From Clostridia bacterium (GTDB taxonomy: Bacteria > Bacillota > Clostridia > TANB77 > CAG-508), in contig JAFQSS010000011.1 in NCBI GenBank assembly GCA_017409455.1, forward strand, positions 29,595 to 93,594: a stretch of DNA of 64,000 bases. The letters run 5' to 3'. This document shows, one piece after another, positions 1 through 64,000 of this stretch. How positions within the stretch are numbered: the first letter of the stretch is position 1; every line of letters begins with the position of its first letter. A model generated the notes under the pieces. It searched no databases. It saw nothing but the letters and a program-made list of their open reading frames with translations, and was not told the origin of the DNA. Position numbers and translations under genes: made by a program.

Positions 1-66
1 CAAGGTATTGAAGTTTCAGAAGAACAAAAAGAAAATTTATCTAATTCAGGTGTTGTGCTTAATTAA
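1..66 (+). CDS. 3' end of an unidentified CDS entering from upstream of the window
   Basis: Open frame from base 1 to TAA at 64-66 (..QGIEVSEEQKENLSNSGVVLN*), followed by an imperfect hairpin plus T-run at about 73-105. Confidence 0.3.
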   Translation, partial: QGIEVSEEQKENLSNSGVVLN

Positions 67-111
67 AATAATAGAAAAAACAAGCTGCCTCTAAACAGCC
101 TGTTTTTTTAT

Positions 112-1563
112 TTAAAGCATTATATATACCGTATCACCAATAAAAACAAATCTTCTTTCATCAAATAATTCTATATTTTCAAAATTAATATTGGGGAAAT
201 ATTTCTCACTAAAATCTTCTACCTCTACAACCTTTTCTATTATTCTATCTGAGTGTAATAAAAATAAAGCACTACTTATACCTTCTAGACTTCTTCTTCC
301 CTCAATAATAGTCCCATAAATCATTTTATCATATTTTTTATTTAATATATGTAACGTATCCAATATGTCATAATTATCAAAATCTATCTTATAGCAATAC
401 TTCTCTACTTTATTTCCTGTTTGTTCTTCATATTTAGATATTACATTGTCTATGTTGGTTATTATATATTCATCTATATATTGCCCCTTCATATAAAAAT
501 ATGTATATTGTAAATATGTTAATAATACTGTTGCAAAATATATTATCAATATTACTTTAATAGCTTTATCTTTTCTTATCACATCACTTACACACCATAT
601 ATACATAAACATATATCCTATTGCAGCCCCAATTGTAAAAAATATTCTTCCATACTGTGTAGTTACAGGCATAACACCATTTCCTGTAGTAATTAACAAT
701 ATTATATTAACTACTATGGATATAATATATATCCATAGTAAATTTAGTATTTTTATATCTTTGGCAAAGCAATATAATGTAATTATCGCAACAAATGTTA
801 ACTGTAAATATTGTGGATAATGATTGCTACTAGAAAATATTAACATATATAAATTTATTAAAGCATTTTTACAATTTTCTATTAAATCTAAAGTTAATCT
901 GCCAGTCCCTCCAACAATTTCTGTGAAAACATAATTTATTCCAATTGTTATTAAAAGTATTCCCCCTGCCTTTAACATATCTATAATTACTTTTTTATTT
1001 AATCTTTTATTCTCTATTATAGAAATAACAAAAGCAGTTACTATAAACACATTTATTGTACCTTGATAACAAAACATTGCTATTAATGCTAATATAAAGC
1101 TTTTTAATATATTCTTTTCAATAATGTTTTTTGCTGAAATTATAAATAATAAAACACTTATAGCTATAATTGGTAATTCCATAAATTGAAATGCGTCTAT
1201 ATACATAAAATTAAAAATTATTAAATATGATATTATTGTTGGTATTATATTTAGTTTTCCTTCTAACTTTGCATATTTAACTATTAAATTCTTAATATAC
1301 ATGACTGCTATACAAGAAATTAAGACACCTATAATATATAATATAGGTATTACAAATTTCATTGGTAAATCTATTATTAGTTTCAATAAGAGTACAGAAA
1401 AAATTCTACCATCTACTAAAAATTTGCTTTGTATATATGTGTCATATCCATTATTTAGAAATTCTACCGTATCTATAGAATAATGTGGTTTTAAAAAAAA
1501 TATTGTAGAAAGCATTGCTGTGCAAAAAATTGCTATAAATATTAGTACTTCTTTTTTTCTCAT
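112..1563 (-). CDS. Polytopic membrane protein, possibly a GtrII-like (Glucos_trans_II type) membrane glycosyltransferase
   Basis: 483 aa with many hydrophobic helices. The N-terminal HYSIDTVEF..GRIFS pattern is recalled from that family. Not verified by search. Confidence 0.4.
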   Translation of the reverse strand: MRKKEVLIFIAIFCTAMLSTIFFLKPHYSIDTVEFLNNGYDTYIQSKFLVDGRIFSVLLLKLIIDLPMKFVIPILYIIGVLISCIAVMYIKNLIVKYAKLEGKLNIIPTIISYLIIFNFMYIDAFQFMELPIIAISVLLFIISAKNIIEKNILKSFILALIAMFCYQGTINVFIVTAFVISIIENKRLNKKVIIDMLKAGGILLITIGINYVFTEIVGGTGRLTLDLIENCKNALINLYMLIFSSSNHYPQYLQLTFVAIITLYCFAKDIKILNLLWIYIISIVVNIILLITTGNGVMPVTTQYGRIFFTIGAAIGYMFMYIWCVSDVIRKDKAIKVILIIYFATVLLTYLQYTYFYMKGQYIDEYIITNIDNVISKYEEQTGNKVEKYCYKIDFDNYDILDTLHILNKKYDKMIYGTIIEGRRSLEGISSALFLLHSDRIIEKVVEVEDFSEKYFPNINFENIELFDERRFVFIGDTVYIML

Positions 1564-1639
1564 TTGTTTTTCCTCCAGTATTTATATAATTCTAGTATAT
1601 AAAAGTTGTCATATTTTGTCAATGAATTATACAATCCTC

Positions 1640-2710
1640 CTAATTTTCTGATAATTCTCGAATCATTTTATCTGCAAAAACCGCATATCCTGTAGTCGGA
1701 TCATTTATAAAAACATGTGTAATAGCACCACAAAATTTTTCATTTTGTATAATTGGAGAGCCACTCATTCCTTGAATTATTCCTCCTGTTTCATTTAACA
1801 AGTCTTTATCTGTAACTTTTATTAGCATACTTTTATTATCATAATTATTATTATAATATATTTTTTCAATCTCTATATCATATTTCTTAACTTCCCCTGT
1901 CACATTAGATAATATTTGAGCTTTTCCTAGAACAATTTCTTGTCTTGCCGCTACATTCATTTTTTTAGAATAATCTATTTTCAAATTAGATTCATTTTTT
2001 ATTATTCCATATATTCCGAATTCTGTATTTTTATAAATATTCCCTATTATACTATTACTTTTAATAGAGCCTTGTATTTTTCCTGGTTCTTGTGTTACTC
2101 CCTTTACAACTGATATAATATTTACATCATCAATTTCTCCGGAAGAAGTTTTTATAATATCTCCTGTATCAATATCAGTTATTGCATGACCTAATGCAGC
2201 AAAGCTTTGTGTTGTTTCATTATAAAAAGTCACTGTCCCAACTCCTGCTGCACTATCTCTTACCCATAACCCAATTTTATATTCTTGTTGTTTGTTTTTG
2301 ACTGGTTGTATTTCACTTTTCTTTTGCTGATTTTCTCTCATATATGTTATTGTAATTTTTTCCCCATTACACATATTTATTGCATTTATTAATTGACTCG
2401 TATTATTTACTATATTTTCATTAATTGCAATTATAGAATCGCCTTCTTTAATTTCAGTATTTTCAAAAGGTTTGTGCATCGTGCCATCTATACTTTCTAT
2501 CGCAGATGTACCAACTACTAGCACTCCACTTGTATATAGTTTTATTCCTACAATTTCTCCAACAGGTATTACTTGTATATCTGATATTTTTATTTCTTGC
2601 CCTTCTACAGCTATTGTTTCTGGTATATAATTTCTAGATAATACAAATACATATAAAAAAATTAATACAAATAATAAACTTATTTTCTTGAGTGTTTTCA
2701 TTTTTTTCAC
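1640..2710 (-). CDS. spoIVB: SpoIVB-type S55 serine peptidase (signal anchor + PDZ + peptidase)
   Basis: N-terminal TM, PDZ-like segment (EGDSIIAINENIV), LWVRDSAAGVGTVTF and GMSGSPI catalytic-serine motif typical of SpoIVB. Confidence 0.85.
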   Translation of the reverse strand: MKKMKTLKKISLLFVLIFLYVFVLSRNYIPETIAVEGQEIKISDIQVIPVGEIVGIKLYTSGVLVVGTSAIESIDGTMHKPFENTEIKEGDSIIAINENIVNNTSQLINAINMCNGEKITITYMRENQQKKSEIQPVKNKQQEYKIGLWVRDSAAGVGTVTFYNETTQSFAALGHAITDIDTGDIIKTSSGEIDDVNIISVVKGVTQEPGKIQGSIKSNSIIGNIYKNTEFGIYGIIKNESNLKIDYSKKMNVAARQEIVLGKAQILSNVTGEVKKYDIEIEKIYYNNNYDNKSMLIKVTDKDLLNETGGIIQGMSGSPIIQNEKFCGAITHVFINDPTTGYAVFADKMIRELSEN

Positions 2711-2824
2711 TCCTTCAAAATTTATTATTTCTATTAATTAATTTTTTTATTCTAGTTAAATTTTCAAAAAAATTTAAAAAAGAAGATATATTTTTGTATC
2801 ATATATCTTCTAAATAACTTTTAA

Positions 2825-3241
2825 TTATGGGTTTTGTGAAATTAAGATTGATTCTACTAGTTTAGTAGTTGTATTATATGTTAATTCTACAGTATACCTA
2901 TAATTTGTAGACACTTTTGCTGGTGATTTTGATAATGTATTGATATCGTCAATTAGAACTGTGTCTCCATTTTTTACTTCAACACAAGTATCTGTACCTT
3001 CTTGTGCATTATTGTGGCTAAATACTGTTTGAAGTAAAGCATTTACGTCTGCACCGCTTCTGCTATCTCCTTCATATTTTCTAAATTTGTCATTAAATGT
3101 TTGAATTTGGTATTGAGTCAAATCTCCTGCACCTTCTGCTTGTTCAGAAGCTGTATTGAATATACCAATTCCTAAAGATATTATTAAAATTGCTACTAAT
3201 ACTGCAGCTGCAATTAATAATGCTTTTGTTGCGTTCTCCAT
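2825..3241 (-). CDS. Pilin-like protein, MENAxKAL family (paralog of 4578..4997); candidate major pilin with its own promoter
   Basis: MENATKALLIAAAVLVAILIISLGIGIF N-terminal hydrophobic helix, 138 aa. TTGACA-17-TAAAAT on the minus strand in the 3242-3393 spacer. Strong SD (ggaggg). Confidence 0.6.
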   Translation of the reverse strand: MENATKALLIAAAVLVAILIISLGIGIFNTASEQAEGAGDLTQYQIQTFNDKFRKYEGDSRSGADVNALLQTVFSHNNAQEGTDTCVEVKNGDTVLIDDINTLSKSPAKVSTNYRYTVELTYNTTTKLVESILISQNP

Positions 3242-3276
3242 AGTTTATCCCTCCTTTTTCCACTTTTGTTTATTAA
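2975..3276. repeat. 302-bp direct repeat, copy 1 (pairs with 4731..5032)
   Basis: Covers the SD/5' leader plus the first ~88 codons of the pilin gene. Roughly 90% identical by eye to copy 2, with no indels. Confidence 0.85.
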
Positions 3277-3393
3277 CATTTTGCCTTAAATAGACATTTA
3301 TTTACATTTATTTTAACAATAATAATAACTAATGTCAATATTTTTTCATAATAAAAAATGATTATTTACTTTGTAGTTTAAATAATCATTTTT

Positions 3394-3921
3394 CTATCTC
3401 ATTCCATTTATTGCAATTGTTCCAGATGCTGTTGCTGTAATTATTTCAATATCAGAACCAGCAATATTATAATAAAAACTTTTTAATGATTGTGATAATG
3501 TTTTACTACTATTCTTAACTGTTACTGATATTGCATCTCCCTGTTTTAAAATAATTTTTCCATCACTATTATTAGTAGTATTTGTCCCTGATAGTCCCAT
3601 TATGTCTTCAATTTGACTTGTAAAAATTGAATAATATGTATTATTGTCTCCTATTTTAGTTGTATTTTTATCTAAAACTTTTATTTCCATGTCTATTTCA
3701 TACGTATTTCCAGAAGAAGTTAATTCATTAACAAATTTTTGATATGAATCATTCGTTATTTTCCCAGATTTTATAACTTCATTTACAAATTCTGATGTGG
3801 TTGTTTGGACTACTAATTGAGCTATATCATCAGATCTGTCTGCTATTAAAATTAATGGTACCATAAACATCATAATAGAAGCAATTATAATACCTATTAT
3901 TGATACTGTAGTATCCTCCAT
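3394..3921 (-). CDS. Pilus-associated protein with N-terminal hydrophobic helix (minor pilin / pseudopilin candidate)
   Basis: MEDTTVSIIGIIIASIMMFMVPLILIADR start, 175 aa, embedded among pilin-like genes; AT-rich 15-bp hairpin downstream at about 3355-3393. Confidence 0.4.
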   Translation of the reverse strand: MEDTTVSIIGIIIASIMMFMVPLILIADRSDDIAQLVVQTTTSEFVNEVIKSGKITNDSYQKFVNELTSSGNTYEIDMEIKVLDKNTTKIGDNNTYYSIFTSQIEDIMGLSGTNTTNNSDGKIILKQGDAISVTVKNSSKTLSQSLKSFYYNIAGSDIEIITATASGTIAINGMR

Positions 3922-3930
3922 GTTACCTCC

Positions 3931-4539
3931 TTATAGGCTTTGCAATACATATGTTATCACTCTTTTTTTGATTTGACTTGCCCCTTCACCTTCATAATAT
4001 TCTCCTAAATGCTCTGTAAATTGTGCATTTTTTAAATATTTATACAATCCATTAGTGTGTATAAGTTTGTTTATATATTTGTTTTTGACATCTTGCGATT
4101 TTTCTTTTAATACTTTTTCTCCACCTAATATTATATCTAAATGTTCTTGTGCTTGCTCTTTACTTGCAAATCCTTCATTTGAAAGTTCTATGCATGCTAC
4201 TTTTATTGGATTACCTTTATTATCTTTTTTTACCTTTCCAGTAGTTTCTGTATCATAATATAAAGGAAGTGGTGTCCCAGCATCATTCTGCATAAAATAA
4301 ATTACAATATTTTCTTCAAATGCTCTATACATTGATGTTACAACGGTTTCTATTCCTACTGTTCTAGTAAGGTCTTCTGATGGATTAACATATGTATATT
4401 CTGTTTCTCTATCCCTCATATTTGCTATTGATTGTATTGCTGAGCTGGCTTGAGAAAAAGAAGATATACTTAAAGTCAACGCCAATACAAACATCATTAC
4501 TGCAAATGCAATTTTTAATGCTTCAACTGCGTTTTCCAT
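3931..4539 (-). CDS. Pilin-like protein, MENAxKAL family (202 aa)
   Basis: MENAVEALKIAFAVMMFVLALTLSISSF N-terminus; same operon. Confidence 0.5.
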   Translation of the reverse strand: MENAVEALKIAFAVMMFVLALTLSISSFSQASSAIQSIANMRDRETEYTYVNPSEDLTRTVGIETVVTSMYRAFEENIVIYFMQNDAGTPLPLYYDTETTGKVKKDNKGNPIKVACIELSNEGFASKEQAQEHLDIILGGEKVLKEKSQDVKNKYINKLIHTNGLYKYLKNAQFTEHLGEYYEGEGASQIKKRVITYVLQSL

Positions 4540-4577
4540 AAGTATATCTCCTTTCTAATTTTTTTGTAATTTAATTG

Positions 4578-4997
4578 TTATTTTGCTACTGTAATTTTTT
4601 TAATTAATTTAGTAGCAGTATCATATTCACAAGTTACTTTATATCTAGCCCCTAAAGATACTTTTGCTGGTGATGCTGTTATAGAATTGCTTTTAGCTAC
4701 ACCTGTATGACCCTCAACAGCACTTACTTCTACTTCAACACAAGTAGATGTATCTTCTTGTGCATTATTGTGGCTAAATACAGTATCAAGTAAAGCGTTT
4801 ACATCTGAACCCGTTCTGCTATCTCCTTCATATTTTTTAAATTTGTCATTAAATGTTTGAATTTCATATTGAGTCAAATCTCCTGCATTCTCAGCTTGTT
4901 CAGATGCTGTATTAAATATACCAATTCCTAAAGATATAATTAAAATTGCTACTAATACTGCAGCTGCAATTAATAGTGCTTTTGTTGCGTTCTCCAT
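4578..4997 (-). CDS. Pilin-like protein, MENAxKAL family (paralog of 2825..3241)
   Basis: N-terminal ~88 aa nearly identical to 2825..3241; the C-terminal part diverges except for the SPAKVS..RY..TKL motif. Confidence 0.6.
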   Translation of the reverse strand: MENATKALLIAAAVLVAILIISLGIGIFNTASEQAENAGDLTQYEIQTFNDKFKKYEGDSRTGSDVNALLDTVFSHNNAQEDTSTCVEVEVSAVEGHTGVAKSNSITASPAKVSLGARYKVTCEYDTATKLIKKITVAK

Positions 4998-5032
4998 AGT
5001 TTATTCCTCCTTTTTCTACTTTTGTTTATTAA
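4731..5032. repeat. 302-bp direct repeat, copy 2 (pairs with 2975..3276)
   Basis: See copy 1. Confidence 0.85.
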
Positions 5033-5061
5033 AACTTGATAAATCTCTTTACCAAACTTTA

Positions 5062-5499
5062 TTAACTTGTTACGATTTGTTCAAATAATAAATATTTTAT
5101 TTTTCCTGTGTTTTTGTGGTATTCTATTTTTGAACATCTAAATTTTATATTTCCATAATATTGTATAAATTGTCCTATTCCTGCATTATAGAAAGTTTCC
5201 ATTTTATATGTTGTATCATTGTCTTGCATATATATTTCTATCTGTATAGAATTTTGTTCATTTGATATAAATACATCATTATTATCTTTTTCCACTTTAT
5301 TTTTAGCATTTTTATCAATTACTTTATTTATAAGTGTTCCTAATTCTATACCATATATTTCATTTTCTGTATATTCTTCAATTTCAGCTTTTTCTTTAAG
5401 TATTGTATTATACTCATTTTTATATGAAGAATACTTTACAAATATTATTATGACAACAATAATAATAATTGCAAATAATATTAATATTGACTTTTTCAT
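5062..5499 (-). CDS. N-terminally membrane-anchored protein of unknown function in the pilus operon
   Basis: MKKSILILFAIIIIVVIIIFVKY anchor, 145 aa. Confidence 0.35.
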   Translation of the reverse strand: MKKSILILFAIIIIVVIIIFVKYSSYKNEYNTILKEKAEIEEYTENEIYGIELGTLINKVIDKNAKNKVEKDNNDVFISNEQNSIQIEIYMQDNDTTYKMETFYNAGIGQFIQYYGNIKFRCSKIEYHKNTGKIKYLLFEQIVTS

Positions 5500-5561
5500 C
5501 TATATATCCTTATTATAACATTTTTTTCCTATCTTTTCAACTTTTTTCTATTTTTTGATTG

Positions 5562-6017
5562 TTATGGTACTGTATATTCGTGAAAATTTACTTCATAAAC
5601 TCTGTTTGTTGTTGTGTTTATTTTTACATCTGCATAACCACATCTATATTGTTTTCCAAGCTCAGAGGACAATAATTCCGCAGATTTTGAATTTATTTTA
5701 TTTTCTAAATTAGTAATTCCTGACATATTAATTGTAACATAATAATCTGTTTTTAAGTTATTTTCATATGCAGTATTAGCTGCTGTTACGATATCTTGTA
5801 TTGTTAACGTAAATTGGGTTGTTTTTGTATAATCATCATAATTAATAAATCTAGTAAATTGCTCATTAAATTGTTGTGTTCCTTTAATAGCTATTTCATC
5901 TTGTGTTGATTCAACATATTTACTTAAAGAGGTATATAAACTTACACCTAAAGATATAATCATGATTCCTATTAATACACCTGCTGCTATTAACAGTGCT
6001 TTAACTGCATTTTCCAT
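5562..6017 (-). CDS. Pilin-like protein, MENAxKAL family (151 aa)
   Basis: MENAVKALLIAAGVLIGIMIISLGVSLY; QQFNEQF motif after the helix. Confidence 0.5.
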   Translation of the reverse strand: MENAVKALLIAAGVLIGIMIISLGVSLYTSLSKYVESTQDEIAIKGTQQFNEQFTRFINYDDYTKTTQFTLTIQDIVTAANTAYENNLKTDYYVTINMSGITNLENKINSKSAELLSSELGKQYRCGYADVKINTTTNRVYEVNFHEYTVP

Positions 6018-6039
6018 GTTTTTTTCCTTTCAACAAATA

Positions 6040-6876
6040 TTAATCCATTACAGGTTTTTCTTTACCGTTTTCAATTTTGGTTTGAAGTTTAAAATTCATT
6101 TCAACAATTCTATTCGTTTCTGTATCATATTTTACTTCAGTACAATCAAATTTTGCTCTTTTAAATTGCATATATTGATAATATTGGATTGTTATATCTT
6201 TTATCACTTGAAGTCTGTCTGCTGAGAACTTATCTGTAGTCTTACCTGTTTCTTCATTTACTTCTATTATATTTTTTCCTAATAAATCCTCTAACATATA
6301 TGCTCTGTAAAGTCTATCATCTGCGTAGTCAAGGTCCTCTTCATCTGTTACAAATATATTGTAAATTTTTGATGCCAATAGTTGCAACTCTTTATCTGTA
6401 ATCCTTCCTAATTTTGCACTTGCTATCTGGCACATCTCGCTTGGAGTATTAGTAATTGCTATTAATTTTTTATCACTTACCCAATTATCTCCTGTTGTAT
6501 TTGTTATAACTGATGACATCAAATATTGATTTCTTTTCCCTTCATACCCTGTTTTAAACCCTTCTAGCACTTCTTCATTTCCTAAAGTTATTGTTACTTT
6601 AATTCTCTCATAATTAGTTTCATCAAAATATGATTCAGTTGCATTATAGTCGATAATTTTGTTCATAAGAGAAATTAAATCACTTCCTCTTATGTTGTTT
6701 CTATGATAATTTTCAAATTTCGCATTAAATTTTGTTGTTTGCTCTATTAATGTTGCTTCATGTTTTTGAGTATAATATGATGAAATATCATTGTACAACA
6801 CTACTAATAACGATACTATCATAATTGCCAAAAATATTCCTGCTGCAATTAACAGCGCTTTAGATGCATTCTCCAT
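6040..6876 (-). CDS. Large pilin-like protein, MENAxKAL family (278 aa; tip/adhesin candidate)
   Basis: MENASKALLIAAGIFLAIMIVSLLVVLY; TKFNAKFENY motif shared with the smaller pilins. Confidence 0.5.
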   Translation of the reverse strand: MENASKALLIAAGIFLAIMIVSLLVVLYNDISSYYTQKHEATLIEQTTKFNAKFENYHRNNIRGSDLISLMNKIIDYNATESYFDETNYERIKVTITLGNEEVLEGFKTGYEGKRNQYLMSSVITNTTGDNWVSDKKLIAITNTPSEMCQIASAKLGRITDKELQLLASKIYNIFVTDEEDLDYADDRLYRAYMLEDLLGKNIIEVNEETGKTTDKFSADRLQVIKDITIQYYQYMQFKRAKFDCTEVKYDTETNRIVEMNFKLQTKIENGKEKPVMD

Positions 6877-6879
6877 ATT

Positions 6880-8946
6880 TTATCCTCCCATTTGAGAAAA
6901 CGCCCCAGTCATATTTGTTAATCCTATTATTACTAAAGGAATAATTAAATATCCTACAAATAAACATATCATTGGTGCAAACCCCACAGCTTTACCTATT
7001 AATCCTTTTCTAGATATTAGTACATTATTTGCATCTTTTCTTTTTTCTTGATGATATTCTCTATCTGAATCTAATTCATCAAATGCTTCTCTAATAGGTA
7101 TTTTTTCTACTGCTGCTTGTAAGCTCTCTACAATTCTTATCAATTCTGGCTGTGTAACAGAATTTTTTAATTCTTCTAATGCTTCCCATGCACCAGCTTC
7201 GTAGTTATTTACACATCTCGATATTGGCTCTTTAAAAATGTTTGAATAACGTTCCAACCATTCTAAAATCATTTCAACATTAACTCTTTCAATTTTCATT
7301 AACATTAATATAATTGTCTGGAATTGCATTACTTCATTTTCCATTTCCATTTGCCTCATCTTTTTTTGAAATATCATCATCCAAACAGGCCCCATATATG
7401 CGATAATTGCAAATGTTATTGCTAGTAATATTTCAAACCACTGCATTGCCTCTGAATTTACTATTTTTAATTTGTTGTAAATTCTTACAGCATCTGTTTC
7501 TATTTTCTCGTCTCCTTCTTCATAATATGGAGACTTTGGTAATTCTCTTTCTATTTCTTCTACAGTTATTTTCAAATCACCTTTTAATTTGTCCAAAAAA
7601 TAGTTGTCTTGTTTTGTTAATGCATCAGCTTTCTTTTGGTTCTTTTCTGATAATTTTCCTAAAACTACTGTTTCTGTTGTTGGTTCAGTATAAACATAAT
7701 TTATAGCTATTTTATGTAAAAATCCAAATAAAATAATTGAAACTATTAATGTTGCTATTGCTAAAAATATTCTATTTACATATATCCATTCCATTTTTGC
7801 TTTTGAAGCAGAATCTTTCATAAGTTTCTGCATTTTTCTATAATCTTTCGTCCCTTTTTTGGGTACAAAAGCATTTATTGCTTGTTTTAAAATTGGCTTT
7901 TCATATACTTTCTCTTGCCATGGGTGGTCATTTGTTGCAATATCTACTTGTACTCCTCCATTGTCTTTTAATTTTCTTGTCAACATATAAGATATTACTG
8001 TTAATAGTACTATTAATATTTGTACTATCATGCCAACTTTTCCTTCATAAAAGCTAGCTGTAAATGCAAAATTTGAAATTGACCATGCTTTTAATGGTTC
8101 CAATAATAATACTGGTGCTATTGATATAAATGTTAAACTTTGAAATACATAATTTAATTTATCTCGTTTTAATATTTCAATTTGCATTTCTTGTGTAATG
8201 TTTGTGACATTCTTTAAATATAGTGAAACTCCATCTTCTTCTCTATCTCCAAATTCTTGAGTCAAATATGATATACCAGCAAATTCTTTTAAATAACTGT
8301 TTGGTGCTATATCATAATATTTTTCAAGTTCTGTCTCTGGGTCATCTGAACTTAATATTTCATAAATTTTTTCACCCTGTTTTGAAATACTTTTTTCATC
8401 ATCTAATGATACTTGATATATTGCTTCTTCCACCATGTTATATTCATGATATGCATGTCTGATTTCTGCAAAAAAATCTATCTGTTCTTTTAATAATTTA
8501 TTGTCAAGTTTATCAACCATTCCAATTACCAGAGTATCTGCTATAAATAGTTCAAATATTAGTAATATTGCCATTAATAAAAAGTTTCCTTTTGTTATCA
8601 CTATTGTTGCACTGGCTATTACAACAAATATTAACAGTGCTTTTAATAATATCTTTGCAGAATCTTTTCTCGTTACATATTCATCATCTATATTGATAAT
8701 TTCAAGTCTTCTTCTTATTTTGTATAAATATCTTTTTACAAAAGGTGTTTTTATAAGCATTATGTATAATTTTTGATAAAATATATCTAATGAAAAAGTA
8801 TTCGCCTTTGTACCTTCTTGTAACTTTTTCATTTGTTTGTACTCAGACTTTCCCATTTTTTTCATTAATATAAAATATGCAATCATTATTCCAGACAATG
8901 ATAACACAGCAATTAATATTACATATTTCATCATATCCATGTTCAT
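6880..8946 (-). CDS. Polytopic inner-membrane platform protein (TadB/TadC-like, possibly a fusion)
   Basis: 688 aa with several TM clusters separated by cytoplasmic helical regions; lies directly downstream of the secretion ATPase. Family assignment is by context only. Confidence 0.45.
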   Translation of the reverse strand: MNMDMMKYVILIAVLSLSGIMIAYFILMKKMGKSEYKQMKKLQEGTKANTFSLDIFYQKLYIMLIKTPFVKRYLYKIRRRLEIINIDDEYVTRKDSAKILLKALLIFVVIASATIVITKGNFLLMAILLIFELFIADTLVIGMVDKLDNKLLKEQIDFFAEIRHAYHEYNMVEEAIYQVSLDDEKSISKQGEKIYEILSSDDPETELEKYYDIAPNSYLKEFAGISYLTQEFGDREEDGVSLYLKNVTNITQEMQIEILKRDKLNYVFQSLTFISIAPVLLLEPLKAWSISNFAFTASFYEGKVGMIVQILIVLLTVISYMLTRKLKDNGGVQVDIATNDHPWQEKVYEKPILKQAINAFVPKKGTKDYRKMQKLMKDSASKAKMEWIYVNRIFLAIATLIVSIILFGFLHKIAINYVYTEPTTETVVLGKLSEKNQKKADALTKQDNYFLDKLKGDLKITVEEIERELPKSPYYEEGDEKIETDAVRIYNKLKIVNSEAMQWFEILLAITFAIIAYMGPVWMMIFQKKMRQMEMENEVMQFQTIILMLMKIERVNVEMILEWLERYSNIFKEPISRCVNNYEAGAWEALEELKNSVTQPELIRIVESLQAAVEKIPIREAFDELDSDREYHQEKRKDANNVLISRKGLIGKAVGFAPMICLFVGYLIIPLVIIGLTNMTGAFSQMGG

Positions 8947-8975
8947 GTTATAGAAACACCTCCTCTTTACTTTAG

Positions 8976-10895
8976 TTATCCTTCAATTTTTGCTCTTTTT
9001 GTTTTTTTCATTTGTTTTCCCCAATGTTTTTCAATAAATTCATCAAATCCTTCAACATCTGACTCATCCATATTTGCTCTCATGTCTTCTAAGTTTTTAT
9101 CTGATATTTTGTTTGTAATTACATATCCTCCATCAACATATTCTAGAATATTCCTATATTCATATAATTTTTGATCTGTAACTTTTGAAAAATATGTTGT
9201 CGCATTTTGGAAGAATTTTTCCATTTTTCCGTCCATTGTTTTTTCACCTTTGTAGTCATGGTCATATGTTAAATCATCTACAATTGGTATACACTCTGTA
9301 ACCCTTTGTATAAATCTTTTTCCTCTAAAGTCTTTTGATAAGTGAATATCAAAATTTAATACTTGTACTACTTGTTCTTCTGCTGTTTTTTCGTTTCTAA
9401 ATACACCTGCTCTTAACATTGAGTTACGCAATGCAGTTACTAAGTCTGGGAATGTTTTAGCATGGTGAGTAAATAGTGTAAATTTTGATGCAACCTGTGC
9501 AGATTGTATCATCCAAGATGCTACAGGGTCAGTAGCAACCTCACCTATGATGTTTACAGAACCATCTGTTTTCTTTTGAACGTCCAAACATTCTTGTCCT
9601 GCTATTGTATCTGTTTCACGCATTGATAAAATATTTCTTGTTGGATAAACTTTTCTTAAGTGTAACTCGAATGCAGTTTCTGTGATACGCAAGTTCATAG
9701 TTTCATATATATTTTCTATCATACCCATTAGAAGTGTTGTTTTACCACAACCTTGTTCACCAGTTATTGATGTAATTCTTGCACCTTTAACTAGATATTT
9801 TAATAAATCAATTGCTTCCTCTTTACCAGGTGTTTCTCCTGTCCATTGTTCAACTGTAGCTCTTTTTACGTCAAATTTTCTTACGAAAAACGCCCATGTT
9901 TCTGACATACTTGGTCTTACTACAACAACACGAGAGCCGTCTTTCATTTCATTTATTTTATAACCATTTGTATCTGATAATTGTCCTGGGTTATTGTATT
10001 TGTAAATATTTTGACATACCCTTTTTAATTCAGATTCTGTACCAAATGATAAAAATGCCAAACGAATTGATTTACCTTGGAAAAATATCCAAATACTATC
10101 ACATGCTCGAGGTACTTTGTGTTCTGCAACTTGGTCTAAATAGTCTCCATCTGTTTGTGCAACTTGGCTTAAGAAACTTTCTGGTAAACCAGATACACCT
10201 CCAGATACACCATCTATGTTCATATCTCTTATTTCATCTATTGAACTATATCCTTTATAATGTTGGTATATTCTTTGCACAACAACCTCTAATTTATCTT
10301 GAAATGTTAATACTATTTGCTCTTTTTCATATATGTCATTAATCTCATCCTCTGTTATTACATAACATGGTTTTGTTTCCCCAAGAATATATTTCAAAGT
10401 TGCTAAATTATATCTTTTTATTAATTGTGTTAATGCTTCATACCCAAATTCTTTTTTATACACATATATCAAAATGTCAAATTTATCTTGTGATGTAAGT
10501 AATGATGGCATGTCAAATGGTATAGCTGCTGATATATTTGTTTCATCAACACCATATTCTTGTGATAATAAATCTGCAATTAATTCTTTTACATATTTTT
10601 TATCGTTAACATCTCCATATGTACAACCCTTTAAAGCTTTTTTCAATGCATATTTTTTGCTTTTTCTACGCTTTAATTCTTCTTCAGATAATCCTATATC
10701 ATATAAGTTTACTTTTGTTATTTCATCTAATCTTTTTTTAATATAGTCTCTCATTGTTTCAAGAGTATATGTTTTTTCGTCTTTTTCAATTTCTTGTTCA
10801 ACTTCTGCATTTTGGTTTTTGTTTAAAAAGTATGTTAAACCTGCTGCTGCAGATATAATAACAATAAGCATTAACAATATATTTGTTATTGACAT
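8976..10895 (-). CDS. CpaF/TadA/VirB11-family secretion ATPase with N-terminal TM anchor and long N-terminal extension
   Basis: Walker A GEQGCGKTT, followed by ..RITETAFELHL.. and IIGEVATDP..TLFTHHAKT blocks that align to the CpaF pattern; N-terminus MSITNILLMLIVIISAAAGLTYFL is hydrophobic. Confidence 0.8.
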   Translation of the reverse strand: MSITNILLMLIVIISAAAGLTYFLNKNQNAEVEQEIEKDEKTYTLETMRDYIKKRLDEITKVNLYDIGLSEEELKRRKSKKYALKKALKGCTYGDVNDKKYVKELIADLLSQEYGVDETNISAAIPFDMPSLLTSQDKFDILIYVYKKEFGYEALTQLIKRYNLATLKYILGETKPCYVITEDEINDIYEKEQIVLTFQDKLEVVVQRIYQHYKGYSSIDEIRDMNIDGVSGGVSGLPESFLSQVAQTDGDYLDQVAEHKVPRACDSIWIFFQGKSIRLAFLSFGTESELKRVCQNIYKYNNPGQLSDTNGYKINEMKDGSRVVVVRPSMSETWAFFVRKFDVKRATVEQWTGETPGKEEAIDLLKYLVKGARITSITGEQGCGKTTLLMGMIENIYETMNLRITETAFELHLRKVYPTRNILSMRETDTIAGQECLDVQKKTDGSVNIIGEVATDPVASWMIQSAQVASKFTLFTHHAKTFPDLVTALRNSMLRAGVFRNEKTAEEQVVQVLNFDIHLSKDFRGKRFIQRVTECIPIVDDLTYDHDYKGEKTMDGKMEKFFQNATTYFSKVTDQKLYEYRNILEYVDGGYVITNKISDKNLEDMRANMDESDVEGFDEFIEKHWGKQMKKTKRAKIEG

Positions 10896-10899
10896 TTTT

Positions 10900-11766
10900 T
10901 CACCTCATTTTCATTTGCATATCTTGTAACTTTTTAACAATGTTGTTTGTTAAATTTAATGTACATTGCATAAAAATATAGTTTTCGTCTGTTTTATCTT
11001 TAACATTTTTTAATTTTAAAAATAAATCTACCACATCAGCCTCATCTGCTGCAGCCATATATAATAAATTAAATGGTAGCAAATCTAATTCTTGCTTTTG
11101 CCCTAAATATCTAGCTATATTTTTTGAATTATATTTATAATTACTCATGTATTTCCCAATAACTGGTATACATCTAGTCTTAGTCAATTCTGCATTAGCT
11201 TTTCTTAATTCATTATATCTATTTATACTTTCCAATCTTTGTGTAAGTACAAATACATTTACTTGTGATAAATTAAGAATTTCTTCTTGTGTTTTTCTGC
11301 TTATTCTTTTGTCTAAATCTACTATTACTATATCGTAATATTGATTCGCTGTTTTTATTAGTTCTATATAACTAGCCTCTATTTTTCTTAATTCTTCAAC
11401 ACTTGTTTCTGTTGTTCGTATTTTAGCTTCTGAAAAACCTGTAATTACTTCTAATCTGCCCTTAAAAACTACTTTTGTGTAATCTGTAATAATAGAAGGT
11501 GTTAATTTATTACTTGTTATAAGTTTGTATAAACCTTCTATTCCATTTTCAACTGCAATATTGTTATTTTTTCCATTGCTAAAAAATGATGTGTTTTTAC
11601 TAGTATCGCCCCAAAAACAATTTTTCATTGTAGAATCACCAAAACTAGTTGATATTAGCAAAATTTTGCTATTACGTTCTATTGCCATTCTTGTTGCGAC
11701 AGCTACTGATGTCAACGTTCTTCCAGATTGTTCTCTACTATCATTCCAAAAAGTTATTATTGACAT
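10900..11766 (-). CDS. ParA/MinD-like protein with degenerate P-loop (TadZ/CpaE-like)
   Basis: ITFWNDSREQSGRTLTSVAVATRMA..LLISTS, then YDIVIVDLD (Walker B-like); position upstream of the ATPase. Confidence 0.5.
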   Translation of the reverse strand: MSIITFWNDSREQSGRTLTSVAVATRMAIERNSKILLISTSFGDSTMKNCFWGDTSKNTSFFSNGKNNNIAVENGIEGLYKLITSNKLTPSIITDYTKVVFKGRLEVITGFSEAKIRTTETSVEELRKIEASYIELIKTANQYYDIVIVDLDKRISRKTQEEILNLSQVNVFVLTQRLESINRYNELRKANAELTKTRCIPVIGKYMSNYKYNSKNIARYLGQKQELDLLPFNLLYMAAADEADVVDLFLKLKNVKDKTDENYIFMQCTLNLTNNIVKKLQDMQMKMR

Positions 11767-11778
11767 TTTCTAACTCCT

Positions 11779-12465
11779 TTAAAGTTCTTTTATTATATTT
11801 TTAATCGTTTTTTCTCCTATTTCCGGACATATGCTATTTGTTAAAAATTGAATATTATCTCTATATTCATTACTTAAATTTCTAAATTTAATTTTTGAAA
11901 TCCTTTGATTTTCCATTATGGCCGAAAAATCTCCATTTTCTAATGGAAAATATATTTTAGATTCATCCCATATCACCTTTGTGCCTAAGGCCAAATATTC
12001 AAAATAGTTTTCTTCTTCTTTTAACATGTCTTTCGAGAAGAATATTCCGGTTATACGCTTAGGAATGCCTAATTGGCTTAATATTTCAATACCTTTTTTC
12101 AAAGAATATGAATCATAAGATGTTACAAAATATATTTTGTCTGAAGATTGTAATCCAAAAGTAGCAAATCCTTCAAAATTATCTGTATCTATTATAAAAA
12201 AATCATAATCCAAATTTTCATTTTCTTGTAATCCAATATATTGTTTTAATTTTTCTATATTTTCGAATCCAACCGCTACATCTATATCTTCGTAAGTAGT
12301 TATATATGACTTTGTTGGGTTTATAACTGGAACTATATATTTGCATTTTTGAGTTATTGTATTATCTAATATTAGAACTTTCTTATTAACCATTGTCAAA
12401 ATTTTTGCTATACTTAATATTATATCAGTTTTATCATAGGCTCCTACAAACCCTATCTTCTTCAT
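11779..12465 (-). CDS. Second ParA/MinD-like protein with degenerate P-loop
   Basis: MKKIGFVGAYDKTDIILSIAKIL..VLILDNT, DYDFFIIDTD Walker B-like. Confidence 0.45.
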   Translation of the reverse strand: MKKIGFVGAYDKTDIILSIAKILTMVNKKVLILDNTITQKCKYIVPVINPTKSYITTYEDIDVAVGFENIEKLKQYIGLQENENLDYDFFIIDTDNFEGFATFGLQSSDKIYFVTSYDSYSLKKGIEILSQLGIPKRITGIFFSKDMLKEEENYFEYLALGTKVIWDESKIYFPLENGDFSAIMENQRISKIKFRNLSNEYRDNIQFLTNSICPEIGEKTIKNIIKEL

Positions 12466-12540
12466 ATGTTCTTTTCCTTTCTTGCAACTAATTGCATTTG
12501 TTTAAATCTACAGTAAGGGCATATATATGCCCTTATCTGC

Positions 12541-13824
12541 TTAATAATTTAATGATTCTAAATATTCTTGTCTTGTTGAAATTGAATTTCCAATTTCTTC
12601 GTCCATTGAACTTTTTATATTATCGAAATAATTTGTTTCATTATTTATTAATCCTTGTAAATAGTTGTTTCTTAAATTTTTAGCTGCTTCTGTATATCTA
12701 GTTGCCAATTCTTGTTTCGCTATTTCAACAACATTTGGATTTGATTGTATTTGTGCAGTTACAGAAGCATTTGGTACATATGTTGGCAATGCAGCTTCTT
12801 GATTTGCTGGATCAACATATTTAGTTACATATAATTTTGAACCTGCTAATCCATAAGCTTCTACTATTGCACTTGACATTGATAATATTTCATCTTCTCT
12901 TAAATTAACTCTTATAGTATCTGTCACGTATGTTCCATCAGCATTTAATGGTATGTCTACTTGTACTTTTGATACTACAATAAAATCTTGTCCTCCTGGT
13001 GACATTAATCTAATATCTATATAATCATTTGTCATCAAATCCATTGGTAAAACTAACATATTATATTGTTGTTGTCTTACATCATCAGTTATAATTTCAT
13101 CTGATTGTACTATAAATTGTGGTGTAATAACTGTATTCATATTCATATTTACTTTTGCAAGTACTGGTACATTTTTTATTTCTATATATTGTTTTACTCT
13201 TGCTTTTGCACCTGTATTTAAAGTTGATGTATCTAACTTGTATATGTAGAATTCTCCTGTACTATTTTCTTGGTATACTCTTGTTATTTGATCATTCCCT
13301 TGTGTATCAACAAAAAACATTCCATTTTCATCTTGTGTAACACCTTCTGTTGTTTTTACTTTTTCTAAAGTTCCATTTACATCTACATAGTAATCTCCTG
13401 TTGCAACTTTATTACCTTTTGAATCTTCAAACTGGTTGCCTGTATTTTCTATAACTTCTATTATTGTATCTCCTTTATCTAAATACAATCCATATTTACC
13501 AGTATTAATAGGCTCTCCTTCTTTTGTTTGTAAAAACCATGAATCAATCACTTCAAATGTTGCAGTGGCATTACTTGGTACTGTATCTCTATTAACTTGT
13601 TGAAGTGAAAACATGTCTTCAGTTAATATTTGCCCTGCTTTTACATCTTGTGTAAGTGTATATACATTTATTTTAGCTGCTTGTTCAGCTACTAATTGAT
13701 CATTTTTTTGTTTTAACATAAGAAATAGAAGTACAATTACTACTCCTGCAACTAATAAAGTTACTGTTACTCCTAATAAAAATGCATTTCTTGTTTTTCT
13801 TTGCATTGGATTTGATGGCATCAT
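12541..13824 (-). CDS. CpaB/RcpC-like pilus assembly protein (TM anchor + SAF-like domain)
   Basis: N-terminal TM; VKAGQILTEDMF SAF-like segment; C-terminal NDYIDIRLM..IRVNLREDEILSMSSAIVEAYGLAGSKLYV matches the CpaB pattern. Confidence 0.6.
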   Translation of the reverse strand: MMPSNPMQRKTRNAFLLGVTVTLLVAGVVIVLLFLMLKQKNDQLVAEQAAKINVYTLTQDVKAGQILTEDMFSLQQVNRDTVPSNATATFEVIDSWFLQTKEGEPINTGKYGLYLDKGDTIIEVIENTGNQFEDSKGNKVATGDYYVDVNGTLEKVKTTEGVTQDENGMFFVDTQGNDQITRVYQENSTGEFYIYKLDTSTLNTGAKARVKQYIEIKNVPVLAKVNMNMNTVITPQFIVQSDEIITDDVRQQQYNMLVLPMDLMTNDYIDIRLMSPGGQDFIVVSKVQVDIPLNADGTYVTDTIRVNLREDEILSMSSAIVEAYGLAGSKLYVTKYVDPANQEAALPTYVPNASVTAQIQSNPNVVEIAKQELATRYTEAAKNLRNNYLQGLINNETNYFDNIKSSMDEEIGNSISTRQEYLESLNY

Positions 13825-13929
13825 TTTTTATTCCTCCTTGTTTTAGCATTTGTATGCTATCTTTCTTTATTTTACCTCTTTTTAGGACTAAAATCAACAA
13901 AGTTTATTCTTTGTAATAAAAACTTAATA

Positions 13930-14808
13930 TTATTGTAATATTTCTGTAATATTAATCAAAACTTCTGCAACTCCATCTTCATAATTTGGCAATGTTATTA
14001 AATTTGAATTTTCTTTTATTTCAGGATGGCTTTGTCCCATTGCAACTCCCAAACCTGCATTTTGTATCATTTTTTTATCATTAATATTGTCACCAATTGC
14101 AATTATTTCTTCTGTTTTTATATCTAATTTTTCTTGCAAAAATTCAATTGCATTCCATTTATCTACATTTTTTGCAGAAATTTCAGTGTAAAAATATTCA
14201 ATCGGAATTTCTTCTGTACCTTGTCTTATCATTTTTCTTGACATGTGTGATACGTCTAAAACTTCAATATCACTAACTTCTTTCAATTTTCTAATTATAG
14301 AATTAAATATAGCTTGATTACTATCACATATTGTTATTTTAACAATTTTGTCATCTCTATTTGCTATGTAATCATATGCATTTTCAACTATATTTATGTG
14401 TGTTTTATCTTCTTCTGATTTAGTTAAGTTTTCTTTATGATAATACAAAACATTGCATTGTAAACTTTTAGCTATTATTTCTTTTTCAGTATAAATATTA
14501 TAATATATGCTATTTTCTTCACATATTTTTATAATATCAAGCACTTTTTGCTTTTTTAATGTGTTTTCGTATATTATTGCATCATTTGCGATATCATATA
14601 TTATAGCTCCGTTTCCTGATATAAAATATTTTTCGCTTTTTATTTCTTTTGCAATTGTTTTTATTGAATCTATTGGTCTACCAGATGCTATTATTACTTC
14701 TATCCCATTTTCTTGAGCTTTTCGAATTGCTTCTTTTGTTTTTTCCGTTACAATTCCATATTGGTTTAGCATTGTTCCATCTAAATCTATCATAGCTAAT
14801 TTATACAT
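13930..14808 (-). CDS. Cof-type HAD-IIB phosphatase
   Basis: MIDLDGTMLN motif I, SGRP, GDNINDKKM motif IV. Confidence 0.85.
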   Translation of the reverse strand: MYKLAMIDLDGTMLNQYGIVTEKTKEAIRKAQENGIEVIIASGRPIDSIKTIAKEIKSEKYFISGNGAIIYDIANDAIIYENTLKKQKVLDIIKICEENSIYYNIYTEKEIIAKSLQCNVLYYHKENLTKSEEDKTHINIVENAYDYIANRDDKIVKITICDSNQAIFNSIIRKLKEVSDIEVLDVSHMSRKMIRQGTEEIPIEYFYTEISAKNVDKWNAIEFLQEKLDIKTEEIIAIGDNINDKKMIQNAGLGVAMGQSHPEIKENSNLITLPNYEDGVAEVLINITEILQ

Positions 14809-14821
14809 ATTTACCTCCGCT

Positions 14822-14867
14822 AATTTGGGGACGGTCCTTTTTTTCGCGAATTTTGGGACAGTCCTTT
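14822..14867. repeat. 46-bp dyad-symmetric GC-rich element (GGACGGTCC - T-tract - TTCGCGAA - GGACAGTCC); second copy at 61914..61959
   Basis: aatttggggacggtcctttttttcgcgaattttgggacagtccttt; 4 mismatches to the reverse complement of 61914..61959. Confidence 0.8.
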
Positions 14868-14871
14868 GGTG

Positions 14872-14896
14872 AAAAAAGAGACCCCGTCCCTTTTTT
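14872..14896. repeat. Related GC-rich motif (aaaaaagagaccccgtccctttttt)
   Basis: CCGTCCC is complementary to GGGACGG at 14828-14834. Confidence 0.5.
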
Positions 14897-15016
14897 ACTT
14901 TTTTCGATTTTTTTCAAAAAATTTCCTGTTTATTTTCTTTCAAATTGTACATCATATATTTAGAAAAAGCAATAGTTTTTTCTTTAAAATGTTATATATA
15001 ACAGGGGGTGAAAAAC

Positions 15017-15223
15017 ATGGCAAACAACAACAGTAACAAAAAATTAGTTCCAGAAGCTATGAACGCTTTAGATAAATTCAAATATGAAGTTGCTTCAGAA
15101 GTTGGTGTAACTTTAAAAGATGGATATAATGGAGATATATCAGCTAAAGATGCTGGTAAAATCGGTGGAAATATGGTTAGAAAAATGATCCAACAAGTTG
15201 AAAACAACATGATAGGAAGATAG
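15017..15223 (+). CDS. Small acid-soluble spore protein, alpha/beta type
   Basis: MANNNSNKKLVPEAMNALDKFKYEVASEVGV..GGNMVRKMI is a classic SASP signature; SD aggggg is placed correctly upstream of the ATG at 15017. Confidence 0.85.
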   Translation: MANNNSNKKLVPEAMNALDKFKYEVASEVGVTLKDGYNGDISAKDAGKIGGNMVRKMIQQVENNMIGR

Positions 15224-15297
15224 TTTTAACTATAATTAGATTTGGCAGAAGTATTTTTCTTGGTTTTATTTATGTTTTTTTGTTTAGACATACATAA

Positions 15298-15330
15298 AGG
15301 CAGGAGATGTGCTCCTGCCTCTTTATTTTT
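15298..15330. terminator. Bidirectional intrinsic terminator between the SASP and ABC-F genes
   Basis: aggcaggag-atgtg-ctcctgcct flanked by an A-tract and a T-tract. Confidence 0.7.
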
Positions 15331-15333
15331 TTA

Positions 15334-16953
15334 TTATTTATTCATTGTAAAATTATCATAATTCCCATAATATGATTTTACTTTACAGTCTTCTATATTT
15401 AATACTCTATCCGCTAATGCATTTATAAAGAACCTATCATGCGAAACAAATAATAGTGTACCTTTATATTCTTGTAATGCTTCTTCTAATATTTCTCTTG
15501 TATCTATATCAATATGATTTGTAGGCTCATCTAGTATTAAAAAGTTAATATCTTTTTGAATTAATTTCATAAGTATTATTCTAACTTTTTCTCCACCTGA
15601 TAACTTTCCTATTTTTTTAAATACATTTTCTTGTCTAAAACCATATCTTGCAAGCTTATTTCTTGCTTCTGTTTCTGAAAAATTATTTCCTTCTAAAAAA
15701 TAATCTAAAACTGTCTTATTATTATCTTCAAAAATTATGTTTTGAGGAATATATCCCAATTTTATTGAAGTCCCTAATTTAAGCACCCCATCAAACTTAA
15801 TATCTTGACCCAAAATAATATTTATTAATGTGGATTTTCCACTTCCGTTTTCCCCAATTAATGCAACCTTTTCTCCATAATTTAAAATTAAATTTGCATC
15901 TTTAAAAATCACTTTTTGTTCAAATTTCTTTTCCAAGTTTTCGATTTTTAGGACATCATTGCCTGACCTATTTTCCATATTGAATTTTAAATCTAACGAT
16001 TTCTTATTTAAATCTACTTTGTCTAAAACTTCCATTTTTTCCAATCGTTTCTCTATGTTTTTTGCCCTCTTAAAAAACATTTCATTTCCTGCTAATTCAC
16101 CAAATTTTCTTAATGTTGTTATAGATTCTTTCATCTTTTCAATTTGTTTTTGCTGATTTTTATAGTTTTCAAATTTAGCTAAAGTTCTTCTTTCATCTTC
16201 TTTTAGAAAATATGAATAATTTCCGCAATAAATATTCTCTTTGCCATTTTCTAATAATACTGTTTTGTTAATTACCTTATCTAAAAAATATCTGTCATGA
16301 GAAACTATTAAAACAGTTCCTTTATGTTTTGAAATTAATTCTTCCAAAAATTCTAGAGAATGAGTGTCTAGATGATTTGTTGGTTCATCTAATAATAATA
16401 TGTCTGGCTCAGTTAAAAATAATTTTGCAAGATTTATTCTTGTTTTTTCTCCTCCACTTAAAAGATTATAATTCTGTTTTAAAAGTTCTTTATTAATATA
16501 AAACTTAGAACATATTTTATTAAACTTTTCTTGAATTTCATATCCGCCTATTAACAAGAATCTTTCTTGAGTTTTTCCATAATCACTAATCAAGCTTTGT
16601 AGTTTTTTTGTGTCCTGCTCAGTTGACATTTCAATTTCCAATTTATTAAGTTTTTTATCTATTTTAAAAATCTCTTCAAAACTTTCATATAAGAATTCTT
16701 CTACTGAAATCTGTTTTTTCTCATTTTCATAAATTTGATTTAAAATCCCTATTTTTGCTCCATTTCTAATGTTAATAGTTCCACTATCCATACTTTCTTG
16801 TTTTGCAATTATTTTTAAAATCGTAGATTTCCCGCTTCCATTTTGTCCAATTAAGGCAACCTTTTCTCCTGTTTTTAGTTCTAAACTAAATCCATCTAAT
16901 ACATTTCTTAAACCATAATTTTTCTTAATTTTATTTAATTCTATTTCTATCAT
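15334..16953 (-). CDS. ABC-F family ATPase (two ABC domains + charged linker); possible ARE/ribosome-protection type
   Basis: GQNGSGKST and GENGSGKST Walker A; two LSGGEK signatures; no TM domain; interdomain linker KNQQKQIEKMKESITTLRKF. Confidence 0.9.
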   Translation of the reverse strand: MIEIELNKIKKNYGLRNVLDGFSLELKTGEKVALIGQNGSGKSTILKIIAKQESMDSGTINIRNGAKIGILNQIYENEKKQISVEEFLYESFEEIFKIDKKLNKLEIEMSTEQDTKKLQSLISDYGKTQERFLLIGGYEIQEKFNKICSKFYINKELLKQNYNLLSGGEKTRINLAKLFLTEPDILLLDEPTNHLDTHSLEFLEELISKHKGTVLIVSHDRYFLDKVINKTVLLENGKENIYCGNYSYFLKEDERRTLAKFENYKNQQKQIEKMKESITTLRKFGELAGNEMFFKRAKNIEKRLEKMEVLDKVDLNKKSLDLKFNMENRSGNDVLKIENLEKKFEQKVIFKDANLILNYGEKVALIGENGSGKSTLINIILGQDIKFDGVLKLGTSIKLGYIPQNIIFEDNNKTVLDYFLEGNNFSETEARNKLARYGFRQENVFKKIGKLSGGEKVRIILMKLIQKDINFLILDEPTNHIDIDTREILEEALQEYKGTLLFVSHDRFFINALADRVLNIEDCKVKSYYGNYDNFTMNK

Positions 16954-17131
16954 TTCTATATCTCCTTATTATTTAATTTTTATAAATAACGAGATATATT
17001 TGCCATTTAACTATTACAACCTATGGCTTTCTATCTTGTTGTAATAGTTTTACAGGCATAGCTTCTTATCTTTAACCTGCTCTCTAAATCTTTTCTTTTA
17101 TTCATTATAAAACTTCTCCTTTTATTATATT
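16954..17131 (-). promoter_or_regulatory. Leader of the ABC-F gene: 24-codon leader ORF (17105..17031), 10-bp hairpin (17011..17047) and an SD-sequestering pairing (16991-16998 with 16957-16964)
   Basis: SD aaaggag + ATG; MNKRKDLESRLKIRSYACKTITTR*; ctattacaac/gttgtaatag stem overlaps the leader stop; tatatctc pairs with gagatata of the ABC-F SD. Confidence 0.4.
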
Positions 17132-18160
17132 TTATTGTTGATATCCTGTTTTTTTCACGATTTGATCACTTATATTTTTAACTGTTTCACTTACCACATA
17201 ATCAGGTTGTCCTAAAACTTCTTTGTGTAACCTTTCAACATTACTTTCTAATGTAACAGGAACACCATACCATCTATCTAATGTTATTTCTCTTATTTCA
17301 TATGGCCAACCTATGCTTTCTGTTATATTAAGGGCTGTAACAATAGGAATTAATTCCGCTACATCTGATGATGTTATATTTGTACTTATTCTTGGTAAAA
17401 TTGTGTCTATTAATTTATTTAATGAGCTCGCATCTAGTGTTTTGACTTTTGCTAACATAGCATTTATTACTGTTCTCATTCTTTCTGCCCTTTTGTAGTC
17501 TCCACCTTCTGTATATCTTATTCTGGAATATGCTACTGCTTGTACACCATCTAACACTTGTTCTCCAGTATTTGTAATAAGATTTGATTTTACTCCTGTT
17601 GTTGAAGATGTGGATTTTATATAATCATTTATGTATTTTAATTCTGAAGAATCTATGTTTATAGTTACTCCACCCATTGTGTTTACCGCTTCTATTACTG
17701 CATCAAAATTTACTGTTACATATTCTGTTATATTTAAATCTAAATTCGTATTTAATGCTTTTAGTGCATTCTCAGGTCCTCCATATGAATATGCATGTGT
17801 TACTTTATCTAATATTTGTTTTCCATTGCTTTCTACTTGCATATATGTGTCTCTATATACTGATACTAGCTTTATTTCATTTGTATCTTGGTTTAGACTG
17901 GCAATTATTATGCAATCACTTCTATTTCCTAAACCATAATCATCTTTTCTGCTGTCTATTCCAAATAATGCTATGTTTCTGTATCCTTTAAGTTCTTTTT
18001 CTACTTCTTCAGTTATTCCTACAGCTGTTTTATCAATTTCTTCTACATTTATTTTTGATAATTTGCTTTTTACATAGCTTGTCCCTATTGCAAGAGTAAT
18101 GCCTATTATTACTATTAATATTAACAATATTATTCCTATTATTTTTAATGTTTTCTTCAT
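17132..18160 (-). CDS. LytR-CpsA-Psr (LCP) family glycopolymer transferase
   Basis: TM anchor; NIALFGIDSR..RSDCIIIASLN..VSVYRDT pattern. Confidence 0.85.
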   Translation of the reverse strand: MKKTLKIIGIILLILIVIIGITLAIGTSYVKSKLSKINVEEIDKTAVGITEEVEKELKGYRNIALFGIDSRKDDYGLGNRSDCIIIASLNQDTNEIKLVSVYRDTYMQVESNGKQILDKVTHAYSYGGPENALKALNTNLDLNITEYVTVNFDAVIEAVNTMGGVTINIDSSELKYINDYIKSTSSTTGVKSNLITNTGEQVLDGVQAVAYSRIRYTEGGDYKRAERMRTVINAMLAKVKTLDASSLNKLIDTILPRISTNITSSDVAELIPIVTALNITESIGWPYEIREITLDRWYGVPVTLESNVERLHKEVLGQPDYVVSETVKNISDQIVKKTGYQQ

Positions 18161-18161
18161 G

Positions 18162-19265
18162 TTATACCTCTTTTCTTACCATTTCCAAAGCAGCTTTTAT
18201 GACCTTATCCATATCATAATATTTATAATTTCCAAGTCTTCCTCCAAATATAACTTTTTCTTCTTTATCTGCCAATTCTTTATATTTAGCATACAAATCG
18301 TTATTTTTTTCATCATTTACTGGATAATATGCTTCATCTCCAATTTGCCACTTTTTGGGGTATTCTTTTGTTATTACTGTTCCTTTGCATTTGTTAAATT
18401 CAAAATGTTTATGTTCAATTATTCTTGTATATTTTTCATCATGACTTGTATAATTTACAACAGCATTCCCTTGATAATTATCTACGTTTTCATAGATTTG
18501 ATTTTCAAATTTTAATGAACGCCATTCTAATTGTCCATATTGATAGTCGTAATATTCATCAATCATCCCCGTATATACAATTTTTTCTGCTAATTTGTTA
18601 TATTTTTCTTTGTTCTTCAAATAGTCTACTCCTAATTCAACAGTTGAACCATTAAGCATGTTTTCAATAATTATATTATATCCACCTATTGGAACTCCTT
18701 GATATATATCATTAAAGTAATTATTGTCATAGGTAAATCTTACTGGCAACCTTTTAATTATAAATGCTGGCAAGTCTTTGCAATCTTTGCCCCATTGTTT
18801 TTCTGTATATTCTTTAACCAATTTCAAATAAATGTCTTTTCCAACAAGCGATATCGCTTGTTCTTCTAAATTTTGTGGTTCTTTTATATTAAATTCTTTT
18901 TTCTGTTGTTCTATTTTTTCTTCCGCTTCTTTAGGTGTTACAATTCCCCATAGCTTAGAAAATGTATTCATATTAAATGGCAAATTATATATTTCTCCTT
19001 TATAATTTGCTATTGGTGAATTTATATAATTATTGAATTCTGCAAATTGATTTACATATTCCCATATTTCTTTGTCACTTGTATGAAATATGTGTGCACC
19101 ATATTTATGCACATTGATATTATTTATTTTTTCACAATAGACATTTCCTCCTATATGATTTCTTCTGTCTATTACTAAACATTTTTTTCCTTTTTTATTT
19201 AATTCATATGCTACTGTTGCGCCAAATAAGCCAGCTCCAACAATTAGATAATCATATTTTCTCAT
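18162..19265 (-). CDS. glf: UDP-galactopyranose mutase
   Basis: YDYLIVGAGLFGA FAD fold; GAHIFHT; RLGNYKYYDMDKVI C-terminus. Confidence 0.9.
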   Translation of the reverse strand: MRKYDYLIVGAGLFGATVAYELNKKGKKCLVIDRRNHIGGNVYCEKINNINVHKYGAHIFHTSDKEIWEYVNQFAEFNNYINSPIANYKGEIYNLPFNMNTFSKLWGIVTPKEAEEKIEQQKKEFNIKEPQNLEEQAISLVGKDIYLKLVKEYTEKQWGKDCKDLPAFIIKRLPVRFTYDNNYFNDIYQGVPIGGYNIIIENMLNGSTVELGVDYLKNKEKYNKLAEKIVYTGMIDEYYDYQYGQLEWRSLKFENQIYENVDNYQGNAVVNYTSHDEKYTRIIEHKHFEFNKCKGTVITKEYPKKWQIGDEAYYPVNDEKNNDLYAKYKELADKEEKVIFGGRLGNYKYYDMDKVIKAALEMVRKEV

Positions 19266-19281
19266 ATTTTCTCCTTTTTCT

Positions 19282-20817
19282 TTATATACAAATTTTATTT
19301 GTATATAATTTACGCTTTATCCTGTCCAATATATATCTAAATTCTCTGGTCCTACAATATTTAATTATCATTATTACGTTAGGTACTAATAAACAAATTA
19401 TCATCTTAACACCCAAATTTAAAATCTTATTTTTAATTAAAATATACGAGCAAATTTTTTGGTTTAGGAATACAATGACAACTAACAATAGAAATTCTAA
19501 TACACATTTTATATAATATTTATATACTTTTTCATTAAAATAATTTTTAAATAAAAGATAAGGTTCATACCATATATTAGTCAATAGTCTAGCCAATGCC
19601 GTTGCTATAAAAATCCCATTTATTCCCCATTTTATACCTAATCCGATAGACAAAACAATATTAATTATTGATGCTATAATCATTAAATATTTAGTAGATT
19701 TAAATAAATTTGTTGTATTTCTAAAGCAATATATCGGATACAATAGTCCTGTTAAATAAAAGTTAAATACTATTATAAATAAAGTCGATTTTTCTAACAA
19801 ATACTGGTTACCTATCCATAATCCTATAAAGTCTTGTGTTAAAGTTATAAAGCATACACTTGAAAATCCATATATCCAATAAAATATCATCTCTAAAATT
19901 CTAAATAAAAAACTTCTTTCTTTATAACTACTTTCAATATTAAAATCTCCTATACTAGATAACATAGATGTAAAAATCAAGGAAGTGAAAGATGATATAG
20001 TTGTAACTAACATAGAATAATTAGAATATATTCCAACTACCACTGTGTCAACAATTATAGAGATCATGATATTATCTGTATTATTAAGTATTACTCCTCC
20101 TACTTGATATGAAAACATTGACTTAATATTGTTCCAAATATTCTTTTTTTCTTCATCTTCTATATCATTTTTTTCTTTAATTAAGTCATACATCTTTTCA
20201 GCCTTTTTAGACATCGCATAATTCATCAATATAGAAAATGTTATTTGAATGATTAAATATAACAAATAGTTCTTAAATATCAGCAAAGTAATTAATTGTA
20301 AAATTAGTTTGCTAATAGTAAATACTACACTAATTTTTTTCAAAACATATTCTTTCTGATCAGCAATTACTATAGATGTTTTATAAATCATAAAATAAGA
20401 AGATACTGTATTTATTAAAAATAATATATAATATAAAGTTATATATGGAATTTCTTCTTGCAAATTTAATATATTCTTCAAAAATGGTATTAACAATATT
20501 CCTAGTAATAATATTATAATTCCTATTCTATTATACAGTTTTTTATAATATGTAATCAATGAACTTAATTTTGCCTTATTTTTTTCTTTCAATGGCTTAT
20601 ACATATTATAAACAATCGCATTTCCTATTCCAAGCTCAGCTAAAGATAAAACAGAAAGAATATTTGTAAACAAACCATTTATCCCCAAATATTCTGCTGA
20701 TAACATTTTTATAAATACTGTCCTTACTATAAAATTAACAATTGTGTTAATAAATTGATATATTACACTGGCACTTATATTAATCATTGAATTTTTCATT
20801 CTTGAATTATTTTTCAT
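19282..20817 (-). CDS. Oligosaccharide flippase (Wzx/MOP family)
   Basis: 511 aa, ~12-14 TM, in the polysaccharide locus. Confidence 0.7.
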   Translation of the reverse strand: MKNNSRMKNSMINISASVIYQFINTIVNFIVRTVFIKMLSAEYLGINGLFTNILSVLSLAELGIGNAIVYNMYKPLKEKNKAKLSSLITYYKKLYNRIGIIILLLGILLIPFLKNILNLQEEIPYITLYYILFLINTVSSYFMIYKTSIVIADQKEYVLKKISVVFTISKLILQLITLLIFKNYLLYLIIQITFSILMNYAMSKKAEKMYDLIKEKNDIEDEEKKNIWNNIKSMFSYQVGGVILNNTDNIMISIIVDTVVVGIYSNYSMLVTTISSFTSLIFTSMLSSIGDFNIESSYKERSFLFRILEMIFYWIYGFSSVCFITLTQDFIGLWIGNQYLLEKSTLFIIVFNFYLTGLLYPIYCFRNTTNLFKSTKYLMIIASIINIVLSIGLGIKWGINGIFIATALARLLTNIWYEPYLLFKNYFNEKVYKYYIKCVLEFLLLVVIVFLNQKICSYILIKNKILNLGVKMIICLLVPNVIMIIKYCRTREFRYILDRIKRKLYTNKICI

Positions 20818-21910
20818 TTTTTAAAATTTCCCTTAATTTATTTCTAATTTTGTTTCTGAATTTTACTGGTTTATATACTAAATTAGTATAATTTTTTTTA
20901 AGTTTTGAATATTCTTTGTTAGATTCATTTAGTTTTGAATCTAAAAATATTTTCATTTCATCATTATACCATTTTGCCTCTTCTCTATCTCTTAAATTTG
21001 CATATGTTGGCGTTTCTATTTCAGGCACTATTCCCAAACTCATAAAATGACTTGAATTCACGCAATACCTACATTTACAATTATTCCCTATTGCCCCAAA
21101 ACTTATAGGTTTTTCTATATCTTCATAGATATTTTGATGTTCTGGTTCAGCATAGCATTTCCTTATATCACCTGTTTGAAGATTTAATAAAAGACTCCAA
21201 TCACCTGCATAACAAAATTCTTTTCTTTTTACCAAAAAGTTTTTCATTGTAAAATCAAAAAGTGGTGATTCAAATTTTTGTCCTTGTTTTACATACTCTT
21301 CATTTTGTAAATTTGTATGTAATTGTATTTTCATATCTTGTTCTGAAAGTTGTTCTTTTCTTGTTGCAGCTATTTGAGGAAATGCACCTATTTCATTAAA
21401 ACATTTATCTTTAATTTCATCTATAAGCAAAATATATTCATCATATAGATTTAGTTGTACTAGGAATGAACATCCTGCATTTTTTACCATTTTTACATTA
21501 TCAAAAAAAACATCTAAATTGTTTGTTTTATTAAGTTCAATATAATGCAAAGAAAAAGCAAAATGTAATCTTTTTAGCAAATCTTTCGGTATTGATGTTA
21601 TTTCTTTAAATCTTTGAGTTAAAGTCCCATTTGTTGTAACATTAACGTAGTGACCTTGTTTTAGTATTTCTTCAATTATTTTAGGCATTTCTTTTGGAAT
21701 TAATGTTTCTCCAGCACCACAAATACTAATATACGAGGTTCCTCCTAATCTTTTTTTATTTAAAGCTTTTCCTATATGTTCTGGCGAATATCTAAATTTA
21801 GGGATTTCATCAGTTCTTCTTCCTTCTTGCATCACATAACAATATTCACATCTTAGATTGCATGCTGTAACAGGAACCAAACACTCCAAAAATCTTTTTA
21901 TTTTCTCCAA
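20807..21910 (-). CDS. Radical SAM enzyme
   Basis: CNLRCEYC (CxxxCxxC) at residues ~17-24; additional C-terminal Cys cluster CKCRYC. Confidence 0.8.
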   Translation of the reverse strand: MEKIKRFLECLVPVTACNLRCEYCYVMQEGRRTDEIPKFRYSPEHIGKALNKKRLGGTSYISICGAGETLIPKEMPKIIEEILKQGHYVNVTTNGTLTQRFKEITSIPKDLLKRLHFAFSLHYIELNKTNNLDVFFDNVKMVKNAGCSFLVQLNLYDEYILLIDEIKDKCFNEIGAFPQIAATRKEQLSEQDMKIQLHTNLQNEEYVKQGQKFESPLFDFTMKNFLVKRKEFCYAGDWSLLLNLQTGDIRKCYAEPEHQNIYEDIEKPISFGAIGNNCKCRYCVNSSHFMSLGIVPEIETPTYANLRDREEAKWYNDEMKIFLDSKLNESNKEYSKLKKNYTNLVYKPVKFRNKIRNKLREILKNEK

Positions 21911-21926
21911 TCTTCTCTTCCTTTCA

Positions 21927-23924
21927 TTATATAATCTCCCTTAAACTCTCTTTCATATTTTTGTTATTATATTCATATTTCTTATCTAAATCTATTTCAT
22001 TTATTACCTTTTCAAATTCATCTATAGAATTAACAAAATAGATATAATTATTTTCTCTTTTTAGCCACTCATATACACCTTTTACTTTTCCGCTAGTATT
22101 TGGGAATGTAATACATGGCGTTGATGTTATTGCTGCAAATATCATTGCATGTAATCTGTCTGTTACAATAAGCTTTGATTTTGAAATTTGTTGTACAAGT
22201 TTTATTAATTGTTTTTTCCCCTTTTTTAAATTATATCTTCCTTTACAAACTGTTGAAAATTTATTTATTTTTTCATCTGGATATTTTTCTCTTATTGTTT
22301 CAATTATATTTTCCACTTCATTTTGGGATGTAGTCTTTTCAACATCTTTTCTAAAGCAAACTCCTATACCAGTTCTATTCATAGATTCTTTTACAAAATC
22401 ATTTAAATATGTAACCACATCTGTTGTTAGTTTAATTTCCTGATTTCTAAACGTTTTAACACAGAAATCATAAGTTCTTTTCTCCCTACAACAAATTGTT
22501 AAATTTTTGCATGAATCATAAATTCCTCTATCTCTTTCAATTGAAAAAGCGCCGTGCATATCATCTGAGTAAAATATAGTTTGTGGAAAAATAACTATTT
22601 TATTATTTTTAAATTTATTAATAATTCCGTTAGCTCTTATTTGTTCATGTTCCCAAATTGTCCCAAAATTTCCTCCACCAGTTATCATTATTATGTCTTG
22701 CCCATTTATATCTTTAGCTAAATTATTAAGGAAATATTCCGTATCATGTGATAATATAGAAAAACAATCTATCCCTTTATCTTCTAAAATTTTTTGTTCT
22801 GCTACTATTATTGCATGGTCTCCTAAATTCCCATGGTTTGGAGCATTAAAGATGATATATTGTATTTTGCCTTGTTTTTTTACTTTTTGTTTATAGTCTT
22901 TATATTTATTTTTTAATATTTTATTTGATTTTTTTACATAAATATTTTCTATTATTTTATCATACTTTTTCTTTGATTTTAGCAAAATATAATATAGCAT
23001 TTTAGAAAAAGAAAATAATTTATATTTAAATTTTCGCTTTTTACTAGAAAATCTATATTCTTTTAATAATTTTTTCATTGTTTTAAAATATTTCTTATAC
23101 AATTCCCTCGGGTATTGCTTTGTTTCTGTAAATTTACAGTATAATTCTATAAATCGATTTACATATACATCTATTGTTCCATAATACACTTTACTGTCTT
23201 TCATATTTTTCTTTTCCAAAAATTTCACTCTATCATATACAAAATCCAATTCATCTAATAAAGCCACTTTAGAAATATTCATAATACTATTTGTTCTTTG
23301 ATAATAAAAATATAATTGTAAATTCGTTATTACGATTTTTGTGGTTTTATCAATTAAATAGTGAATAATAGCTGAATCTTCTATTAATTTTCCTACAGGA
23401 TATCTTAATTCTGAAAACATCTCTCTTTTATAAAGTTTATTCCATGCAACTACTGTTAATAAATAGTCATCATACATATGATTAAACATTTCTTCTTTAT
23501 TATAGACTATTATTTTCTCGTCCAGACTCGCATCTACAATTTCATCTTCACTTTCAAATTTGTAATAATTTGCAATAGCTATATCTGAATTTGTTTCTTT
23601 AATGTTTTTATATAGCACTTCATACATATTTGTAGCAATAAAGTCATCACTATCGACAAATGCTATATATTCTCCTTTAGCTATATCAATTCCTGCATTT
23701 CTAGCGTCAGACAGCCCCCCGTTTTCTTTATGAATCACCTTTATTCTTGCATCTTTTTCAGCATATTCATCACATATTTTCCCACAATTATCCGGTGATC
23801 CATCATCAACTAGAATAATTTCTAAATTAGTATATGTTTGATTTATAATACTATCTATACATCTTTTCACATATTTTTCGACATTATAAATTGGTACAAT
23901 TACGCTAATTAATCCTTTTTCCAT
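21927..23924 (-). CDS. Fusion protein: GT2 glycosyltransferase (N-terminal) + polysaccharide pyruvyl transferase (C-terminal)
   Basis: N-terminal VIVPIYNVEKYV..LVDDGSPD..DSDD; C-terminal HGNLGDHAII..TDRLHAMIFA pyruvyl-transferase-like motifs. Confidence 0.75.
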   Translation of the reverse strand: MEKGLISVIVPIYNVEKYVKRCIDSIINQTYTNLEIILVDDGSPDNCGKICDEYAEKDARIKVIHKENGGLSDARNAGIDIAKGEYIAFVDSDDFIATNMYEVLYKNIKETNSDIAIANYYKFESEDEIVDASLDEKIIVYNKEEMFNHMYDDYLLTVVAWNKLYKREMFSELRYPVGKLIEDSAIIHYLIDKTTKIVITNLQLYFYYQRTNSIMNISKVALLDELDFVYDRVKFLEKKNMKDSKVYYGTIDVYVNRFIELYCKFTETKQYPRELYKKYFKTMKKLLKEYRFSSKKRKFKYKLFSFSKMLYYILLKSKKKYDKIIENIYVKKSNKILKNKYKDYKQKVKKQGKIQYIIFNAPNHGNLGDHAIIVAEQKILEDKGIDCFSILSHDTEYFLNNLAKDINGQDIIMITGGGNFGTIWEHEQIRANGIINKFKNNKIVIFPQTIFYSDDMHGAFSIERDRGIYDSCKNLTICCREKRTYDFCVKTFRNQEIKLTTDVVTYLNDFVKESMNRTGIGVCFRKDVEKTTSQNEVENIIETIREKYPDEKINKFSTVCKGRYNLKKGKKQLIKLVQQISKSKLIVTDRLHAMIFAAITSTPCITFPNTSGKVKGVYEWLKRENNYIYFVNSIDEFEKVINEIDLDKKYEYNNKNMKESLREII

Positions 23925-23943
23925 TTGTTTACTTCCTTATAAA

Positions 23944-24948
23944 TTAATATCTTACCTCAGCAATTTTTTTCATATACAATTTTGATACTATATTTGTTAA
24001 CAAATATCTTGAATATATTATCAAAAAAGCCTTTTTGTTCTTTTTATATCTTTCATATATATCATTGCTCTTATTTTTTAGTTCCATATTAAATTTTTTA
24101 ATTTTTCCTAATCTTTCTTTTTTATCATCATATGTTAAATATGTTGATAACTGATTTGCAGCCACAAGAGCAATACGATTTCTAATATAAATTAATACAT
24201 TTTTATCTACATTTTCTTTCTTTTTATTTTCGTAAAAATCAATTAATCTATTTAGCACAAAATCATGCATTTTAATATTTTTTCTCATACTTTGTGCACT
24301 TACGCTTTGATTTGCTTGTGCAACAAGATAAACATATAAATCAAGATTTATATATGAAAATGTTTTTATAAATTCACTTGGCAACAAAACATATTCTGTA
24401 TCAGTATAAAATCCATTATCTAAAATTATATTGTTTTCTTGTAAAATAGTTGTTTTAAACATAACTGCATGCATACCTAAATCTAAACTTTTGCAATAGT
24501 CTTTAAAATTTAATTCTTTGTTTGTCGGTAACTTAAATGTACAATTTTTAATTACTTGATTATCTTTATTACTAAACACTTGATAATTAGTTATTACCAT
24601 ATCCACATTAGTTTTTTCTAAATATTCAATAATATCTTTTAAGTTTTCTGTTACAACCCAATCATCACCATCAACCATTTTAAAGTATTTACCTGTAGCA
24701 TGTTTTATACCACTATTAACTGTTGAACCTGGTCCTGCATTTTTTTGTTTAATTAGTCTTACTATTCCAGGATATTTGTTTTCATATTGTTCAACAATCT
24801 TAGCAGTATTATCCTTAGATTCATCATCTGTAACAATTATTTCTATTTTTTCTCTTACCTCAGAATTAATAAAAGATTCTATATTTTTGTATATTAATTT
24901 TTCCAAATCATATGCCGCAACACTAATAGATAATATTTTATCACTCAT
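23944..24948 (-). CDS. GT2 glycosyltransferase
   Basis: ISVAAYD..VTDDESKD..DGDD. Confidence 0.8.
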   Translation of the reverse strand: MSDKILSISVAAYDLEKLIYKNIESFINSEVREKIEIIVTDDESKDNTAKIVEQYENKYPGIVRLIKQKNAGPGSTVNSGIKHATGKYFKMVDGDDWVVTENLKDIIEYLEKTNVDMVITNYQVFSNKDNQVIKNCTFKLPTNKELNFKDYCKSLDLGMHAVMFKTTILQENNIILDNGFYTDTEYVLLPSEFIKTFSYINLDLYVYLVAQANQSVSAQSMRKNIKMHDFVLNRLIDFYENKKKENVDKNVLIYIRNRIALVAANQLSTYLTYDDKKERLGKIKKFNMELKNKSNDIYERYKKNKKAFLIIYSRYLLTNIVSKLYMKKIAEVRY

Positions 24949-26092
24949 ATCTTTCCTCCAACATTTTTACATCTTCTTGGTTATCATCTTCATTTAGTAC
25001 TAACATAAAAAATGTTAAATATAGCCAATAGCTATATAATCCTGCACCTAAAATTATACTATATAAAAATATCGCAATATATAGCAAGAAATTATTTTTA
25101 TTAATAAGTTTTTCTAAAATAAAATGTGTATAAATAGTCTCTACTATAGAAAAAAGACCATACATTCTTAAATGTGAGAAAAACAAATTATGTGGTTCTA
25201 TATTTTTCCATGGCACACCCATATTCCAAAAAATCCTTGGCCTTACCCATCCATATTGGTAATCTGTTAATCCTGTTATTAACAAATGAGGATATTTTAA
25301 AAACATAATTACTAATGACACCAATGTAAAAAATCTATAAAAATTCGAATAATCTAGCAAATTATATAATCTATTTGAAACCTCATCTCCCCAAAATATA
25401 TTTCCTGCTTGAAATTGATAATAATAAAATATTCCTAATCCAACCAATGCAACACTAGAAATAATTGTTAAGTTAATATAGTTGCACAATTTTATTAGTA
25501 TATCTTTTATAAAATATTTTTTCACAAATTTTATTTTAGATATAATATATACTGCTAATGCTAAATAATAAGACCTAGATATTGTTAATAATCCAAATGC
25601 CAAAGTAGCAATACCTACTTTTTTATTTTTGACCATTAACATTACACCTAAGCAAAATATTGCCAATCCTGATTGATTTATTTCTCCTATTGCTGTAAAA
25701 GCATATCTTCCTTTTGTCCCAAAAAATATTATTGAATATATTAAAGTTGCTCCTAAACAAATATATAGAATATTTGATTCTTTTAGATATTTTTTTATAT
25801 ATTCTTTATATTCTACAATCTTGTCAAGAAAAATTATTGGTAAAAATATTATATATTTTGGATTTTGAGTAACTAATATTAGCCCTATGAGTATTATCAT
25901 AAATACAATTTCTTTTATATGTACTTTTTTCAAAGTCAATAAATACAAACATATCATAGGAATCACAAATAATATTTTTGCTATCGAATATTTTGTTTCA
26001 ATCAATCCTGATGGAACTATATATGTACATGCTAATACAACCCAAACTACGATTTTCATCATTTTTTCAGGTGTTAATTTCAGTCTTTCCAT
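24941..26092 (-). CDS. Wzy-like polysaccharide polymerase / O-antigen-ligase-like membrane protein
   Basis: 383 aa, ~10 TM, in the locus; assignment is contextual. Confidence 0.5.
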   Translation of the reverse strand: MERLKLTPEKMMKIVVWVVLACTYIVPSGLIETKYSIAKILFVIPMICLYLLTLKKVHIKEIVFMIILIGLILVTQNPKYIIFLPIIFLDKIVEYKEYIKKYLKESNILYICLGATLIYSIIFFGTKGRYAFTAIGEINQSGLAIFCLGVMLMVKNKKVGIATLAFGLLTISRSYYLALAVYIISKIKFVKKYFIKDILIKLCNYINLTIISSVALVGLGIFYYYQFQAGNIFWGDEVSNRLYNLLDYSNFYRFFTLVSLVIMFLKYPHLLITGLTDYQYGWVRPRIFWNMGVPWKNIEPHNLFFSHLRMYGLFSIVETIYTHFILEKLINKNNFLLYIAIFLYSIILGAGLYSYWLYLTFFMLVLNEDDNQEDVKMLEERYE

Positions 26093-26100
26093 TCTTCCCC

Positions 26101-27078
26101 CTAATACTTTAATTTACAATAAATTTTCCAAGAAAAGGCAAAAATACCTTTTCCCATCATAAGTGTTATTAATGCAATTTTGTCTCTTTTACTCATTTTA
26201 TTATTTTTTAATATTTGTGTTTTTCTTTGTTTTATATATTTTACTATTTCTTTTTCTAATGCTTTTTCCTGTTCATTTAATTTCGATACTGCCATTTGGC
26301 GTAACACACTAAATCTTGATGTTATTCTTTTTTTATCAGTACTATCTTTTAAGTTGGGATATTTAGCATCAATCTCATCACACATCTTATCTGTCAATTC
26401 AACTAAGTCCATTTTCCTTAAATTAAATTTAGATGTTGTTATTGAATTTTGTCTTTTGTAATAATTATAAATACTTTTATTTCCATAAGCAATTTTGTCA
26501 CATTGCAAAATTAATTTATATGTTGTTCCATTATCCTCATTTAATTTTCCTATGGAAAATCTAACTCCATTAAACAAATCTTTACTATATAGCTTTGCCC
26601 ATGCAGATATTGAAAAACCTTTATCACATAAAATTCTATCCAAACATTCTTCAGTTGTTAATACTTTTTCTGTATATCCATTTCCCCAATTTGTTTTTTT
26701 TTGGTTAGAAACTACTGTATGTGTTGCAATTGACATTTTTGTGTTGTTTTTTCTTAATAATTCATATAAATATTTAATATACTCACTTGATACATCATCA
26801 TCTGAATCAATAAATGTGATATATTTCCCATTTGCCGCTTCTATTCCTGTATTCCTAGCATCAGATAATCCACCATTTTCTTGGTGTATCACCTTTATTC
26901 TTGAATCCTTTTTTGCATATTCATCACAAATATCGGGGCATGTATCTGGTGAGCCATCATCAACAAGTATTATTTCAATGTTTTTATATGTTTGTGCAAG
27001 TACACTGTCTATGCAATTTCTTAAATATTTTTCTACATTATACACAGGTATAATTATACTAATTAAATCTTTTTCCAT
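26101..27078 (-). CDS. GT2 glycosyltransferase
   Basis: IIIPVYNVEKYL..LVDDGSPD..DSDD; N-terminus closely parallels 21927..23924. Confidence 0.85.
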   Translation of the reverse strand: MEKDLISIIIPVYNVEKYLRNCIDSVLAQTYKNIEIILVDDGSPDTCPDICDEYAKKDSRIKVIHQENGGLSDARNTGIEAANGKYITFIDSDDDVSSEYIKYLYELLRKNNTKMSIATHTVVSNQKKTNWGNGYTEKVLTTEECLDRILCDKGFSISAWAKLYSKDLFNGVRFSIGKLNEDNGTTYKLILQCDKIAYGNKSIYNYYKRQNSITTSKFNLRKMDLVELTDKMCDEIDAKYPNLKDSTDKKRITSRFSVLRQMAVSKLNEQEKALEKEIVKYIKQRKTQILKNNKMSKRDKIALITLMMGKGIFAFSWKIYCKLKY

Positions 27079-27086
27079 TTCTTCTC

Positions 27087-27932
27087 CTAAGATATTTTTC
27101 CCATCATCATCCCAATAAATCTTGCAGCCATATTTGGTATAAATTGTATAAGTGCTGGAATGTTTTTATCTTGTATAGCCCTTTTTAATATATATATAGC
27201 CATTCCTCCTCCTGTTTGATTTACTTTGTATTTATTTAAATAGCTATTTTGTTTTAAAAATACTCCTGTATCATAATATCTTTTATATAATTGTTTTAAT
27301 GTAAACTTATGCGAATGTTCTACAACAGAATCAGCACAATATTTTATTTTATATCCATTTGTAATTAATTTAAATGCAAAATACATATCTTCATTTGTAG
27401 GTAGATTTTTTCCATCATATCCATTTAATTTAACAAAAGTCTCTCTTTTTATTGCAGATGATGCATCTGAGAAGAAAAATGTTTGTAAGCCTTTATTATC
27501 GATATCGTCTTTTGAAACAATAAATGATTCTTTTGTATAATTTCTTTCTCTTGTATATTTTTCTATTGTGTTATTTGAACAAGTTTGCTTACTATAAGAA
27601 GCTTCGCATTCCCCATTTTGTATACATTTTGTTAAATTCGCCAACCAATCTTCTCGCTCAATAATAATATCTTGGGTAATAAATACCAAAACATCTGCAT
27701 TACTCTTCATAGCAGCCTTTTCTCTTGTCAAACTATGTGAAAATTCTTGTTTTTCTATAACTTCATATTTGCAATCTAGTTGTTCTAATATTTTTTCTGT
27801 ATTATCGTTTCCTTTTGTTAATATATAATTAATATTTTTTATTTCCACATCTTTTTGTTTTTTTAAGTTTTGATGTAAATTATTTATATATTTTTCCGCA
27901 TTATATAAAGGACATATTATATCAATTGTCAT
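27087..27932 (-). CDS. GT2-like glycosyltransferase (rhamnosyltransferase-like)
   Basis: IICPLYNAEKYI..FITQD..NEDMYF. Confidence 0.65.
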   Translation of the reverse strand: MTIDIICPLYNAEKYINNLHQNLKKQKDVEIKNINYILTKGNDNTEKILEQLDCKYEVIEKQEFSHSLTREKAAMKSNADVLVFITQDIIIEREDWLANLTKCIQNGECEASYSKQTCSNNTIEKYTRERNYTKESFIVSKDDIDNKGLQTFFFSDASSAIKRETFVKLNGYDGKNLPTNEDMYFAFKLITNGYKIKYCADSVVEHSHKFTLKQLYKRYYDTGVFLKQNSYLNKYKVNQTGGGMAIYILKRAIQDKNIPALIQFIPNMAARFIGMMMGKIS

Positions 27933-28715
27933 TTAAACAGCTCCTTCTCTTTTTATAACTGTTTCTATTGTTTTAAAAAATATCTTTAAATCCAGTTTAA
28001 AAGATATATTATCCACATAAAAAAGTTCCATTTCCATTCTTTGTTTATAGCTTGTACAACTTCTACCATTTGCTGCCCAATTCCCTGTAAGACCTGGTGT
28101 AACACTTAAAAATTTTCTTGCATTATCACCATATTTTTTAAGTTCTTCTTCAACAACTGGTCTAGGACCTATTATAGACAAATCTCCTTTTATGATATTT
28201 ATAAGTTGTGGTAATTCATCTAAACTAGCTCTTCTTAAAATTTTACCAACTTTTGTGATTCTTGGGTCATTTGATAATTTATAATTTTCTTTATATTCTT
28301 TCATTTGCTCTGGTGCAAAATTCTTTATTAAATCTTCTGCATTATCAACCATTGATCTAAATTTATATATTTTTATAATTTTACCATTTTTTCCTATTCG
28401 AGTATGTTTGAAAAATACTGGACCTTTTGATTCTATTTTAATAGCTAATGCAATTATAGCAAAAACTGGTAATAATATTATTAAGCCTATTGCTGCCAAT
28501 ACCACATCTATTATTCTTTTTACTTTTATATATACATTATTACTACTTAAAATTGTATTATATCTTTTTACAGATATCTCTGGAACATTTGTAGCAATAC
28601 TTTCATTTGTTATATTAGTATTCACTTTATTCCCCTCCAAGACATTTTCATGTCGAATTTTTTCATACAAATCTAATATATCATTACTAACAGATTTTAT
28701 CAAGGTTTTTCGCAT
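27933..28715 (-). CDS. Initiating phosphoglycosyl (bacterial sugar) transferase
   Basis: KRIIDVVLA..PVFFKHTRIGKNGK..FRSM..DELPQLINI..G.LSIIGPRP motifs. Confidence 0.85.
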   Translation of the reverse strand: MRKTLIKSVSNDILDLYEKIRHENVLEGNKVNTNITNESIATNVPEISVKRYNTILSSNNVYIKVKRIIDVVLAAIGLIILLPVFAIIALAIKIESKGPVFFKHTRIGKNGKIIKIYKFRSMVDNAEDLIKNFAPEQMKEYKENYKLSNDPRITKVGKILRRASLDELPQLINIIKGDLSIIGPRPVVEEELKKYGDNARKFLSVTPGLTGNWAANGRSCTSYKQRMEMELFYVDNISFKLDLKIFFKTIETVIKREGAV

Positions 28716-28740
28716 AAAAAAACCCTGACTTTCGTCAGGG
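28716..28740 (-). terminator. Hairpin + U-run downstream of hpf, abutting the start codon of the sugar transferase
   Basis: ccctgac-gaaa-gtcaggg-ttttttt read on the minus strand. There is no room for a separate promoter or a good SD before the ATG at 28715. Confidence 0.5.
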
Positions 28741-28754
28741 AATTTCTTCTAATT

Positions 28755-29279
28755 CTATGCTTCTGGTTCTATTAAACCATAGTTTTTATTATCTTTTAAT
28801 CTATGTATTACATTTACTTTTCCAGTTTCAACATTTACAAATGTTAAAAATGTATTAGTAGGTCTTTCTTGTAATTTTAATTTTGCATCTTCTGGTGTCA
28901 TAGGTTTTATTTCATAATATGATGTTTTAACGATTTCATCACTTACTTCATGTTCTGGCACTTCAACTTCTAATACTTTTAATGTTGAATCTTTTAACAT
29001 TCTTTCTTTTTTAGTTTTGAATTTTCTAATTTGTCCTTCTAATATATCTATATCTTTATCTATAGATGCATATAAATCCTTATCTTCTGTTACTGCTCTA
29101 AATACTTCCCCATTTGCTGATACTTTAATTTCTGCAATTTGTAAAGCTTTTTCTACTTTAATTACTACATCAGCTTCTGCATTTTCAAAGTATTTGTCAA
29201 TTCTCTCCATTTTTCTTTCTACATAATCGTTTATTGCTTCTGTTACCTTTAGTTCCTTTCCTGTTATTTTTATTTGCAT
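28755..29279 (-). CDS. hpf: Ribosome hibernation-promoting factor (long form)
   Basis: MQIKITGKELKVTEAINDYVERK.. plus C-terminal dimerisation domain. Confidence 0.9.
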   Translation of the reverse strand: MQIKITGKELKVTEAINDYVERKMERIDKYFENAEADVVIKVEKALQIAEIKVSANGEVFRAVTEDKDLYASIDKDIDILEGQIRKFKTKKERMLKDSTLKVLEVEVPEHEVSDEIVKTSYYEIKPMTPEDAKLKLQERPTNTFLTFVNVETGKVNVIHRLKDNKNYGLIEPEA

Positions 29280-29323
29280 AAAAATCTCTCCTCTCTTTTT
29301 CGGTTTATATTTTCTAAGTATAC

Positions 29324-31123
29324 CTATATTATAACCTTAATTCCTTTTTTTGGCAAGTATTTACTTAAAACTTTTACCTCGTTTACCACGGGGACGGAGA
29401 TAATGGTAAATTTTAGCGGAAGCCTCCGGCCACCTCCGCCTCCTCCAAAGGAACCACCTCCGCCTCCTCCAGAAGAGAATCCTCCTCCTCCAGCCGAATA
29501 GCTTTCAGCTCTTGATTTAGCGATTTTTGCAGCACTTATACCTTTATGAGAACTCATATGTACAAACATTATATAATCATAAGATGTAAAGTTTGATTGT
29601 TCGATTATTTCTGGATATATATCTTTAAATTGTTTTGCAACTTTTTTAGCAATTCCCATAATTTGTGCAAAAATCAAATATTCTTCAAATAACTGAACTT
29701 CAACCGCTTCTCTTTCTTTTATAAGTGTATATTCATTTAAATACCTTTTCAATCCTGCTAGTTCAAGTGCTTCTTGTTTTAGTTCGGGTGTTGCAACATA
29801 TACTTTACTTTTAAATATTTTAAGGTTAACTTTTTCTTTAACTTCTATCAAACCTTGTTCTATTAATTTATTTTGTTCGGCAGATATAATTGTATCAAAC
29901 CAAGAAAGAACTTTTGAATAACTATGTTCACACCATTTTTCAAATTCTTTACTTTCCAAATATCCATCTTTACTTGCTGTATATAGCATTTTAAACAATT
30001 CTTTTTCTTTAGGCTCTAAAAATATTTCAGGATTTGTTTCTTTTAAAACAATAACTGTATTTTCTTTTTTGAATATTAATCCAGTTTCTTTTTGTTCTAT
30101 TCTAATTACACCATCTTTAAGCCACTTCAAAATTATAGCCCCTAAAATGTCCGTCTTTTTTTCTATTACGTTATATTTATATCCTATATAATATGCTCTA
30201 AATATATCTTTTTGACATGGTATATCTCTAAAGTATGGAACATCTTTTGGAATCTTCTTTCCTACAGTTCCATATTCAAATTTAGTTTCAACACTTGCTA
30301 TTCCTGCAGATATTCCTATAATAGCAAAAAACATTATCATTCCAAATGTAGTAACAATAGCTATCACATCTACATCATCTAATGAAGATTGTGTATATGT
30401 TTCTGAACCTTCTTCAGCCATATCATAATAATATTCAAAATTATCATTTAATTTATTAGTTGTATCAAAAGTCCCAAGAGGAAATTTTACTAAAATAGTC
30501 ATATATTCATCAGTTGCTAATCTTCCATCTGACTGCATTTCAATATATCCATCATACACATATGCTGTTCCACCATAATTTCCATATCCCCAAACATCAA
30601 TTGTATCTTGGATTTTAAAATTAGTATAAATTTTAATATACATATTCCCTATTGATGTTGAAAAATCATATGGAATTAAAGTCCAATATATAATTTGTGA
30701 ATCTGTTGTTTCAGACACAAAATTAGTAATCGTATATTTTGCAGTATAAGTATGTGAGCCATATTTACTTATTCCCCAACAAAGTTCAACTCCATTAGAA
30801 ATTTTGTTTATTCCACATTTATTTGATTTACTTGCTAATGTTCCAGATGTATTCCAACTTGATAATGTTGTATACTGTGTATTTCCATCTTTAACAGTCA
30901 AATCTTTTATTTCGGAATTTCCCAAATTATAATATGGATGATAAACCTCTGTTCCTTGTGTTACATTGCATTTCCAAGTTTCTGTAACATATGCATCACC
31001 ATTGTCATCAACAAATATATCCATAGATATACTTTGTATTGAATTTGCTTCTACTATATTTCCAATTGAAAACACAATAAATGCAAATATATAAATACCT
31101 AATATTTTTAATGTTTTTCTCAT
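29324..31123 (-). CDS. DUF2207-type membrane protein with C-terminal Gly-rich tail
   Basis: Signal peptide, large extracytoplasmic domain, TM helices, C-terminal GGGGFSSGGGGGGSFGGGGGG; the last ~30 aa are read from the inverted-repeat element and the hpf promoter region. Confidence 0.7.
   Translation of the reverse strand: MRKTLKILGIYIFAFIVFSIGNIVEANSIQSISMDIFVDDNGDAYVTETWKCNVTQGTEVYHPYYNLGNSEIKDLTVKDGNTQYTTLSSWNTSGTLASKSNKCGINKISNGVELCWGISKYGSHTYTAKYTITNFVSETTDSQIIYWTLIPYDFSTSIGNMYIKIYTNFKIQDTIDVWGYGNYGGTAYVYDGYIEMQSDGRLATDEYMTILVKFPLGTFDTTNKLNDNFEYYYDMAEEGSETYTQSSLDDVDVIAIVTTFGMIMFFAIIGISAGIASVETKFEYGTVGKKIPKDVPYFRDIPCQKDIFRAYYIGYKYNVIEKKTDILGAIILKWLKDGVIRIEQKETGLIFKKENTVIVLKETNPEIFLEPKEKELFKMLYTASKDGYLESKEFEKWCEHSYSKVLSWFDTIISAEQNKLIEQGLIEVKEKVNLKIFKSKVYVATPELKQEALELAGLKRYLNEYTLIKEREAVEVQLFEEYLIFAQIMGIAKKVAKQFKDIYPEIIEQSNFTSYDYIMFVHMSSHKGISAAKIAKSRAESYSAGGGGFSSGGGGGGSFGGGGGGRRLPLKFTIISVPVVNEVKVLSKYLPKKGIKVII
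29328..29356 (-). promoter_or_regulatory. Putative sigma-A promoter of hpf (TTGCCA-17-TATAAT)
   Basis: Hexamers at 29351-29356 and 29328-29333 on the minus strand; lies inside the 3' tail of the DUF2207 ORF. Confidence 0.5.
29382..29413. repeat. 32-bp inverted repeat, left copy
   Basis: tttaccacggggacggagataatggtaaattt is the exact reverse complement of 31187..31218. Confidence 0.95.
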
Positions 31124-31186
31124 ACTTATCCCCCTTTTTTCAAAATAATTATCTCACAACACAAAAAATTTAGCAATACTCACAAA

Positions 31187-31218
31187 AAATTTACCATTAT
31201 CTCCGTCCCCGTGGTAAA
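31187..31218. repeat. 32-bp inverted repeat, right copy
   Basis: aaatttaccattatctccgtccccgtggtaaa; 10-bp self-complementary arms around a 15-nt asymmetric core. Confidence 0.95.
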
Positions 31219-31274
31219 TTTCAGTTGAAATTCTAGCATTTTTATGGCATAATATATATGTTCGGAGGTTTATT

Positions 31275-33641
31275 ATGAACAATAATTTAATGAAATTAGA
31301 ATTTAATAAAATATTAGATGCAATATCAAATTATTGCAAAACATATATAGGTAAAAAATATGTTTCTGAGCTTCGCCCTTCACAAGTTCGTGAAGAAGTT
31401 CAAAAAATGCTTAATGAAACAAGTCAAGGAGTAATTCTTATTCAAAGAAACAGTACCCCACCACTTGGTTCAATAGCAGATATAACTGTATATATAAAAA
31501 CATTAGATGGATGTGGCACACTTAGTATTAAAGCATTATTAGAATTACAAAACATTTTACAAATGTCTGCAAATTTAAAAGATTATTTTGCAAAAGACCA
31601 TCTTGCAACGTCAGATTTTTCAGCAATAGAACAATATTTTAATGATTTATATGTAAATCCTAGTATTGTTTCTACTTTTGCTAAATCGATTATCGATGAA
31701 GAAACAATTGCAGATTCCGCTTCATCTAAATTACAAGATATTCGTAGACGTCAAAGAAAAATTGAACAAGATATCCGTTCAAAACTTAACACAATTCTAC
31801 ATTCTTCAACTTATTCAAAATATATGAGAGAAAATCTTGTTACAATTAGAAATGGTCGTTTTGTAATTCCTGTAAAAGAAGAATATCGCGGTGCAGTAAA
31901 AGGTTTTATACATGATATGTCAAGTAGTGGTTCAACAGTATTTATAGAGCCAATTTCAGTATTTGACTTAAATAATGAATTATCTAATTTGCACATTGAA
32001 GAAAGTCTTGAAATAGAAAGAATTTTACAAAACTTAAGTGGATTATTATACCCATACACAAAAGAACTTCAAAATAATGTTGAAATTATTGGAAAACTTG
32101 ACTTTATTTTTGCCAAAGCACATTATTCATTACAATTGCATTGTACAACTCCTGTTTTAAATGATGACAAAATAATCAATTTAAAAAATGCTCGTCATCC
32201 TTTAATCTCACCTGAACATGTTGTTCCAAGTACAATTGAATTAGGAAAAGATTTTTCAACTTTAATAATTACAGGACCAAATACAGGTGGTAAAACTGTC
32301 ACATTAAAAACAATTGGTTTATTAACTGTTATGGCATGTAGTGGATTAAATATTCCTGCAGATGAACCTTCTAGCATATATGTATTTGACAATGTTTTCG
32401 CAGATATTGGGGATGAACAAAGTATTAGTGAATCTTTAAGTACATTTTCATCACATATGAGTAACATTGTTGGAATCACTCGTAGTGCATCTACTGATAG
32501 CCTTATTCTTGTAGATGAATTAGGTTCTGGAACAGATCCACTTGAAGGAGCACATCTTGCAATAAGTATTTTACAACATTTCACTGAGCTTGGAACAATT
32601 ACTGTTGCAACATCACATTATCAAGAATTAAAAAAATACGCATTGGTTACTCCTGGATTCAAAAATGCAAGTGTTGAATTTGACATAGAAAACTTAAGAC
32701 CAACTTATCGTTTATTAGTTGGAATTCCTGGAAAAAGTAATGCTTTTGCTATAAGTAGAAAATTAGGTCTAGCTGAAACAATTATTGAACGTGCATCTTC
32801 TATGATAGATAAAGAGACTGTAAATTTAGAAGATTTATTAAAAAGTATTTATGACAAAAAATCACAAATTGAAGATGAAAAAGCTCGTACAGCTATTGTA
32901 TTGCAAGAAGCTGAAGAATTAAAGAAAAATTTAAAACATCAAAATACAGATGTATTAAACAAAGAAAAAGAATTAATAGCTAATGCTAAACAAGAAGCTA
33001 AACAAATTTTACTTGATGCTAAAGAAACTGCAAATTCTTTAATAAAAGATATTGGAAATAGCACTTCCGCTTCTCAGGCAAATAAACTTAGAAATAAATT
33101 AAATGAGGAAATTTCTTCTATCAACAAAACAAACATAGAAGATGTTGAAATAGCTCATCCTATTTCAAGAGAAGATATAAAAGTTGGATTAGATGTTTTT
33201 GTTGCTAATTTGAAATCTGAAGGTAAAGTAATATCTAATATTTCAAAAGATGATACTGTTCAAGTTCAAATAGGTGTTATGAAATTAAAAGTTGATATAA
33301 AACAATTACAAGAAATTACTAAATCAAATAAACCTTCTGATGATAAAATAACTAATTATAACTATTCAGGTCGTTCATCATTAAAATCACAACATGTTAG
33401 TCCTGAAATCAATTTAATTGGTTTAACTGTTGATGAGGCAATTCCTATTATAGATAAATATTTAGATGATTGCTATATGGCAAAACTTTCATCTGCCCGC
33501 ATTGTTCACGGCAAAGGTACTGGTGCTTTACGAAATGGTATCCATCGTTATTTAAAAACAAATAAGCTTGTTGATACTTTTAGATTAGGCACTTTTGGCG
33601 AAGGTGAAATGGGTGTTACTATTGTTAGTTTAAAATTTTAG
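31275..33641 (+). CDS. mutS2: Endonuclease MutS2 (MutS-II ATPase + Smr domain)
   Basis: GPNTGGKT Walker A, DELGSGTDP, C-terminal Smr (IVHGKGTGALR). Confidence 0.95.
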   Translation: MNNNLMKLEFNKILDAISNYCKTYIGKKYVSELRPSQVREEVQKMLNETSQGVILIQRNSTPPLGSIADITVYIKTLDGCGTLSIKALLELQNILQMSANLKDYFAKDHLATSDFSAIEQYFNDLYVNPSIVSTFAKSIIDEETIADSASSKLQDIRRRQRKIEQDIRSKLNTILHSSTYSKYMRENLVTIRNGRFVIPVKEEYRGAVKGFIHDMSSSGSTVFIEPISVFDLNNELSNLHIEESLEIERILQNLSGLLYPYTKELQNNVEIIGKLDFIFAKAHYSLQLHCTTPVLNDDKIINLKNARHPLISPEHVVPSTIELGKDFSTLIITGPNTGGKTVTLKTIGLLTVMACSGLNIPADEPSSIYVFDNVFADIGDEQSISESLSTFSSHMSNIVGITRSASTDSLILVDELGSGTDPLEGAHLAISILQHFTELGTITVATSHYQELKKYALVTPGFKNASVEFDIENLRPTYRLLVGIPGKSNAFAISRKLGLAETIIERASSMIDKETVNLEDLLKSIYDKKSQIEDEKARTAIVLQEAEELKKNLKHQNTDVLNKEKELIANAKQEAKQILLDAKETANSLIKDIGNSTSASQANKLRNKLNEEISSINKTNIEDVEIAHPISREDIKVGLDVFVANLKSEGKVISNISKDDTVQVQIGVMKLKVDIKQLQEITKSNKPSDDKITNYNYSGRSSLKSQHVSPEINLIGLTVDEAIPIIDKYLDDCYMAKLSSARIVHGKGTGALRNGIHRYLKTNKLVDTFRLGTFGEGEMGVTIVSLKF

Positions 33642-33653
33642 TAACTAGAAATT

Positions 33654-33693
33654 GGGGCCATGTTCGCGGTGCTAGCATCGCGAACATGGCCCC
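33654..33693. repeat. 40-nt GC-rich near-perfect palindrome between the convergent mutS2 and spoVT genes
   Basis: ggggccatgttcgcg-gtgctagcat-cgcgaacatggcccc; 15-bp perfect arms, no adjacent T-run. Confidence 0.8.
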
Positions 33694-33703
33694 AGCTGCT
33701 AGT

Positions 33704-34258
33704 TTATATTTCCATCTGACTTCCTAAGAATGCTGCTGCTGATTGAGCTACTTTTTTCTCTACTTCATTCATTTTTGTATTAGATTCTTTAGATAATAAA
33801 ATTACTGTTCCTATTGTATCTCCATTTGATATTATTGGATATACAACTTGTGCATTATATTTTCTTTGACTATTATCATTTTTTGTTATAGGCATTGAAA
33901 CATCACTGTTCTCTTTACTTGTATAAATTTCTTTATCTTCCATTAATTGTTCTAATTCTTCACTTATATTTTGTTCTAAGTATTCTTTTTTAGAACCTCC
34001 TGATACTGCAATTACTGTGTCTTTATCAGTTATACAAGCAATATGTCCTGTTGTTTTTGATAATGTTTCTGCATATCCTGTTGCAAATTCTGATAGTTCT
34101 CCTATTGGTGAATATTTTTTTAATATTACTTGACCTTCTCTATCTGTAAATATTTCTAGAGGTTCTCCTTCTTTTATTCTTAATGTTTTTCTTATTTCTT
34201 TTGGTATTACAACTCTACCTAAATCATCTATTCTTCTTACAACTCCAGTTGCTTTCAT
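33704..34258 (-). CDS. spoVT: Stage V sporulation protein T (AbrB-type N-terminal domain + GAF-like domain)
   Basis: MKATGVVRRIDDLGRVVIPKEIRKTLRIKEGEPLEIF; 184 aa. Confidence 0.85.
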   Translation of the reverse strand: MKATGVVRRIDDLGRVVIPKEIRKTLRIKEGEPLEIFTDREGQVILKKYSPIGELSEFATGYAETLSKTTGHIACITDKDTVIAVSGGSKKEYLEQNISEELEQLMEDKEIYTSKENSDVSMPITKNDNSQRKYNAQVVYPIISNGDTIGTVILLSKESNTKMNEVEKKVAQSAAAFLGSQMEI

Positions 34259-34338
34259 TAATCTTCCTCCTTTTTGTTTTTCTAAGTATATTCTTATTAT
34301 GACAAAAAAGGAAAAAAATATACATTTAATTTAAAAAA

Positions 34339-34367
34339 CGCAAAAAAGGACCAGGTCCCTTTTTACG
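34339..34367. repeat. GGGACCNGGTCCC-family palindrome (degenerate copy)
   Basis: cgcaaaaaaggaccaggtccctttttacg. Confidence 0.7.
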
Positions 34368-34415
34368 TTTTTTGTTGCAAAATTTTTTTAAATATATTAT
34401 AATATATAAGTATAT

Positions 34416-34766
34416 GGGGATGTAATGGTTTCGACATTACATTTGAAGCATGAATAGCGAGTAGTGGATTCTCGTTAGCCACTATAAAAACGGGAAATTT
34501 AAATATAAACGCTGATAATAGAGAATTAGCATTTGCTGCTTAGTTGCGGCAACGCCTGTTAAAATATCCCCACATATTTTAATTTGGTGTCATTTAGTGG
34601 GAAACAAAGCTGTTTGTTCTACGAAAACAGTGGGTATTTAGTAGATATATTTGATAGTCGTTTGTTTATTAATGATTATTAAATGAATTTTAATAATAAA
34701 CTGCACTCGGAGAAGTTTGTGTGAATTGTGTTATGGACAGGAGTTCGACTCTCCTCATCTCCACCA
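34416..34766 (+). ncRNA. ssrA: tmRNA (SsrA)
   Basis: 5' GGGGATGTAATGGTTTCGAC..; 3' GGAGTTCGACTCTCCTCATCTCCACCA; tag ORF gct gat aat aga gaa tta gca ttt gct gct tag (ADNRELAFAA if translation resumes at GCU); TTGCAA-17-TATAAT upstream. Confidence 0.9.
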
Positions 34767-34773
34767 AATTTTA

Positions 34774-34810
34774 AAAAACCAGCATTTCGCTGGTTTTCTT
34801 TTATTTTCTC
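34774..34810 (+). repeat. 37-bp direct repeat, copy 1 (contains the tmRNA terminator hairpin)
   Basis: aaaaaccagcatttcgctggttttcttttattttctc, identical at 37396..37432. Confidence 0.9.
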
Positions 34811-34892
34811 TCATAGTTGTCATTTCAAGGGTTTTCAAACTTTCTAAAAATTTGCATTTCTTTCATATTTTCTCATTTTTTGTTACTTTCTG

Positions 34893-34924
34893 TTTTCTAC
34901 TGCACACCTAATTGCACACTTTTT
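34893..34924 (+). repeat. Direct repeat R2, copy 1 (two TGCACAC half-sites)
   Basis: ttttctactgcacacctaattgcacactttt; copy 2 at 35822..35851 differs by a 1-nt deletion. Confidence 0.8.
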
Positions 34925-35125
34925 TCTTCCTTATTTTTCCATTTAAATCTTATCTCTTCAACCATTTTATAAAAAAATACAAAATAAAAAATGATATAAA
35001 TTTATAAATTCACTTGTAAATTAGTTGAATTTATAGTATAGTTTAATGTAGGGAATAAGAATAATTGCAGATGTGGTTGCCACTTTTAATCCACAGCTTT
35101 ATGTTGTGAGAATGGAGGTGGTGCT

Positions 35126-35236
35126 ATGATAGAAGCTATTTTATTAGAGATAATATATTTACTTTTATTTGCATTAGTTGTCGAAACTATTATAGTATTT
35201 GCCTTAATTATATTCATCGTATTTTTAAGCAAATAG
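35126..35236 (+). CDS. 36-aa hydrophobic peptide, candidate type I toxin (module 1)
   Basis: SD ggaggtgg 5 nt before the ATG; MIEAILLEIIYLLLFALVVETIIVFALIIFIVFLSK*; TTGTAA-17-TATAGT at 35014-35042; terminator 35242-35282. Confidence 0.55.
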   Translation: MIEAILLEIIYLLLFALVVETIIVFALIIFIVFLSK

Positions 35237-35237
35237 A

Positions 35238-35323
35238 CAATAAAAAACACATCTGTACTTTGCTGGTCTGATGTGTTTTTTATACATATTCACGGCAACC
35301 ACGTTTGTGGTTACTTATTTCCT
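35238..35323 (-). ncRNA. Candidate antisense antitoxin sRNA (module 1)
   Basis: TTGACA-17-TATAAT on the minus strand (35353-35358 / 35330-35335); hairpin taaccacaaacgtggtt; ends at the bidirectional terminator shared with the toxin mRNA. Confidence 0.5.
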
Positions 35324-35384
35324 ACTATTATTATACTTAATTTTCTCAACTTTGTCAAATATTTTTTAGATATATATGATATAA

Positions 35385-35721
35385 TTACTTATGTATTAAT
35401 TGTAAAATTTTATCTTTACATTTGAATATTATAAAAATTACAATATTTATTATTAAACATGTGATTAATTCTAAAGACTCTATTTCTAATTCAAATTTAA
35501 ATATTTTCAAAATAACTGATATAATTAATCCAATAAAACAAAACGCAAACAAGTTACTATATTTAAAATTTTGTTTTGCACACGTTTTTAATATAAATTT
35601 TGCCAATACAATTGATGCAATATTAAGTATCATCCAAAATAAATATCCATCTAATCCGTATTTCCAATATACCTTTTATAAAAATTGCTGTATTTTCTAT
35701 AAACCATCTAATACTTCTCAT
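35385..35721 (-). pseudogene. Small membrane protein gene split by a +1 frameshift
   Basis: SD ggaggg + ATG at 35721 gives 32 codons (MRSIRWFIENTAIFIKGILEIRIRWIFILDDT*). This overlaps the 82-aa ORF 35385..35633 in another frame. Confidence 0.35.
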
Positions 35722-35821
35722 AATTTTCCCTCCTATTTTCTATTATAATATAAATTACATAAAAATACTATAATTTTTGTCTTAAAATTAGTCTTTTGTA
35801 TACTCTTATTTTTCCACATAT

Positions 35822-35851
35822 TTTTCTACTGCACACCAATTGCACACTTTT
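35822..35851 (+). repeat. Direct repeat R2, copy 2
   Basis: ttttctactgcacaccaattgcacactttt. Confidence 0.8.
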
Positions 35852-36284
35852 ACAAAAATGTAATTTTCACCCCCTTGTAATATCAAGCCTTTCAAAAGTT
35901 CCTTTTGGTCCATCTCCACCAATAAAGAATCTGTTCGAACTACAGATACAAAAATCAATCAGTAAAATGGTTGATTTTTTTGTTTGTAAAAAATCATATT
36001 CTATGTTAGTGTGTATTGCCTCGCTGCCCACCTGAGTTTTGATATGCAATGTCAAAACTCATAGGAGGTTAGGACTTATGACAGAGTCAAAGTCCTATAC
36101 TAAAAGACATTGATGAACAAGTAGCATTGTATTTGTTTAATCTTATATAAAATCTCACAAATACGTTGAAAATCAGGCAAAAAAGTGATATAATTGCCAA
36201 GCAAGAACATTTTGTAATACCTTTGAAAGTATTAAAAACTATTCGGAGGTATGAACCTCCGAATGATTATGAGGAGGAAATAAA

Positions 36285-36530
36285 ATGGAAACGGTAAAGT
36301 TAATTGAACCGACTTATGGAAGAATGGTTACCTTGCAGGTACTCAAAGAAGAACCCCTTCTTCATATGATTATCGGCATCTTAACTGCTGTAGCAGACGA
36401 AGAAAAAATTAAATCTAAGGTGTCTGGTAACACAGTCACTCTTACTTTTTCTGACGTTGCCTCTGCAGATGCTTACAAAGCGGCATTTAGGCTTAACCAG
36501 AAAAAAAGTCTTAAAGGAGAAAAGAAATAA
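36285..36530 (+). CDS. Hypothetical 81-aa protein (higher-GC cassette A)
   Basis: TTGAAA-17-TATAAT at 36166-36194; 10-bp 5'UTR hairpin 36241-36264; SD gaggagg; terminator 36827-36856 after ~300 nt of frame-broken sequence. Confidence 0.55.
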   Translation: METVKLIEPTYGRMVTLQVLKEEPLLHMIIGILTAVADEEKIKSKVSGNTVTLTFSDVASADAYKAAFRLNQKKSLKGEKK

Positions 36531-36922
36531 AAAATTCAAGGTAGGAAAATTAATCATTGCTAAAAAGATTAAATATTTAGCTGAGCTGACCCAAAAAGGT
36601 TATATAAAGAAAGGGGACTATTTTTGAAAACACATTCCAGAATACTAAGAGGCTATAACAATAACAAATTCTGTAATCGGTCTGATGAAAGAAATACAGC
36701 TCCCAGTGCAAGAAGGTGCAAGACTAATCGGAAGAAGAATATAGAATCCACGTTCTCGAAACCTTCTCTATATGCGCTTCCACCGGTATACAGTTCTAAA
36801 AAGAAGTGATAAGTTTTAAGACTTTACAAAAGGCACGGAAAATTTCCGTGCCTTTTGCTTAAAAAATATGGTATTCAAAAATTTTATTTGACATTTCCTA
36901 ATTATCTGTGTATAATAGATAT

Positions 36923-37020
36923 AGGAAATGAATAACCGCAGTGAATGCGGTTACCACTACATAAAAGTATAACAACACATTCGCAATATTGGCATACTGG
37001 AATGTGTTGTTATTTTTATT
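36923..37020 (+). ncRNA. Candidate antisense antitoxin sRNA (module 2)
   Basis: TTGACA-17-TATAAT at 36888-36916; hairpin taaccgcagtgaatgcggtta; terminator aacaacacattc..gaatgtgttgtt + T-run; 5' part homologous to the module 1 sRNA. Confidence 0.5.
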
Positions 37021-37129
37021 CCTTATCTATAATTGAATTTACATATTTTATGTATAAAATCGTTAATAAGGTTACGTTTATTGTTGCTAATACCATTAAG
37101 GCATATATTAAAAAAAGTATAAAACTCAT
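37016..37129 (-). CDS. 37-aa hydrophobic peptide, candidate type I toxin (module 2)
   Basis: SD gaggtggtg; MSFILFLIYALMVLATINVTLLTILYIKYVNSIIDKE*; TTGATT-17-TATACT at 37216-37244 on the minus strand. Confidence 0.5.
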   Translation of the reverse strand: MSFILFLIYALMVLATINVTLLTILYIKYVNSIIDKE

Positions 37130-37395
37130 AAACACCACCTCACTTTCTGATAACAAAAGTTATCGAGTGCAGTGGCAATACATATCTACTACTATGTTCA
37201 TTTCCTATGTCAGCTAGTATAACATACAATTTACAATAAATCAATATAAAACAAACGAGTTTTTGTATTTTGATAAAATTACTAAATTTTCATTAAAAAA
37301 TTTGGTAATTTATATATAAATTGATTGATATTTGTATCAATCGTTATGAGAGCCAAAAAAGTTGTAGATAACTACTTCGACGGCACCACTATAGT

Positions 37396-37432
37396 AAAAA
37401 CCAGCATTTCGCTGGTTTTCTTTTATTTTCTC
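37396..37432 (+). repeat. 37-bp direct repeat, copy 2
   Basis: Identical to 34774..34810. Confidence 0.9.
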
Positions 37433-37817
37433 GTACAATCCTTGTATCAAAAAGGTTTCGGCTTTTCTTCAAATTTTATTTTTCTCAATTTGTAAGAGAT
37501 ACTATTATTTTTTATTTTACTTATATCTATATATTATCAATTTATTATTTTCATATTTTTCTTATATCCTATCTCCTTCTAATGCATTTATAATATTATT
37601 ATTTTTATCAAAACCTTTATATATTATACAAAAATATTTTTTTAATATTTCATATACGAAATAAGTTTTTTTATATATAAAAATCTAATTTTGATAATAT
37701 TTGTACTATACTATTGTAGTATTATTTGTTTAAGGCAAATACATCTGCAAAAAGAAATTTCTTTTTGCGTGTGTATATAACACAAAGAGCTCCATCAACA
37801 GAAAGTGAGGCTACTTT

Positions 37818-38270
37818 ATGAAACGCTTTTTTACATTACTTATGGCATTGTGCCTTTGTGTAATCTCTCCTCTGACCGCTTTCGCCGCTGAGGTTGAAAC
37901 ACTCCCTGCCGCCGAAACACTTTACGTTCAGAACGAAATTACACCCGCATCTGCCAGAGCATTGACCTACAACCAGGTATGGATTGATGCTGGTAAGTAT
38001 TCCAATGGTTCTTTTACTGTTGAGAATCCCCACACTTTTATTTTCACAACTACCAATGGTACTTTGAAGATTGAATCCAACAATCCTAACGCTCAGGTCC
38101 ACATTGTCGTTCATGATGGCATCAATGTCATCCTCAACCGTACTCTTGGTCCTGGCGATGGTGAAGTGTATTTTTCCTCTCAGAGTAACTCTGCTCAATA
38201 CGCTGTGAGTTACTTTGTCTACAGTACCAACAACACCAATGGTATCAGAGTGAATTGTTGGCTGTATTAA
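37818..38270 (+). CDS. Secreted hypothetical protein (higher-GC cassette B)
   Basis: Signal peptide MKRFFTLLMALCLCVISPLTAFA|AE; SD agtgagg; terminator 38330-38358. Confidence 0.6.
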   Translation: MKRFFTLLMALCLCVISPLTAFAAEVETLPAAETLYVQNEITPASARALTYNQVWIDAGKYSNGSFTVENPHTFIFTTTNGTLKIESNNPNAQVHIVVHDGINVILNRTLGPGDGEVYFSSQSNSAQYAVSYFVYSTNNTNGIRVNCWLY

Positions 38271-38390
38271 GTTACAGTACAATTCCTCAAATTTTACTAA
38301 CTAATTGAATTTTCGCTCTTTGTGTTCAGGGAAGATGTGTTTACACATCTTCCTTTTTATATAAAATAAAAAAGCCGATTTCTCGACTTT

Positions 38391-38606
38391 TTATTTATTA
38401 ACTTCAGCTTCTAAAGCTTTAAAATCAACATTTTGTAATTCAGGATAATCTCTAATTAGTAGAGTTATCTTACTTTCAGATTTTAAATACATATCTAAAT
38501 TTTCCTGTGCAATCTTTTTCATGTTAAAGTATGAAGAAATCAATATTCCCAATGCAATTACTAATATAATAATTATCCCCAAAAATAGTTTACTCAATTT
38601 ATTCAT
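38391..38606 (-). CDS. Small N-terminally anchored protein
   Basis: 71 aa, one TM, AT-rich host-like composition, SD aggagtg. Confidence 0.45.
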   Translation of the reverse strand: MNKLSKLFLGIIIILVIALGILISSYFNMKKIAQENLDMYLKSESKITLLIRDYPELQNVDFKALEAEVNK

Positions 38607-38820
38607 AATAACTCACTCCTTTCTTCTGTACAAAATATACCTGTCTATTATTTATATTATAACACAAATCACCATTTTATGCAAATCCCCCTATTGATAA
38701 TCATGAAAATTTGCATAATTTACTAAAATGTGCTATAATGTTTAAGCAATTTTTTGCAATCCTTTTTACTTATTAATATATAGACATTTTTATAAAATAA
38801 TTATTTTAAGGAGGCCTTTT

Positions 38821-39558
38821 ATGTTAGAACTATTAAAATCTAAAGAATGGGAAATAGAACAATCTTCTTTGGCAAAAATATCCAAGGATGAAATATCATA
38901 TGAGCAGTGCCGGAGCTTTGCTTGTGAAGATATTTCCCGTAGCTTAACTCATCTAGGAGACGATTTACCATTTATCGTAGAAATACCTGAAAATACAGAA
39001 TTTCATTTTATTGGACGTGTAGATACAACTTTTGGCAATAATACTTCTTCTCCATATTATAAGAGTTTTGAAGATAGAACTTTTATATCTTTCACTACGA
39101 TAAATAATAGAAATATATCTCGGTATAAAGGAAGAATATTTTTTGCTTATAATATTATTCCAGAAGATATTGTTCATATATTTCCAATGGATAGTGATAC
39201 AAGCACAGATGCAAACTGCGAAGAAGATCTCACTCCCCTCCCCAGTTTGTGGTTAACACTACGAGAATTAGAAGATCTAACAGCAGAGTTAGGAGTTTAT
39301 AACCAAATCACGTGTAACACCAAAAGATATGGTCAAATATTGAAGCCTTTCGCAATTATTGCTTTTAATGAACTTGATGAATATACTCAAAAAGTTGCTA
39401 AAGAATTTGGCATCAGCTGTATTATTGTTCATCCTGATAAAGAAGCAATACAGTACGATAAAGACTTGTTACATGACTATTTCCAGCTCAAATATGTTTC
39501 TTCTAAAATGAAGGAAAAGTATGACTTAGAGGATAGTCGATACCTGTTTGATTATTGA
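38821..39558 (+). CDS. Hypothetical 245-aa protein (cassette C)
   Basis: TTGCAT-17-TATAAT with TGn at 38711-38739; SD aaggagg; imperfect hairpin 39585-39617. Confidence 0.6.
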   Translation: MLELLKSKEWEIEQSSLAKISKDEISYEQCRSFACEDISRSLTHLGDDLPFIVEIPENTEFHFIGRVDTTFGNNTSSPYYKSFEDRTFISFTTINNRNISRYKGRIFFAYNIIPEDIVHIFPMDSDTSTDANCEEDLTPLPSLWLTLRELEDLTAELGVYNQITCNTKRYGQILKPFAIIAFNELDEYTQKVAKEFGISCIIVHPDKEAIQYDKDLLHDYFQLKYVSSKMKEKYDLEDSRYLFDY

Positions 39559-39641
39559 TTTTAATTTTTAGTAACTAATGAAAAACCACCGTCGAAATTA
39601 ATTTTTCGCATGGTGGTCTTTCTTCTTTATGTGAATAGTTT

Positions 39642-40100
39642 TTATCTATTCAAAAGATAAATTGATAAATTCAAGTATGATGCAAACAATGCCCATAATA
39701 AATACGGAATCTGAAGTAAACCTGCCACATTATCTTTATTGTAAAACTTGATTATCATCATAACAATTAACAGAATAAGTATTAAAAGCCATATAAATGC
39801 AAACAATCTCCATTCAAAAGTAAAGAAAATAATTGACCACATGCTATTTACAAAAAGTTGTAAATAATAAATAAAATTAATTTCTGTGTCCACTAGGGAT
39901 TTACTCTCAAGTATCCCATAAGATACACCCATTAGTACATAAAGAATTGTCCAAACTATTGGAAATAGTATACTTGGCGGTGCCAAAACTGGCTGAATTA
40001 ATGTATTGTACTCCATTGAACTTGATGTAATTGCCCCAATTAATAAACCTACAGCAACTGGGATAAATATAGATTTAGCATATATTTTAAATTTTGACAT
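39642..40100 (-). CDS. tspO: TspO/MBR family tryptophan-rich sensory protein
   Basis: Five TM; PPSILFPIVWTILYVLMG and WSIIFF motifs; start moved to MSKFKIY (AGGAGG 6 nt upstream). Confidence 0.8.
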   Translation of the reverse strand: MSKFKIYAKSIFIPVAVGLLIGAITSSSMEYNTLIQPVLAPPSILFPIVWTILYVLMGVSYGILESKSLVDTEINFIYYLQLFVNSMWSIIFFTFEWRLFAFIWLLILILLIVMMIIKFYNKDNVAGLLQIPYLLWALFASYLNLSIYLLNR

Positions 40101-40241
40101 AGCTAACCTCCTTTTTATCATTTTATTAGCTGAATTTTAAAATATACAACATAAAAGATATTTTTAACATATTTTTTACTTTTTTCATATAATACCACAG
40201 TTTATTATGGTATTTTTAAGAAATGCCGGATAGGAGTTTTA

Positions 40242-41147
40242 ATGGAAGATTTTATTTTTAGTTCTGATGTAGTATATGGAAATTTAAATGCATTACGAAC
40301 AACATATCCTTTTATAGAAATAGGTTCTGCTGGAAGAAGTATTTTAGGAAAAAATATTCCATATGTACGTGTTGGTCGTGGTCAAAAAGAAGTTTTTTAT
40401 TCTGCTGCAATCCATGCAAATGAATGGATTACATCTCTTATACTTTTAGAATTTTTACATGAATATTGTAATGCAATTCAAAATAATTCTACTATTTGGG
40501 GATTTTCTGCAAGACGTCTATTTGAATCTGTTTCTATTTATATTATGCCTATTGTTAATCCTGACGGTGTTGATTTAGTTACTGGTGCTATTTTACCTTC
40601 TTCTGCAGCTTATAAACAAGCTCAAGAGATATCTAACAATTTCCCAGATGTGCCTTTTGTTGAAGGATGGAAAGCTAATATTAGAGGTGTGGATTTAAAT
40701 TTACAATTTCCAGCAGGATGGCAAAATGCACGAGATATAAAATATGCACAAGGCTTTAATGAACCTGCACCTCGTGATTTTGTTGGATTTGGACCTCTTA
40801 CAGAACCAGAATCACTTGCAATTTATAACTTTACTCTTCAGCATAATTTTAGACTTGTATTAGCTTATCATTCACAAGGAGAAGTAATTTTCTGGCAATT
40901 CCAAAATTACAATCCACCTGGCGCCTTTTTTATAGGTAATCAATTAGCTAATGTTAGTGGATATACTCTTGAATCTACACCTTTTAATTCAAGTTTTGCA
41001 GGTTATAAAGATTGGTTTATCCAAAACTACAATAGGCCCGGATACACAATTGAAGTAGGACTTGGTATTAACCCTCTACCTCTTTCTCAGTTTGATCAAA
41101 TCTATAGAGATAATTTAGGGATTTTAGTCTTAAGCGCCATATTGTAA
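40242..41147 (+). CDS. M14-family zinc carboxypeptidase-like enzyme (gamma-D-glutamyl-diamino acid endopeptidase I-like)
   Basis: HANEWIT (HxxE zinc site), NPDG, later H ligand region (AYHSQGE). Confidence 0.75.
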   Translation: MEDFIFSSDVVYGNLNALRTTYPFIEIGSAGRSILGKNIPYVRVGRGQKEVFYSAAIHANEWITSLILLEFLHEYCNAIQNNSTIWGFSARRLFESVSIYIMPIVNPDGVDLVTGAILPSSAAYKQAQEISNNFPDVPFVEGWKANIRGVDLNLQFPAGWQNARDIKYAQGFNEPAPRDFVGFGPLTEPESLAIYNFTLQHNFRLVLAYHSQGEVIFWQFQNYNPPGAFFIGNQLANVSGYTLESTPFNSSFAGYKDWFIQNYNRPGYTIEVGLGINPLPLSQFDQIYRDNLGILVLSAIL

Positions 41148-41217
41148 TATCGTTTGACATAATATAGACTTTATGGTATAATTATCATATCAAAAATTTA
41201 TAAATGGAGGGTTTATT

Positions 41218-42147
41218 ATGGCCATCAACAACAATGCAATCAACTTCCGCACTAAATTTTCCAAGCACATTCAGACTGATATTGAGCACGAAGTTTTCGT
41301 TTCAGCTTTTGAAAAGTTCATCAATCTGGATGAACAAACCGCAATCGATATTCTTTGGCGGTTAACGTATAACCCCTATTCTGAAGCTTTATGGACAATC
41401 AAACTGGATCCTGAAACCATCCCTTCGGAAATGACTGCAGCCTTAAGAAATGAGCTACGGTATCAGTACTCTCAGTGTCATTCCAATTTTCTGACTGTTG
41501 AAGTACCTGAAGAGTACAAGGAAGCCTATTCCCTCGTCTCTTCTAATACTGATTCCATTACAGCTTATATCGTATATAAGAACTGTAATTCTATTTTGTA
41601 TTTGGATGAAACCAGTGTACAGCGTATCCTGTTCCTTTTAAGTAGCGATAAGGAAAATCACTACTTCGGCGGTCTCCGTTCTCTGGACTTCAATGTCGGA
41701 GAAGCAGAATATCTGAAGCCCTATAAAGCGCAAATTTATACTCTGTTTAATGTGATGTATGAACTGCACAAAAGTGAGGGCAGATATAATTCCAACCATA
41801 CTCCTTTCCAAGAGTTAGGAGCTATGATTCAAGAAACAGGTAACGATCTTCCTTTCACTTTTGGAGATGAAGCAGTAGAGGCTACGGAAACAACCGCTAT
41901 GGAAGAACCTCTGCACGAGGAAATCTCTTTCCAAGCAGAAGAATCGGTTCAGAAGATTGATGTGTTCAATGCAATCACAGCAGAAAAGGTACTTGAACAC
42001 AAGGATGTATTCTTTGCATTCGCGATTACTCGCGATATGTCTTGCTTAGTAGAACTAAGCAAGCTTGGCTTCGACCTAAATCAGGTTGTTGCAAAAGAAA
42101 AGGCAATCAGCGACTTTATTCAAGCTGCTGAAGCCCTGAGTGTGTGA
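41218..42147 (+). CDS. Hypothetical 309-aa protein (higher-GC cassette D)
   Basis: TTGACA-17-TATAAT at 41154-41182; SD ggaggg; terminator gaaagcggtgg..ccaccgctttc 42159-42187. Confidence 0.6.
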   Translation: MAINNNAINFRTKFSKHIQTDIEHEVFVSAFEKFINLDEQTAIDILWRLTYNPYSEALWTIKLDPETIPSEMTAALRNELRYQYSQCHSNFLTVEVPEEYKEAYSLVSSNTDSITAYIVYKNCNSILYLDETSVQRILFLLSSDKENHYFGGLRSLDFNVGEAEYLKPYKAQIYTLFNVMYELHKSEGRYNSNHTPFQELGAMIQETGNDLPFTFGDEAVEATETTAMEEPLHEEISFQAEESVQKIDVFNAITAEKVLEHKDVFFAFAITRDMSCLVELSKLGFDLNQVVAKEKAISDFIQAAEALSV

Positions 42148-42194
42148 GCAAAACCCTCGAAAGCGGTGGAAAAATTCCACCGCTTTCTTCATAA

Positions 42195-42221
42195 GGAAAA
42201 AGGGACCTGGTCCCTTTTTCC
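42195..42221. repeat. GGGACCNGGTCCC-family palindrome
   Basis: ggaaaaagggacctggtccctttttcc, 6 nt downstream of the thrS stop. Confidence 0.8.
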
Positions 42222-42226
42222 CTTTT

Positions 42227-44017
42227 CTATATTGCTTTTGTTTCTATTTCTTCTTGAATTTTATTTGTAAATTCCTCAACTGACATTTGACCAATATCTC
42301 CTGCTTTTCTTGCTCGAACAGCAACAGCATTTGCTTCTGCCTCTTTAGCCCCCATAACTAACATATATGGGACTTTTTCAAGTTGAGCTTTTCTAATTTT
42401 ATATCCAATTTTCTCATTTGAATCATCTACTTCAACTCTGATACCTTTTGCTTTTAATTTTGATTCAACTTCTCTAGCAAATCCAAGTTGATCATCTGTA
42501 ATTGGTAATATTTTTGCTTGAACTGGTGATAGCCAAACTGGAAATGCACCTTTTGTTTCTTCAATTAAGAATGATATAAATCTATCAAATGTTCCAAGAA
42601 TTGCTCTATGTATTACTACTGGTGTATGTTCTTTATTATCTTCACCTATGTACGATAATTCAAATCTACGTGGTAACAAAAAGTCTAATTGACATGTTGA
42701 TATTGTCACATCATGTCCTAATGCTGTTTTTATTTGAACATCTAGTTTTGGTCCATAGAATGCTGCTTCTCCTTCTGCTTCATAGAAGTTTAAATTTAAT
42801 TCTGTTAAAATTTGTCTTAATTGACTTTCTGCGCTTTCCCACATTTCATCATCATCAAAATATTTCTTTTTATCATTAGGATCTCTTAATGATAATCTAA
42901 ATGTATAATCATTAAATCCAAAGTCTTTATATACTGATAATATTAATTCAACAACTTTTCCAACTTCTTGTTTTATTTGTTCTGGAGTTACAAATAAATG
43001 AGCATCATTTTGGCACATTTCTCTTACTCTCTCTAAACCACAAACGTTTCCACTATTTTCATATCTAAAGTCATGTGCTAATTCTCCTATACGAATTGGT
43101 AAATCTCTATATGAACGTGTTTTATTTTTGAATATTAACATATGATGTGGACAGTTCATAGGTCTTAATACCATTTCTTCATTATCTAGTTTCATTGGTG
43201 GGAACATGTCCTCTTTGTAATGATCCCAATGTCCACTTGTTTTATATAATTCAACATTTGCTAATGAAGGGGTATAAACATGACTATATCCTAATGCAAT
43301 TTCTTTATCAGCTATGTATCTTTCTAGCAACATTCTTATTTTTCCACCATTTGGTAAATATAAAGGTAGTCCTGAACCTACTAATTCATGTGTCATAAAT
43401 AATTCAAGTTCTTTTCCTATTTTTCTATGGTCTCTTTGTTTTGCTTCTTCCAATAATCTTAAATGTTCTTCTAATTGGCTTGCTTTTGGGAAAGATACAC
43501 CATAAATTCTTTGCATTGAATCATTTTCTTGGTTTCCTTTCCAATATGCAGCTGATGTTGATAATATTTTTATAGCTTTTACTTTACCTGTTCTGTTTAT
43601 ATGTGGTCCTGCACATAAATCAATAAATTCACCTTGTTTGAAGAATGAAATTTCTTCTCCTTCTGGTAATTCTTCAATCAATTGAACTTTATATGGTTCA
43701 TCTTTTTCTTTCATTAATTTGATTGCTTCTTCTCTTGATAAAGTGCTTCTTTCAAGTGGTAAATCTTCTTTGATTATTTTTTTCATTTCTTCTTCTATTT
43801 TATTTATATCTTCTTCTGTCAATGGTTTTTCCACTCTGAAATCATAATAAAATCCATTTTCAATGGCTGGCCCTATTCCTAATTTTGTATTTGGATACAA
43901 TCTTTTTACTGCTTGTGCTAATATGTGTGATGTTGTATGCCAAAATATTTTGTTTAACTCCTCATTATTTTCTTCTAAATCTAAGATACTTCCGTCTTTT
44001 TGTATTGTTCTTATCAT
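42227..44017 (-). CDS. thrS: Threonine--tRNA ligase
   Basis: Class II motifs and HTTSHILAQAV editing-domain motif; start set at MIRTIQ (SD aaggagg). The upstream 30 codons of the listed ORF belong to the leader. Confidence 0.95.
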   Translation of the reverse strand: MIRTIQKDGSILDLEENNEELNKIFWHTTSHILAQAVKRLYPNTKLGIGPAIENGFYYDFRVEKPLTEEDINKIEEEMKKIIKEDLPLERSTLSREEAIKLMKEKDEPYKVQLIEELPEGEEISFFKQGEFIDLCAGPHINRTGKVKAIKILSTSAAYWKGNQENDSMQRIYGVSFPKASQLEEHLRLLEEAKQRDHRKIGKELELFMTHELVGSGLPLYLPNGGKIRMLLERYIADKEIALGYSHVYTPSLANVELYKTSGHWDHYKEDMFPPMKLDNEEMVLRPMNCPHHMLIFKNKTRSYRDLPIRIGELAHDFRYENSGNVCGLERVREMCQNDAHLFVTPEQIKQEVGKVVELILSVYKDFGFNDYTFRLSLRDPNDKKKYFDDDEMWESAESQLRQILTELNLNFYEAEGEAAFYGPKLDVQIKTALGHDVTISTCQLDFLLPRRFELSYIGEDNKEHTPVVIHRAILGTFDRFISFLIEETKGAFPVWLSPVQAKILPITDDQLGFAREVESKLKAKGIRVEVDDSNEKIGYKIRKAQLEKVPYMLVMGAKEAEANAVAVRARKAGDIGQMSVEEFTNKIQEEIETKAI

Positions 44018-44029
44018 ATAAATTCCTCC

Positions 44030-44255
44030 TTTATATTTTGTGGTCTGAAACACAAAATGCACCCCTATAGACTTTCGGTCTATAGGAGTGCTATTACACG
44101 GTTCCATCCCATTTTTTACTTAATTTGATTTAACGCATCTTACACGTCTAGCTTATTCACTAGAAACTTAAAGAGTTAGTTTTTCAAATATGTTTTCTTA
44201 AATCAGCTCTCAACCTTTGACTGATTTTCTCTGTTAGAAACCTTTATTTTACTTT
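44030..44255 (-). promoter_or_regulatory. T-box leader of thrS
   Basis: On the minus strand: AGAGA box, T-box-like AAAAUGGGAUGGAACCGUG, then terminator cctatagac-cgaaa-gtctatagg followed by a U-rich tract. Confidence 0.65.
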
Positions 44256-44260
44256 GTCTC

Positions 44261-44602
44261 TTATATGTTTTGATATTCATTAACTTTTCTATATGCAAAT
44301 ATAGCAGCAATTACTAATCCTACTATTGTAACTACCATCATTGTATCTTCAGCAATTCCTGCATCTGGTAATGTTTCTTCAGGTTCTGAAGTTGTTGGTG
44401 TACTTGGTGTTGACGGTGTTGGTTCTGGAGTTGTAGTTGGAGTTTCTGTTGGTGTATCTCCTCCAAGATCCTCTTTACTCCCCTGATCTTCCCAGAAACT
44501 ATCAAGATCAGTAGCTTCTGCATATACATTTACTGACATTGTAAATAACATACATATCATTGTTAATACTAAAATTATTTTTAAAATTGTTTCTCTTTTC
44601 AT
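44261..44602 (-). CDS. Small secreted Pro/Thr-rich protein with LPDAG + TM + basic tail (sortase-substrate-like)
   Basis: Signal peptide, PTETPTTTPEPTPSTPSTPTT, then LPDAG..hydrophobic..YRK. Confidence 0.5.
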   Translation of the reverse strand: MKRETILKIILVLTMICMLFTMSVNVYAEATDLDSFWEDQGSKEDLGGDTPTETPTTTPEPTPSTPSTPTTSEPEETLPDAGIAEDTMMVVTIVGLVIAAIFAYRKVNEYQNI

Positions 44603-44710
44603 TTAAATTCCTCTTTCTTATTACTTTTATCTATAGTATTATTCCCTTCTATATATTTATACTACATTTTTTCAACAATTGCAAGCATTTTTCTATAATT
44701 TTTTATAATT

Positions 44711-45802
44711 TTAAACATTAAATTTAAATAATACTATATCCCCATCTTGCATTATGTATTCTTTTCCCTCTTGTCTAACTAATCCCTTTTCTTTTGCAGC
44801 TACCATTGAACCTTCTCTTATTAAATCATCATATGATACAATTTCTGCTTTTATGAATCCTCTTTCTATATCTGAATGAATTTTTCCAGCAGCTTTAGGA
44901 GCTTTTGTTCCTTTTTTTATTGTCCATGCTCTTACTTCTGGCTCTCCAGCTGTTAAGAATGACATTAATCCTAATAAGTCATAACTTTTTTTAATTAATT
45001 TGTCTAATCCAGATTCATCTAATCCTAATGCTTCTAGCATTTCTTTTTTATCTTGTTCTTCAAGCCCTGATAATTCTTCTTCTATTTTTACACATAATGG
45101 TATTACTTCTGCGTTTTCTTTTTGAGCATATTCTTTAACATCATTTACCATTGGTTCATTTTCTGCATTTCCTATTTGTTCTTCTGATATGTTTGCAATA
45201 TATATTATTGGTTTTGATGTTAATAAAAACATTTCTTTTACAATTTCTTGCTCGTCTTCATTATATTCAACTGCTCTTGCAGATATTCCTTTTTCTAAAT
45301 TTGCTTTTATTTTTTCTATTAAATCAATTTCTGCTTGATATTTTTTGTCTGCTTTTAAATTTTTCTTTGCTTTGTCTAATCTTTTTTCTAGTGTTTCCAT
45401 ATCTGCAAATATTAATTCCAAATTTATTGTTTCAATATCTCTTAATGGATTTACATTTCCATCTACATGTATTACATTTGTGTCTTCAAAACATCTTACT
45501 ACTTGGCATATTGCATCTACCTCACGGATGTGTGATAAGAATTTATTTCCAAGACCTTCTCCTTTACTAGCTCCTTTTACTAATCCTGCAATATCTACAA
45601 ATTCTACTACTGCTTTTGTTACTTTTTGAGGATTGTACATTTCTGCTAATTTATCTACTCTTTCATCTGGAACAGCTACTACTCCTACATTTGGTTCTAT
45701 CGTACAGAACGGATAATTCGCACATTCTGCTCCTGCTTTTGTTATACTGTTAAACATTGTACTTTTTCCTACATTTGGTAATCCTACTATTCCTATTTTC
45801 AT
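44711..45802 (-). CDS. ychF: Redox-regulated ATPase YchF
   Basis: GIVGLPNVGKST, full-length 363 aa. Confidence 0.95.
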   Translation of the reverse strand: MKIGIVGLPNVGKSTMFNSITKAGAECANYPFCTIEPNVGVVAVPDERVDKLAEMYNPQKVTKAVVEFVDIAGLVKGASKGEGLGNKFLSHIREVDAICQVVRCFEDTNVIHVDGNVNPLRDIETINLELIFADMETLEKRLDKAKKNLKADKKYQAEIDLIEKIKANLEKGISARAVEYNEDEQEIVKEMFLLTSKPIIYIANISEEQIGNAENEPMVNDVKEYAQKENAEVIPLCVKIEEELSGLEEQDKKEMLEALGLDESGLDKLIKKSYDLLGLMSFLTAGEPEVRAWTIKKGTKAPKAAGKIHSDIERGFIKAEIVSYDDLIREGSMVAAKEKGLVRQEGKEYIMQDGDIVLFKFNV

Positions 45803-45982
45803 TTTTTATTTCCTTTCTTTTCTTGTAATTTCTATATTCATATCATTTCTGAACTATTATAACAGATATTCTGCTATTTATAAAGAGTTTTTCAAAATTT
45901 TAATAAAAATTGGAAAAGTAAAAGTGAATTTTTTATATTTTATTAAAAACGGAGAGAATTTTTTAGTTCTCTCCGCTTTTTA

Positions 45983-46579
45983 TTACTTTATATCCTTAAT
46001 AGTTACTTTATTTACTAAACCATTTGTGCCATAGTCTAAAATAACTTCATAATATTTTCCTTCTTCAAAAGATGGTTTTAATTCAACGATTTCATTTGGG
46101 TCTGTTGTTGTTGTTTCATTATATATAACTGTTATAATTTTATCACTATTTTTCTTATTATTTGTAACTACATTGTCTAATAATGTTGTTACGAATAGTC
46201 TAGAACTTGTTCCACTGTATCTTTCAAAATCTATATTAAAAGAATCTACTTCTTGTTGATTAACTTGACTTTGAATTTGTGATTCTATACTACCTATAAA
46301 ACCTCCTACACCATCTGTTTGACTACCAAAATTATCAATTTGTTTATCAACAGTTTTTCCTACCTTAAAAATAAAACTTCCTGCAAAAATAAAACTACCT
46401 ATAAATATAACAAGAAAAATTACTATAAAAACTAAATAACCTATTCCAAAGCCTTTAGCTACTTTTTTTATTGTTTTTTTAGTTTCTTCTTTATTTCCTA
46501 ATAAAGATTCATCTACATATCTTTCATTTTCTGGTACAAATTTTTCATCTGCTCCAACATATTCACTATTTTTTTTCAT
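45983..46579 (-). CDS. Membrane-anchored hypothetical protein
   Basis: 198 aa, central TM segment. Confidence 0.4.
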   Translation of the reverse strand: MKKNSEYVGADEKFVPENERYVDESLLGNKEETKKTIKKVAKGFGIGYLVFIVIFLVIFIGSFIFAGSFIFKVGKTVDKQIDNFGSQTDGVGGFIGSIESQIQSQVNQQEVDSFNIDFERYSGTSSRLFVTTLLDNVVTNNKKNSDKIITVIYNETTTTDPNEIVELKPSFEEGKYYEVILDYGTNGLVNKVTIKDIK

Positions 46580-46600
46580 AACATTATTCTCCCTTCTATT

Positions 46601-46921
46601 TTACTCTATAACTACTGCAGTTCCTGATGCCACAACCATAAGCATCGAACCATTTTGTCCAATAGTTTCATAATCTACTTTTGTTCCAATTATTGCATTA
46701 GCTCCTATTTTTTCTGCTCTTTTTATCATTTCATTCAAAGCCTCAGCTCTTGTGTCTATTAGTTCTTCTTCATATTCTGTTGCTCTACCACCTAATACAT
46801 TAGTAATACCTGCTGTAAAATCTCTAATGAAGTTTACACCATTTATTACTTCTCCAAATACTACACCTCTGTATTCTTTTATTGTTTTCCCTTCTATTGA
46901 TGAAGTTGTTGAAATTAGCAT
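46601..46921 (-). CDS. YbjQ/UPF0145 family protein
   Basis: MLISTTSSIEGKTIKEYRGVV..GANAIIG..; start at the ATG with SD ggaggtg. Confidence 0.8.
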   Translation of the reverse strand: MLISTTSSIEGKTIKEYRGVVFGEVINGVNFIRDFTAGITNVLGGRATEYEEELIDTRAEALNEMIKRAEKIGANAIIGTKVDYETIGQNGSMLMVVASGTAVVIE

Positions 46922-47150
46922 GCCTTTCACCTCCAATTTTTACATTATATAACTATATATTTTTTTCAGCATGTTTAGAACATTTTGTTAGTAATTGTGC
47001 GTGAAACTTAACGCATAATTTAATTATTATGCATTTTTAAACTTACTTGTCAATAGTTGTGCGTTAAATTTCACGTATATTTTAATTTTATATTTGCTAT
47101 ACTAATTTTATTAATTATTGTATAGGAGGGAAATATTATGACTTTGCTAG

Positions 47151-47375
47151 ATGCTACAAAAAAAAAGAATAGATGAACTTTGCAAAACAAACAATATGAA
47201 TGTAAATCAATTAGCAATAGCTTCTGGAATTAATCCCTCTACCATTAGAAGTATCTTTAAAGTAATAACAAAATCGCCTTCTTCTGAAACTATTTATTAT
47301 ATTTGCATTGGATTTGGCATATCTTTAAAAGATTTTTATGATAGTCCTCTATTTGAGGAATTAGATGATGATTAA
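47151..47375 (+). CDS. XRE-family HTH regulator. The SD-proximal ATG at 47138 is out of frame across an A9 tract
   Basis: NVNQLAIASGINPSTIRSIF helix-turn-helix; GGAGGG at 47125-47130 serves the ATG at 47138, not 47151. Confidence 0.65.
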   Translation: MLQKKRIDELCKTNNMNVNQLAIASGINPSTIRSIFKVITKSPSSETIYYICIGFGISLKDFYDSPLFEELDDD

Positions 47376-47437
47376 AAGAGAATGATAAAATATTAAAATT
47401 TTACCATTCTCTTTTAGTTTACACATCTATTTTTCAA

Positions 47438-47977
47438 TTATTTAAAATCTATTAATATATCTTCTAACGACTTATTATCATAATTATTGCTAAAAATATA
47501 ATCATATTCAAGTCCACTATAATCTACTTTAACCATTGAAACACATCCATCATATTGTTCTTCTGTAACTAGTTTATTATTTATTGCATTACTTCTTCTC
47601 AATTCTTCATCTACTTTAATTAAAATTTTTGTATCACACTCTTGCCATATTTTTAAATAAGGTAAAAACATCCATTCAACAATAATAGTATCATTTTCTT
47701 TTGATATTTTATTTATTTCTGTTTCTACCATATTATTTAGTAACACACTTATTCCACTATCTAAATTTTCTAAATTATCAATTAACAATTTAAAATATTC
47801 TAGTTTCATTTTTATAACTTGAGGAGTTCTATCTTCTTTAGCAATAGATTCACTATTTAATATAACTTTGTCTATATCTAAAAAAGGACACTTTAATTTT
47901 TCACTTAATCTTAATGCTAGTGTTGATTTTCCTACTCCAGAATCTCCAGTTATTCCTATTAACTTCAAATCAATCAC
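47438..47977 (-). CDS. P-loop kinase-like protein (dephospho-CoA kinase / nucleoside kinase fold)
   Basis: GITGDSGVGKST Walker A at the N-terminus, 179 aa. Confidence 0.55.
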   Translation of the reverse strand: MIDLKLIGITGDSGVGKSTLALRLSEKLKCPFLDIDKVILNSESIAKEDRTPQVIKMKLEYFKLLIDNLENLDSGISVLLNNMVETEINKISKENDTIIVEWMFLPYLKIWQECDTKILIKVDEELRRSNAINNKLVTEEQYDGCVSMVKVDYSGLEYDYIFSNNYDNKSLEDILIDFK

Positions 47978-47980
47978 CTC

Positions 47981-49000
47981 TTATAAATCTTTTAATCTCT
48001 TTTCTATTTCTTCTGGTGAAGGTAACAAATTTTTCATTTGCTCTGGTAAAGTATCTCTTATTTGATAAGAGGCTACACCGATTGGTTTGTAACTATCATT
48101 TAAAGCATACTCTACAATTGTTCTATTTTTATTTTTACATATTATAATTCCTATTGATGGGTTTTCATGTTCCATTTTAACTTGTTTATCTAATGCAGTT
48201 AAATAAAATTGAAGTTGTCCTACAAATTCAGGCTTAAAATCGCCTATTTTCAATTCAATAGCAACTAAACTTTTTAAACTTCTATGATATAGTAATAAAT
48301 CAATATAAAAATCATCTCCACCAACATTTATATGATATTGATTTCCCATAAAAGCAAAATTCCCACCCATTTCTTCAAGAAATGCTCTTATGTTATTTAA
48401 TAAACTTTCTTCTAACTCTCTTTCTGAATGTTTGTCAGAAAGTTCCATAAAATCAAAAATATACTCATCTTTAACTGCTAATTTTGCTTGATTTACATAT
48501 TTTTCTGGCAATGTTTCATCAAAATTAGTTTGGTTAAGTAAATATTTTTCATAAGACTTATTTTCAATATGATTAATTAACACATCTTTTGTCCAACCAT
48601 ATTTTTTAGTCATTTTTATATAAAATTCTCTTTCAAGTTGTTCTTTGCATTTCTCCATTATGGCGATATTTTTGCTCCAGCTAATTTCTCGCACTAATGG
48701 TGCGAGATTTTCAGCATTACTATATGTAACATAAAAATTTCTCATTCTCCATAAATTACTTGAAGAAAATCCTTTAACGCCGGGGAACTCTTTTTGAATT
48801 TCTTTTGCTAACACTTCAACTATTGATTTTCCCCAACCTTTTTCATTTTGTTGATTATATATTTCTTGTCCAATACCCCAATATAAGCTTATTAAAGTCT
48901 GATTTACTGCTTTCATAGCTTCATATTGGCTATTTCTAATTTTATTTTTTATTTCTCCTATAAAATTTTTGTAATCTTCACTTATCAAATCATTCTCCAT
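47981..49000 (-). CDS. YhcG/DUF1016-family PDDEXK nuclease
   Basis: N-terminal YWGIGQEI..GWGKSIVE..FS.SNLWRMRNFY and C-terminal D..ELK nuclease core pattern. Confidence 0.75.
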   Translation of the reverse strand: MENDLISEDYKNFIGEIKNKIRNSQYEAMKAVNQTLISLYWGIGQEIYNQQNEKGWGKSIVEVLAKEIQKEFPGVKGFSSSNLWRMRNFYVTYSNAENLAPLVREISWSKNIAIMEKCKEQLEREFYIKMTKKYGWTKDVLINHIENKSYEKYLLNQTNFDETLPEKYVNQAKLAVKDEYIFDFMELSDKHSERELEESLLNNIRAFLEEMGGNFAFMGNQYHINVGGDDFYIDLLLYHRSLKSLVAIELKIGDFKPEFVGQLQFYLTALDKQVKMEHENPSIGIIICKNKNRTIVEYALNDSYKPIGVASYQIRDTLPEQMKNLLPSPEEIEKRLKDL

Positions 49001-49224
49001 AAATAAAAATCCTCCTTTTTTTAATTATGCCACAATTAGTGGCACAATTAGTTTTATTTATTTTTACATAATTTACATTATACGCTACTTTCATATTAGA
49101 ACAAAAAAAATAAAAGTATACTTGAATAAATGCATGGCATATTTAACAAATCAAACTGAAACATAAACTAAATTTAGAGTTATAAATAATGTATTATCAA
49201 AATTATTAATTTACACAATATTTC

Positions 49225-49299
49225 TGGCTGGGGCACTGTGATTCGAACACAGGAATGTCGGAGTCAGAGTCCGATGCCTTACCGCTTGGCGATGCCCCA
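49225..49299 (-). tRNA. tRNA-Gln (anticodon CTG), CCA encoded
   Basis: Hand-folded cloverleaf: 7-bp acceptor, anticodon loop cuCUGac, T-arm ctgtg-ttcgaat-cacag. Confidence 0.9.
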
Positions 49300-49378
49300 A
49301 TTTAATACTCATTTATATTACCATAATTAATAAAAATTTGCAACTAAATAGCTGCAAATTTCAGACTAACTATAAATA

Positions 49379-50062
49379 TTAAAATTCATAGTTTTGTATT
49401 TCTCTTTCATATTTTTTATATTCTGGAATATGTTTTTCTATTATTTCGTAAAATCTTTTTCCATGTGTTTTATATTTTAAGTGGCAAAATTCATGTGCTA
49501 TAACATATTGTATTATTTCTTTTTTGAATTGCATTAATTCTGGATTTATTGTTATTTTTCCATTAACGCATTTACCTAATGTATCTTTCATTTTTGTTAC
49601 TGTATATTCTTCTGGTGCCATTCCTAACATTTTTCTTGCATTTTCCATTAAGCTTTCTATTTCATTTTTTGCGATTTGTTCATACATTTTGTCTATTGAT
49701 ATTTTTAGTATTTGTTCATTTCCCATTTTTTTATATTTATTTGGTAATACAATTTCTATTTTGTAATTTTGTTCTAAACTTAATTCTGGCATTTTTATAT
49801 TTTTGTATCTTACTTGTATATCGTAATTTTTTCCAAATATTTTTACAGATTGCATATTTGGTAGATTTTCTTCATATTCTTGCATTTTGCTTAATATCCA
49901 GTTCTTCTTTTCTTGTACCATTTGTTGAATTTTATTTGAAGTAAAATACCAAGGGGCATTTACTACAACTTCACCATTTTGAACTGTTATATACATGTTT
50001 GTATTTACCGCCTTATTTACTGTATATGTTATTACATTATCTTTTCTTCCAAATATACTCAT
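49379..50062 (-). CDS. YgjP-like (DUF45, M48 clan) metal-dependent hydrolase
   Basis: HEFCH zinc motif near the C-terminus, 227 aa. Confidence 0.7.
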   Translation of the reverse strand: MSIFGRKDNVITYTVNKAVNTNMYITVQNGEVVVNAPWYFTSNKIQQMVQEKKNWILSKMQEYEENLPNMQSVKIFGKNYDIQVRYKNIKMPELSLEQNYKIEIVLPNKYKKMGNEQILKISIDKMYEQIAKNEIESLMENARKMLGMAPEEYTVTKMKDTLGKCVNGKITINPELMQFKKEIIQYVIAHEFCHLKYKTHGKRFYEIIEKHIPEYKKYEREIQNYEF

Positions 50063-50225
50063 CCTATTTTCCTCCTTGTTTTGTTATTGCGAATTATTGT
50101 TCGCTTTTGTTGTTTTTATTTTACATCCTTATTTTTATTTTGTCAATACTTTTTTTAAATTTTTTCGAACATTTTTTTGTTTTAATATTTATGCTTGTTT
50201 TGCATATATTTTACGGAGGTGTACT

Positions 50226-51266
50226 ATGAAATTTTATGTATTTAAAATGAAACAATTAATTTTTCCTTTAATGTTTATAGCATTTATAATATGTCTTATT
50301 CTGTTTTCTAATAGTAATTTGTCTTCTGCTAAAAATGGACTTGTTTTATGGGCAAATTCAATTATCCCTGTACTATTTCCGTTTTTTGTAGCAACAGAAC
50401 TGCTTTCACATACAAATTTTACATATTATTTAGGAAAAATTTTAAATAGATTTATGAAGCCACTTTTTAATGTTCGTGGAGAAGGAAGTTTTGCCTTTAT
50501 TATGGGAATTATTAGTGGGTACCCTATTGGTGCCAAAATTGCAGCAAACTTTAGAGAAAATAATATTTGTTCAAAAGAAGAATGTGAACGCCTTTTAAGT
50601 TTTACTAACAACTCCGGTCCTTTATTTATTATTGGAACTGTTGGAATTACTATGTTTGGAAATTCTACAATTGGATTTTTATTATTAATTACTCATCTAC
50701 TTGCCTCTCTTACAGTAGGCATAATTTTTAGATTTTGGAAGGCTAATTTGAAATATACTTCAAATGACCCTAATTCATACTTGGATTCCAAAGACAATAT
50801 TTCTTTATCTAATTTAGGAGGAATTATAGGTGATAGTATTTCCAGTTCAATTAATACCATTTTACTAATTGGTGGTTTTGTTGTACTGTTTTCTGTTATA
50901 ATTTCTATTTTACAGACAAGTCAGTTACTTAATCTATTGTCTAATTTTATTAGACCTTTATTTAATTTACTAAAAATCCCCTCAGAATTTGCCAGTGGCA
51001 TTATATCTGGTTTTTTAGAATTGACTAATGGATTAAATGTTATATGTAATATACCTAATAAAAAATTGTCTCTTAATATAATTATAGCTTCTTTTTTACT
51101 TGGTTTAGGTGGCATTTCAATCCTTCTTCAAGTTTGGAGTACTATTGCCAAAACTGATTTGTCTATAAAACCTTATATTTTAGGAAAATTATTACATGGT
51201 TGTATCTCTGCTCTATATACTTTTCTTTTTTTGCAAAACTTTGCATTTTTTAATTTCGATCTATAA
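50226..51266 (+). CDS. ylbJ: Sporulation integral membrane protein YlbJ (nucleoside-recognition domain)
   Basis: GLVLWANSIIPVLFPFF..GIISGYPIGAK..TNNSGPLFIIG; start at MKFYVF with SD ggaggtg. Confidence 0.8.
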   Translation: MKFYVFKMKQLIFPLMFIAFIICLILFSNSNLSSAKNGLVLWANSIIPVLFPFFVATELLSHTNFTYYLGKILNRFMKPLFNVRGEGSFAFIMGIISGYPIGAKIAANFRENNICSKEECERLLSFTNNSGPLFIIGTVGITMFGNSTIGFLLLITHLLASLTVGIIFRFWKANLKYTSNDPNSYLDSKDNISLSNLGGIIGDSISSSINTILLIGGFVVLFSVIISILQTSQLLNLLSNFIRPLFNLLKIPSEFASGIISGFLELTNGLNVICNIPNKKLSLNIIIASFLLGLGGISILLQVWSTIAKTDLSIKPYILGKLLHGCISALYTFLFLQNFAFFNFDL

Positions 51267-51268
51267 AA

Positions 51269-51297
51269 CGTAAAAAGGGACCAGGTCCCTTTTTACG
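51269..51297. repeat. GGGACCNGGTCCC-family palindrome (29 nt, perfect 14-bp arms); partial second copy at 51304..51321
   Basis: cgtaaaaagggaccaggtccctttttacg. Confidence 0.9.
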
Positions 51298-51301
51298 CAA
51301 T

Positions 51302-51958
51302 TTAGGACCTGGTCCCTTTTTCACTTTTTACTTCTTGAATTTTTAAAAGTTTTGCTGTAATATTATCAGGCGTATTTTCCATAACTATTTTAATTACATT
51401 ATTTGTATTATTTTTAAATTTAAAATCATAAGTCCCATATGCAATGGCAGCATCATTACCTGATTGGATATATGGTACATGTCCACTATGTTCATGTCTT
51501 TCAACAACTTCTAATTCCGGCACTTGCAAAACTGCATTATATAAAGTTGTACTTACTTGGCACATTCCACCACCTAATCCCTGTTCTTTTTTTCCATCTA
51601 CATATATATCAGCTTCTTCATATCCTTTAGTATGTGTTGCTTTTCCTACTGTATCACAAAAAGAAAACGTCTCTCCTGGTTGTATTTCTTTTGTTGATAA
51701 TGTTTGACATGTAATTGTTATATTATTTTGCCTTTCTTCATCTTTGTTATAAATATTTGTTGAAAAGCTTGCTATTTCAACTTCTTGTTTAGTGACTGTA
51801 GTTTCATAGTTTATATTAGTATAACTTCTTTCGCTTTGATAATTGGATGTATCATTCTTTGCTTGTGGTATTTCCTCTGTTTTAGTTGAGTTATACCACC
51901 ATATTCCTCCACCTATTAGTCCAATAATTACAGTTAAAACTATTAGCGCTTTTTTCAT
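51302..51958 (-). CDS. VanW family protein
   Basis: GETFSF..G.GGGMCQVSTTLYNA..HSGHVPYI motifs; the last 7 codons are read from the palindromic element. Confidence 0.85.
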   Translation of the reverse strand: MKKALIVLTVIIGLIGGGIWWYNSTKTEEIPQAKNDTSNYQSERSYTNINYETTVTKQEVEIASFSTNIYNKDEERQNNITITCQTLSTKEIQPGETFSFCDTVGKATHTKGYEEADIYVDGKKEQGLGGGMCQVSTTLYNAVLQVPELEVVERHEHSGHVPYIQSGNDAAIAYGTYDFKFKNNTNNVIKIVMENTPDNITAKLLKIQEVKSEKGTRS

Positions 51959-52086
51959 CTTTTCATCTATCCTTCCTTTAAATCAAATTCATTTTCAAAT
52001 ATTTTACCCAAAATCCTAAATATTATTGACAAATTAACACTAAATATAGTATAATATTTCTGTATAAATTTTTGGAGGAGATTGTT

Positions 52087-52248
52087 ATGTTAGCTAAGTA
52101 TTGGAAAAAAATAGGTTTATTTATTTTAATAGTTGCATGTGTATTTAATGTTATGACTAAATTCATAAATAAATTATCTTTAGAAAACGAATTAGAAGCT
52201 TCAGCAACATATGTAAATCAAGAAGATGATGAAAATTTAGACAAATAA
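52087..52248 (+). CDS. 53-aa small membrane protein (not in the ORF track)
   Basis: TTGACA-17-TATAAT at ~52027-52055; SD ggaggag; MLAKYWKKIGLFILIVACVFNV.. Confidence 0.4.
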   Translation: MLAKYWKKIGLFILIVACVFNVMTKFINKLSLENELEASATYVNQEDDENLDK

Positions 52249-52323
52249 CTTGAAAAAAAATTACAAATATGTTAATATAATATTTGGCAAAAATTACTAT
52301 TCTTGGAAAGAGGTGAATTTCAC

Positions 52324-52524
52324 ATGAAAGACGGATTACATCCAGCATATAACCAAACAACTATTACATGTGCATGTGGTAATGTTTTAGAAGTTGGTTC
52401 AACAAAAAAAGATTTAAAAGTAGATGTTTGCTCAAAATGTCATCCATATTGGACAGGTAACTTAAGACTTGATACAAAAGGTGGAAGAGCAGATAGATTT
52501 AAAAAGAAATATGGTATTCAATAA
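52324..52524 (+). CDS. rpmE: 50S ribosomal protein L31
   Basis: MKDGLHP..C.CG..CSKCHPYWTG; hairpin terminator tggcttc-aaac-gaagcca. Confidence 0.95.
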   Translation: MKDGLHPAYNQTTITCACGNVLEVGSTKKDLKVDVCSKCHPYWTGNLRLDTKGGRADRFKKKYGIQ

Positions 52525-52559
52525 AAAAATGGCTTTCAAACGAAGCCACTTTTTTTATG

Positions 52560-52588
52560 CATAAAAAGGGACCCGGTCCCTTTTTACG
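52560..52588. repeat. GGGACCNGGTCCC-family palindrome
   Basis: cataaaaagggacccggtccctttttacg. Confidence 0.85.
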
Positions 52589-52596
52589 TTTTTCTC

Positions 52597-53184
52597 TTAT
52601 AGCCCTTCCCCATCAGCATTTATGAATTTGCTTTTTTCATCATTTGCAACTTGTTTTTCATTTTCCATCACTTTTTGCTCTTGACCTCTAACTTCTGGGC
52701 TTTTAGGTTTATTAGTACTAGAATTATTTCTATTTTTCATTTCATTAATGATTTTTTTAGTCCTATCTTCTTTTTGTTGAAGAGTTTTATTATACATTTG
52801 ATTCATTTTTTGCATTAAATCTGGTATATAATCTAGCAATTTATCCAAACAAGAATCATGGTCAACAGGCATTAATTTAACATTTCCACCTTGTACTACC
52901 AAAAATGCAACCGGATGTATTGAAACTCCTGCTCCTGCTCCTCCACCAAATGGTAATTTATATTCTATTTCTTCATTATTATCTTTTTTATTATATTCTT
53001 TTAATGTTTCCCCATTAAATTCACTTCCACCAGCAGCAAAACCAAAGCATACTTTTGAAATAGGAATTATCGTTATACCATTTGTTGTTTCTATAGGCTC
53101 TCCTATTATAGTATTTACATCTACCATATCTTGAATACTAGTCATTGCAGTCATCATAAGATTTTCTATTGGATGTTCACTCAT
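52597..53184 (-). CDS. ytfJ: Sporulation protein YtfJ/GerW
   Basis: HPIENLMMTAM..DVNTIIGEPIET..IIPISKVCFGFAAGGSEF. Confidence 0.85.
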   Translation of the reverse strand: MSEHPIENLMMTAMTSIQDMVDVNTIIGEPIETTNGITIIPISKVCFGFAAGGSEFNGETLKEYNKKDNNEEIEYKLPFGGGAGAGVSIHPVAFLVVQGGNVKLMPVDHDSCLDKLLDYIPDLMQKMNQMYNKTLQQKEDRTKKIINEMKNRNNSSTNKPKSPEVRGQEQKVMENEKQVANDEKSKFINADGEGL

Positions 53185-53185
53185 T

Positions 53186-53740
53186 TCATACCTCCACTTT
53201 CTTATTTAGGTTCTTATTTCCTAAATCTTTTAATTTACTTGATATTAATTTATATATATATTGTGTTAAATTAATAGAAATTATACAATTTAGCTGAATT
53301 TTTAAAAAGTTTTTGTTAGAGAAAATTGGTATTATTTCATATTTAGGTTTTTTTAAAATCACACCAAGACCTGCGCCTATTATTCCTGTTAAAACTGCAG
53401 TAAGCGACGCATCTTCTGTTCCTAATTGTACATTTAAATCAATTTTTTTAATATTAATACTTTTTAATAGTTCTTTGTAATCTATTTGTAGATCTTTGTT
53501 TTTTAAAAGTTTTATATCCAAATCTCTATTTTGTAATTTCATATTTTTTCTGTCTTTTTTCAATATTTTGAACTTTTTAAATATAAGAATATATACAAAA
53601 ATTTTACTATCTTTGTTGATTTTTTCACCTTTTGGCTTTTCTGTGTCTATTTTTAAATTCTGAATTTCTATCTCCACTTTACTTGTATAAACTGCGATAG
53701 CCAAAATTAATAAAATTATAAAAATAAAAAGAAAAAACAA
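53186..53740 (-). CDS. DUF2953-like (YtfI-like) sporulation membrane protein
   Basis: Position upstream of ytfJ, N-terminal TM, 184 aa. Confidence 0.5.
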   Translation of the reverse strand: MFFLFIFIILLILAIAVYTSKVEIEIQNLKIDTEKPKGEKINKDSKIFVYILIFKKFKILKKDRKNMKLQNRDLDIKLLKNKDLQIDYKELLKSINIKKIDLNVQLGTEDASLTAVLTGIIGAGLGVILKKPKYEIIPIFSNKNFLKIQLNCIISINLTQYIYKLISSKLKDLGNKNLNKKVEV

Positions 53741-53781
53741 TATTATCGCCCTCTTTGCTTTAATATTATTTTTTCCATTTT

Positions 53782-54543
53782 CTATTTTCTTAAACTTTTT
53801 TCTACTTCAATATCTCCAAATAATTCTTCTTGTTGTGTCATTACCTTATTTCTTCTAGACATTTCTAACAATCCAGAAAAAGCTGTAACTACTTCTGTTT
53901 TGTTTTTCTTTTTTATTGAAAATAATTTGTTAAAAGTAAATTTTTTAAATTTTACTAATGCTCTATACATTTCTTTTACAGTATCTCCAACTGAATATGT
54001 TTCAGTTATTGCAATCTTTTCTATGTTTGATGCATTTTCATTTATTTTATCTACACTTCTGTGTAATAAGTTTCTATAAATATCAGGAATAGTTTCACTG
54101 TTATATTCTTCTTCAATTTCTTGTTTTGGTAATCTTATTTCTTCTGTCATTTTGTAAAATCTTTTTGAATACATTAAAAAATTTTCTTTTAATTTATTTG
54201 TTATTTCTTTATATTTTTTATATTCAATAATTCTGCGTATTAGTTCTTCTTCAGTTATTTCCTCTTCATCTTCTTCATTTTTTGGTAATAAATGTTTTGA
54301 TTTTAAATATAATAAAGTTGATGACATTACTAAAAATTCGCTTGTTACATCTAAATTCATTTCTTCCATTTGTTTTATGAAATCTATATATTGATCTGTT
54401 ATTTCACTTAAATTGATGTCATATATATCCATTTTATTTTTATCAATTAAGTGGCATAATAAATCTAGTGGTCCTTCAAAATTTTCTGTTTTTATTGAAT
54501 ATTTTTTAGTTTCAAGTGTTAATACATTTTGCATATTAGTCAC
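53782..54543 (-). CDS. scpA: Segregation and condensation protein A
   Basis: FEGPLDLLCHLIDKNKMDIYDI. Confidence 0.85.
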   Translation of the reverse strand: MTNMQNVLTLETKKYSIKTENFEGPLDLLCHLIDKNKMDIYDINLSEITDQYIDFIKQMEEMNLDVTSEFLVMSSTLLYLKSKHLLPKNEEDEEEITEEELIRRIIEYKKYKEITNKLKENFLMYSKRFYKMTEEIRLPKQEIEEEYNSETIPDIYRNLLHRSVDKINENASNIEKIAITETYSVGDTVKEMYRALVKFKKFTFNKLFSIKKKNKTEVVTAFSGLLEMSRRNKVMTQQEELFGDIEVEKSLRK

Positions 54544-54991
54544 ATTTATATCCTTTCCTATATAAGTATTGTTCTATCTGCTGTTCATCCATTGTTCCTG
54601 CTTTTTTGATTTTGATTTTTTCAATACATCTTTGTTCATATTCTTTCAATTCTTCATAATTATTATCAATATATTTTTCTATTAGCTTTCTGTCTAGTCC
54701 TTTTGTTGATAATTTATATTTTATTTCTGTTATTGATAATGTTTTTAAATTCATATATTCTCTAACTTGTTTTTCAATAAATTCATAATCATCTAGATAT
54801 TTAGCTTCTTTTAAATAATCTATAATTTCATCTAGCATTTCTTCTTCTATTTCTCCTCTGAATTTATTTCTAACTTCTTGCTCTGTTCTTTTTTTATATG
54901 TTATATATTTAAATACTTTTGTTTTTTGCTCATCAAATTGTTTTAATTTTTCAAAATTTATTGTACTTTCAAAATTTTCAATAATTTTCAT
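54536..54991 (-). CDS. RecX-like regulatory protein
   Basis: Three-repeat helical pattern, EQEVRNKF..YLDDYEF..; 151 aa. Confidence 0.5.
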   Translation of the reverse strand: MKIIENFESTINFEKLKQFDEQKTKVFKYITYKKRTEQEVRNKFRGEIEEEMLDEIIDYLKEAKYLDDYEFIEKQVREYMNLKTLSITEIKYKLSTKGLDRKLIEKYIDNNYEELKEYEQRCIEKIKIKKAGTMDEQQIEQYLYRKGYKCD

Positions 54992-55119
54992 TTTTTACCT
55001 CTTTCGAAGTACATTTTACACGATTTTGCAATATTTTTCAAGTATATTTTGTTGTAAAAAAATAATACTATAAATAAGTTTTATTTTGTATAAAACTTTA
55101 TTTTTAAGGAGGTTTTATT

Positions 55120-55641
55120 ATGAGTAAGAAATTGATTTTTATGACTCTTTTACTAATTGTTAGTGTTCTTACATTTGGTGTTACTTTTACTTTTGCAGCA
55201 AATGATAACAATATGCTTAATAATGCCGCTGATGGTGCTCGTAATATGGTTAATAATGCTGAAAACACTGTAGAAGGTGCTGTTAAAGATATGGGTAATA
55301 CAGTAACAGATTCTGCTGATAAAGCTGGGAATTCTGTAAATAATGCAGGTAATGCTCTTGACAATAGCAATAATAACAATGATAACAACAACAATGGTAA
55401 TGTTAATACAGCTACAACTAGGGAGACTAATACAGCTGATAATACAAACTACACAGCTAACAGAACTAATACAGCTACAACGAGAGCCGCTGGAACAGAT
55501 ACAACTGGTACATTTTTAGGTATGACATCTACAACATGGACTTGGGTTATTCTAGCTATTGCTGCTGTTGCTATAGTTGCTTTAGTTTGGTATTATTCAA
55601 ATCAAGTTACTAATACTAGAAGATATGATGATGGTGAATAA
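55120..55641 (+). CDS. Asn/Thr-rich secreted protein with C-terminal TM anchor
   Basis: Signal peptide, repeated NNA..N.V units, C-terminal WTWVILAIAAVAIVALVWYY. Confidence 0.5.
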   Translation: MSKKLIFMTLLLIVSVLTFGVTFTFAANDNNMLNNAADGARNMVNNAENTVEGAVKDMGNTVTDSADKAGNSVNNAGNALDNSNNNNDNNNNGNVNTATTRETNTADNTNYTANRTNTATTRAAGTDTTGTFLGMTSTTWTWVILAIAAVAIVALVWYYSNQVTNTRRYDDGE

Positions 55642-55708
55642 TTGGTAATTTATTCTTGTTTTAACCTCTTTTCTATGTTATAATATTTTCATAGAAAAGA
55701 GGTTTTTT

Positions 55709-56158
55709 ATGAATACTAAATTAATTGCAAAAAATCCAGTTGCATACCATAATTACAATATTGAAGATACTTTTGAAGCAGGTATTGTTTTAACTGGTAC
55801 TGAAATAAAATCTATTAGAGCTGGTAAAGTAAATTTAAAAGATAGTTATGCCGGTTTTAAAAATGGTGAATGTTATGCTTATTCTATACATATAAGTCCT
55901 TATGAACATGGAAATATTTTTAACAAGGATCCTTTACGTGATAGAAAATTGCTTTTAAGCAAAAGAGAGATTAATAAACTTTTTGGAAAAGTTAAACAAG
56001 ATGGATATAGTCTAGTTCCTATTAGTTTATATTTTAAAGGTAGTTTTGTTAAACTTGAACTTGGACTTGGTAAAGGTAAAAAGTTGTATGATAAGCGTCA
56101 AGATATTGCCAAAAAAGATGCTGAACGCAGGATGCAAAAAGCTTTGAAAGCTCACTAA
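55709..56158 (+). CDS. smpB: SsrA-binding protein
   Basis: [23 protein letters not shown]. Confidence 0.95.
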
Positions 56159-56221
56159 ATTTGACTAATTTTACATAATATGATATAATATAATTGATTA
56201 CATTTTTAGGAGGTATTCTCT

Positions 56222-56512
56222 ATGAGTAACTGTCATTATTCCCTGCAAAGGCCCGAAATCGATGAGATGGGACATGAGCTTATGAATGCTCATTACCGGT
56301 TTCTGGAGAATTTCGAAGCCTGCGAACTGCCCACTGGATGTGTCATCCATATCTACGATTTGGTAAGCAAGAAGTTTTCTACAGGCAAGGTCCACTCTTT
56401 TAAGTATAAGGATGTTCTGAATTATCAGATATCTCATTCCGAAAAAGGGTGGGAGGGAATGACGTGTATATCTGCACGTCTTGCGCGTTGCCTTATTAAG
56501 GTAGTAGCGTGA
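56222..56512 (+). CDS. Hypothetical 96-aa Cys/His-rich protein (higher-GC cassette E)
   Basis: TTGACT-17-TATAAT 56161-56189; AGGAGG 8 nt before the ATG. Confidence 0.6.
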   Translation: MSNCHYSLQRPEIDEMGHELMNAHYRFLENFEACELPTGCVIHIYDLVSKKFSTGKVHSFKYKDVLNYQISHSEKGWEGMTCISARLARCLIKVVA

Positions 56513-56519
56513 AACAAAG

Positions 56520-56555
56520 GAGCGTCACACTAGTGTATAGTGTTGACGCTCTTTT
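56520..56555 (+). terminator. Intrinsic terminator of cassette E
   Basis: gagcgtcacacta-gtgta-tagtgttgacgctc-tttt (13 bp with a 1-nt bulge). Confidence 0.75.
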
Positions 56556-56633
56556 CTATATCTTGGTACAAAAATTGACATATTTTACATAATATGATAA
56601 AATGTTACTATCATCTAAAAGGAGGAATTTCCT

Positions 56634-56936
56634 ATGTATAAACATCTGTGTCTCCCGTTTGTCAATGGCCAATCTGATATTGAGAAATTACCAAAATTTC
56701 TTGCGCATATTGGGTTTCGGCCACTGAGCACCGCAACTCCTGACAATTTTCCCGCAGGCGCTCTCGTTGTTTTGTACAATAGCCAAACTTTCACTTTTGA
56801 TACTGTTCTTGTTAACGGTTTGAGCAATGGTATCTTATTTTACTCCCATCAATGTGGCCGTAGCTCCGAGAGTTGGTGCAATACATTTTCTAGAGACAAT
56901 GGCTATGATAATTATCTTTTTAAGGTAATCTCGTAA
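56634..56936 (+). CDS. Hypothetical 100-aa protein (higher-GC cassette F)
   Basis: TTGACA-17-TAAAAT 56575-56603; AGGAGG 8 nt before the ATG. Confidence 0.6.
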   Translation: MYKHLCLPFVNGQSDIEKLPKFLAHIGFRPLSTATPDNFPAGALVVLYNSQTFTFDTVLVNGLSNGILFYSHQCGRSSESWCNTFSRDNGYDNYLFKVIS

Positions 56937-56946
56937 ACAGTAAAAA

Positions 56947-56985
56947 GGGCATCACACTAGTTTATAGTGTTGATGCTCTTTTTTT
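56947..56985. terminator. Terminator of cassette F; also placed to terminate fba (bidirectional)
   Basis: gggcatcacacta-gttta-tagtgttgatgctc-ttttttt, with an A-tract on the other side. Confidence 0.75.
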
Positions 56986-56989
56986 ATTT

Positions 56990-57922
56990 CTATGCTTTAT
57001 TTGATGAACCAAATACATTTTTTATTTTATGTGCAACTGTTTCTTTTACTAAATCTCTAGCTGGTGTTAAATATTTTCTTGGGTCAAAAGCACTTGGATC
57101 TTCTGCAAATACTTTTCTAATTCCTGCTGTCATAGCAAGTCTTAAATCTGTATCTACATTTATTTTAGAAACTCCTGATATACTTGCTTCGTGTAATATT
57201 TCATCCGGAACGCCTTTTGCTCCTGGAATATTTCCTCCAAATTGATTGCATGTATCAACTAATTCTGGTATTACTGTTGATGCACCATGTAATACAATTG
57301 GTGTGTTTGGAATTCTCTCTTTAATTTCTTTTAAAATATCAAATCTTAATTTAGCTTCCCCTTTAAATTTGTAAGCTCCATGGCTTGTTCCAATAGCTAT
57401 TGCTAATGAATCAACACCTGTTCTTCTAACAAATTCTTCAGCTTGCGCTGGATCTGTATATTTAGCTTCATCTGCTGCCACATTAACATCATCTTCTATT
57501 CCAGCTAATTTTCCCAATTCTGCTTCAACTACTACACCATGAGCATGCGCATAATCTACTACTTCTTTTGTTAATCTGATATTTTCTTCAAAATCATATT
57601 TTGAACCATCAAACATTACTGATGTAAATCCTGCATCCACACATTTTTTACAAGTTTCAAAATCTGGGCCATGGTCTAAATGTATGGCAATTGGAACATT
57701 TGGATGTTCCTCTACTGCTGCTTCTATCATTTTCATTAAATAATTAATTCTTGCATATTTTATTGCACTTGATGATGCTTGTAATATTACAGGAGAATTA
57801 TTTTCTGCAGCTGCATCTACTATTCCTTGGATTAATTCCATATTATTTACATTAAATGCACCTATTGCAAAACCTTCTCTCATTGATTTTTCAAACATTT
57901 CTTTTGTCGTTACTAATGACAT
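56990..57922 (-). CDS. fba: Class II fructose-1,6-bisphosphate aldolase
   Basis: AIGAFNVNN..PVILQ..HLDHG..LHGAS. Confidence 0.95.
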   Translation of the reverse strand: MSLVTTKEMFEKSMREGFAIGAFNVNNMELIQGIVDAAAENNSPVILQASSSAIKYARINYLMKMIEAAVEEHPNVPIAIHLDHGPDFETCKKCVDAGFTSVMFDGSKYDFEENIRLTKEVVDYAHAHGVVVEAELGKLAGIEDDVNVAADEAKYTDPAQAEEFVRRTGVDSLAIAIGTSHGAYKFKGEAKLRFDILKEIKERIPNTPIVLHGASTVIPELVDTCNQFGGNIPGAKGVPDEILHEASISGVSKINVDTDLRLAMTAGIRKVFAEDPSAFDPRKYLTPARDLVKETVAHKIKNVFGSSNKA

Positions 57923-58008
57923 ATTAAATCACTCCTTCTTTTTATTGACTTCATTTTATTGCTTAATCATAGTTTTGTCAATGGGCAATTGTGATATTTA
58001 ATATATTT

Positions 58009-58176
58009 TTATTTACTGTCATATTCATAACTTCCACACATCGATTCATCAGTTTCCCTTGTTTTTACATCTGTTGTTGGCATTACATTTATTGCTTGTA
58101 AAGTACATCTTCTATTTTCTCTATCTTGATAAACACAGCTTTCAACTGTACAATTTATTTTTTGATTTTCTTCCAT
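58009..58176 (-). CDS. DUF1540-like small Cys-rich protein (not in the ORF track)
   Basis: SD ggagga; MEENQKINCTVESCVYQDRENRRCTLQAINV.. Confidence 0.55.
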   Translation of the reverse strand: MEENQKINCTVESCVYQDRENRRCTLQAINVMPTTDVKTRETDESMCGSYEYDSK

Positions 58177-58272
58177 AATTTTGTCCTCCTATTTTATTGT
58201 TACCTTTATTTTCACTTTTATTCTACAGTATATTTTAAAACTTTTTCCACATACTATATTTGTGGAGGTTTT

Positions 58273-58554
58273 ATGAAAGCAAAAGTTATATTATTTAGTG
58301 GTAAATCTGATGAAATTAACAATTTTTTAAATAAATTTTATTCAACAAAATCTGACCACGGTGATTCTACATCATGGCAAAAGGAATTTCCAAATCCTGT
58401 TGAAATCACAGAATTTATTGCTGCATTTGCAGATAATAGCAATTCTTTTGATTTGACAATGTGGGTTTCTCTCGATAAAGATGTTTTTATTAAAATTTCT
58501 CCATCTAATTCTGAGCATATAATTAAATATTTATTTGAACGATATCCATATTAA
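58273..58554 (+). CDS. Hypothetical 93-aa protein
   Basis: SD ggagg + ATG at 58273 (MKAKVILFSG..); the upstream part of the listed ORF is low-complexity. Confidence 0.5.
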   Translation: MKAKVILFSGKSDEINNFLNKFYSTKSDHGDSTSWQKEFPNPVEITEFIAAFADNSNSFDLTMWVSLDKDVFIKISPSNSEHIIKYLFERYPY

Positions 58555-60179
58555 GCAACATTTTTTCTTAAATCATTAGCATATTGTAGTGTTACCTCAT
58601 TAACTTCTCCTGAAGAAATACGTGCAATTTCTTGTAATACTTCCTGTTCATCTAATAATTTTACATTTGTACAAGTTCTTCCATTTTCTACTTTTTTGCT
58701 TATATAATAATTACTATTTGCTGATGCTGCAATAGCTGCTAAATGTGATATACATAGAATTTGATGATTTTTAGAAATGCTTTTTAATTTGCTCGCAACC
58801 GATTTGGCCGCTTTTCCACTTATTCCTGTATCTATTTCGTCAAATATCATTATTGGCATTTCATCAACTTCAGCTAATACCTTTTTTATTGCTAACATTA
58901 TTCTTGACATTTCTCCACCTGATGCTATTTTTGTTAATTGATTTTCATTTTCGCCTATATTAGTTTTTATAAATATTTCAACTTGGTCTTTTCCATCTTC
59001 ATAAAATTCATTTGCTCTATAATCTACTTTTACATTTATTTTTGCATTTTTCATTTCTAGGTCTATTAATTCTTGATTTATTTTTTCATTTAAATTTTGT
59101 GCATATTTTTTTCTTATTTCACTTATTTTATGTGCTATTTCAGTCATCTGTTGTTGTATTTGCTGTTGCTCTTTCTTCAATTTATTATTATATTCATCTA
59201 CATTTTCTATTTTCTTTATTTCTTCATCTACTTCATCTGCATATTTTAATATTTCTTCTATATTGTTTCCATATTTTCTTTTTAAATTATATATTGTGTC
59301 TAATCTTTCTTCTATTTCTTCTCGCTCTTGTTCATCAAATTCCACATCTTCTAAGTAACTGCTGATATCTCTTGATATTTCTTGTATTTGATAATAACTA
59401 TCTTTTAGGCTTACCACTGTCTCTTGATATCTTTTATCTATATCTTCTATTTTTTCTAAAGCTCTTATTGCTGTTCCTATAATATCAATTGTATTTTCTC
59501 CTATTGCCATATCAGCTTCTGATAGATTTTTAGCAATTTTTTCTGAGTTCATAAAAATATTTCTTTTTTCATCAATTTTTTCTTCTTCTCCTGGTTTTAG
59601 TTTAGCTTCTTGAATTTCGTTTAATTGATATCTTAATAAATCTAATTTTCTTTGTTTCTCTTTTTCATCTCCATAGTTTTCTCTTAGCTCTCTTTTGATT
59701 TCATTATATCTTATATATTTTTGTTTATATTCTTTCTTTAATTCAAAGATTTCTTCTCCAATAAAGTTGTCCAAATATTTTATGTGTGTCCTACTGTCTA
59801 GTAATTGTTGATTATCATTTTGTCCGTGAATTTCTATATAATTACTCATAAAACTATTTAATTCTGCAACTGTTACTAATCTCCCATTTATTTTGCACAT
59901 ATTACGACCATTTGCATATATTTCCCTTGTTACTATTATATCTCCATCTACAGAGTTTATATCTTCAGGTGAATACATACTTATTTCTACATATGAATGA
60001 TTTTCTCCTTTTCTTATCATTTCTTTAGAAAATCTGCCTCCACATATTATTCCTAATGAATCTATAATAAGTGTTTTTCCCGCCCCCGTTTCTCCTGTTA
60101 ATACATTCATTCCTTTATTTAGATTTATTTCTAAATCATCTATTATTCCTATGTTTTTTATGTGTAAATTTGTTATCAT
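58551..60179 (-). CDS. recN: DNA repair protein RecN
   Basis: GETGAGKT Walker A, long coiled coil, C-terminal ASGGE and DEIDTG. Confidence 0.95.
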   Translation of the reverse strand: MITNLHIKNIGIIDDLEINLNKGMNVLTGETGAGKTLIIDSLGIICGGRFSKEMIRKGENHSYVEISMYSPEDINSVDGDIIVTREIYANGRNMCKINGRLVTVAELNSFMSNYIEIHGQNDNQQLLDSRTHIKYLDNFIGEEIFELKKEYKQKYIRYNEIKRELRENYGDEKEKQRKLDLLRYQLNEIQEAKLKPGEEEKIDEKRNIFMNSEKIAKNLSEADMAIGENTIDIIGTAIRALEKIEDIDKRYQETVVSLKDSYYQIQEISRDISSYLEDVEFDEQEREEIEERLDTIYNLKRKYGNNIEEILKYADEVDEEIKKIENVDEYNNKLKKEQQQIQQQMTEIAHKISEIRKKYAQNLNEKINQELIDLEMKNAKINVKVDYRANEFYEDGKDQVEIFIKTNIGENENQLTKIASGGEMSRIMLAIKKVLAEVDEMPIMIFDEIDTGISGKAAKSVASKLKSISKNHQILCISHLAAIAASANSNYYISKKVENGRTCTNVKLLDEQEVLQEIARISSGEVNEVTLQYANDLRKNVA

Positions 60180-60265
60180 GATTTACCTCCTTAGCGAACA
60201 TCTGTGCTCATTATATCAAGTTTTATTTTTTTGTCAATAGTTTTTCGAACTTTTTTTCGTTTTTA

Positions 60266-61321
60266 TTATCCAACTTCTTTTCTTATTTTTTCAATTTCTT
60301 CTTTATTGGCTCCTGTCGCTTGTTTTATAAAGTCATCCTCTAAGTTCATTTTTATCATTCTTTCTATTGTTTGTTTTATTGCTTGTGCTAATCCCTCTGC
60401 TAATCCCTCTGCTCTCCCTTCGCTTCTCGCAATTCTTTTATTTCTTCTAAATTCTGCACCTATTCTTTCTTGTATTGTACTCATTTCTTCTTCACACTCA
60501 CTTTCTTCAAATATTTTAATAATTTCTTTTTTAATTTCTTCTTCAATTTCTTCATATAGATATAAAATAATTCTTTTCAATTTTTCGATATCTTTACTTT
60601 TACTATTTTTTATTATTATTTTTAAATTCTCGAGAACTTCTTCATTATTTTTACATTTTTCTAATATAATAACATTTCCAAGTAAAGCTTTACATTGTAA
60701 TAATGCTTCTATTTCATACTTGTTTACATCAATTAGTTTATAACTTAAGTCTATTATTTCATCTTCATATCCTTCTTTATGGATTTGGCTCATTGCAAAT
60801 GAATTACTAGCTTTCCATTTTATCTCTCCTGTATATAAAACTATAGGAACTACTTTGGGATATCGATACGTTGAATTATTTATTTGTTGTTCTTCTACTA
60901 CTCTTCTTATTATTTCAACACAATAATTTAAAATTCTATATGGCATTGAATAATCTACTTTTGTTTGATGTTCTACTAGAAAATATATTTCTTGTCCTTT
61001 TATTTTATATACAATGTCTGCTTGTTTATATTTAAAGTCTTTTGTTATGTAGTTTTCAGTATAATTTTCTAATTCATCTACATTGACTTTATGTTTCGTA
61101 AAATTGTTTATAAACTGAGCCATTTCTTTTGGATTTTGTAAAATTTCTTTGAAGATTTTATCATGCTTTTTATCTCCTGTTTTTTTCTTACTTTCTTCTG
61201 TTGTGTATGCTACACTTTCTTCTTTAGCGCATAAAGTATCTTTTGAGTCATAACAATATAAACTATCGCAATAGTTTAAGTAATCCTCATATGTAAATTC
61301 ATATTTTTCGATAAGCAACAC
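60266..61321 (-). CDS. Rpn/YhgA-like recombination-promoting nuclease (PDDEXK, transposase_31-like)
   Basis: HDKIFKEIL..ADIVYK..YFLVEHQ..MPYRILNY..PIVLYTG pattern; start codon uncertain (TTG/GTG). Confidence 0.75.
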   Translation of the reverse strand: MLLIEKYEFTYEDYLNYCDSLYCYDSKDTLCAKEESVAYTTEESKKKTGDKKHDKIFKEILQNPKEMAQFINNFTKHKVNVDELENYTENYITKDFKYKQADIVYKIKGQEIYFLVEHQTKVDYSMPYRILNYCVEIIRRVVEEQQINNSTYRYPKVVPIVLYTGEIKWKASNSFAMSQIHKEGYEDEIIDLSYKLIDVNKYEIEALLQCKALLGNVIILEKCKNNEEVLENLKIIIKNSKSKDIEKLKRIILYLYEEIEEEIKKEIIKIFEESECEEEMSTIQERIGAEFRRNKRIARSEGRAEGLAEGLAQAIKQTIERMIKMNLEDDFIKQATGANKEEIEKIRKEVG

Positions 61322-61562
61322 TCCTTTTCTTTGATTTTTTCTTAATTAATAGACTTAAATTCGAATTAATTATTTGATATCTTAAAAATTTTAGAAATTG
61401 AATTTTTTACTAAAGCAAGAAAAGCTTTAGATTTAAATTATGTAATTATAATAGCATATCCGTTTTTCTTTTTCAAGTAGTTTAGTTAAATTTGACAATT
61501 ATGTTGATTTTATGTATAATATATATGCTTAATTTTTGAAAAAACAACAGGAGGTTTTCATT

Positions 61563-61862
61563 ATGAAAGAAGAAATTACCCAAGTAAAATTCAGCAAGGA
61601 ATATGATGGAAAAGAGGTTTCAGTCGTCTGCACCCGCGATCAGCTGTATTCTTGGATCTGGAAATGCAATTTCAACAAAATATCTTTGTTGAACATCGCA
61701 CACATTGTGTTCGAATTGTTTAATTCTTCAATTTTAGGCGACGCCAAGCTTTTACAGCTGCATGTCAACGACAACTATCGTTTCTCCGTGGAAAAGTCTA
61801 CAGAAAACAACACTTTTACACATTATTTGGAAGAAATTGCTTCTAAATGGTACGTTGGGTAA
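61563..61862 (+). CDS. Hypothetical 99-aa protein (higher-GC cassette G)
   Basis: TTGACA-17-TATAAT 61492-61520; SD aggagg; terminator aaggatgatata..tatatcatcctt 61867-61906. Confidence 0.6.
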   Translation: MKEEITQVKFSKEYDGKEVSVVCTRDQLYSWIWKCNFNKISLLNIAHIVFELFNSSILGDAKLLQLHVNDNYRFSVEKSTENNTFTHYLEEIASKWYVG

Positions 61863-61913
61863 TGCCAAAAGGATGATATAAGTAAAATTTTACTATATCA
61901 TCCTTTCAATTTT

Positions 61914-61959
61914 AAAGGACTGTCCCGAGTTTCGCGAAGAAAAGGACCGTCCCCAAATT
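61914..61959. repeat. Second copy of the 46-bp dyad-symmetric GC-rich element
   Basis: aaaggactgtcccgagtttcgcgaagaaaaggaccgtccccaaatt; abuts the uvrA stop codon. Confidence 0.8.
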
Positions 61960-64000
61960 TACAAATATTTCTTCAAAAATTCCCCTGTATGACTTCTTTC
62001 ATTTTTACAAATCTGTTCAGGAGTACCAACTGCAACAACTTCACCACCATTGTCTCCACCTTCTGGACCTAAATCTATAATATGGTCAGCAGTTTTAATT
62101 AAATCTAAATTGTGTTCAATTACAATTATTGTATTCCCTGTATCTACAAGTCTTTGTAGGATATCAACTAATCTGTGAACATCTGCTATATGAAGTCCTG
62201 TTGTTGGCTCATCTAAGATATATAATGTTTTTCCTGTTGGTCTTTTTGATAGCTCTGTTGCCAGTTTAACACGTTGTGCTTCTCCACCAGATAATGTTGT
62301 TGATGGTTGACCTAATTTGATATATCCTAATCCAACATCATATAATGTTTGTATTTTTTGTTTTATTTTTGGTATATTTTCGAAGAATTCTAATGCTTCT
62401 TCTACTGTCATATCTAATACATCTGCAATATTTTTACCTTTATATTTTACTTCAAGTGTTTCCCTATTATATCTCTTTCCTTTACATACTTCACAAGGTA
62501 CATATACATCTGGTAAGAAATGCATCTCGATTCTGTGAACTCCATCACCTGAACAGCTTTCACATCTTCCTCCTGATACATTAAAACTAAATCTTCCTTT
62601 TTCATATCCGCGGATTTTAGATTCATTTGTTCCTGCAAATATGTCTCTTATTAAATCAAATGCTCCTGTATATGTTGCTGGGTTTGAACGTGGTGTTCTT
62701 CCTATTGGTGATTGGTCTATATTTATTATTTTGTCTATATTGTCTAATCCTTTGATTTGTTTACATTTTCCTGGTTTTTCACTTGCACCATTTAATTGTT
62801 GGGCTATATTTTTATATAATACTTCATTTATTAATGTACTTTTACCTGAACCAGATACACCTGTAACACATATAAATTCTCCTAATGGAAATTTTACACT
62901 TATATTTTTTAAGTTGTTTTCTGTTGCTTCAACAACTTCTATATTCTTTTTGTTTCCTTTTCTCCTAGTAGTAGGTACATGAATTTTCTTTCTTCCACTT
63001 AAGTAATCTCCTGTTATCGAACCTTGAATATTTTTGATTTCTTCTGCAGTTCCTTGTGCAATTACTTGTCCTCCATGTACACCTGGTCCTGGTCCAATGT
63101 CTATAATTTGGTCTGCTGCATACATTGTATCTTCATCATGTTCTACTACTAAAAGCGTATTTCCTAAATCTCTTAGTTTTTTTAGTGTTGCTATTAGTTT
63201 CTCATTATCTCTTTGATGTAATCCAATACTTGGCTCATCTAAGATGTATAAAACTCCTGTCAGTCCCGAACCTATTTGTGTTGCTAATCTTATACGTTGA
63301 GCTTCTCCTCCTGATAGTGTTCCTGCACTTCTTGATAATGTTAAATATTCTAATCCTACATCTATTAAGAATTGTAATCTAGCATCTATTTCTTTTAGAA
63401 TCATATCTGCTATTATTTTTTGTGACTCTGTAAGTTCTAAACTGTTTAAAAATTCTTGTAATTGCCTTATAGACATATCTGTCATTTCATTTATGTTTTT
63501 TCCACCTACACGTATACATAGAATTTCTTTTTTCAATCTTGCCCCATGACATTCATCACAATGCATATTACTCATATAAATCTCGTAGAAGTCTCTCATC
63601 CCTTGTGATTTTGTTTCACTATGACGTCTCTCTAATGTTGGTAATACTCCTTCAAATGGTTGCTTGAATTTTCTTACTCCATATGGTGATGCAAATTCAA
63701 AATCTATTTCTTCAGTTCCTGTACCATATAATATTTTTTCTAAAAAGTCTCTTGGTAAATCTTTTATTTTTTTGCCTTTAATATCTACACCATAATGTCT
63801 TCCAACACTTTCGAAATACATTTTTGCCATTGTGTCACCTTTTTTCATTGTGCTTGACCCAAAGGCTTTTACTCCATCATATAGTGTTTTTGTTTTGTCT
63901 GGGATTATCAAATCTTCATCCATTTTCATTAAAAATCCTATTCCAGAACATTTTGGACAAGCTCCATATGGATTGTTAAATGAAAACATTCTTGGTGATA
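61959..64000 (-). CDS. uvrA: Excinuclease ABC subunit A (C-terminal ~680 aa; the 5' end lies beyond the window)
   Basis: Zinc-finger CPKCSG / CDECHG / CESCSGDG, two ABC signature [17 protein letters not shown]. Confidence 0.95.

Follow-up and report, generated by a model that had tools for sequence, protein, structure and literature searches.

The question raised by this locus is why seven small genes with G/C-rich codons, here called cassettes A to G, should lie among the AT-rich core genes of a gut Clostridia genome. They occur within the window, the 64,000-nucleotide stretch of DNA analysed here, and a preliminary description read their composition, orientation and expression signals as pointing to a common acquisition mechanism or functional class. 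All seven open reading frames (ORFs) that it reported are present, as follows.

36285..36530 (+), cassette A, 81 aa, GC3 0.33
37818..38270 (+), cassette B, 150 aa with signal peptide, GC3 0.43
38821..39558 (+), cassette C, 245 aa, GC3 0.23 (mild outlier)
41218..42147 (+), cassette D, 309 aa, GC3 0.41, between the M14 peptidase gene and thrS
56222..56512 (+), cassette E, 96 aa, GC3 0.47, a divergent member of the F family
56634..56936 (+), cassette F, 100 aa, GC3 0.38
61563..61862 (+), cassette G, 99 aa, GC3 0.47, flanked by a YhgA-like transposase gene and the uvrA 3′ end

Composition and genome-wide extent

The 1.33-Mb genome is very AT-rich, with a mean GC3 of 0.145 (sd 0.036; 1,196 ORF-genes). 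By this genome-wide comparison the G/C-richer codons described for the cassettes are apparent in six of the seven, each above the 99.8th percentile, with C mild at the 96.5th. In the high-GC genes third-position A falls to 0.22 (0.52 in native genes) and third-position T is unchanged, while the isoleucine codon ATA accounts for 6% (57% native) and the leucine codon CTG for 26% (1% native) of codons for their amino acids. GC1, GC2 and the amino-acid composition of the cassettes are shifted also. The GC increase starts at the start codon, and the 60 nt upstream remain AT-rich in C to G.

A composition screen of the whole genome identified approximately 38 high-GC stand-alone units, and a comparable unit design is present in other species of the genus. 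The idea that the seven belong together is upheld to this extent: composition and expression architecture mark out a real class across the genome, of which they are members. This class is narrower than "accessory", as other accessory genes here, namely a defence-type ATPase, a PDC-S02 nuclease and the YhgA transposase, have ordinary GC3 values of 0.13-0.16. Nor are the seven uniform, as C is mild in GC3, B has no consensus promoter and A has no terminator. The genome's other high-GC genes include xenologue-like copies of adenylate kinase and TrpRS. The reported adjacency of two cassettes to palindromic elements (at 42195 and 61914) is attributable to chance, since of the 88 copies in the genome two lie next to high-GC ORFs against about three expected.

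Promoters, terminators and orientation

The expression signals located for the cassettes are listed below.

36166..36194 (+), promoter of A, TTGAAA-17-TATAAT with TG
38710-38739 (+), best promoter of C, TTTGCA-18-TATAAT, 10/12
41154..41182 (+), promoter of D, TTGACA-17-TATAAT with TG, 12/12
56161..56189 (+), promoter of E, TTGACT-17-TATAAT with TG
56575..56603 (+), promoter of F, TTGACA-17-TAAAAT with TG
61492..61520 (+), promoter of G, TTGACA-17-TATAAT, 12/12
38328..38355 (+), terminator hairpin of B, 12-bp stem, common to B and a convergent small gene
~39585-39617, terminator of C
42159..42187 (+), terminator of D, -21.8 kcal/mol
56516..56555 (+), terminator of E, -23.2 kcal/mol
56942..56983 (+), terminator of F, -22.0 kcal/mol
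61868..61906 (+), terminator of G, -17.8 kcal/mol

Near-consensus promoters with a 17-bp spacer had been assigned to every cassette but B. This stands for A, D, E, F and G, which have an 11-12/12 sigma-70 match, but not for C, whose best site scores 10/12 with an 18-nt spacer; B indeed has no consensus promoter. The total number of promoter-like sites equals the shuffled expectation, with the 11-12/12 sites being concentrated ahead of cassettes. Genome-wide, a promoter score of at least 11.5 was found for 50% of high-GC ORFs (n = 38) and for 11% of those native genes with an upstream gap of at least 120 nt (p = 1e-5).

The strong Shine-Dalgarno site attributed to all seven is present in A and in C to G (AGGAGG/GGAGG, 6-9 nt before the ATG), with B having a weaker one (GTGAGG); it is not a distinctive feature, as native genes use such a site as well. 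Likewise, a terminator hairpin followed by a U-run was found for B to G (-17.8 to -23.2 kcal/mol) but not for A, for which none was detected within 70 nt downstream (best fold -6.3 kcal/mol). The terminators of the seven are unlike one another. Across the genome, the downstream 70 nt fold at -18.1 kcal/mol for high-GC ORFs and at -11.0 kcal/mol for native genes. Taken with the promoters, this suggests that the cassettes may be transcribed independently.

A plus-strand orientation is common to all seven, but it runs opposite to the prevailing gene strand. Only 15 of the 40 high-GC ORFs scored lie on the majority strand, compared to 89% of native genes, so the seven oppose the leading strand. 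As they are head-on in this way and are also not core genes, neither of the ordinary accounts raised by the preliminary description, conserved core genes of the lineage or an orientation that follows the leading strand, applies to them.

Coding status and relatives of the cassettes

Judged on several properties of their sequences, the seven cassettes are real coding genes. Values of dN/dS are 0.17-0.33 for D and 0.32 for G, conserved protein motifs are seen in alignments of D, F and G, and GC1 exceeds GC2. AlphaFold models of cassette proteins are confident (pLDDT 83.5 and 90.4). In independent assemblies, made from different samples, the same units were found with the same core genes on either side. 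Within the window Rfam recognised nothing beyond the tmRNA and a single tRNA, with no cassette matched. In D and G, dN is raised relative to neighbouring genes.

The protein families are small. Searches covering 200 genomes from the order and 200 species from the genus gave no homolog of E, F or G, and A, B and C have homologs in only 2-3 species of the genus, with a few weak matches to A and B in other genera. The occurrence of D is patchy (2/24). For all seven, searches gave no match with Pfam at E ≤ 1 (apart from sub-threshold noise for G) and none with PADLOC at E ≤ 0.01, while no relatives were present in PHROGs, phage records, IMG/VR or plasmid collections. There were no PDB-fold matches either. 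Nothing thus links the cassette proteins to immunity or anti-defence, and that suggestion of the preliminary description is speculative.

The tmRNA island with cassettes A, B and C

Cassettes A to C lie together in a variable island behind the tmRNA gene.

34416-34766, tmRNA gene (Rfam)
34767..39638, variable island adjoining the tmRNA gene on its 3′ side, with A, B, C and small toxin-like ORFs (BLASTN of relative L091 against the window)
34774..34810 (+), 37-bp direct repeat, copy 1, an exact repeat holding the tmRNA terminator hairpin
37396-37432, 37-bp direct repeat, copy 2
38391..38606 (-), 71-aa AT-rich ORF convergent with B, kept with it as a two-gene module in L168 and L171

The interval between tmRNA and tspO, occupied here by this 4.9-kb island, has a single histidine-phosphatase gene in the close relatives L091 and L092, the replacing stretch in L091 being 729 bp. 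The 37-bp repeats at the tmRNA 3′ end flank a 2.6-kb att-like segment containing A, weak homologs of which (32-51% identity) are found at other sites in a few species. B has 12 homologs (85-42% identity) in other genomic contexts, and B and its convergent 71-codon gene travel together, occupying different sites in other species. An antisense ORF of 148 codons overlaps B. Homologs of C (51-57% identity) occur in 3/200 species of the genus and are near-native in GC.

Cassettes E and F between smpB and fba

The gap between smpB and fba is only 40-130 bp in most relatives, with others holding unrelated inserts. Neither E nor F occurs in L011 or L012, nor in the majority of species in the genus, and a homologous counterpart of the E promoter is present in the ORF-less gap of L011. 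E and F share 81% identity in their 3′UTR and terminator, where one stem change is compensatory, and by sequence the pair is a probable local tandem duplication. Their flank motifs occur at the smpB-fba locus only. The F family consists of an alpha/beta domain of approximately 100 aa, found elsewhere also in two-domain proteins of about 200 aa and in longer proteins of 306 and 324 aa with several matched stretches.

Cassettes D and G, residents of fixed sites

Two further elements adjoin these cassettes.

42195-42221, multi-copy palindrome unrelated to D, after the D terminator
60266-61321 (-), YhgA-like transposase gene (Transposase_31)

In the predicted D protein the N-terminal domain is all-alpha and the small C-terminal domain helical, and residues 215-247 form an acidic disordered linker. 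The gene is syntenic in six relatives (L091, L092, L093, L008, L010 and G004), across which D identity is 80-31% and that of ThrRS 95-80%. Nucleotide identity, about 93% in the flanks, drops to about 60% within D, and the alleles are mosaic, with the final 150 nt being 94% identical to L008. The dS of D is up to five times that of the flanks in some pairs and equal to it in the closest pair. In G003 the M14 peptidase gene and thrS are adjacent and D is absent, and in L091 an extra gene of 126 aa lies between D and thrS. D is a hypervariable old resident of a fixed site.

All D alleles have a GC3 of 0.35-0.62, compared to 0.08-0.20 in flanking genes, and this range includes a 29%-identical member at another locus on another AT-rich contig. 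Flank divergence implies that 25-55% of the excess GC3 should have decayed since the split from L091; as the range is kept in every AT-rich host examined, the composition of D does not appear to be fading. A polarised substitution test for GC stationarity showed strong parsimony bias in control genes.

Cassette G has a similar pattern, being a syntenic resident with divergent alleles. The transposase-G-uvrA arrangement is shared with L167, in which G is 63% identical, and G too is an old resident of a fixed site.

Origin of the cassettes

A common acquisition mechanism, as proposed in the preliminary description, is not supported, with A lying in a repeat-bounded tmRNA segment, B in a mobile module, D and G being residents and E/F a duplication. 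Nor is there support for taking the foreign composition as a sign of recent import, given that D and G are high in GC3 in all relatives and all hosts are AT-rich. Ordinary gene transfer does not explain the GC-rich codons kept by at least these two.

The explanation that best accounts for the data jointly, to which we assign a probability of roughly 55%, is that the cassettes are chromosomal accessory genes resembling phage morons, and that their GC-rich codon usage is stable and not the trace of a recent import. For five of the seven, the mRNA would be monocistronic, led by a Shine-Dalgarno site and transcribed from a near-consensus sigma-A promoter. For six, it would end at a strong intrinsic terminator, and this would shield the convergent core gene from read-through, as the cassettes point against the prevailing gene direction. 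The products would be small, fast-evolving, lineage-restricted proteins under purifying selection, in tiny families without known relatives, and the cassettes would fill variable spots within a conserved AT-rich backbone. Their turnover may follow three routes: site-specific integration at the tmRNA gene, local duplication (E/F) and, from the identity profiles and dS ratios, whole-allele replacement by homologous recombination via the conserved flanks. A GC-rich, A-poor codon usage would be a stable trait of these gene families. Their hypervariability, strong predicted stand-alone expression and defence-type neighbours suggest that they may take part in strain-specific conflicts, with phages, mobile elements or competitors as opponents.

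Recent horizontal transfer from mid-GC donors, for example other gut Firmicutes, of genes that have not yet drifted to AT-richness is the foremost alternative, though we consider it unlikely. E and F are missing in the closest relatives, A to C are in an integration island at the tmRNA gene, the xenologue-like adenylate kinase and TrpRS are high-GC as well, and the codon usage of the cassettes (CTG, CAG, AAG, ATC, GGC) presumably resembles that of mid-GC Firmicutes. However, every context examined of the homologs of A, B, D and G is an AT-rich contig, and D and G are syntenic despite a flank dS of 0.3-0.7, with GC3 still at 0.35-0.62. The high-GC genes moreover already carry the host strand skew, with G>C in co-oriented and C>G in head-on genes. 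For the extra adenylate kinase no donor is visible, as none of about 400 Clostridia homologs exceeds 48% identity to it.

A second alternative, rather less probable again, is a separate compositional equilibrium in which selection favours A-poor, GC-richer codons or mRNA, giving an expression compartment defined by codons; the benefit might be translation or mRNA stability when the A/U-rich messages of the host are untranslated or unstable. The composition does appear stationary over deep allelic divergence, the shift is specific (halved A, unchanged T at third positions) and begins at the start codon behind AT-rich upstream DNA in C to G, and units of the same design are present in further species of this genus. 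Against this, the equal dS of D and its flanks in the closest pair gives no indication that synonymous sites are strongly constrained, the GC3 of 0.133 in ribosomal-protein genes shows that strong expression is not by itself enough to select for GC, and codon selection alone is insufficient where GC1, GC2 and amino acids are shifted too. A more specific and still more doubtful form is that small-genome, very AT-rich bacteria such as this gut Clostridia genus have a second compartment of autonomous, fast-evolving orphans with message-selected, A-poor codons, whose messages could possibly be translatable or stable during host shutdown (RNase-based abortive infection or phage takeover). If true, codon composition would be an expression code for a conflict regulon.

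A local mutational regime, in which head-on orientation and strong transcription cause conflict mutagenesis, fast evolution and a composition off the genomic AT bias, is highly improbable. All seven cassettes and 25/40 ORFs genome-wide are head-on, the promoters are near-consensus and dN exceeds that of neighbours, but the 114 native head-on genes have a GC3 of 0.135, equal to that of co-oriented genes, by which this regime is largely ruled out. In addition, the 15/40 co-oriented high-GC ORFs are comparable in GC3, D shows no rise in dS in the closest pair, and the 60 nt before the start codon are AT-rich in C to G. Least credible of all is that the cassettes are structured ncRNAs, chance ORFs or chimeras or contamination of the metagenomic assembly, since although GC-rich islands of AT-rich genomes frequently prove to be structured RNAs and B has its antisense ORF, the Rfam result, dN/dS values below 0.35, protein motifs, codon-position pattern, Shine-Dalgarno sites, confident models and recurrent placement in independent assemblies all count against it, and it is ruled out for D, F and G.

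Comparison with known systems

A phage moron is a single, autonomously expressed extra prophage gene between a sigma-70-type promoter and a factor-independent terminator, with a deviant G+C content (PMC3714127). The cassettes are similar in being predicted autonomous units of expression with a promoter (A, D, E, F, G) and a terminator (B to G), in interrupting a region contiguous in relatives (the E/F gap, the replaced A-C, the absence of D in G003) and in a GC3 of 0.33-0.47 (0.23 for C) against 0.145 in the surroundings. They differ in lying among the chromosomal genes tspO, M14 peptidase, thrS, smpB, fba and uvrA with no prophage, only A being within an att-like bounded remnant, and in having no PHROGs, IMG/VR or phage-record relatives. 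Furthermore, the deviant composition of morons is read as recent transfer, whereas in D and G it persists in long-term residents.

Minimal mobile elements of Neisseria are differing genes between the same flanks, exchanged by transformation and homologous recombination (PMC3787668, PMC1797815). Alternative or no content is similarly found here at tmRNA-tspO, smpB-fba and D-thrS, D and E/F are without mobility genes, and the identity profile of D is mosaic. In contrast, A lies within 37-bp direct repeats and G beside a transposase gene, the host is from a Clostridia lineage not known to be naturally transformable, and a compositional class with consensus promoters is a feature of the cassettes only.

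Integron cassettes are also compact single-ORF units, many of them orphans, which accumulate at particular sites. However, the units here have no attC-like common recombination site, no integrase gene lies beside D, E/F or G, and the conserved flanks of E/F reflect local duplication only. Integron cassettes typically lack a promoter of their own, which the present cassettes generally have (B excepted).

The comQXP locus of Bacillus and agr of Staphylococcus are polymorphic pherotype or specificity loci with divergent alleles between conserved flanks, and the alleles of the resident genes here likewise diverge far more than their neighbours. Nevertheless, the cassettes have no sequence or domain relation to these loci, no partner receptor gene and no evidence of signalling, and their compositional anomaly is foreign to comQXP and agr.

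Implications

Atypical base composition is a standard marker of recent transfer, and genes bearing it are expected to drift toward the composition of their host. At least D and G break this expectation, having remained at the same site and diverged to saturation with a GC3 three to four times that of their neighbours. If this is confirmed by proper phylogenetic models, either composition-based detection of transfer goes wrong for an entire class of resident genes or some unknown force acts on them, candidates being selection on messages or an unseen reservoir. The class also offers approximately 30 predicted strongly expressed proteins, with no known fold or function, from an abundant uncultured gut lineage as targets for functional work.

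Composition and expression signals of the cassettes

The source assembly (1.33 Mb in 34 contigs, GC 28.5%, completeness about 92%) comes from a large genus with more than 200 species. All seven orphan ORFs named in the preliminary description are present in the window and are listed here with the GC content of their third codon positions (GC3):

36285..36530, plus strand, cassette A, GC3 0.33
37818..38270, plus strand, cassette B, GC3 0.43
38821..39558, plus strand, cassette C, GC3 0.23
41218..42147, plus strand, cassette D, GC3 0.41
56222..56512, plus strand, cassette E, GC3 0.47
56634..56936, plus strand, cassette F, GC3 0.38
61563..61862, plus strand, cassette G, GC3 0.47

Against a background of 1,196 genes called with a codon-usage model (GC3 0.145 ± 0.036, 99th percentile 0.26), the raised GC content ascribed to all seven makes extreme outliers of six, with C only mildly shifted. 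Promoters matching the consensus at 11-12/12, all with 17-nt spacing, lie upstream of A, D, E, F, and G, and four of these five carry an extended -10 TG. C had been credited with a promoter of the same kind, but offers only a 10/12 match with an 18-nt spacer, and no consensus promoter was found for B, as had been described. Promoter-like sites in the region equal the shuffled expectation in total, and therefore only the near-perfect sites are informative. Hairpins of -17.8 to -23.2 kcal/mol followed by a U-run terminate B to G; the terminator claimed also for A is absent within 70 nt. In C to G the 60 nt 5′ of the start codon are AT-rich (GC 0.18-0.23), with GC climbing from the start codon.

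High-GC units elsewhere in the genome

The cassette observation is real and extends genome-wide. A screen of ORFs in the gaps between native genes (the remaining, ordinary AT-rich genes) identified about 38 further or equal high-GC units on both strands. Near-consensus promoters precede 50% of the high-GC ORFs vs 11% of native genes with an upstream gap of at least 120 nt (Mann-Whitney p = 1e-5), and downstream structure averages -18.1 vs -11.0 kcal/mol (p = 7e-8). Shine-Dalgarno sites do not set the class apart, being in use in native genes as well. A Pfam domain is absent in 16 of 20 other class members scanned, the remaining four having a Spo0A C-terminal domain without receiver, an ANT(2'')-like nucleotidyltransferase, a methyltransferase and a SocA/Panacea antitoxin.

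The local majority strand is followed by 885 of 999 native genes (89%) vs 15 of 40 high-GC ORFs (p = 2e-14), the latter looking near 50:50. Each of the seven cassettes is on the minority strand and plus-strand GC skew is negative throughout the window; a simple leading-strand orientation, which the preliminary description had named as counting against its reading, is therefore not what is seen (7/7 head-on). An association with GC-rich palindromes was not upheld. The palindrome AAAGGGACCWGGTCCCTTT (window 42195-42221) is a dispersed element with about 88 genome copies, often in pairs 27 nt apart, found at gene ends in general, and the two copies of 88 that adjoin high-GC ORFs match chance, ruling out a link.

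Several individual units of the source genome are worth mentioning. The Spo0A C-terminal DNA-binding domain without receiver domain is encoded at C6:26102-26710. High-GC orphan ORFs form an apparent three-member paralogous group (C27:60903-61733, C27:63556-64299, C20:46572-47237) and an apparent two-member group (C20:51647-52000, C20:54533-54892), which hints at local duplication, as with E and F. There is also a recurrent 29-nt promoter near TTGACTAATTTTACATAATATGATATAAT, spacer included, which occurs at unrelated loci in many species of the genus (contigs L107-L122) and often precedes short ORFs (57-190 codons) whose GC3 is raised (0.23-0.57).

Histories of the individual loci

The common acquisition mechanism previously proposed gives way to four different histories (D; G; E/F; A-C), and on comparison with relatives the seven cassettes apparently do not share one.

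The gene order tspO, M14 peptidase, D, thrS is conserved in five relatives' contigs (L091, L092, L093, L008, L010) and in the related genome G004, with D identity declining to 80, 73, 71, 59, and 39% at a ThrRS identity of still 95%. Within D, nucleotide identity falls to about 60% from about 93%, and against L008 it recovers to 94% over the last 150 nt, a mosaic pattern. For the closest pair, D and its flanks have equal dS (0.37 for D; 0.33 and 0.71 for the flanks); in the comparison with L008 the values are 1.56 for D and 0.27-0.36 for the flanks. dN/dS of D is 0.17-0.33 throughout. This pattern is consistent with D being inherited vertically under relaxed purifying selection and now and then being replaced by a distant allele. 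In the related genome G003, D is absent and the M14 gene directly adjoins thrS.

Additional features were seen around this locus. A 126-aa orphan lies between D and thrS (L091:7026-7406), and a 774-aa AT-rich gene lies between the M14 peptidase gene and D (L010:1570-3894). In G004 (L006:6424-7369) the M14 peptidase gene beside D is seemingly split into ORFs of 190 and 121 codons, possibly a frameshift or pseudogene. The thrS ORF of the window (42227-44107) has 626 codons, 30 more at the 5′ end than the calls of 596-597 codons in close relatives, and its true start is probably Met31.

For G, contig L167 keeps the order found in the window, namely YhgA-like transposase gene, G, uvrA, with 63% identity for G (dN/dS 0.32), 96% for UvrA and 78% for the transposase; the 3′ flank of uvrA lacks synteny elsewhere in the genus. 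Directly upstream of G in the window are the YhgA-like (Transposase_31) gene, which has a 72%-identical paralogue in the source genome and many 65-72% matches across other genomes of the genus, and beside it a gene (within 58551-61321) for a 542-aa SMC/AAA ATPase matching the mad3, AriA, and PtuA defence models.

E and F lie between smpB and fba, which are 40-130 bp apart in the nearest metagenome relatives as well as in most species. Inserts there in other species are mostly AT-rich minus-strand genes, which leaves a dedicated slot for GC-rich cassettes unsupported. The two cassettes are 75% identical in their promoter regions and 81% in 3′UTR and terminator, with a compensatory stem change, vs 59% DNA and 22% protein identity for the ORFs. 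The shared flank motifs were found nowhere else in the genome, so a portable genome-wide promoter and terminator scaffold is out in this genome; in other species a similar 29-nt promoter does recur ahead of small ORFs. Shared flanks, diverged ORFs and motifs confined to one locus mark E and F as an apparent local tandem duplicate whose coding bodies are diverging fast. In the smpB-fba gap of the nearest metagenome relative (L011:4445-4560), an E-homologous promoter (TTGACT-17-TACAAT) is followed after about 45 nt by a hairpin terminator with no intervening ORF, which may represent a small RNA gene or an expression slot that has been emptied.

Cassettes A to C lie in an island at the tmRNA gene. 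Relative to L091, window 34767-39638 is swapped for 729 bp with a histidine-phosphatase gene directly 3′ of the tmRNA gene, between flanks 90-94% identical to the window; L092 has the histidine-phosphatase gene in the same place. The 2.6-kb segment around A is bracketed by an exact 37-bp repeat into which the tmRNA terminator falls, and B and a convergent 71-codon gene (38391-38606) recur together in other species, as a module at sites unrelated to this one. The island also holds a further stand-alone unit, a 90-codon ORF (36888-37217) behind a perfect TTGACA-17-TATAAT, with a modest compositional shift (GC 0.29, GC3 0.30) and no match in Pfam or PHROGs.

Encoded proteins and their distribution

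The predicted model of D is confident (pLDDT 83.5), with an all-alpha domain (10-190), an acidic disordered linker (215-247) and a small helical C-terminal domain; a PDB fold search gave no match (best E = 0.76). F is also modelled confidently as an alpha/beta protein (pLDDT 90.4), its resemblance to CHAP and SH3-like folds being insignificant (E = 0.035) and conserved catalytic residues absent. The signal peptide reported for B was confirmed, and in G conserved motifs alternate with hypervariable patches.

For A, B, C, E, F, and G, one concatenated query was run on 200 genomes from the order and 200 species from the genus; E, F, and G had no match there and A had weak matches in a few. C is present in three species of the genus (51-57% identity) and B in two (42-43%), with only weak matches for B in other genera. 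D is present in 2 of 24 species of the genus. In a 5.8-billion-protein collection, relatives were found for D (28, 80-29% identity), G (12, 67-55%), and B (12, 85-42%), none with a Pfam domain. Among 1.8 billion representatives, F has 14 relatives: single proteins of ~100 aa, others of about 200 aa in which two stretches match, and two longer ones (306 and 324 aa) with several such stretches; E aligns in this family as a divergent member.

Defence-type genes also occur in the window. A 3.4-kb island (45842-49224) beside tRNA-Gln (49228-49299), replaced by 378 bp in L091, is AT-rich; at 47981-49000 it strongly matches the PDC-S02 candidate defence nuclease, and it also encodes a P-loop protein. 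The GC3 of the window's defence-type genes is 0.13-0.16, and therefore accessory status alone does not mean a GC-rich gene.

Codon usage and the source of the high GC content

Native genes have a third-position A content of 0.52 (ATA 57% of Ile, TTA 64% of Leu and AGA 81% of Arg codons). In the cassettes third-position A is halved to 0.22, third-position T is unchanged, and codons nearly absent elsewhere in the genome are in use (CTG 26%, CCC 35%, CGG 17%, GTC 22%). GC1/GC2 are raised too (0.46/0.34 vs 0.405/0.296), and the proteins have fewer Ile, Lys, and Asn and about twice as many Cys, Trp, and His. The incomplete assembly has 26 tRNA genes.

This composition had been taken as foreign. For E/F and A-C, a recent arrival from a mid-GC donor may apply; for D and G, which are GC-rich after deep divergence and lie in AT-rich surroundings in every context examined, it is unlikely. 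Eight D-family genes examined have GC3 of 0.35-0.62 vs 0.08-0.20 for their M14 and thrS neighbours; one of them, 29% identical and at a different locus on another contig of 27.5% GC, has its own TTGACA-17-TATAAT promoter, GAGGAGG site and hairpin. G in L167 has a GC3 of 0.42 between flanks of 0.14-0.18, homologues of A and B elsewhere are likewise above their own neighbours in GC, and the homologues of A, B, D, and G lie on an AT-rich contig in every case examined. From the flanks, a two-state estimate puts (u+v)2t at 0.5-1.6 for the window against close relatives, so that an out-of-equilibrium gene should have shed 25-55% of its excess per lineage; alleles saturated at synonymous sites are all still GC-rich. 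Polarised AT-to-GC and GC-to-AT changes in D are about equal, a ratio under strong parsimony bias, as the thrS and M14 controls yield an impossible AT-to-GC excess. Third positions of high-GC genes, like those of native genes, favour G over C if co-oriented and C over G if head-on, which suggests residence long enough to take on the host strand asymmetry.

Translational selection through high expression does not explain the codon shift, since the strong A-ending preference of native genes includes ribosomal-protein genes (39 ribosomal-cluster genes, GC3 0.133). Nor does orientation, since native head-on genes have a GC3 of 0.135. Tracing a donor through a second adenylate kinase gene (C17:18854-19498, 50% GC) led to no donor, the best match among about 400 Clostridia homologues being 48% identical. 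A phage or plasmid origin is without support, as A to G had no matches in 50,697 phage records, 72,556 plasmids, and IMG/VR, nor in PHROGs or PADLOC.

Relation to known systems

The units would work like phage morons (PMC3714127), with the difference that the cassettes are chromosomal, and their turnover may be said to resemble that of the minimal mobile elements of Neisseria (PMC3787668). A full-text literature search aimed at stable GC-rich resident orphan families in AT-rich hosts found no description of them. The unusual point is that resident orphan families, evolving fast in hosts that are AT-rich throughout, seem to hold a stable codon usage rich in GC and poor in A.

Follow-up and report, generated by a model that had tools for sequence, protein, structure and literature searches.

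How can two neighbouring genes share a promoter, a ribosome-binding context, their last codons and a terminator, while the bodies of their open reading frames (ORFs) look unlike each other? This question is raised by the interval between smpB and fba in an AT-rich Clostridia genome. The window, as the term is used below, is the whole stretch of DNA that was analysed, 64,000 nt in length. The original prediction, made by inspection of this DNA, described two tandem cassettes, E and F, in which a homologous non-coding scaffold surrounds unrelated ORFs, and proposed a locus of cassette exchange or diversification.

Organization of the smpB-fba interval

The conserved left border of the interval is smpB (55709-56158, plus strand), taken from the ORF list and matching PF01668 on an identical contig, and the conserved right border is fba, the gene for a class II fructose-bisphosphate aldolase (56990-57922, minus strand). 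Between them lie two head-to-tail units on the plus strand, E (56161-56556) and F (56575-56985), whose positions are here named slot 1 and slot 2. The slot-1 promoter (56161-56189) is composed of a -35 element TTGACT (56161-56166), a 17-nt spacer with TG at 56181-56182 and a -10 element TATAAT (56184-56189). The 5' UTR that follows (56190-56221) is specific to the allele class and carries the Shine-Dalgarno (SD) sequence AGGAGG at 56208-56213, 8 nt before the start codon. ORF E (56222-56512) encodes 96 aa, an N-type member of the protein family described below, and was missed by gene calling in public assemblies of the same contig. Terminator E (56520-56556) has a hairpin (56520-56551) with a 13-bp stem, a one-base bulge on the 3' side and the loop GTGTA, followed by a T tract.

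Slot 2 repeats this arrangement. Its promoter (56575-56603; TTGACA, 17 nt with TG at -15/-14, TAAAAT) leads into a 5' UTR (56604-56633) that is kept in all F allele classes, with AGGAGG at 56620-56625 and a spacer of 8 nt. ORF F (56634-56936), of the allele class named Fa, encodes 100 aa and is followed by terminator F (56947-56985), in which the E-like hairpin (56947-56978) carries a G.U at pair 2 and, at pair 5, an A-U where E has G-C. As originally described, SD AGGAGG and exactly 8 nt precede the ATG in both units (56208-56221 and 56620-56633).

The stop codon of smpB lies 2 nt upstream of the E promoter with no terminator in between, so that terminator E probably also stops read-through from smpB. 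Among the genes within 6 kb on either side of the cassettes, Pfam families revealed neither an integrase nor a reverse transcriptase, and mobile-type genes are represented by a single Transposase_31/Rpn-like ORF, located 3.3 kb away.

Remote paralogy of E and F within an undescribed protein family

Nucleotide alignment of the E and F bodies was uninformative. The two proteins align colinearly (BLASTP, 22% identity over 68 aa, E=0.002), and in hhalign a profile of E-type sequences and an independently built F-type profile match over 92 columns with a probability of 96.2% (E=2.3e-9). With this full-length profile match, E and F are remote tandem paralogues of one undescribed family of ~100 aa, and the claim that the two ORFs are unrelated has to be given up. 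The family pattern comprises GF(R/K)xL..ATPxDLPxG, a hydrophobic strand to YN, F.TVhV, L.Y..Q, a W and a C-terminal YL(F/Y)KVIS. The shared last codons, correctly noticed in the DNA as LIKVVA* in E and LFKVIS* in F, encode the conserved C-terminal strand of the family. Every insert found in the frame belongs to this one domain family. Searches yielded a few homologues each of E and of F, and their contigs carried further members, among them fusions of two domains with a length of 197-206 aa.

When 1.84 billion cluster representatives were searched exhaustively with an HMM, 23 proteins reached E<=1e-3, in single- and two-domain forms. The family had no match in Pfam, NCBIfam, PADLOC (0 hits) or PDB sequences. 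In PHROGs the best value was E=0.006, for one distant member over a 30-residue stretch of an endolysin model, which we consider to be noise. Protein searches found no member on viral contigs (IMG/VR), in INPHARED phages or on PLSDB plasmids, and with the negatives in PADLOC, PHROGs, IMG/VR and INPHARED the proteins match no known anti-phage defence or phage family. A description of the locus or of the family was not found in the literature. At the DNA level, the scaffold terminator pattern was detected in 1 of 185,579 GTDB species genomes, a metagenome-assembled genome (MAG) named 'Clostridia bacterium', and there at the smpB-fba locus only; the scaffold DNA pattern gave nothing beyond chance matches in JGI metagenome contigs and none in IMG/VR. 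As part of the best explanation, probable when taken as a whole, the family would occur only in one small clade of uncultured Clostridia that are AT-rich and form spores.

Two distant members were found in other surroundings. One (P0023) belongs to another AT-rich Clostridia genome, in which it lies between a recX-like gene and scpA, genes that in the window are ~1.2 kb from the cassettes; its unit is monocistronic, with its own promoter and terminator, and has a G+C of 0.50 versus ~0.24. The other (P0028) sits behind a tRNA gene.

ORF E, its SD sequence and its start codon are kept in four lineages, and dN/dS is 0.13-0.28 among the E orthologues (L005, L006 and L013) and 0.14-0.55 among F and two-domain genes, indicating that the genes are real and the proteins under purifying selection. 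These observations bear on a reading in which the GC-rich bodies would be structured non-coding or dual-function RNAs rather than protein genes. Structured RNAs often form GC-rich islands in AT-rich genomes, E was skipped by the gene caller, and the E transcript folds somewhat better than its shuffles (z -2.7). However, for the F transcript folding shows no gain over shuffles (z -0.8), a search of Rfam gave no match, ORFs, SD sequences and start codons are kept in all loci under the dN/dS values just given, fused two-domain ORFs occur, and AlphaFold2 (AF2) models of the proteins are confident. We therefore regard the RNA reading as extremely improbable.

The promoter frame is alike between slots and evolves at the pace of the host

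The promoters of E and F are identical at 26 of 29 positions, confirming what had been claimed for them, and both have TG at -15/-14. With 11/12 hexamer matches and a 17-nt spacer each, they rank in the top three of a simple promoter scan of the region, and both units carry a predicted near-consensus sigma-A promoter with an extended -10. Each scaffold element (promoter and terminator core) is present in exactly two copies in the 64 kb, where 100 shuffles gave an expectation of 0. In related loci the slot-1 promoter is conserved at 87-100%, whichever ORF comes next. The -35 signatures are slot-specific across lineages, TTGACTAA in slot 1 and TTGACAT or TTGACTT in slot 2, and their persistence suggests that the likeness of the promoters between slots owes more to selection for strong promoters than to frequent conversion.

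Orthologous frame elements are 83-100% identical and other intergenic regions of these genomes 90-98%. Since the identity of the frame does not exceed that of ordinary intergenic DNA, the frame evolves at the pace of the host, whereas the interiors do not. The odd feature of this locus is the likeness of the frame between the two slots while their proteins are ~20% identical.

Two candidate functions for the conserved promoter spacer were rejected. A regulator operator is unsupported, as TTTTACATAATATG is found exactly at the two promoters only, with no other convincing site in the window; and the matches to a sporulation sigma-factor site, in a comparison of consensus sequences by eye, are not kept between loci.

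The hairpins are predicted terminators under selection

The E hairpin folds with -23.2 kcal/mol (z -5.9) and the F hairpin with -22.0 kcal/mol (z -7.2), and U tracts follow on the 3' side, UUUU(C)U in E and UUUUUUU in F. On the strength of stem-loop, U tract and compensatory changes, both are predicted intrinsic (Rho-independent) terminators. Read on the minus strand, terminator F folds with -17.7 kcal/mol, is followed by UUUUU and is located 10 nt past the stop codon of fba; it is thus plausible that this terminator works bidirectionally, ending the transcripts of both F and fba. It had been put forward as the terminator of fba, a role that agrees with the minus-strand fold and U run and that we keep as a plausible prediction.

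Among 14 hairpin copies, the 13 pairs of the stem are formed in 182 of 182 cells, compared with 23-74% in slid controls, and three pairs show double-sided changes (G-C/A-U at pairs 1, 3 and 5). Selection on the hairpin, first proposed from the one compensatory difference between E and F, is therefore well borne out. The two hairpins of the window do share a 1-nt 3' bulge and do differ by G-C versus A-T at the same pair, but this difference fails as a mark of E versus F, because both variants of pair 5 are found in both slots. The bulged base is a T in most copies and a C in one, and it is missing in L014 and L026, so that the bulge is common and not obligatory.

The stem base GGAG(C/A)GTC...GAC(G/T)CTCC is shared by the short terminator that follows two-domain genes and by the hairpin of a distant member (L028), where an unpaired base is again on the 3' side; the stem base GGAGNGTC/GACNCTCC is kept even in distant members. 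This conservation of sequence exceeds the needs of a terminator and is unaccounted for by the two-slot model developed below.

Allele classes in the two slots are older than the host lineages

The comparison of the locus covered about ten metagenomic contigs with smpB, fba or both, most of them short, which represent roughly equidistant lineages. In accordance with what a cassette-like locus had led us to expect, the promoter/terminator frame encloses different inserts in related genomes, and these occur in all combinations. The window has E in slot 1 and Fa in slot 2. In L013 and L006, E is combined with a second F class, Fb, and in L005 E is followed by an empty slot 2; slot 2 is also empty in L026, where slot 1 holds a very diverged E-like gene (Ex, P0033). 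In four other loci slot 1 is occupied by a two-domain gene (DD), joined to Fa in L007, Fb in L012, Fc in L015 and Fd in L014. All four combinations of E or DD with Fa or Fb are therefore present, in hosts that are equidistant at fba.

Between loci, smpB and fba taken together are 89-95% identical with dS 0.28-0.45 and dN <= 0.02, in a star-like pattern. More specifically, smpB of the window has 92-94% nt identity and dS 0.34-0.45 with respect to L012, L013 and L026, and fba shows 90-94% nt identity and dS 0.28-0.39 between loci. The cassette genes behave differently: in the comparison of the window with L013, dS is 0.353 for E, 0.354 for smpB, 0.323 for fba and 1.17 for F. E orthologues have a dS close to that of the flanks with a dN 10-30 times the flank dN. 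The F classes show a dS from 0.8 to >2.6 (saturated) and 39-57% aa identity, and the slot-1 allele classes cannot be aligned with one another despite flanks that are 93% identical. Within a given pair of genomes the alleles have thus diverged far more than the genes on either side, as in a polymorphic locus, and saturated dS in F classes (1-2.6) against a flank dS of ~0.3 indicates that the allele classes predate the divergence of the hosts.

The occupancy of the slots also bears on the possible relationship between the two genes. A type II toxin-antitoxin pair was rejected, given that each gene has its own promoter and terminator, that the products are homologous and that L005 and L026 are single-gene loci. 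A common fold, separate transcription and the dispensability of slot 2 or of the second domain likewise make a toxin/immunity pair unlikely.

Breakpoints and hybrid terminators suggest exchange between frame repeats

In slot 1, homology across classes extends through smpB and the promoter as far as the -10 element, is lost from approximately the transcription start and is regained at the terminator. In slot 2, the classes Fa-Fd share promoter, 5' UTR, SD sequence and terminator, and the ORF differs. The terminator of L005 combines an E-type left arm (GCGTCA) with an F-type right arm (TGATGC) and the fba-proximal tail, which suggests that it is the expected remnant of a crossover between direct-repeat terminators that removed cassette F; its G.U pair, at first sight an intermediate between the G-C and A-T states, seems to mark the junction of a recombinant and not a step of mutation. 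In L012 the two-domain gene has the long E-type terminator and spacer, whereas in L007, L014 and L015 it has a short hairpin, GGAGAGTC-loop-GACTCTCC. Judged from these sequences, the L012 swap and the L005 hybrid would both point to exchange between repeats of the frame.

Taking these observations together, we consider it probable that tandem paralogues occupy a polymorphic locus with two slots between smpB and fba, and that this locus is reassorted by ordinary homologous recombination. The frame of promoter and terminator, together with the flanking genes, would serve as homology arms; homologous recombination would replace, reassort or delete ORF-sized interiors; the repeated terminators would themselves recombine; and balancing or diversifying selection, which we infer, would keep the allele classes.

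An alternative deserves consideration, although we judge it unlikely: E and F could be ordinary tandem duplicates of a lineage-specific gene that evolves fast under weak constraint. All differences would then have arisen in place in each lineage, with no exchange, and the conserved flanks would reflect purifying selection on expression signals. Several of the findings above suit it: dN/dS is overall <1 in the cassette genes with no sign of positive selection, the dS of E orthologues equals that of the flanks (0.35 versus 0.35), promoter signatures are slot-specific across lineages, and the 83-100% conservation of the frame is not above the 90-98% of other intergenic regions. In-place divergence does not, however, sit well with an F-class dS that is saturated where adjoining genes have ~0.3 in the same pairs, with unalignable slot-1 genes between 93% identical flanks, with four combinations of E or DD and Fa or Fb in lineages equidistant at fba, or with the hybrid terminator of L005 and the terminator swap of L012, all of which favour the recombining two-slot locus. 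In a sample of about ten contigs, a very fast divergence of F in situ nevertheless keeps a small probability.

A second alternative replaces ordinary recombination by a dedicated cassette system, in which the bulged hairpin would be an attC-like site and a site-specific recombinase would exchange unrelated ORFs. Integron gene cassettes end in attC sites, and the units described here resemble them in being ORF-sized, in having interiors replaced between conserved ends, and in having at the 3' end a palindrome that is imperfect and contains an extrahelical base, even on L028. They differ from integron cassettes in having a promoter in every unit, a U tract 3' of the hairpin, covariation of the kind seen in RNA stems and no more than two slots. 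The inserts all come from one protein family, the bulge is missing in L014 and L026, no recombinase is encoded within 6 kb on either side, and the scaffold is found nowhere else in the one complete MAG or in other GTDB species. The L005 junction, moreover, falls inside the repeat, as homologous exchange predicts. A dedicated system is on this evidence very improbable. An integron cassette in the strict sense was rejected, as no integrase or attI is present within 6 kb on either side, the locus has no R''/R' core, and on inspection the cores RYYYAAC...GTTRRRY are not matched by the hairpin arms GAGCGTCAC.../...GTTGACGCTC. A diversity-generating retroelement was likewise rejected: the 64 kb contain no repeat of an ORF body, there is no reverse transcriptase near the locus, and the differences span whole ORFs and include indels. 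In the proposal of a cassette-exchange locus, conserved flanks around exchangeable interiors are thus supported, while unrelated inserts and dedicated machinery are not.

The cassette genes have an excess of GC at third codon positions

The ORF bodies have a G+C of 0.40-0.44 in a window of 0.277, and GC3 is 0.47 in E and 0.38 in F compared with 0.15 +/- 0.05 in host ORFs. Codons that are rare in the host make up 15-22% of E and F codons. The excess is shared by every family member whose DNA was available, with GC3 of 0.25-0.60 compared with 0.07-0.19 for genes on the same contigs. Synonymous sites turn over in the cassette genes (dS >= flank dS). Synonymous singletons in E comprise 8 S->W and 8 W->S changes, and a near balance is also found in Fa and Fb, all of these counts being small. 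Other GC-rich orphan genes are present in the window.

Such a composition could be explained by recent foreign DNA, GC-rich ORFs having been transferred from a GC-richer donor to the site beside smpB, and the high GC3, the host-rare codons and the additional GC-rich orphan genes would all agree with this. A transfer of this kind is nevertheless quite improbable. The GC3 excess is family-wide, in three genomic contexts and hosts; the regulatory frame is conserved and as AT-rich as the host; mobile-element genes and phage or plasmid homologues were not found; no GC-richer donor appeared among the 1.84e9 representatives; and the balance of synonymous changes in E (8 versus 8, small counts) resembles a compositional equilibrium. 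A single recent transfer thus fails to account for the GC3 excess, which is also left over by the two-slot recombination model. Candidate forces are selection on rare codons or on the mRNA, biased gene conversion at a recombining locus, and repeated import from an unsampled pool.

The two features that the two-slot model leaves over, stem-base conservation and GC3 excess, have a place in another reading, in which a portable frame would swap alleles of a Tudor-like recognition protein under balancing selection, with functional roles for both rare-codon coding and the hairpin. An allele would be, for example, a determinant of self/non-self or anti-phage specificity, and the roles in question would be codon-dependent translational control or binding of the protein to its own hairpin. 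We consider this plug-in arrangement rather unlikely.

Predicted fold and possible role of the proteins

AF2 models, with pLDDT 84 for F and pLDDT 90 and pTM 0.86 for a two-domain member, show a helix at the N terminus and after it a barrel of five strands. Foldseek searches of PDB and BFVD gave weak matches of Tudor, SH3 or CHAP type only (TM 0.2-0.45, E >= 2e-3). A Tudor/SH3-like small beta-barrel is the candidate fold, with which the predicted secondary structure agrees and to which the structural matches are weak. Tandem Tudor proteins (SGF29, 53BP1) and the C-terminal barrel of CHAP proteins are alike in the predicted helix and five-stranded barrel, in the existence of tandem-domain forms and in providing the best Foldseek matches. 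The E/F family differs from them in the lack of a sequence relationship, of conserved Cys/His and of an aromatic cage.

No Cys or His is invariant in the family alignments, making a CHAP-type enzyme unlikely; a CHAP or NlpC-P60 peptidase was accordingly rejected, as no conserved catalytic Cys/His is present and the likeness of fold is weak (TM ~0.4). The family proteins have neither a signal peptide nor a membrane segment, and no neighbour, domain or structural relative was found that would be informative on the function of E and F. Small barrels, strong predicted promoters, one to three domain copies per locus, fused forms and deep allele classes lead us to lean towards a role in binding or recognition. 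With low confidence, the proteins might be non-enzymatic binding or recognition modules in some antagonistic interaction, whether related to phages, to competitors or to the spore surface, and they might perhaps act as dimers or pseudo-dimers.

Relation to known variable loci and significance

Hypervariable allelic loci within conserved flanks include the staphylococcal agr groups, the pherotype loci comQXP of Bacillus and comCDE of streptococci, and the capsule loci (K/cps). Like the smpB-fba interval, these loci have conserved borders and deep, mutually exclusive interior classes that are older than their hosts and reassort by homologous recombination. In contrast, the unit of exchange here would be a single ORF of ~300 nt that encodes a predicted cytoplasmic orphan protein, each gene's tandem-repeated promoter and terminator would act as homology arms, two independent paralogue slots exist, and a signalling, surface or biosynthetic role is not evident.

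Gut bacteria also carry arrays of orphan immunity genes, or acquired interbacterial defence clusters. Resemblances to E and F are found in small, fast-evolving cytoplasmic proteins, tandem arrangement, strong expression, conserved intergenic sequence, atypical GC and occurrence in gut bacteria. Unlike such arrays, the smpB-fba interval has a fixed position in the core genome, contains one family only, has no toxin gene or recombinase nearby, and encodes proteins that match no known immunity family.

In conclusion, the E and F genes define a new protein family of very narrow distribution, and their locus is probably a compact core-genome case in which single ORFs, and not operons, are exchanged as alleles. 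A GC3 of about 0.4-0.6 in genomes with about 0.1, combined with synonymous turnover, constitutes a natural test between codon selection and biased gene conversion. Should the alleles encode specificities, conflict or recognition at the level of strains could be approached through this locus in a clade of uncultured gut Clostridia.

Annotation and possible SD pairing in the cassettes

ORF E (56222-56512) is uncalled in all public assemblies of the window's contig, and its orthologues on other contigs are called as genes; it was probably missed in these assemblies because of its atypical codon usage. In the window, the Shine-Dalgarno (SD) sequences of cassettes E and F (56208-56221 and 56620-56633) are each followed by a short complementary pyrimidine run with which they could pair. 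At L025, a related locus, such a run precedes the SD instead (650-705; CCTCCA-7 nt-TGGAGG). The GGAGG...(T)CCT layout is retained in most alleles of slot 2, the second cassette position. SD and pyrimidine run could form a small SD-masking hairpin.

A mobile-type gene and repeats in the window

A Transposase_31 gene (Rpn/YhgA-like PD-(D/E)XK; ~60266-61321, minus strand; 9633-10688 in L001, a contig used in the comparison) is located past recN, 3.3 kb downstream of the cassettes; no other gene of a mobile or recombination-promoting type is present near the smpB-fba cassette locus. Elsewhere, two perfect inverted repeats of 33 nt each (29382-29414 and 31186-31218; 100% complementary, 1771 nt apart) flank nearly the entire gene of a 599-aa protein ending in a poly-Gly tail (29324-31123, minus strand), and the segment between them may be invertible.

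Palindromic elements of one family, with the form AAAAAGGGACC(N)GGTCCCTTTTT and the variant GGGACGGTCC, are scattered through the window at gene ends (34338-34387, 42193-42242, 51268-51344, and 52559-52608), with further copies at 14822-14867 and 61914-61959; they resemble a bidirectional terminator present in several copies, or a REP-like element. A GC-rich perfect-adjacent palindrome of 31 nt (33643-33704) directly follows a mutS2-like gene (31275-33641). The tmRNA gene ssrA (34416-34766; tag ADNRELAFAA) is not adjacent to smpB, the two being separated by 21 kb.

Other GC-rich orphan ORFs

Three further orphan ORFs, encoding 81 aa (36285-36530), 150 aa with a signal peptide (37818-38270), and 309 aa (41218-42147), have a GC content of 0.40-0.46, compared to 27.7% across the window, and none of them has a Pfam match. 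Each has an apparent sigma-A-like promoter and terminator of its own, so monocistronic orphan genes of high GC content may be characteristic of this genome in general.
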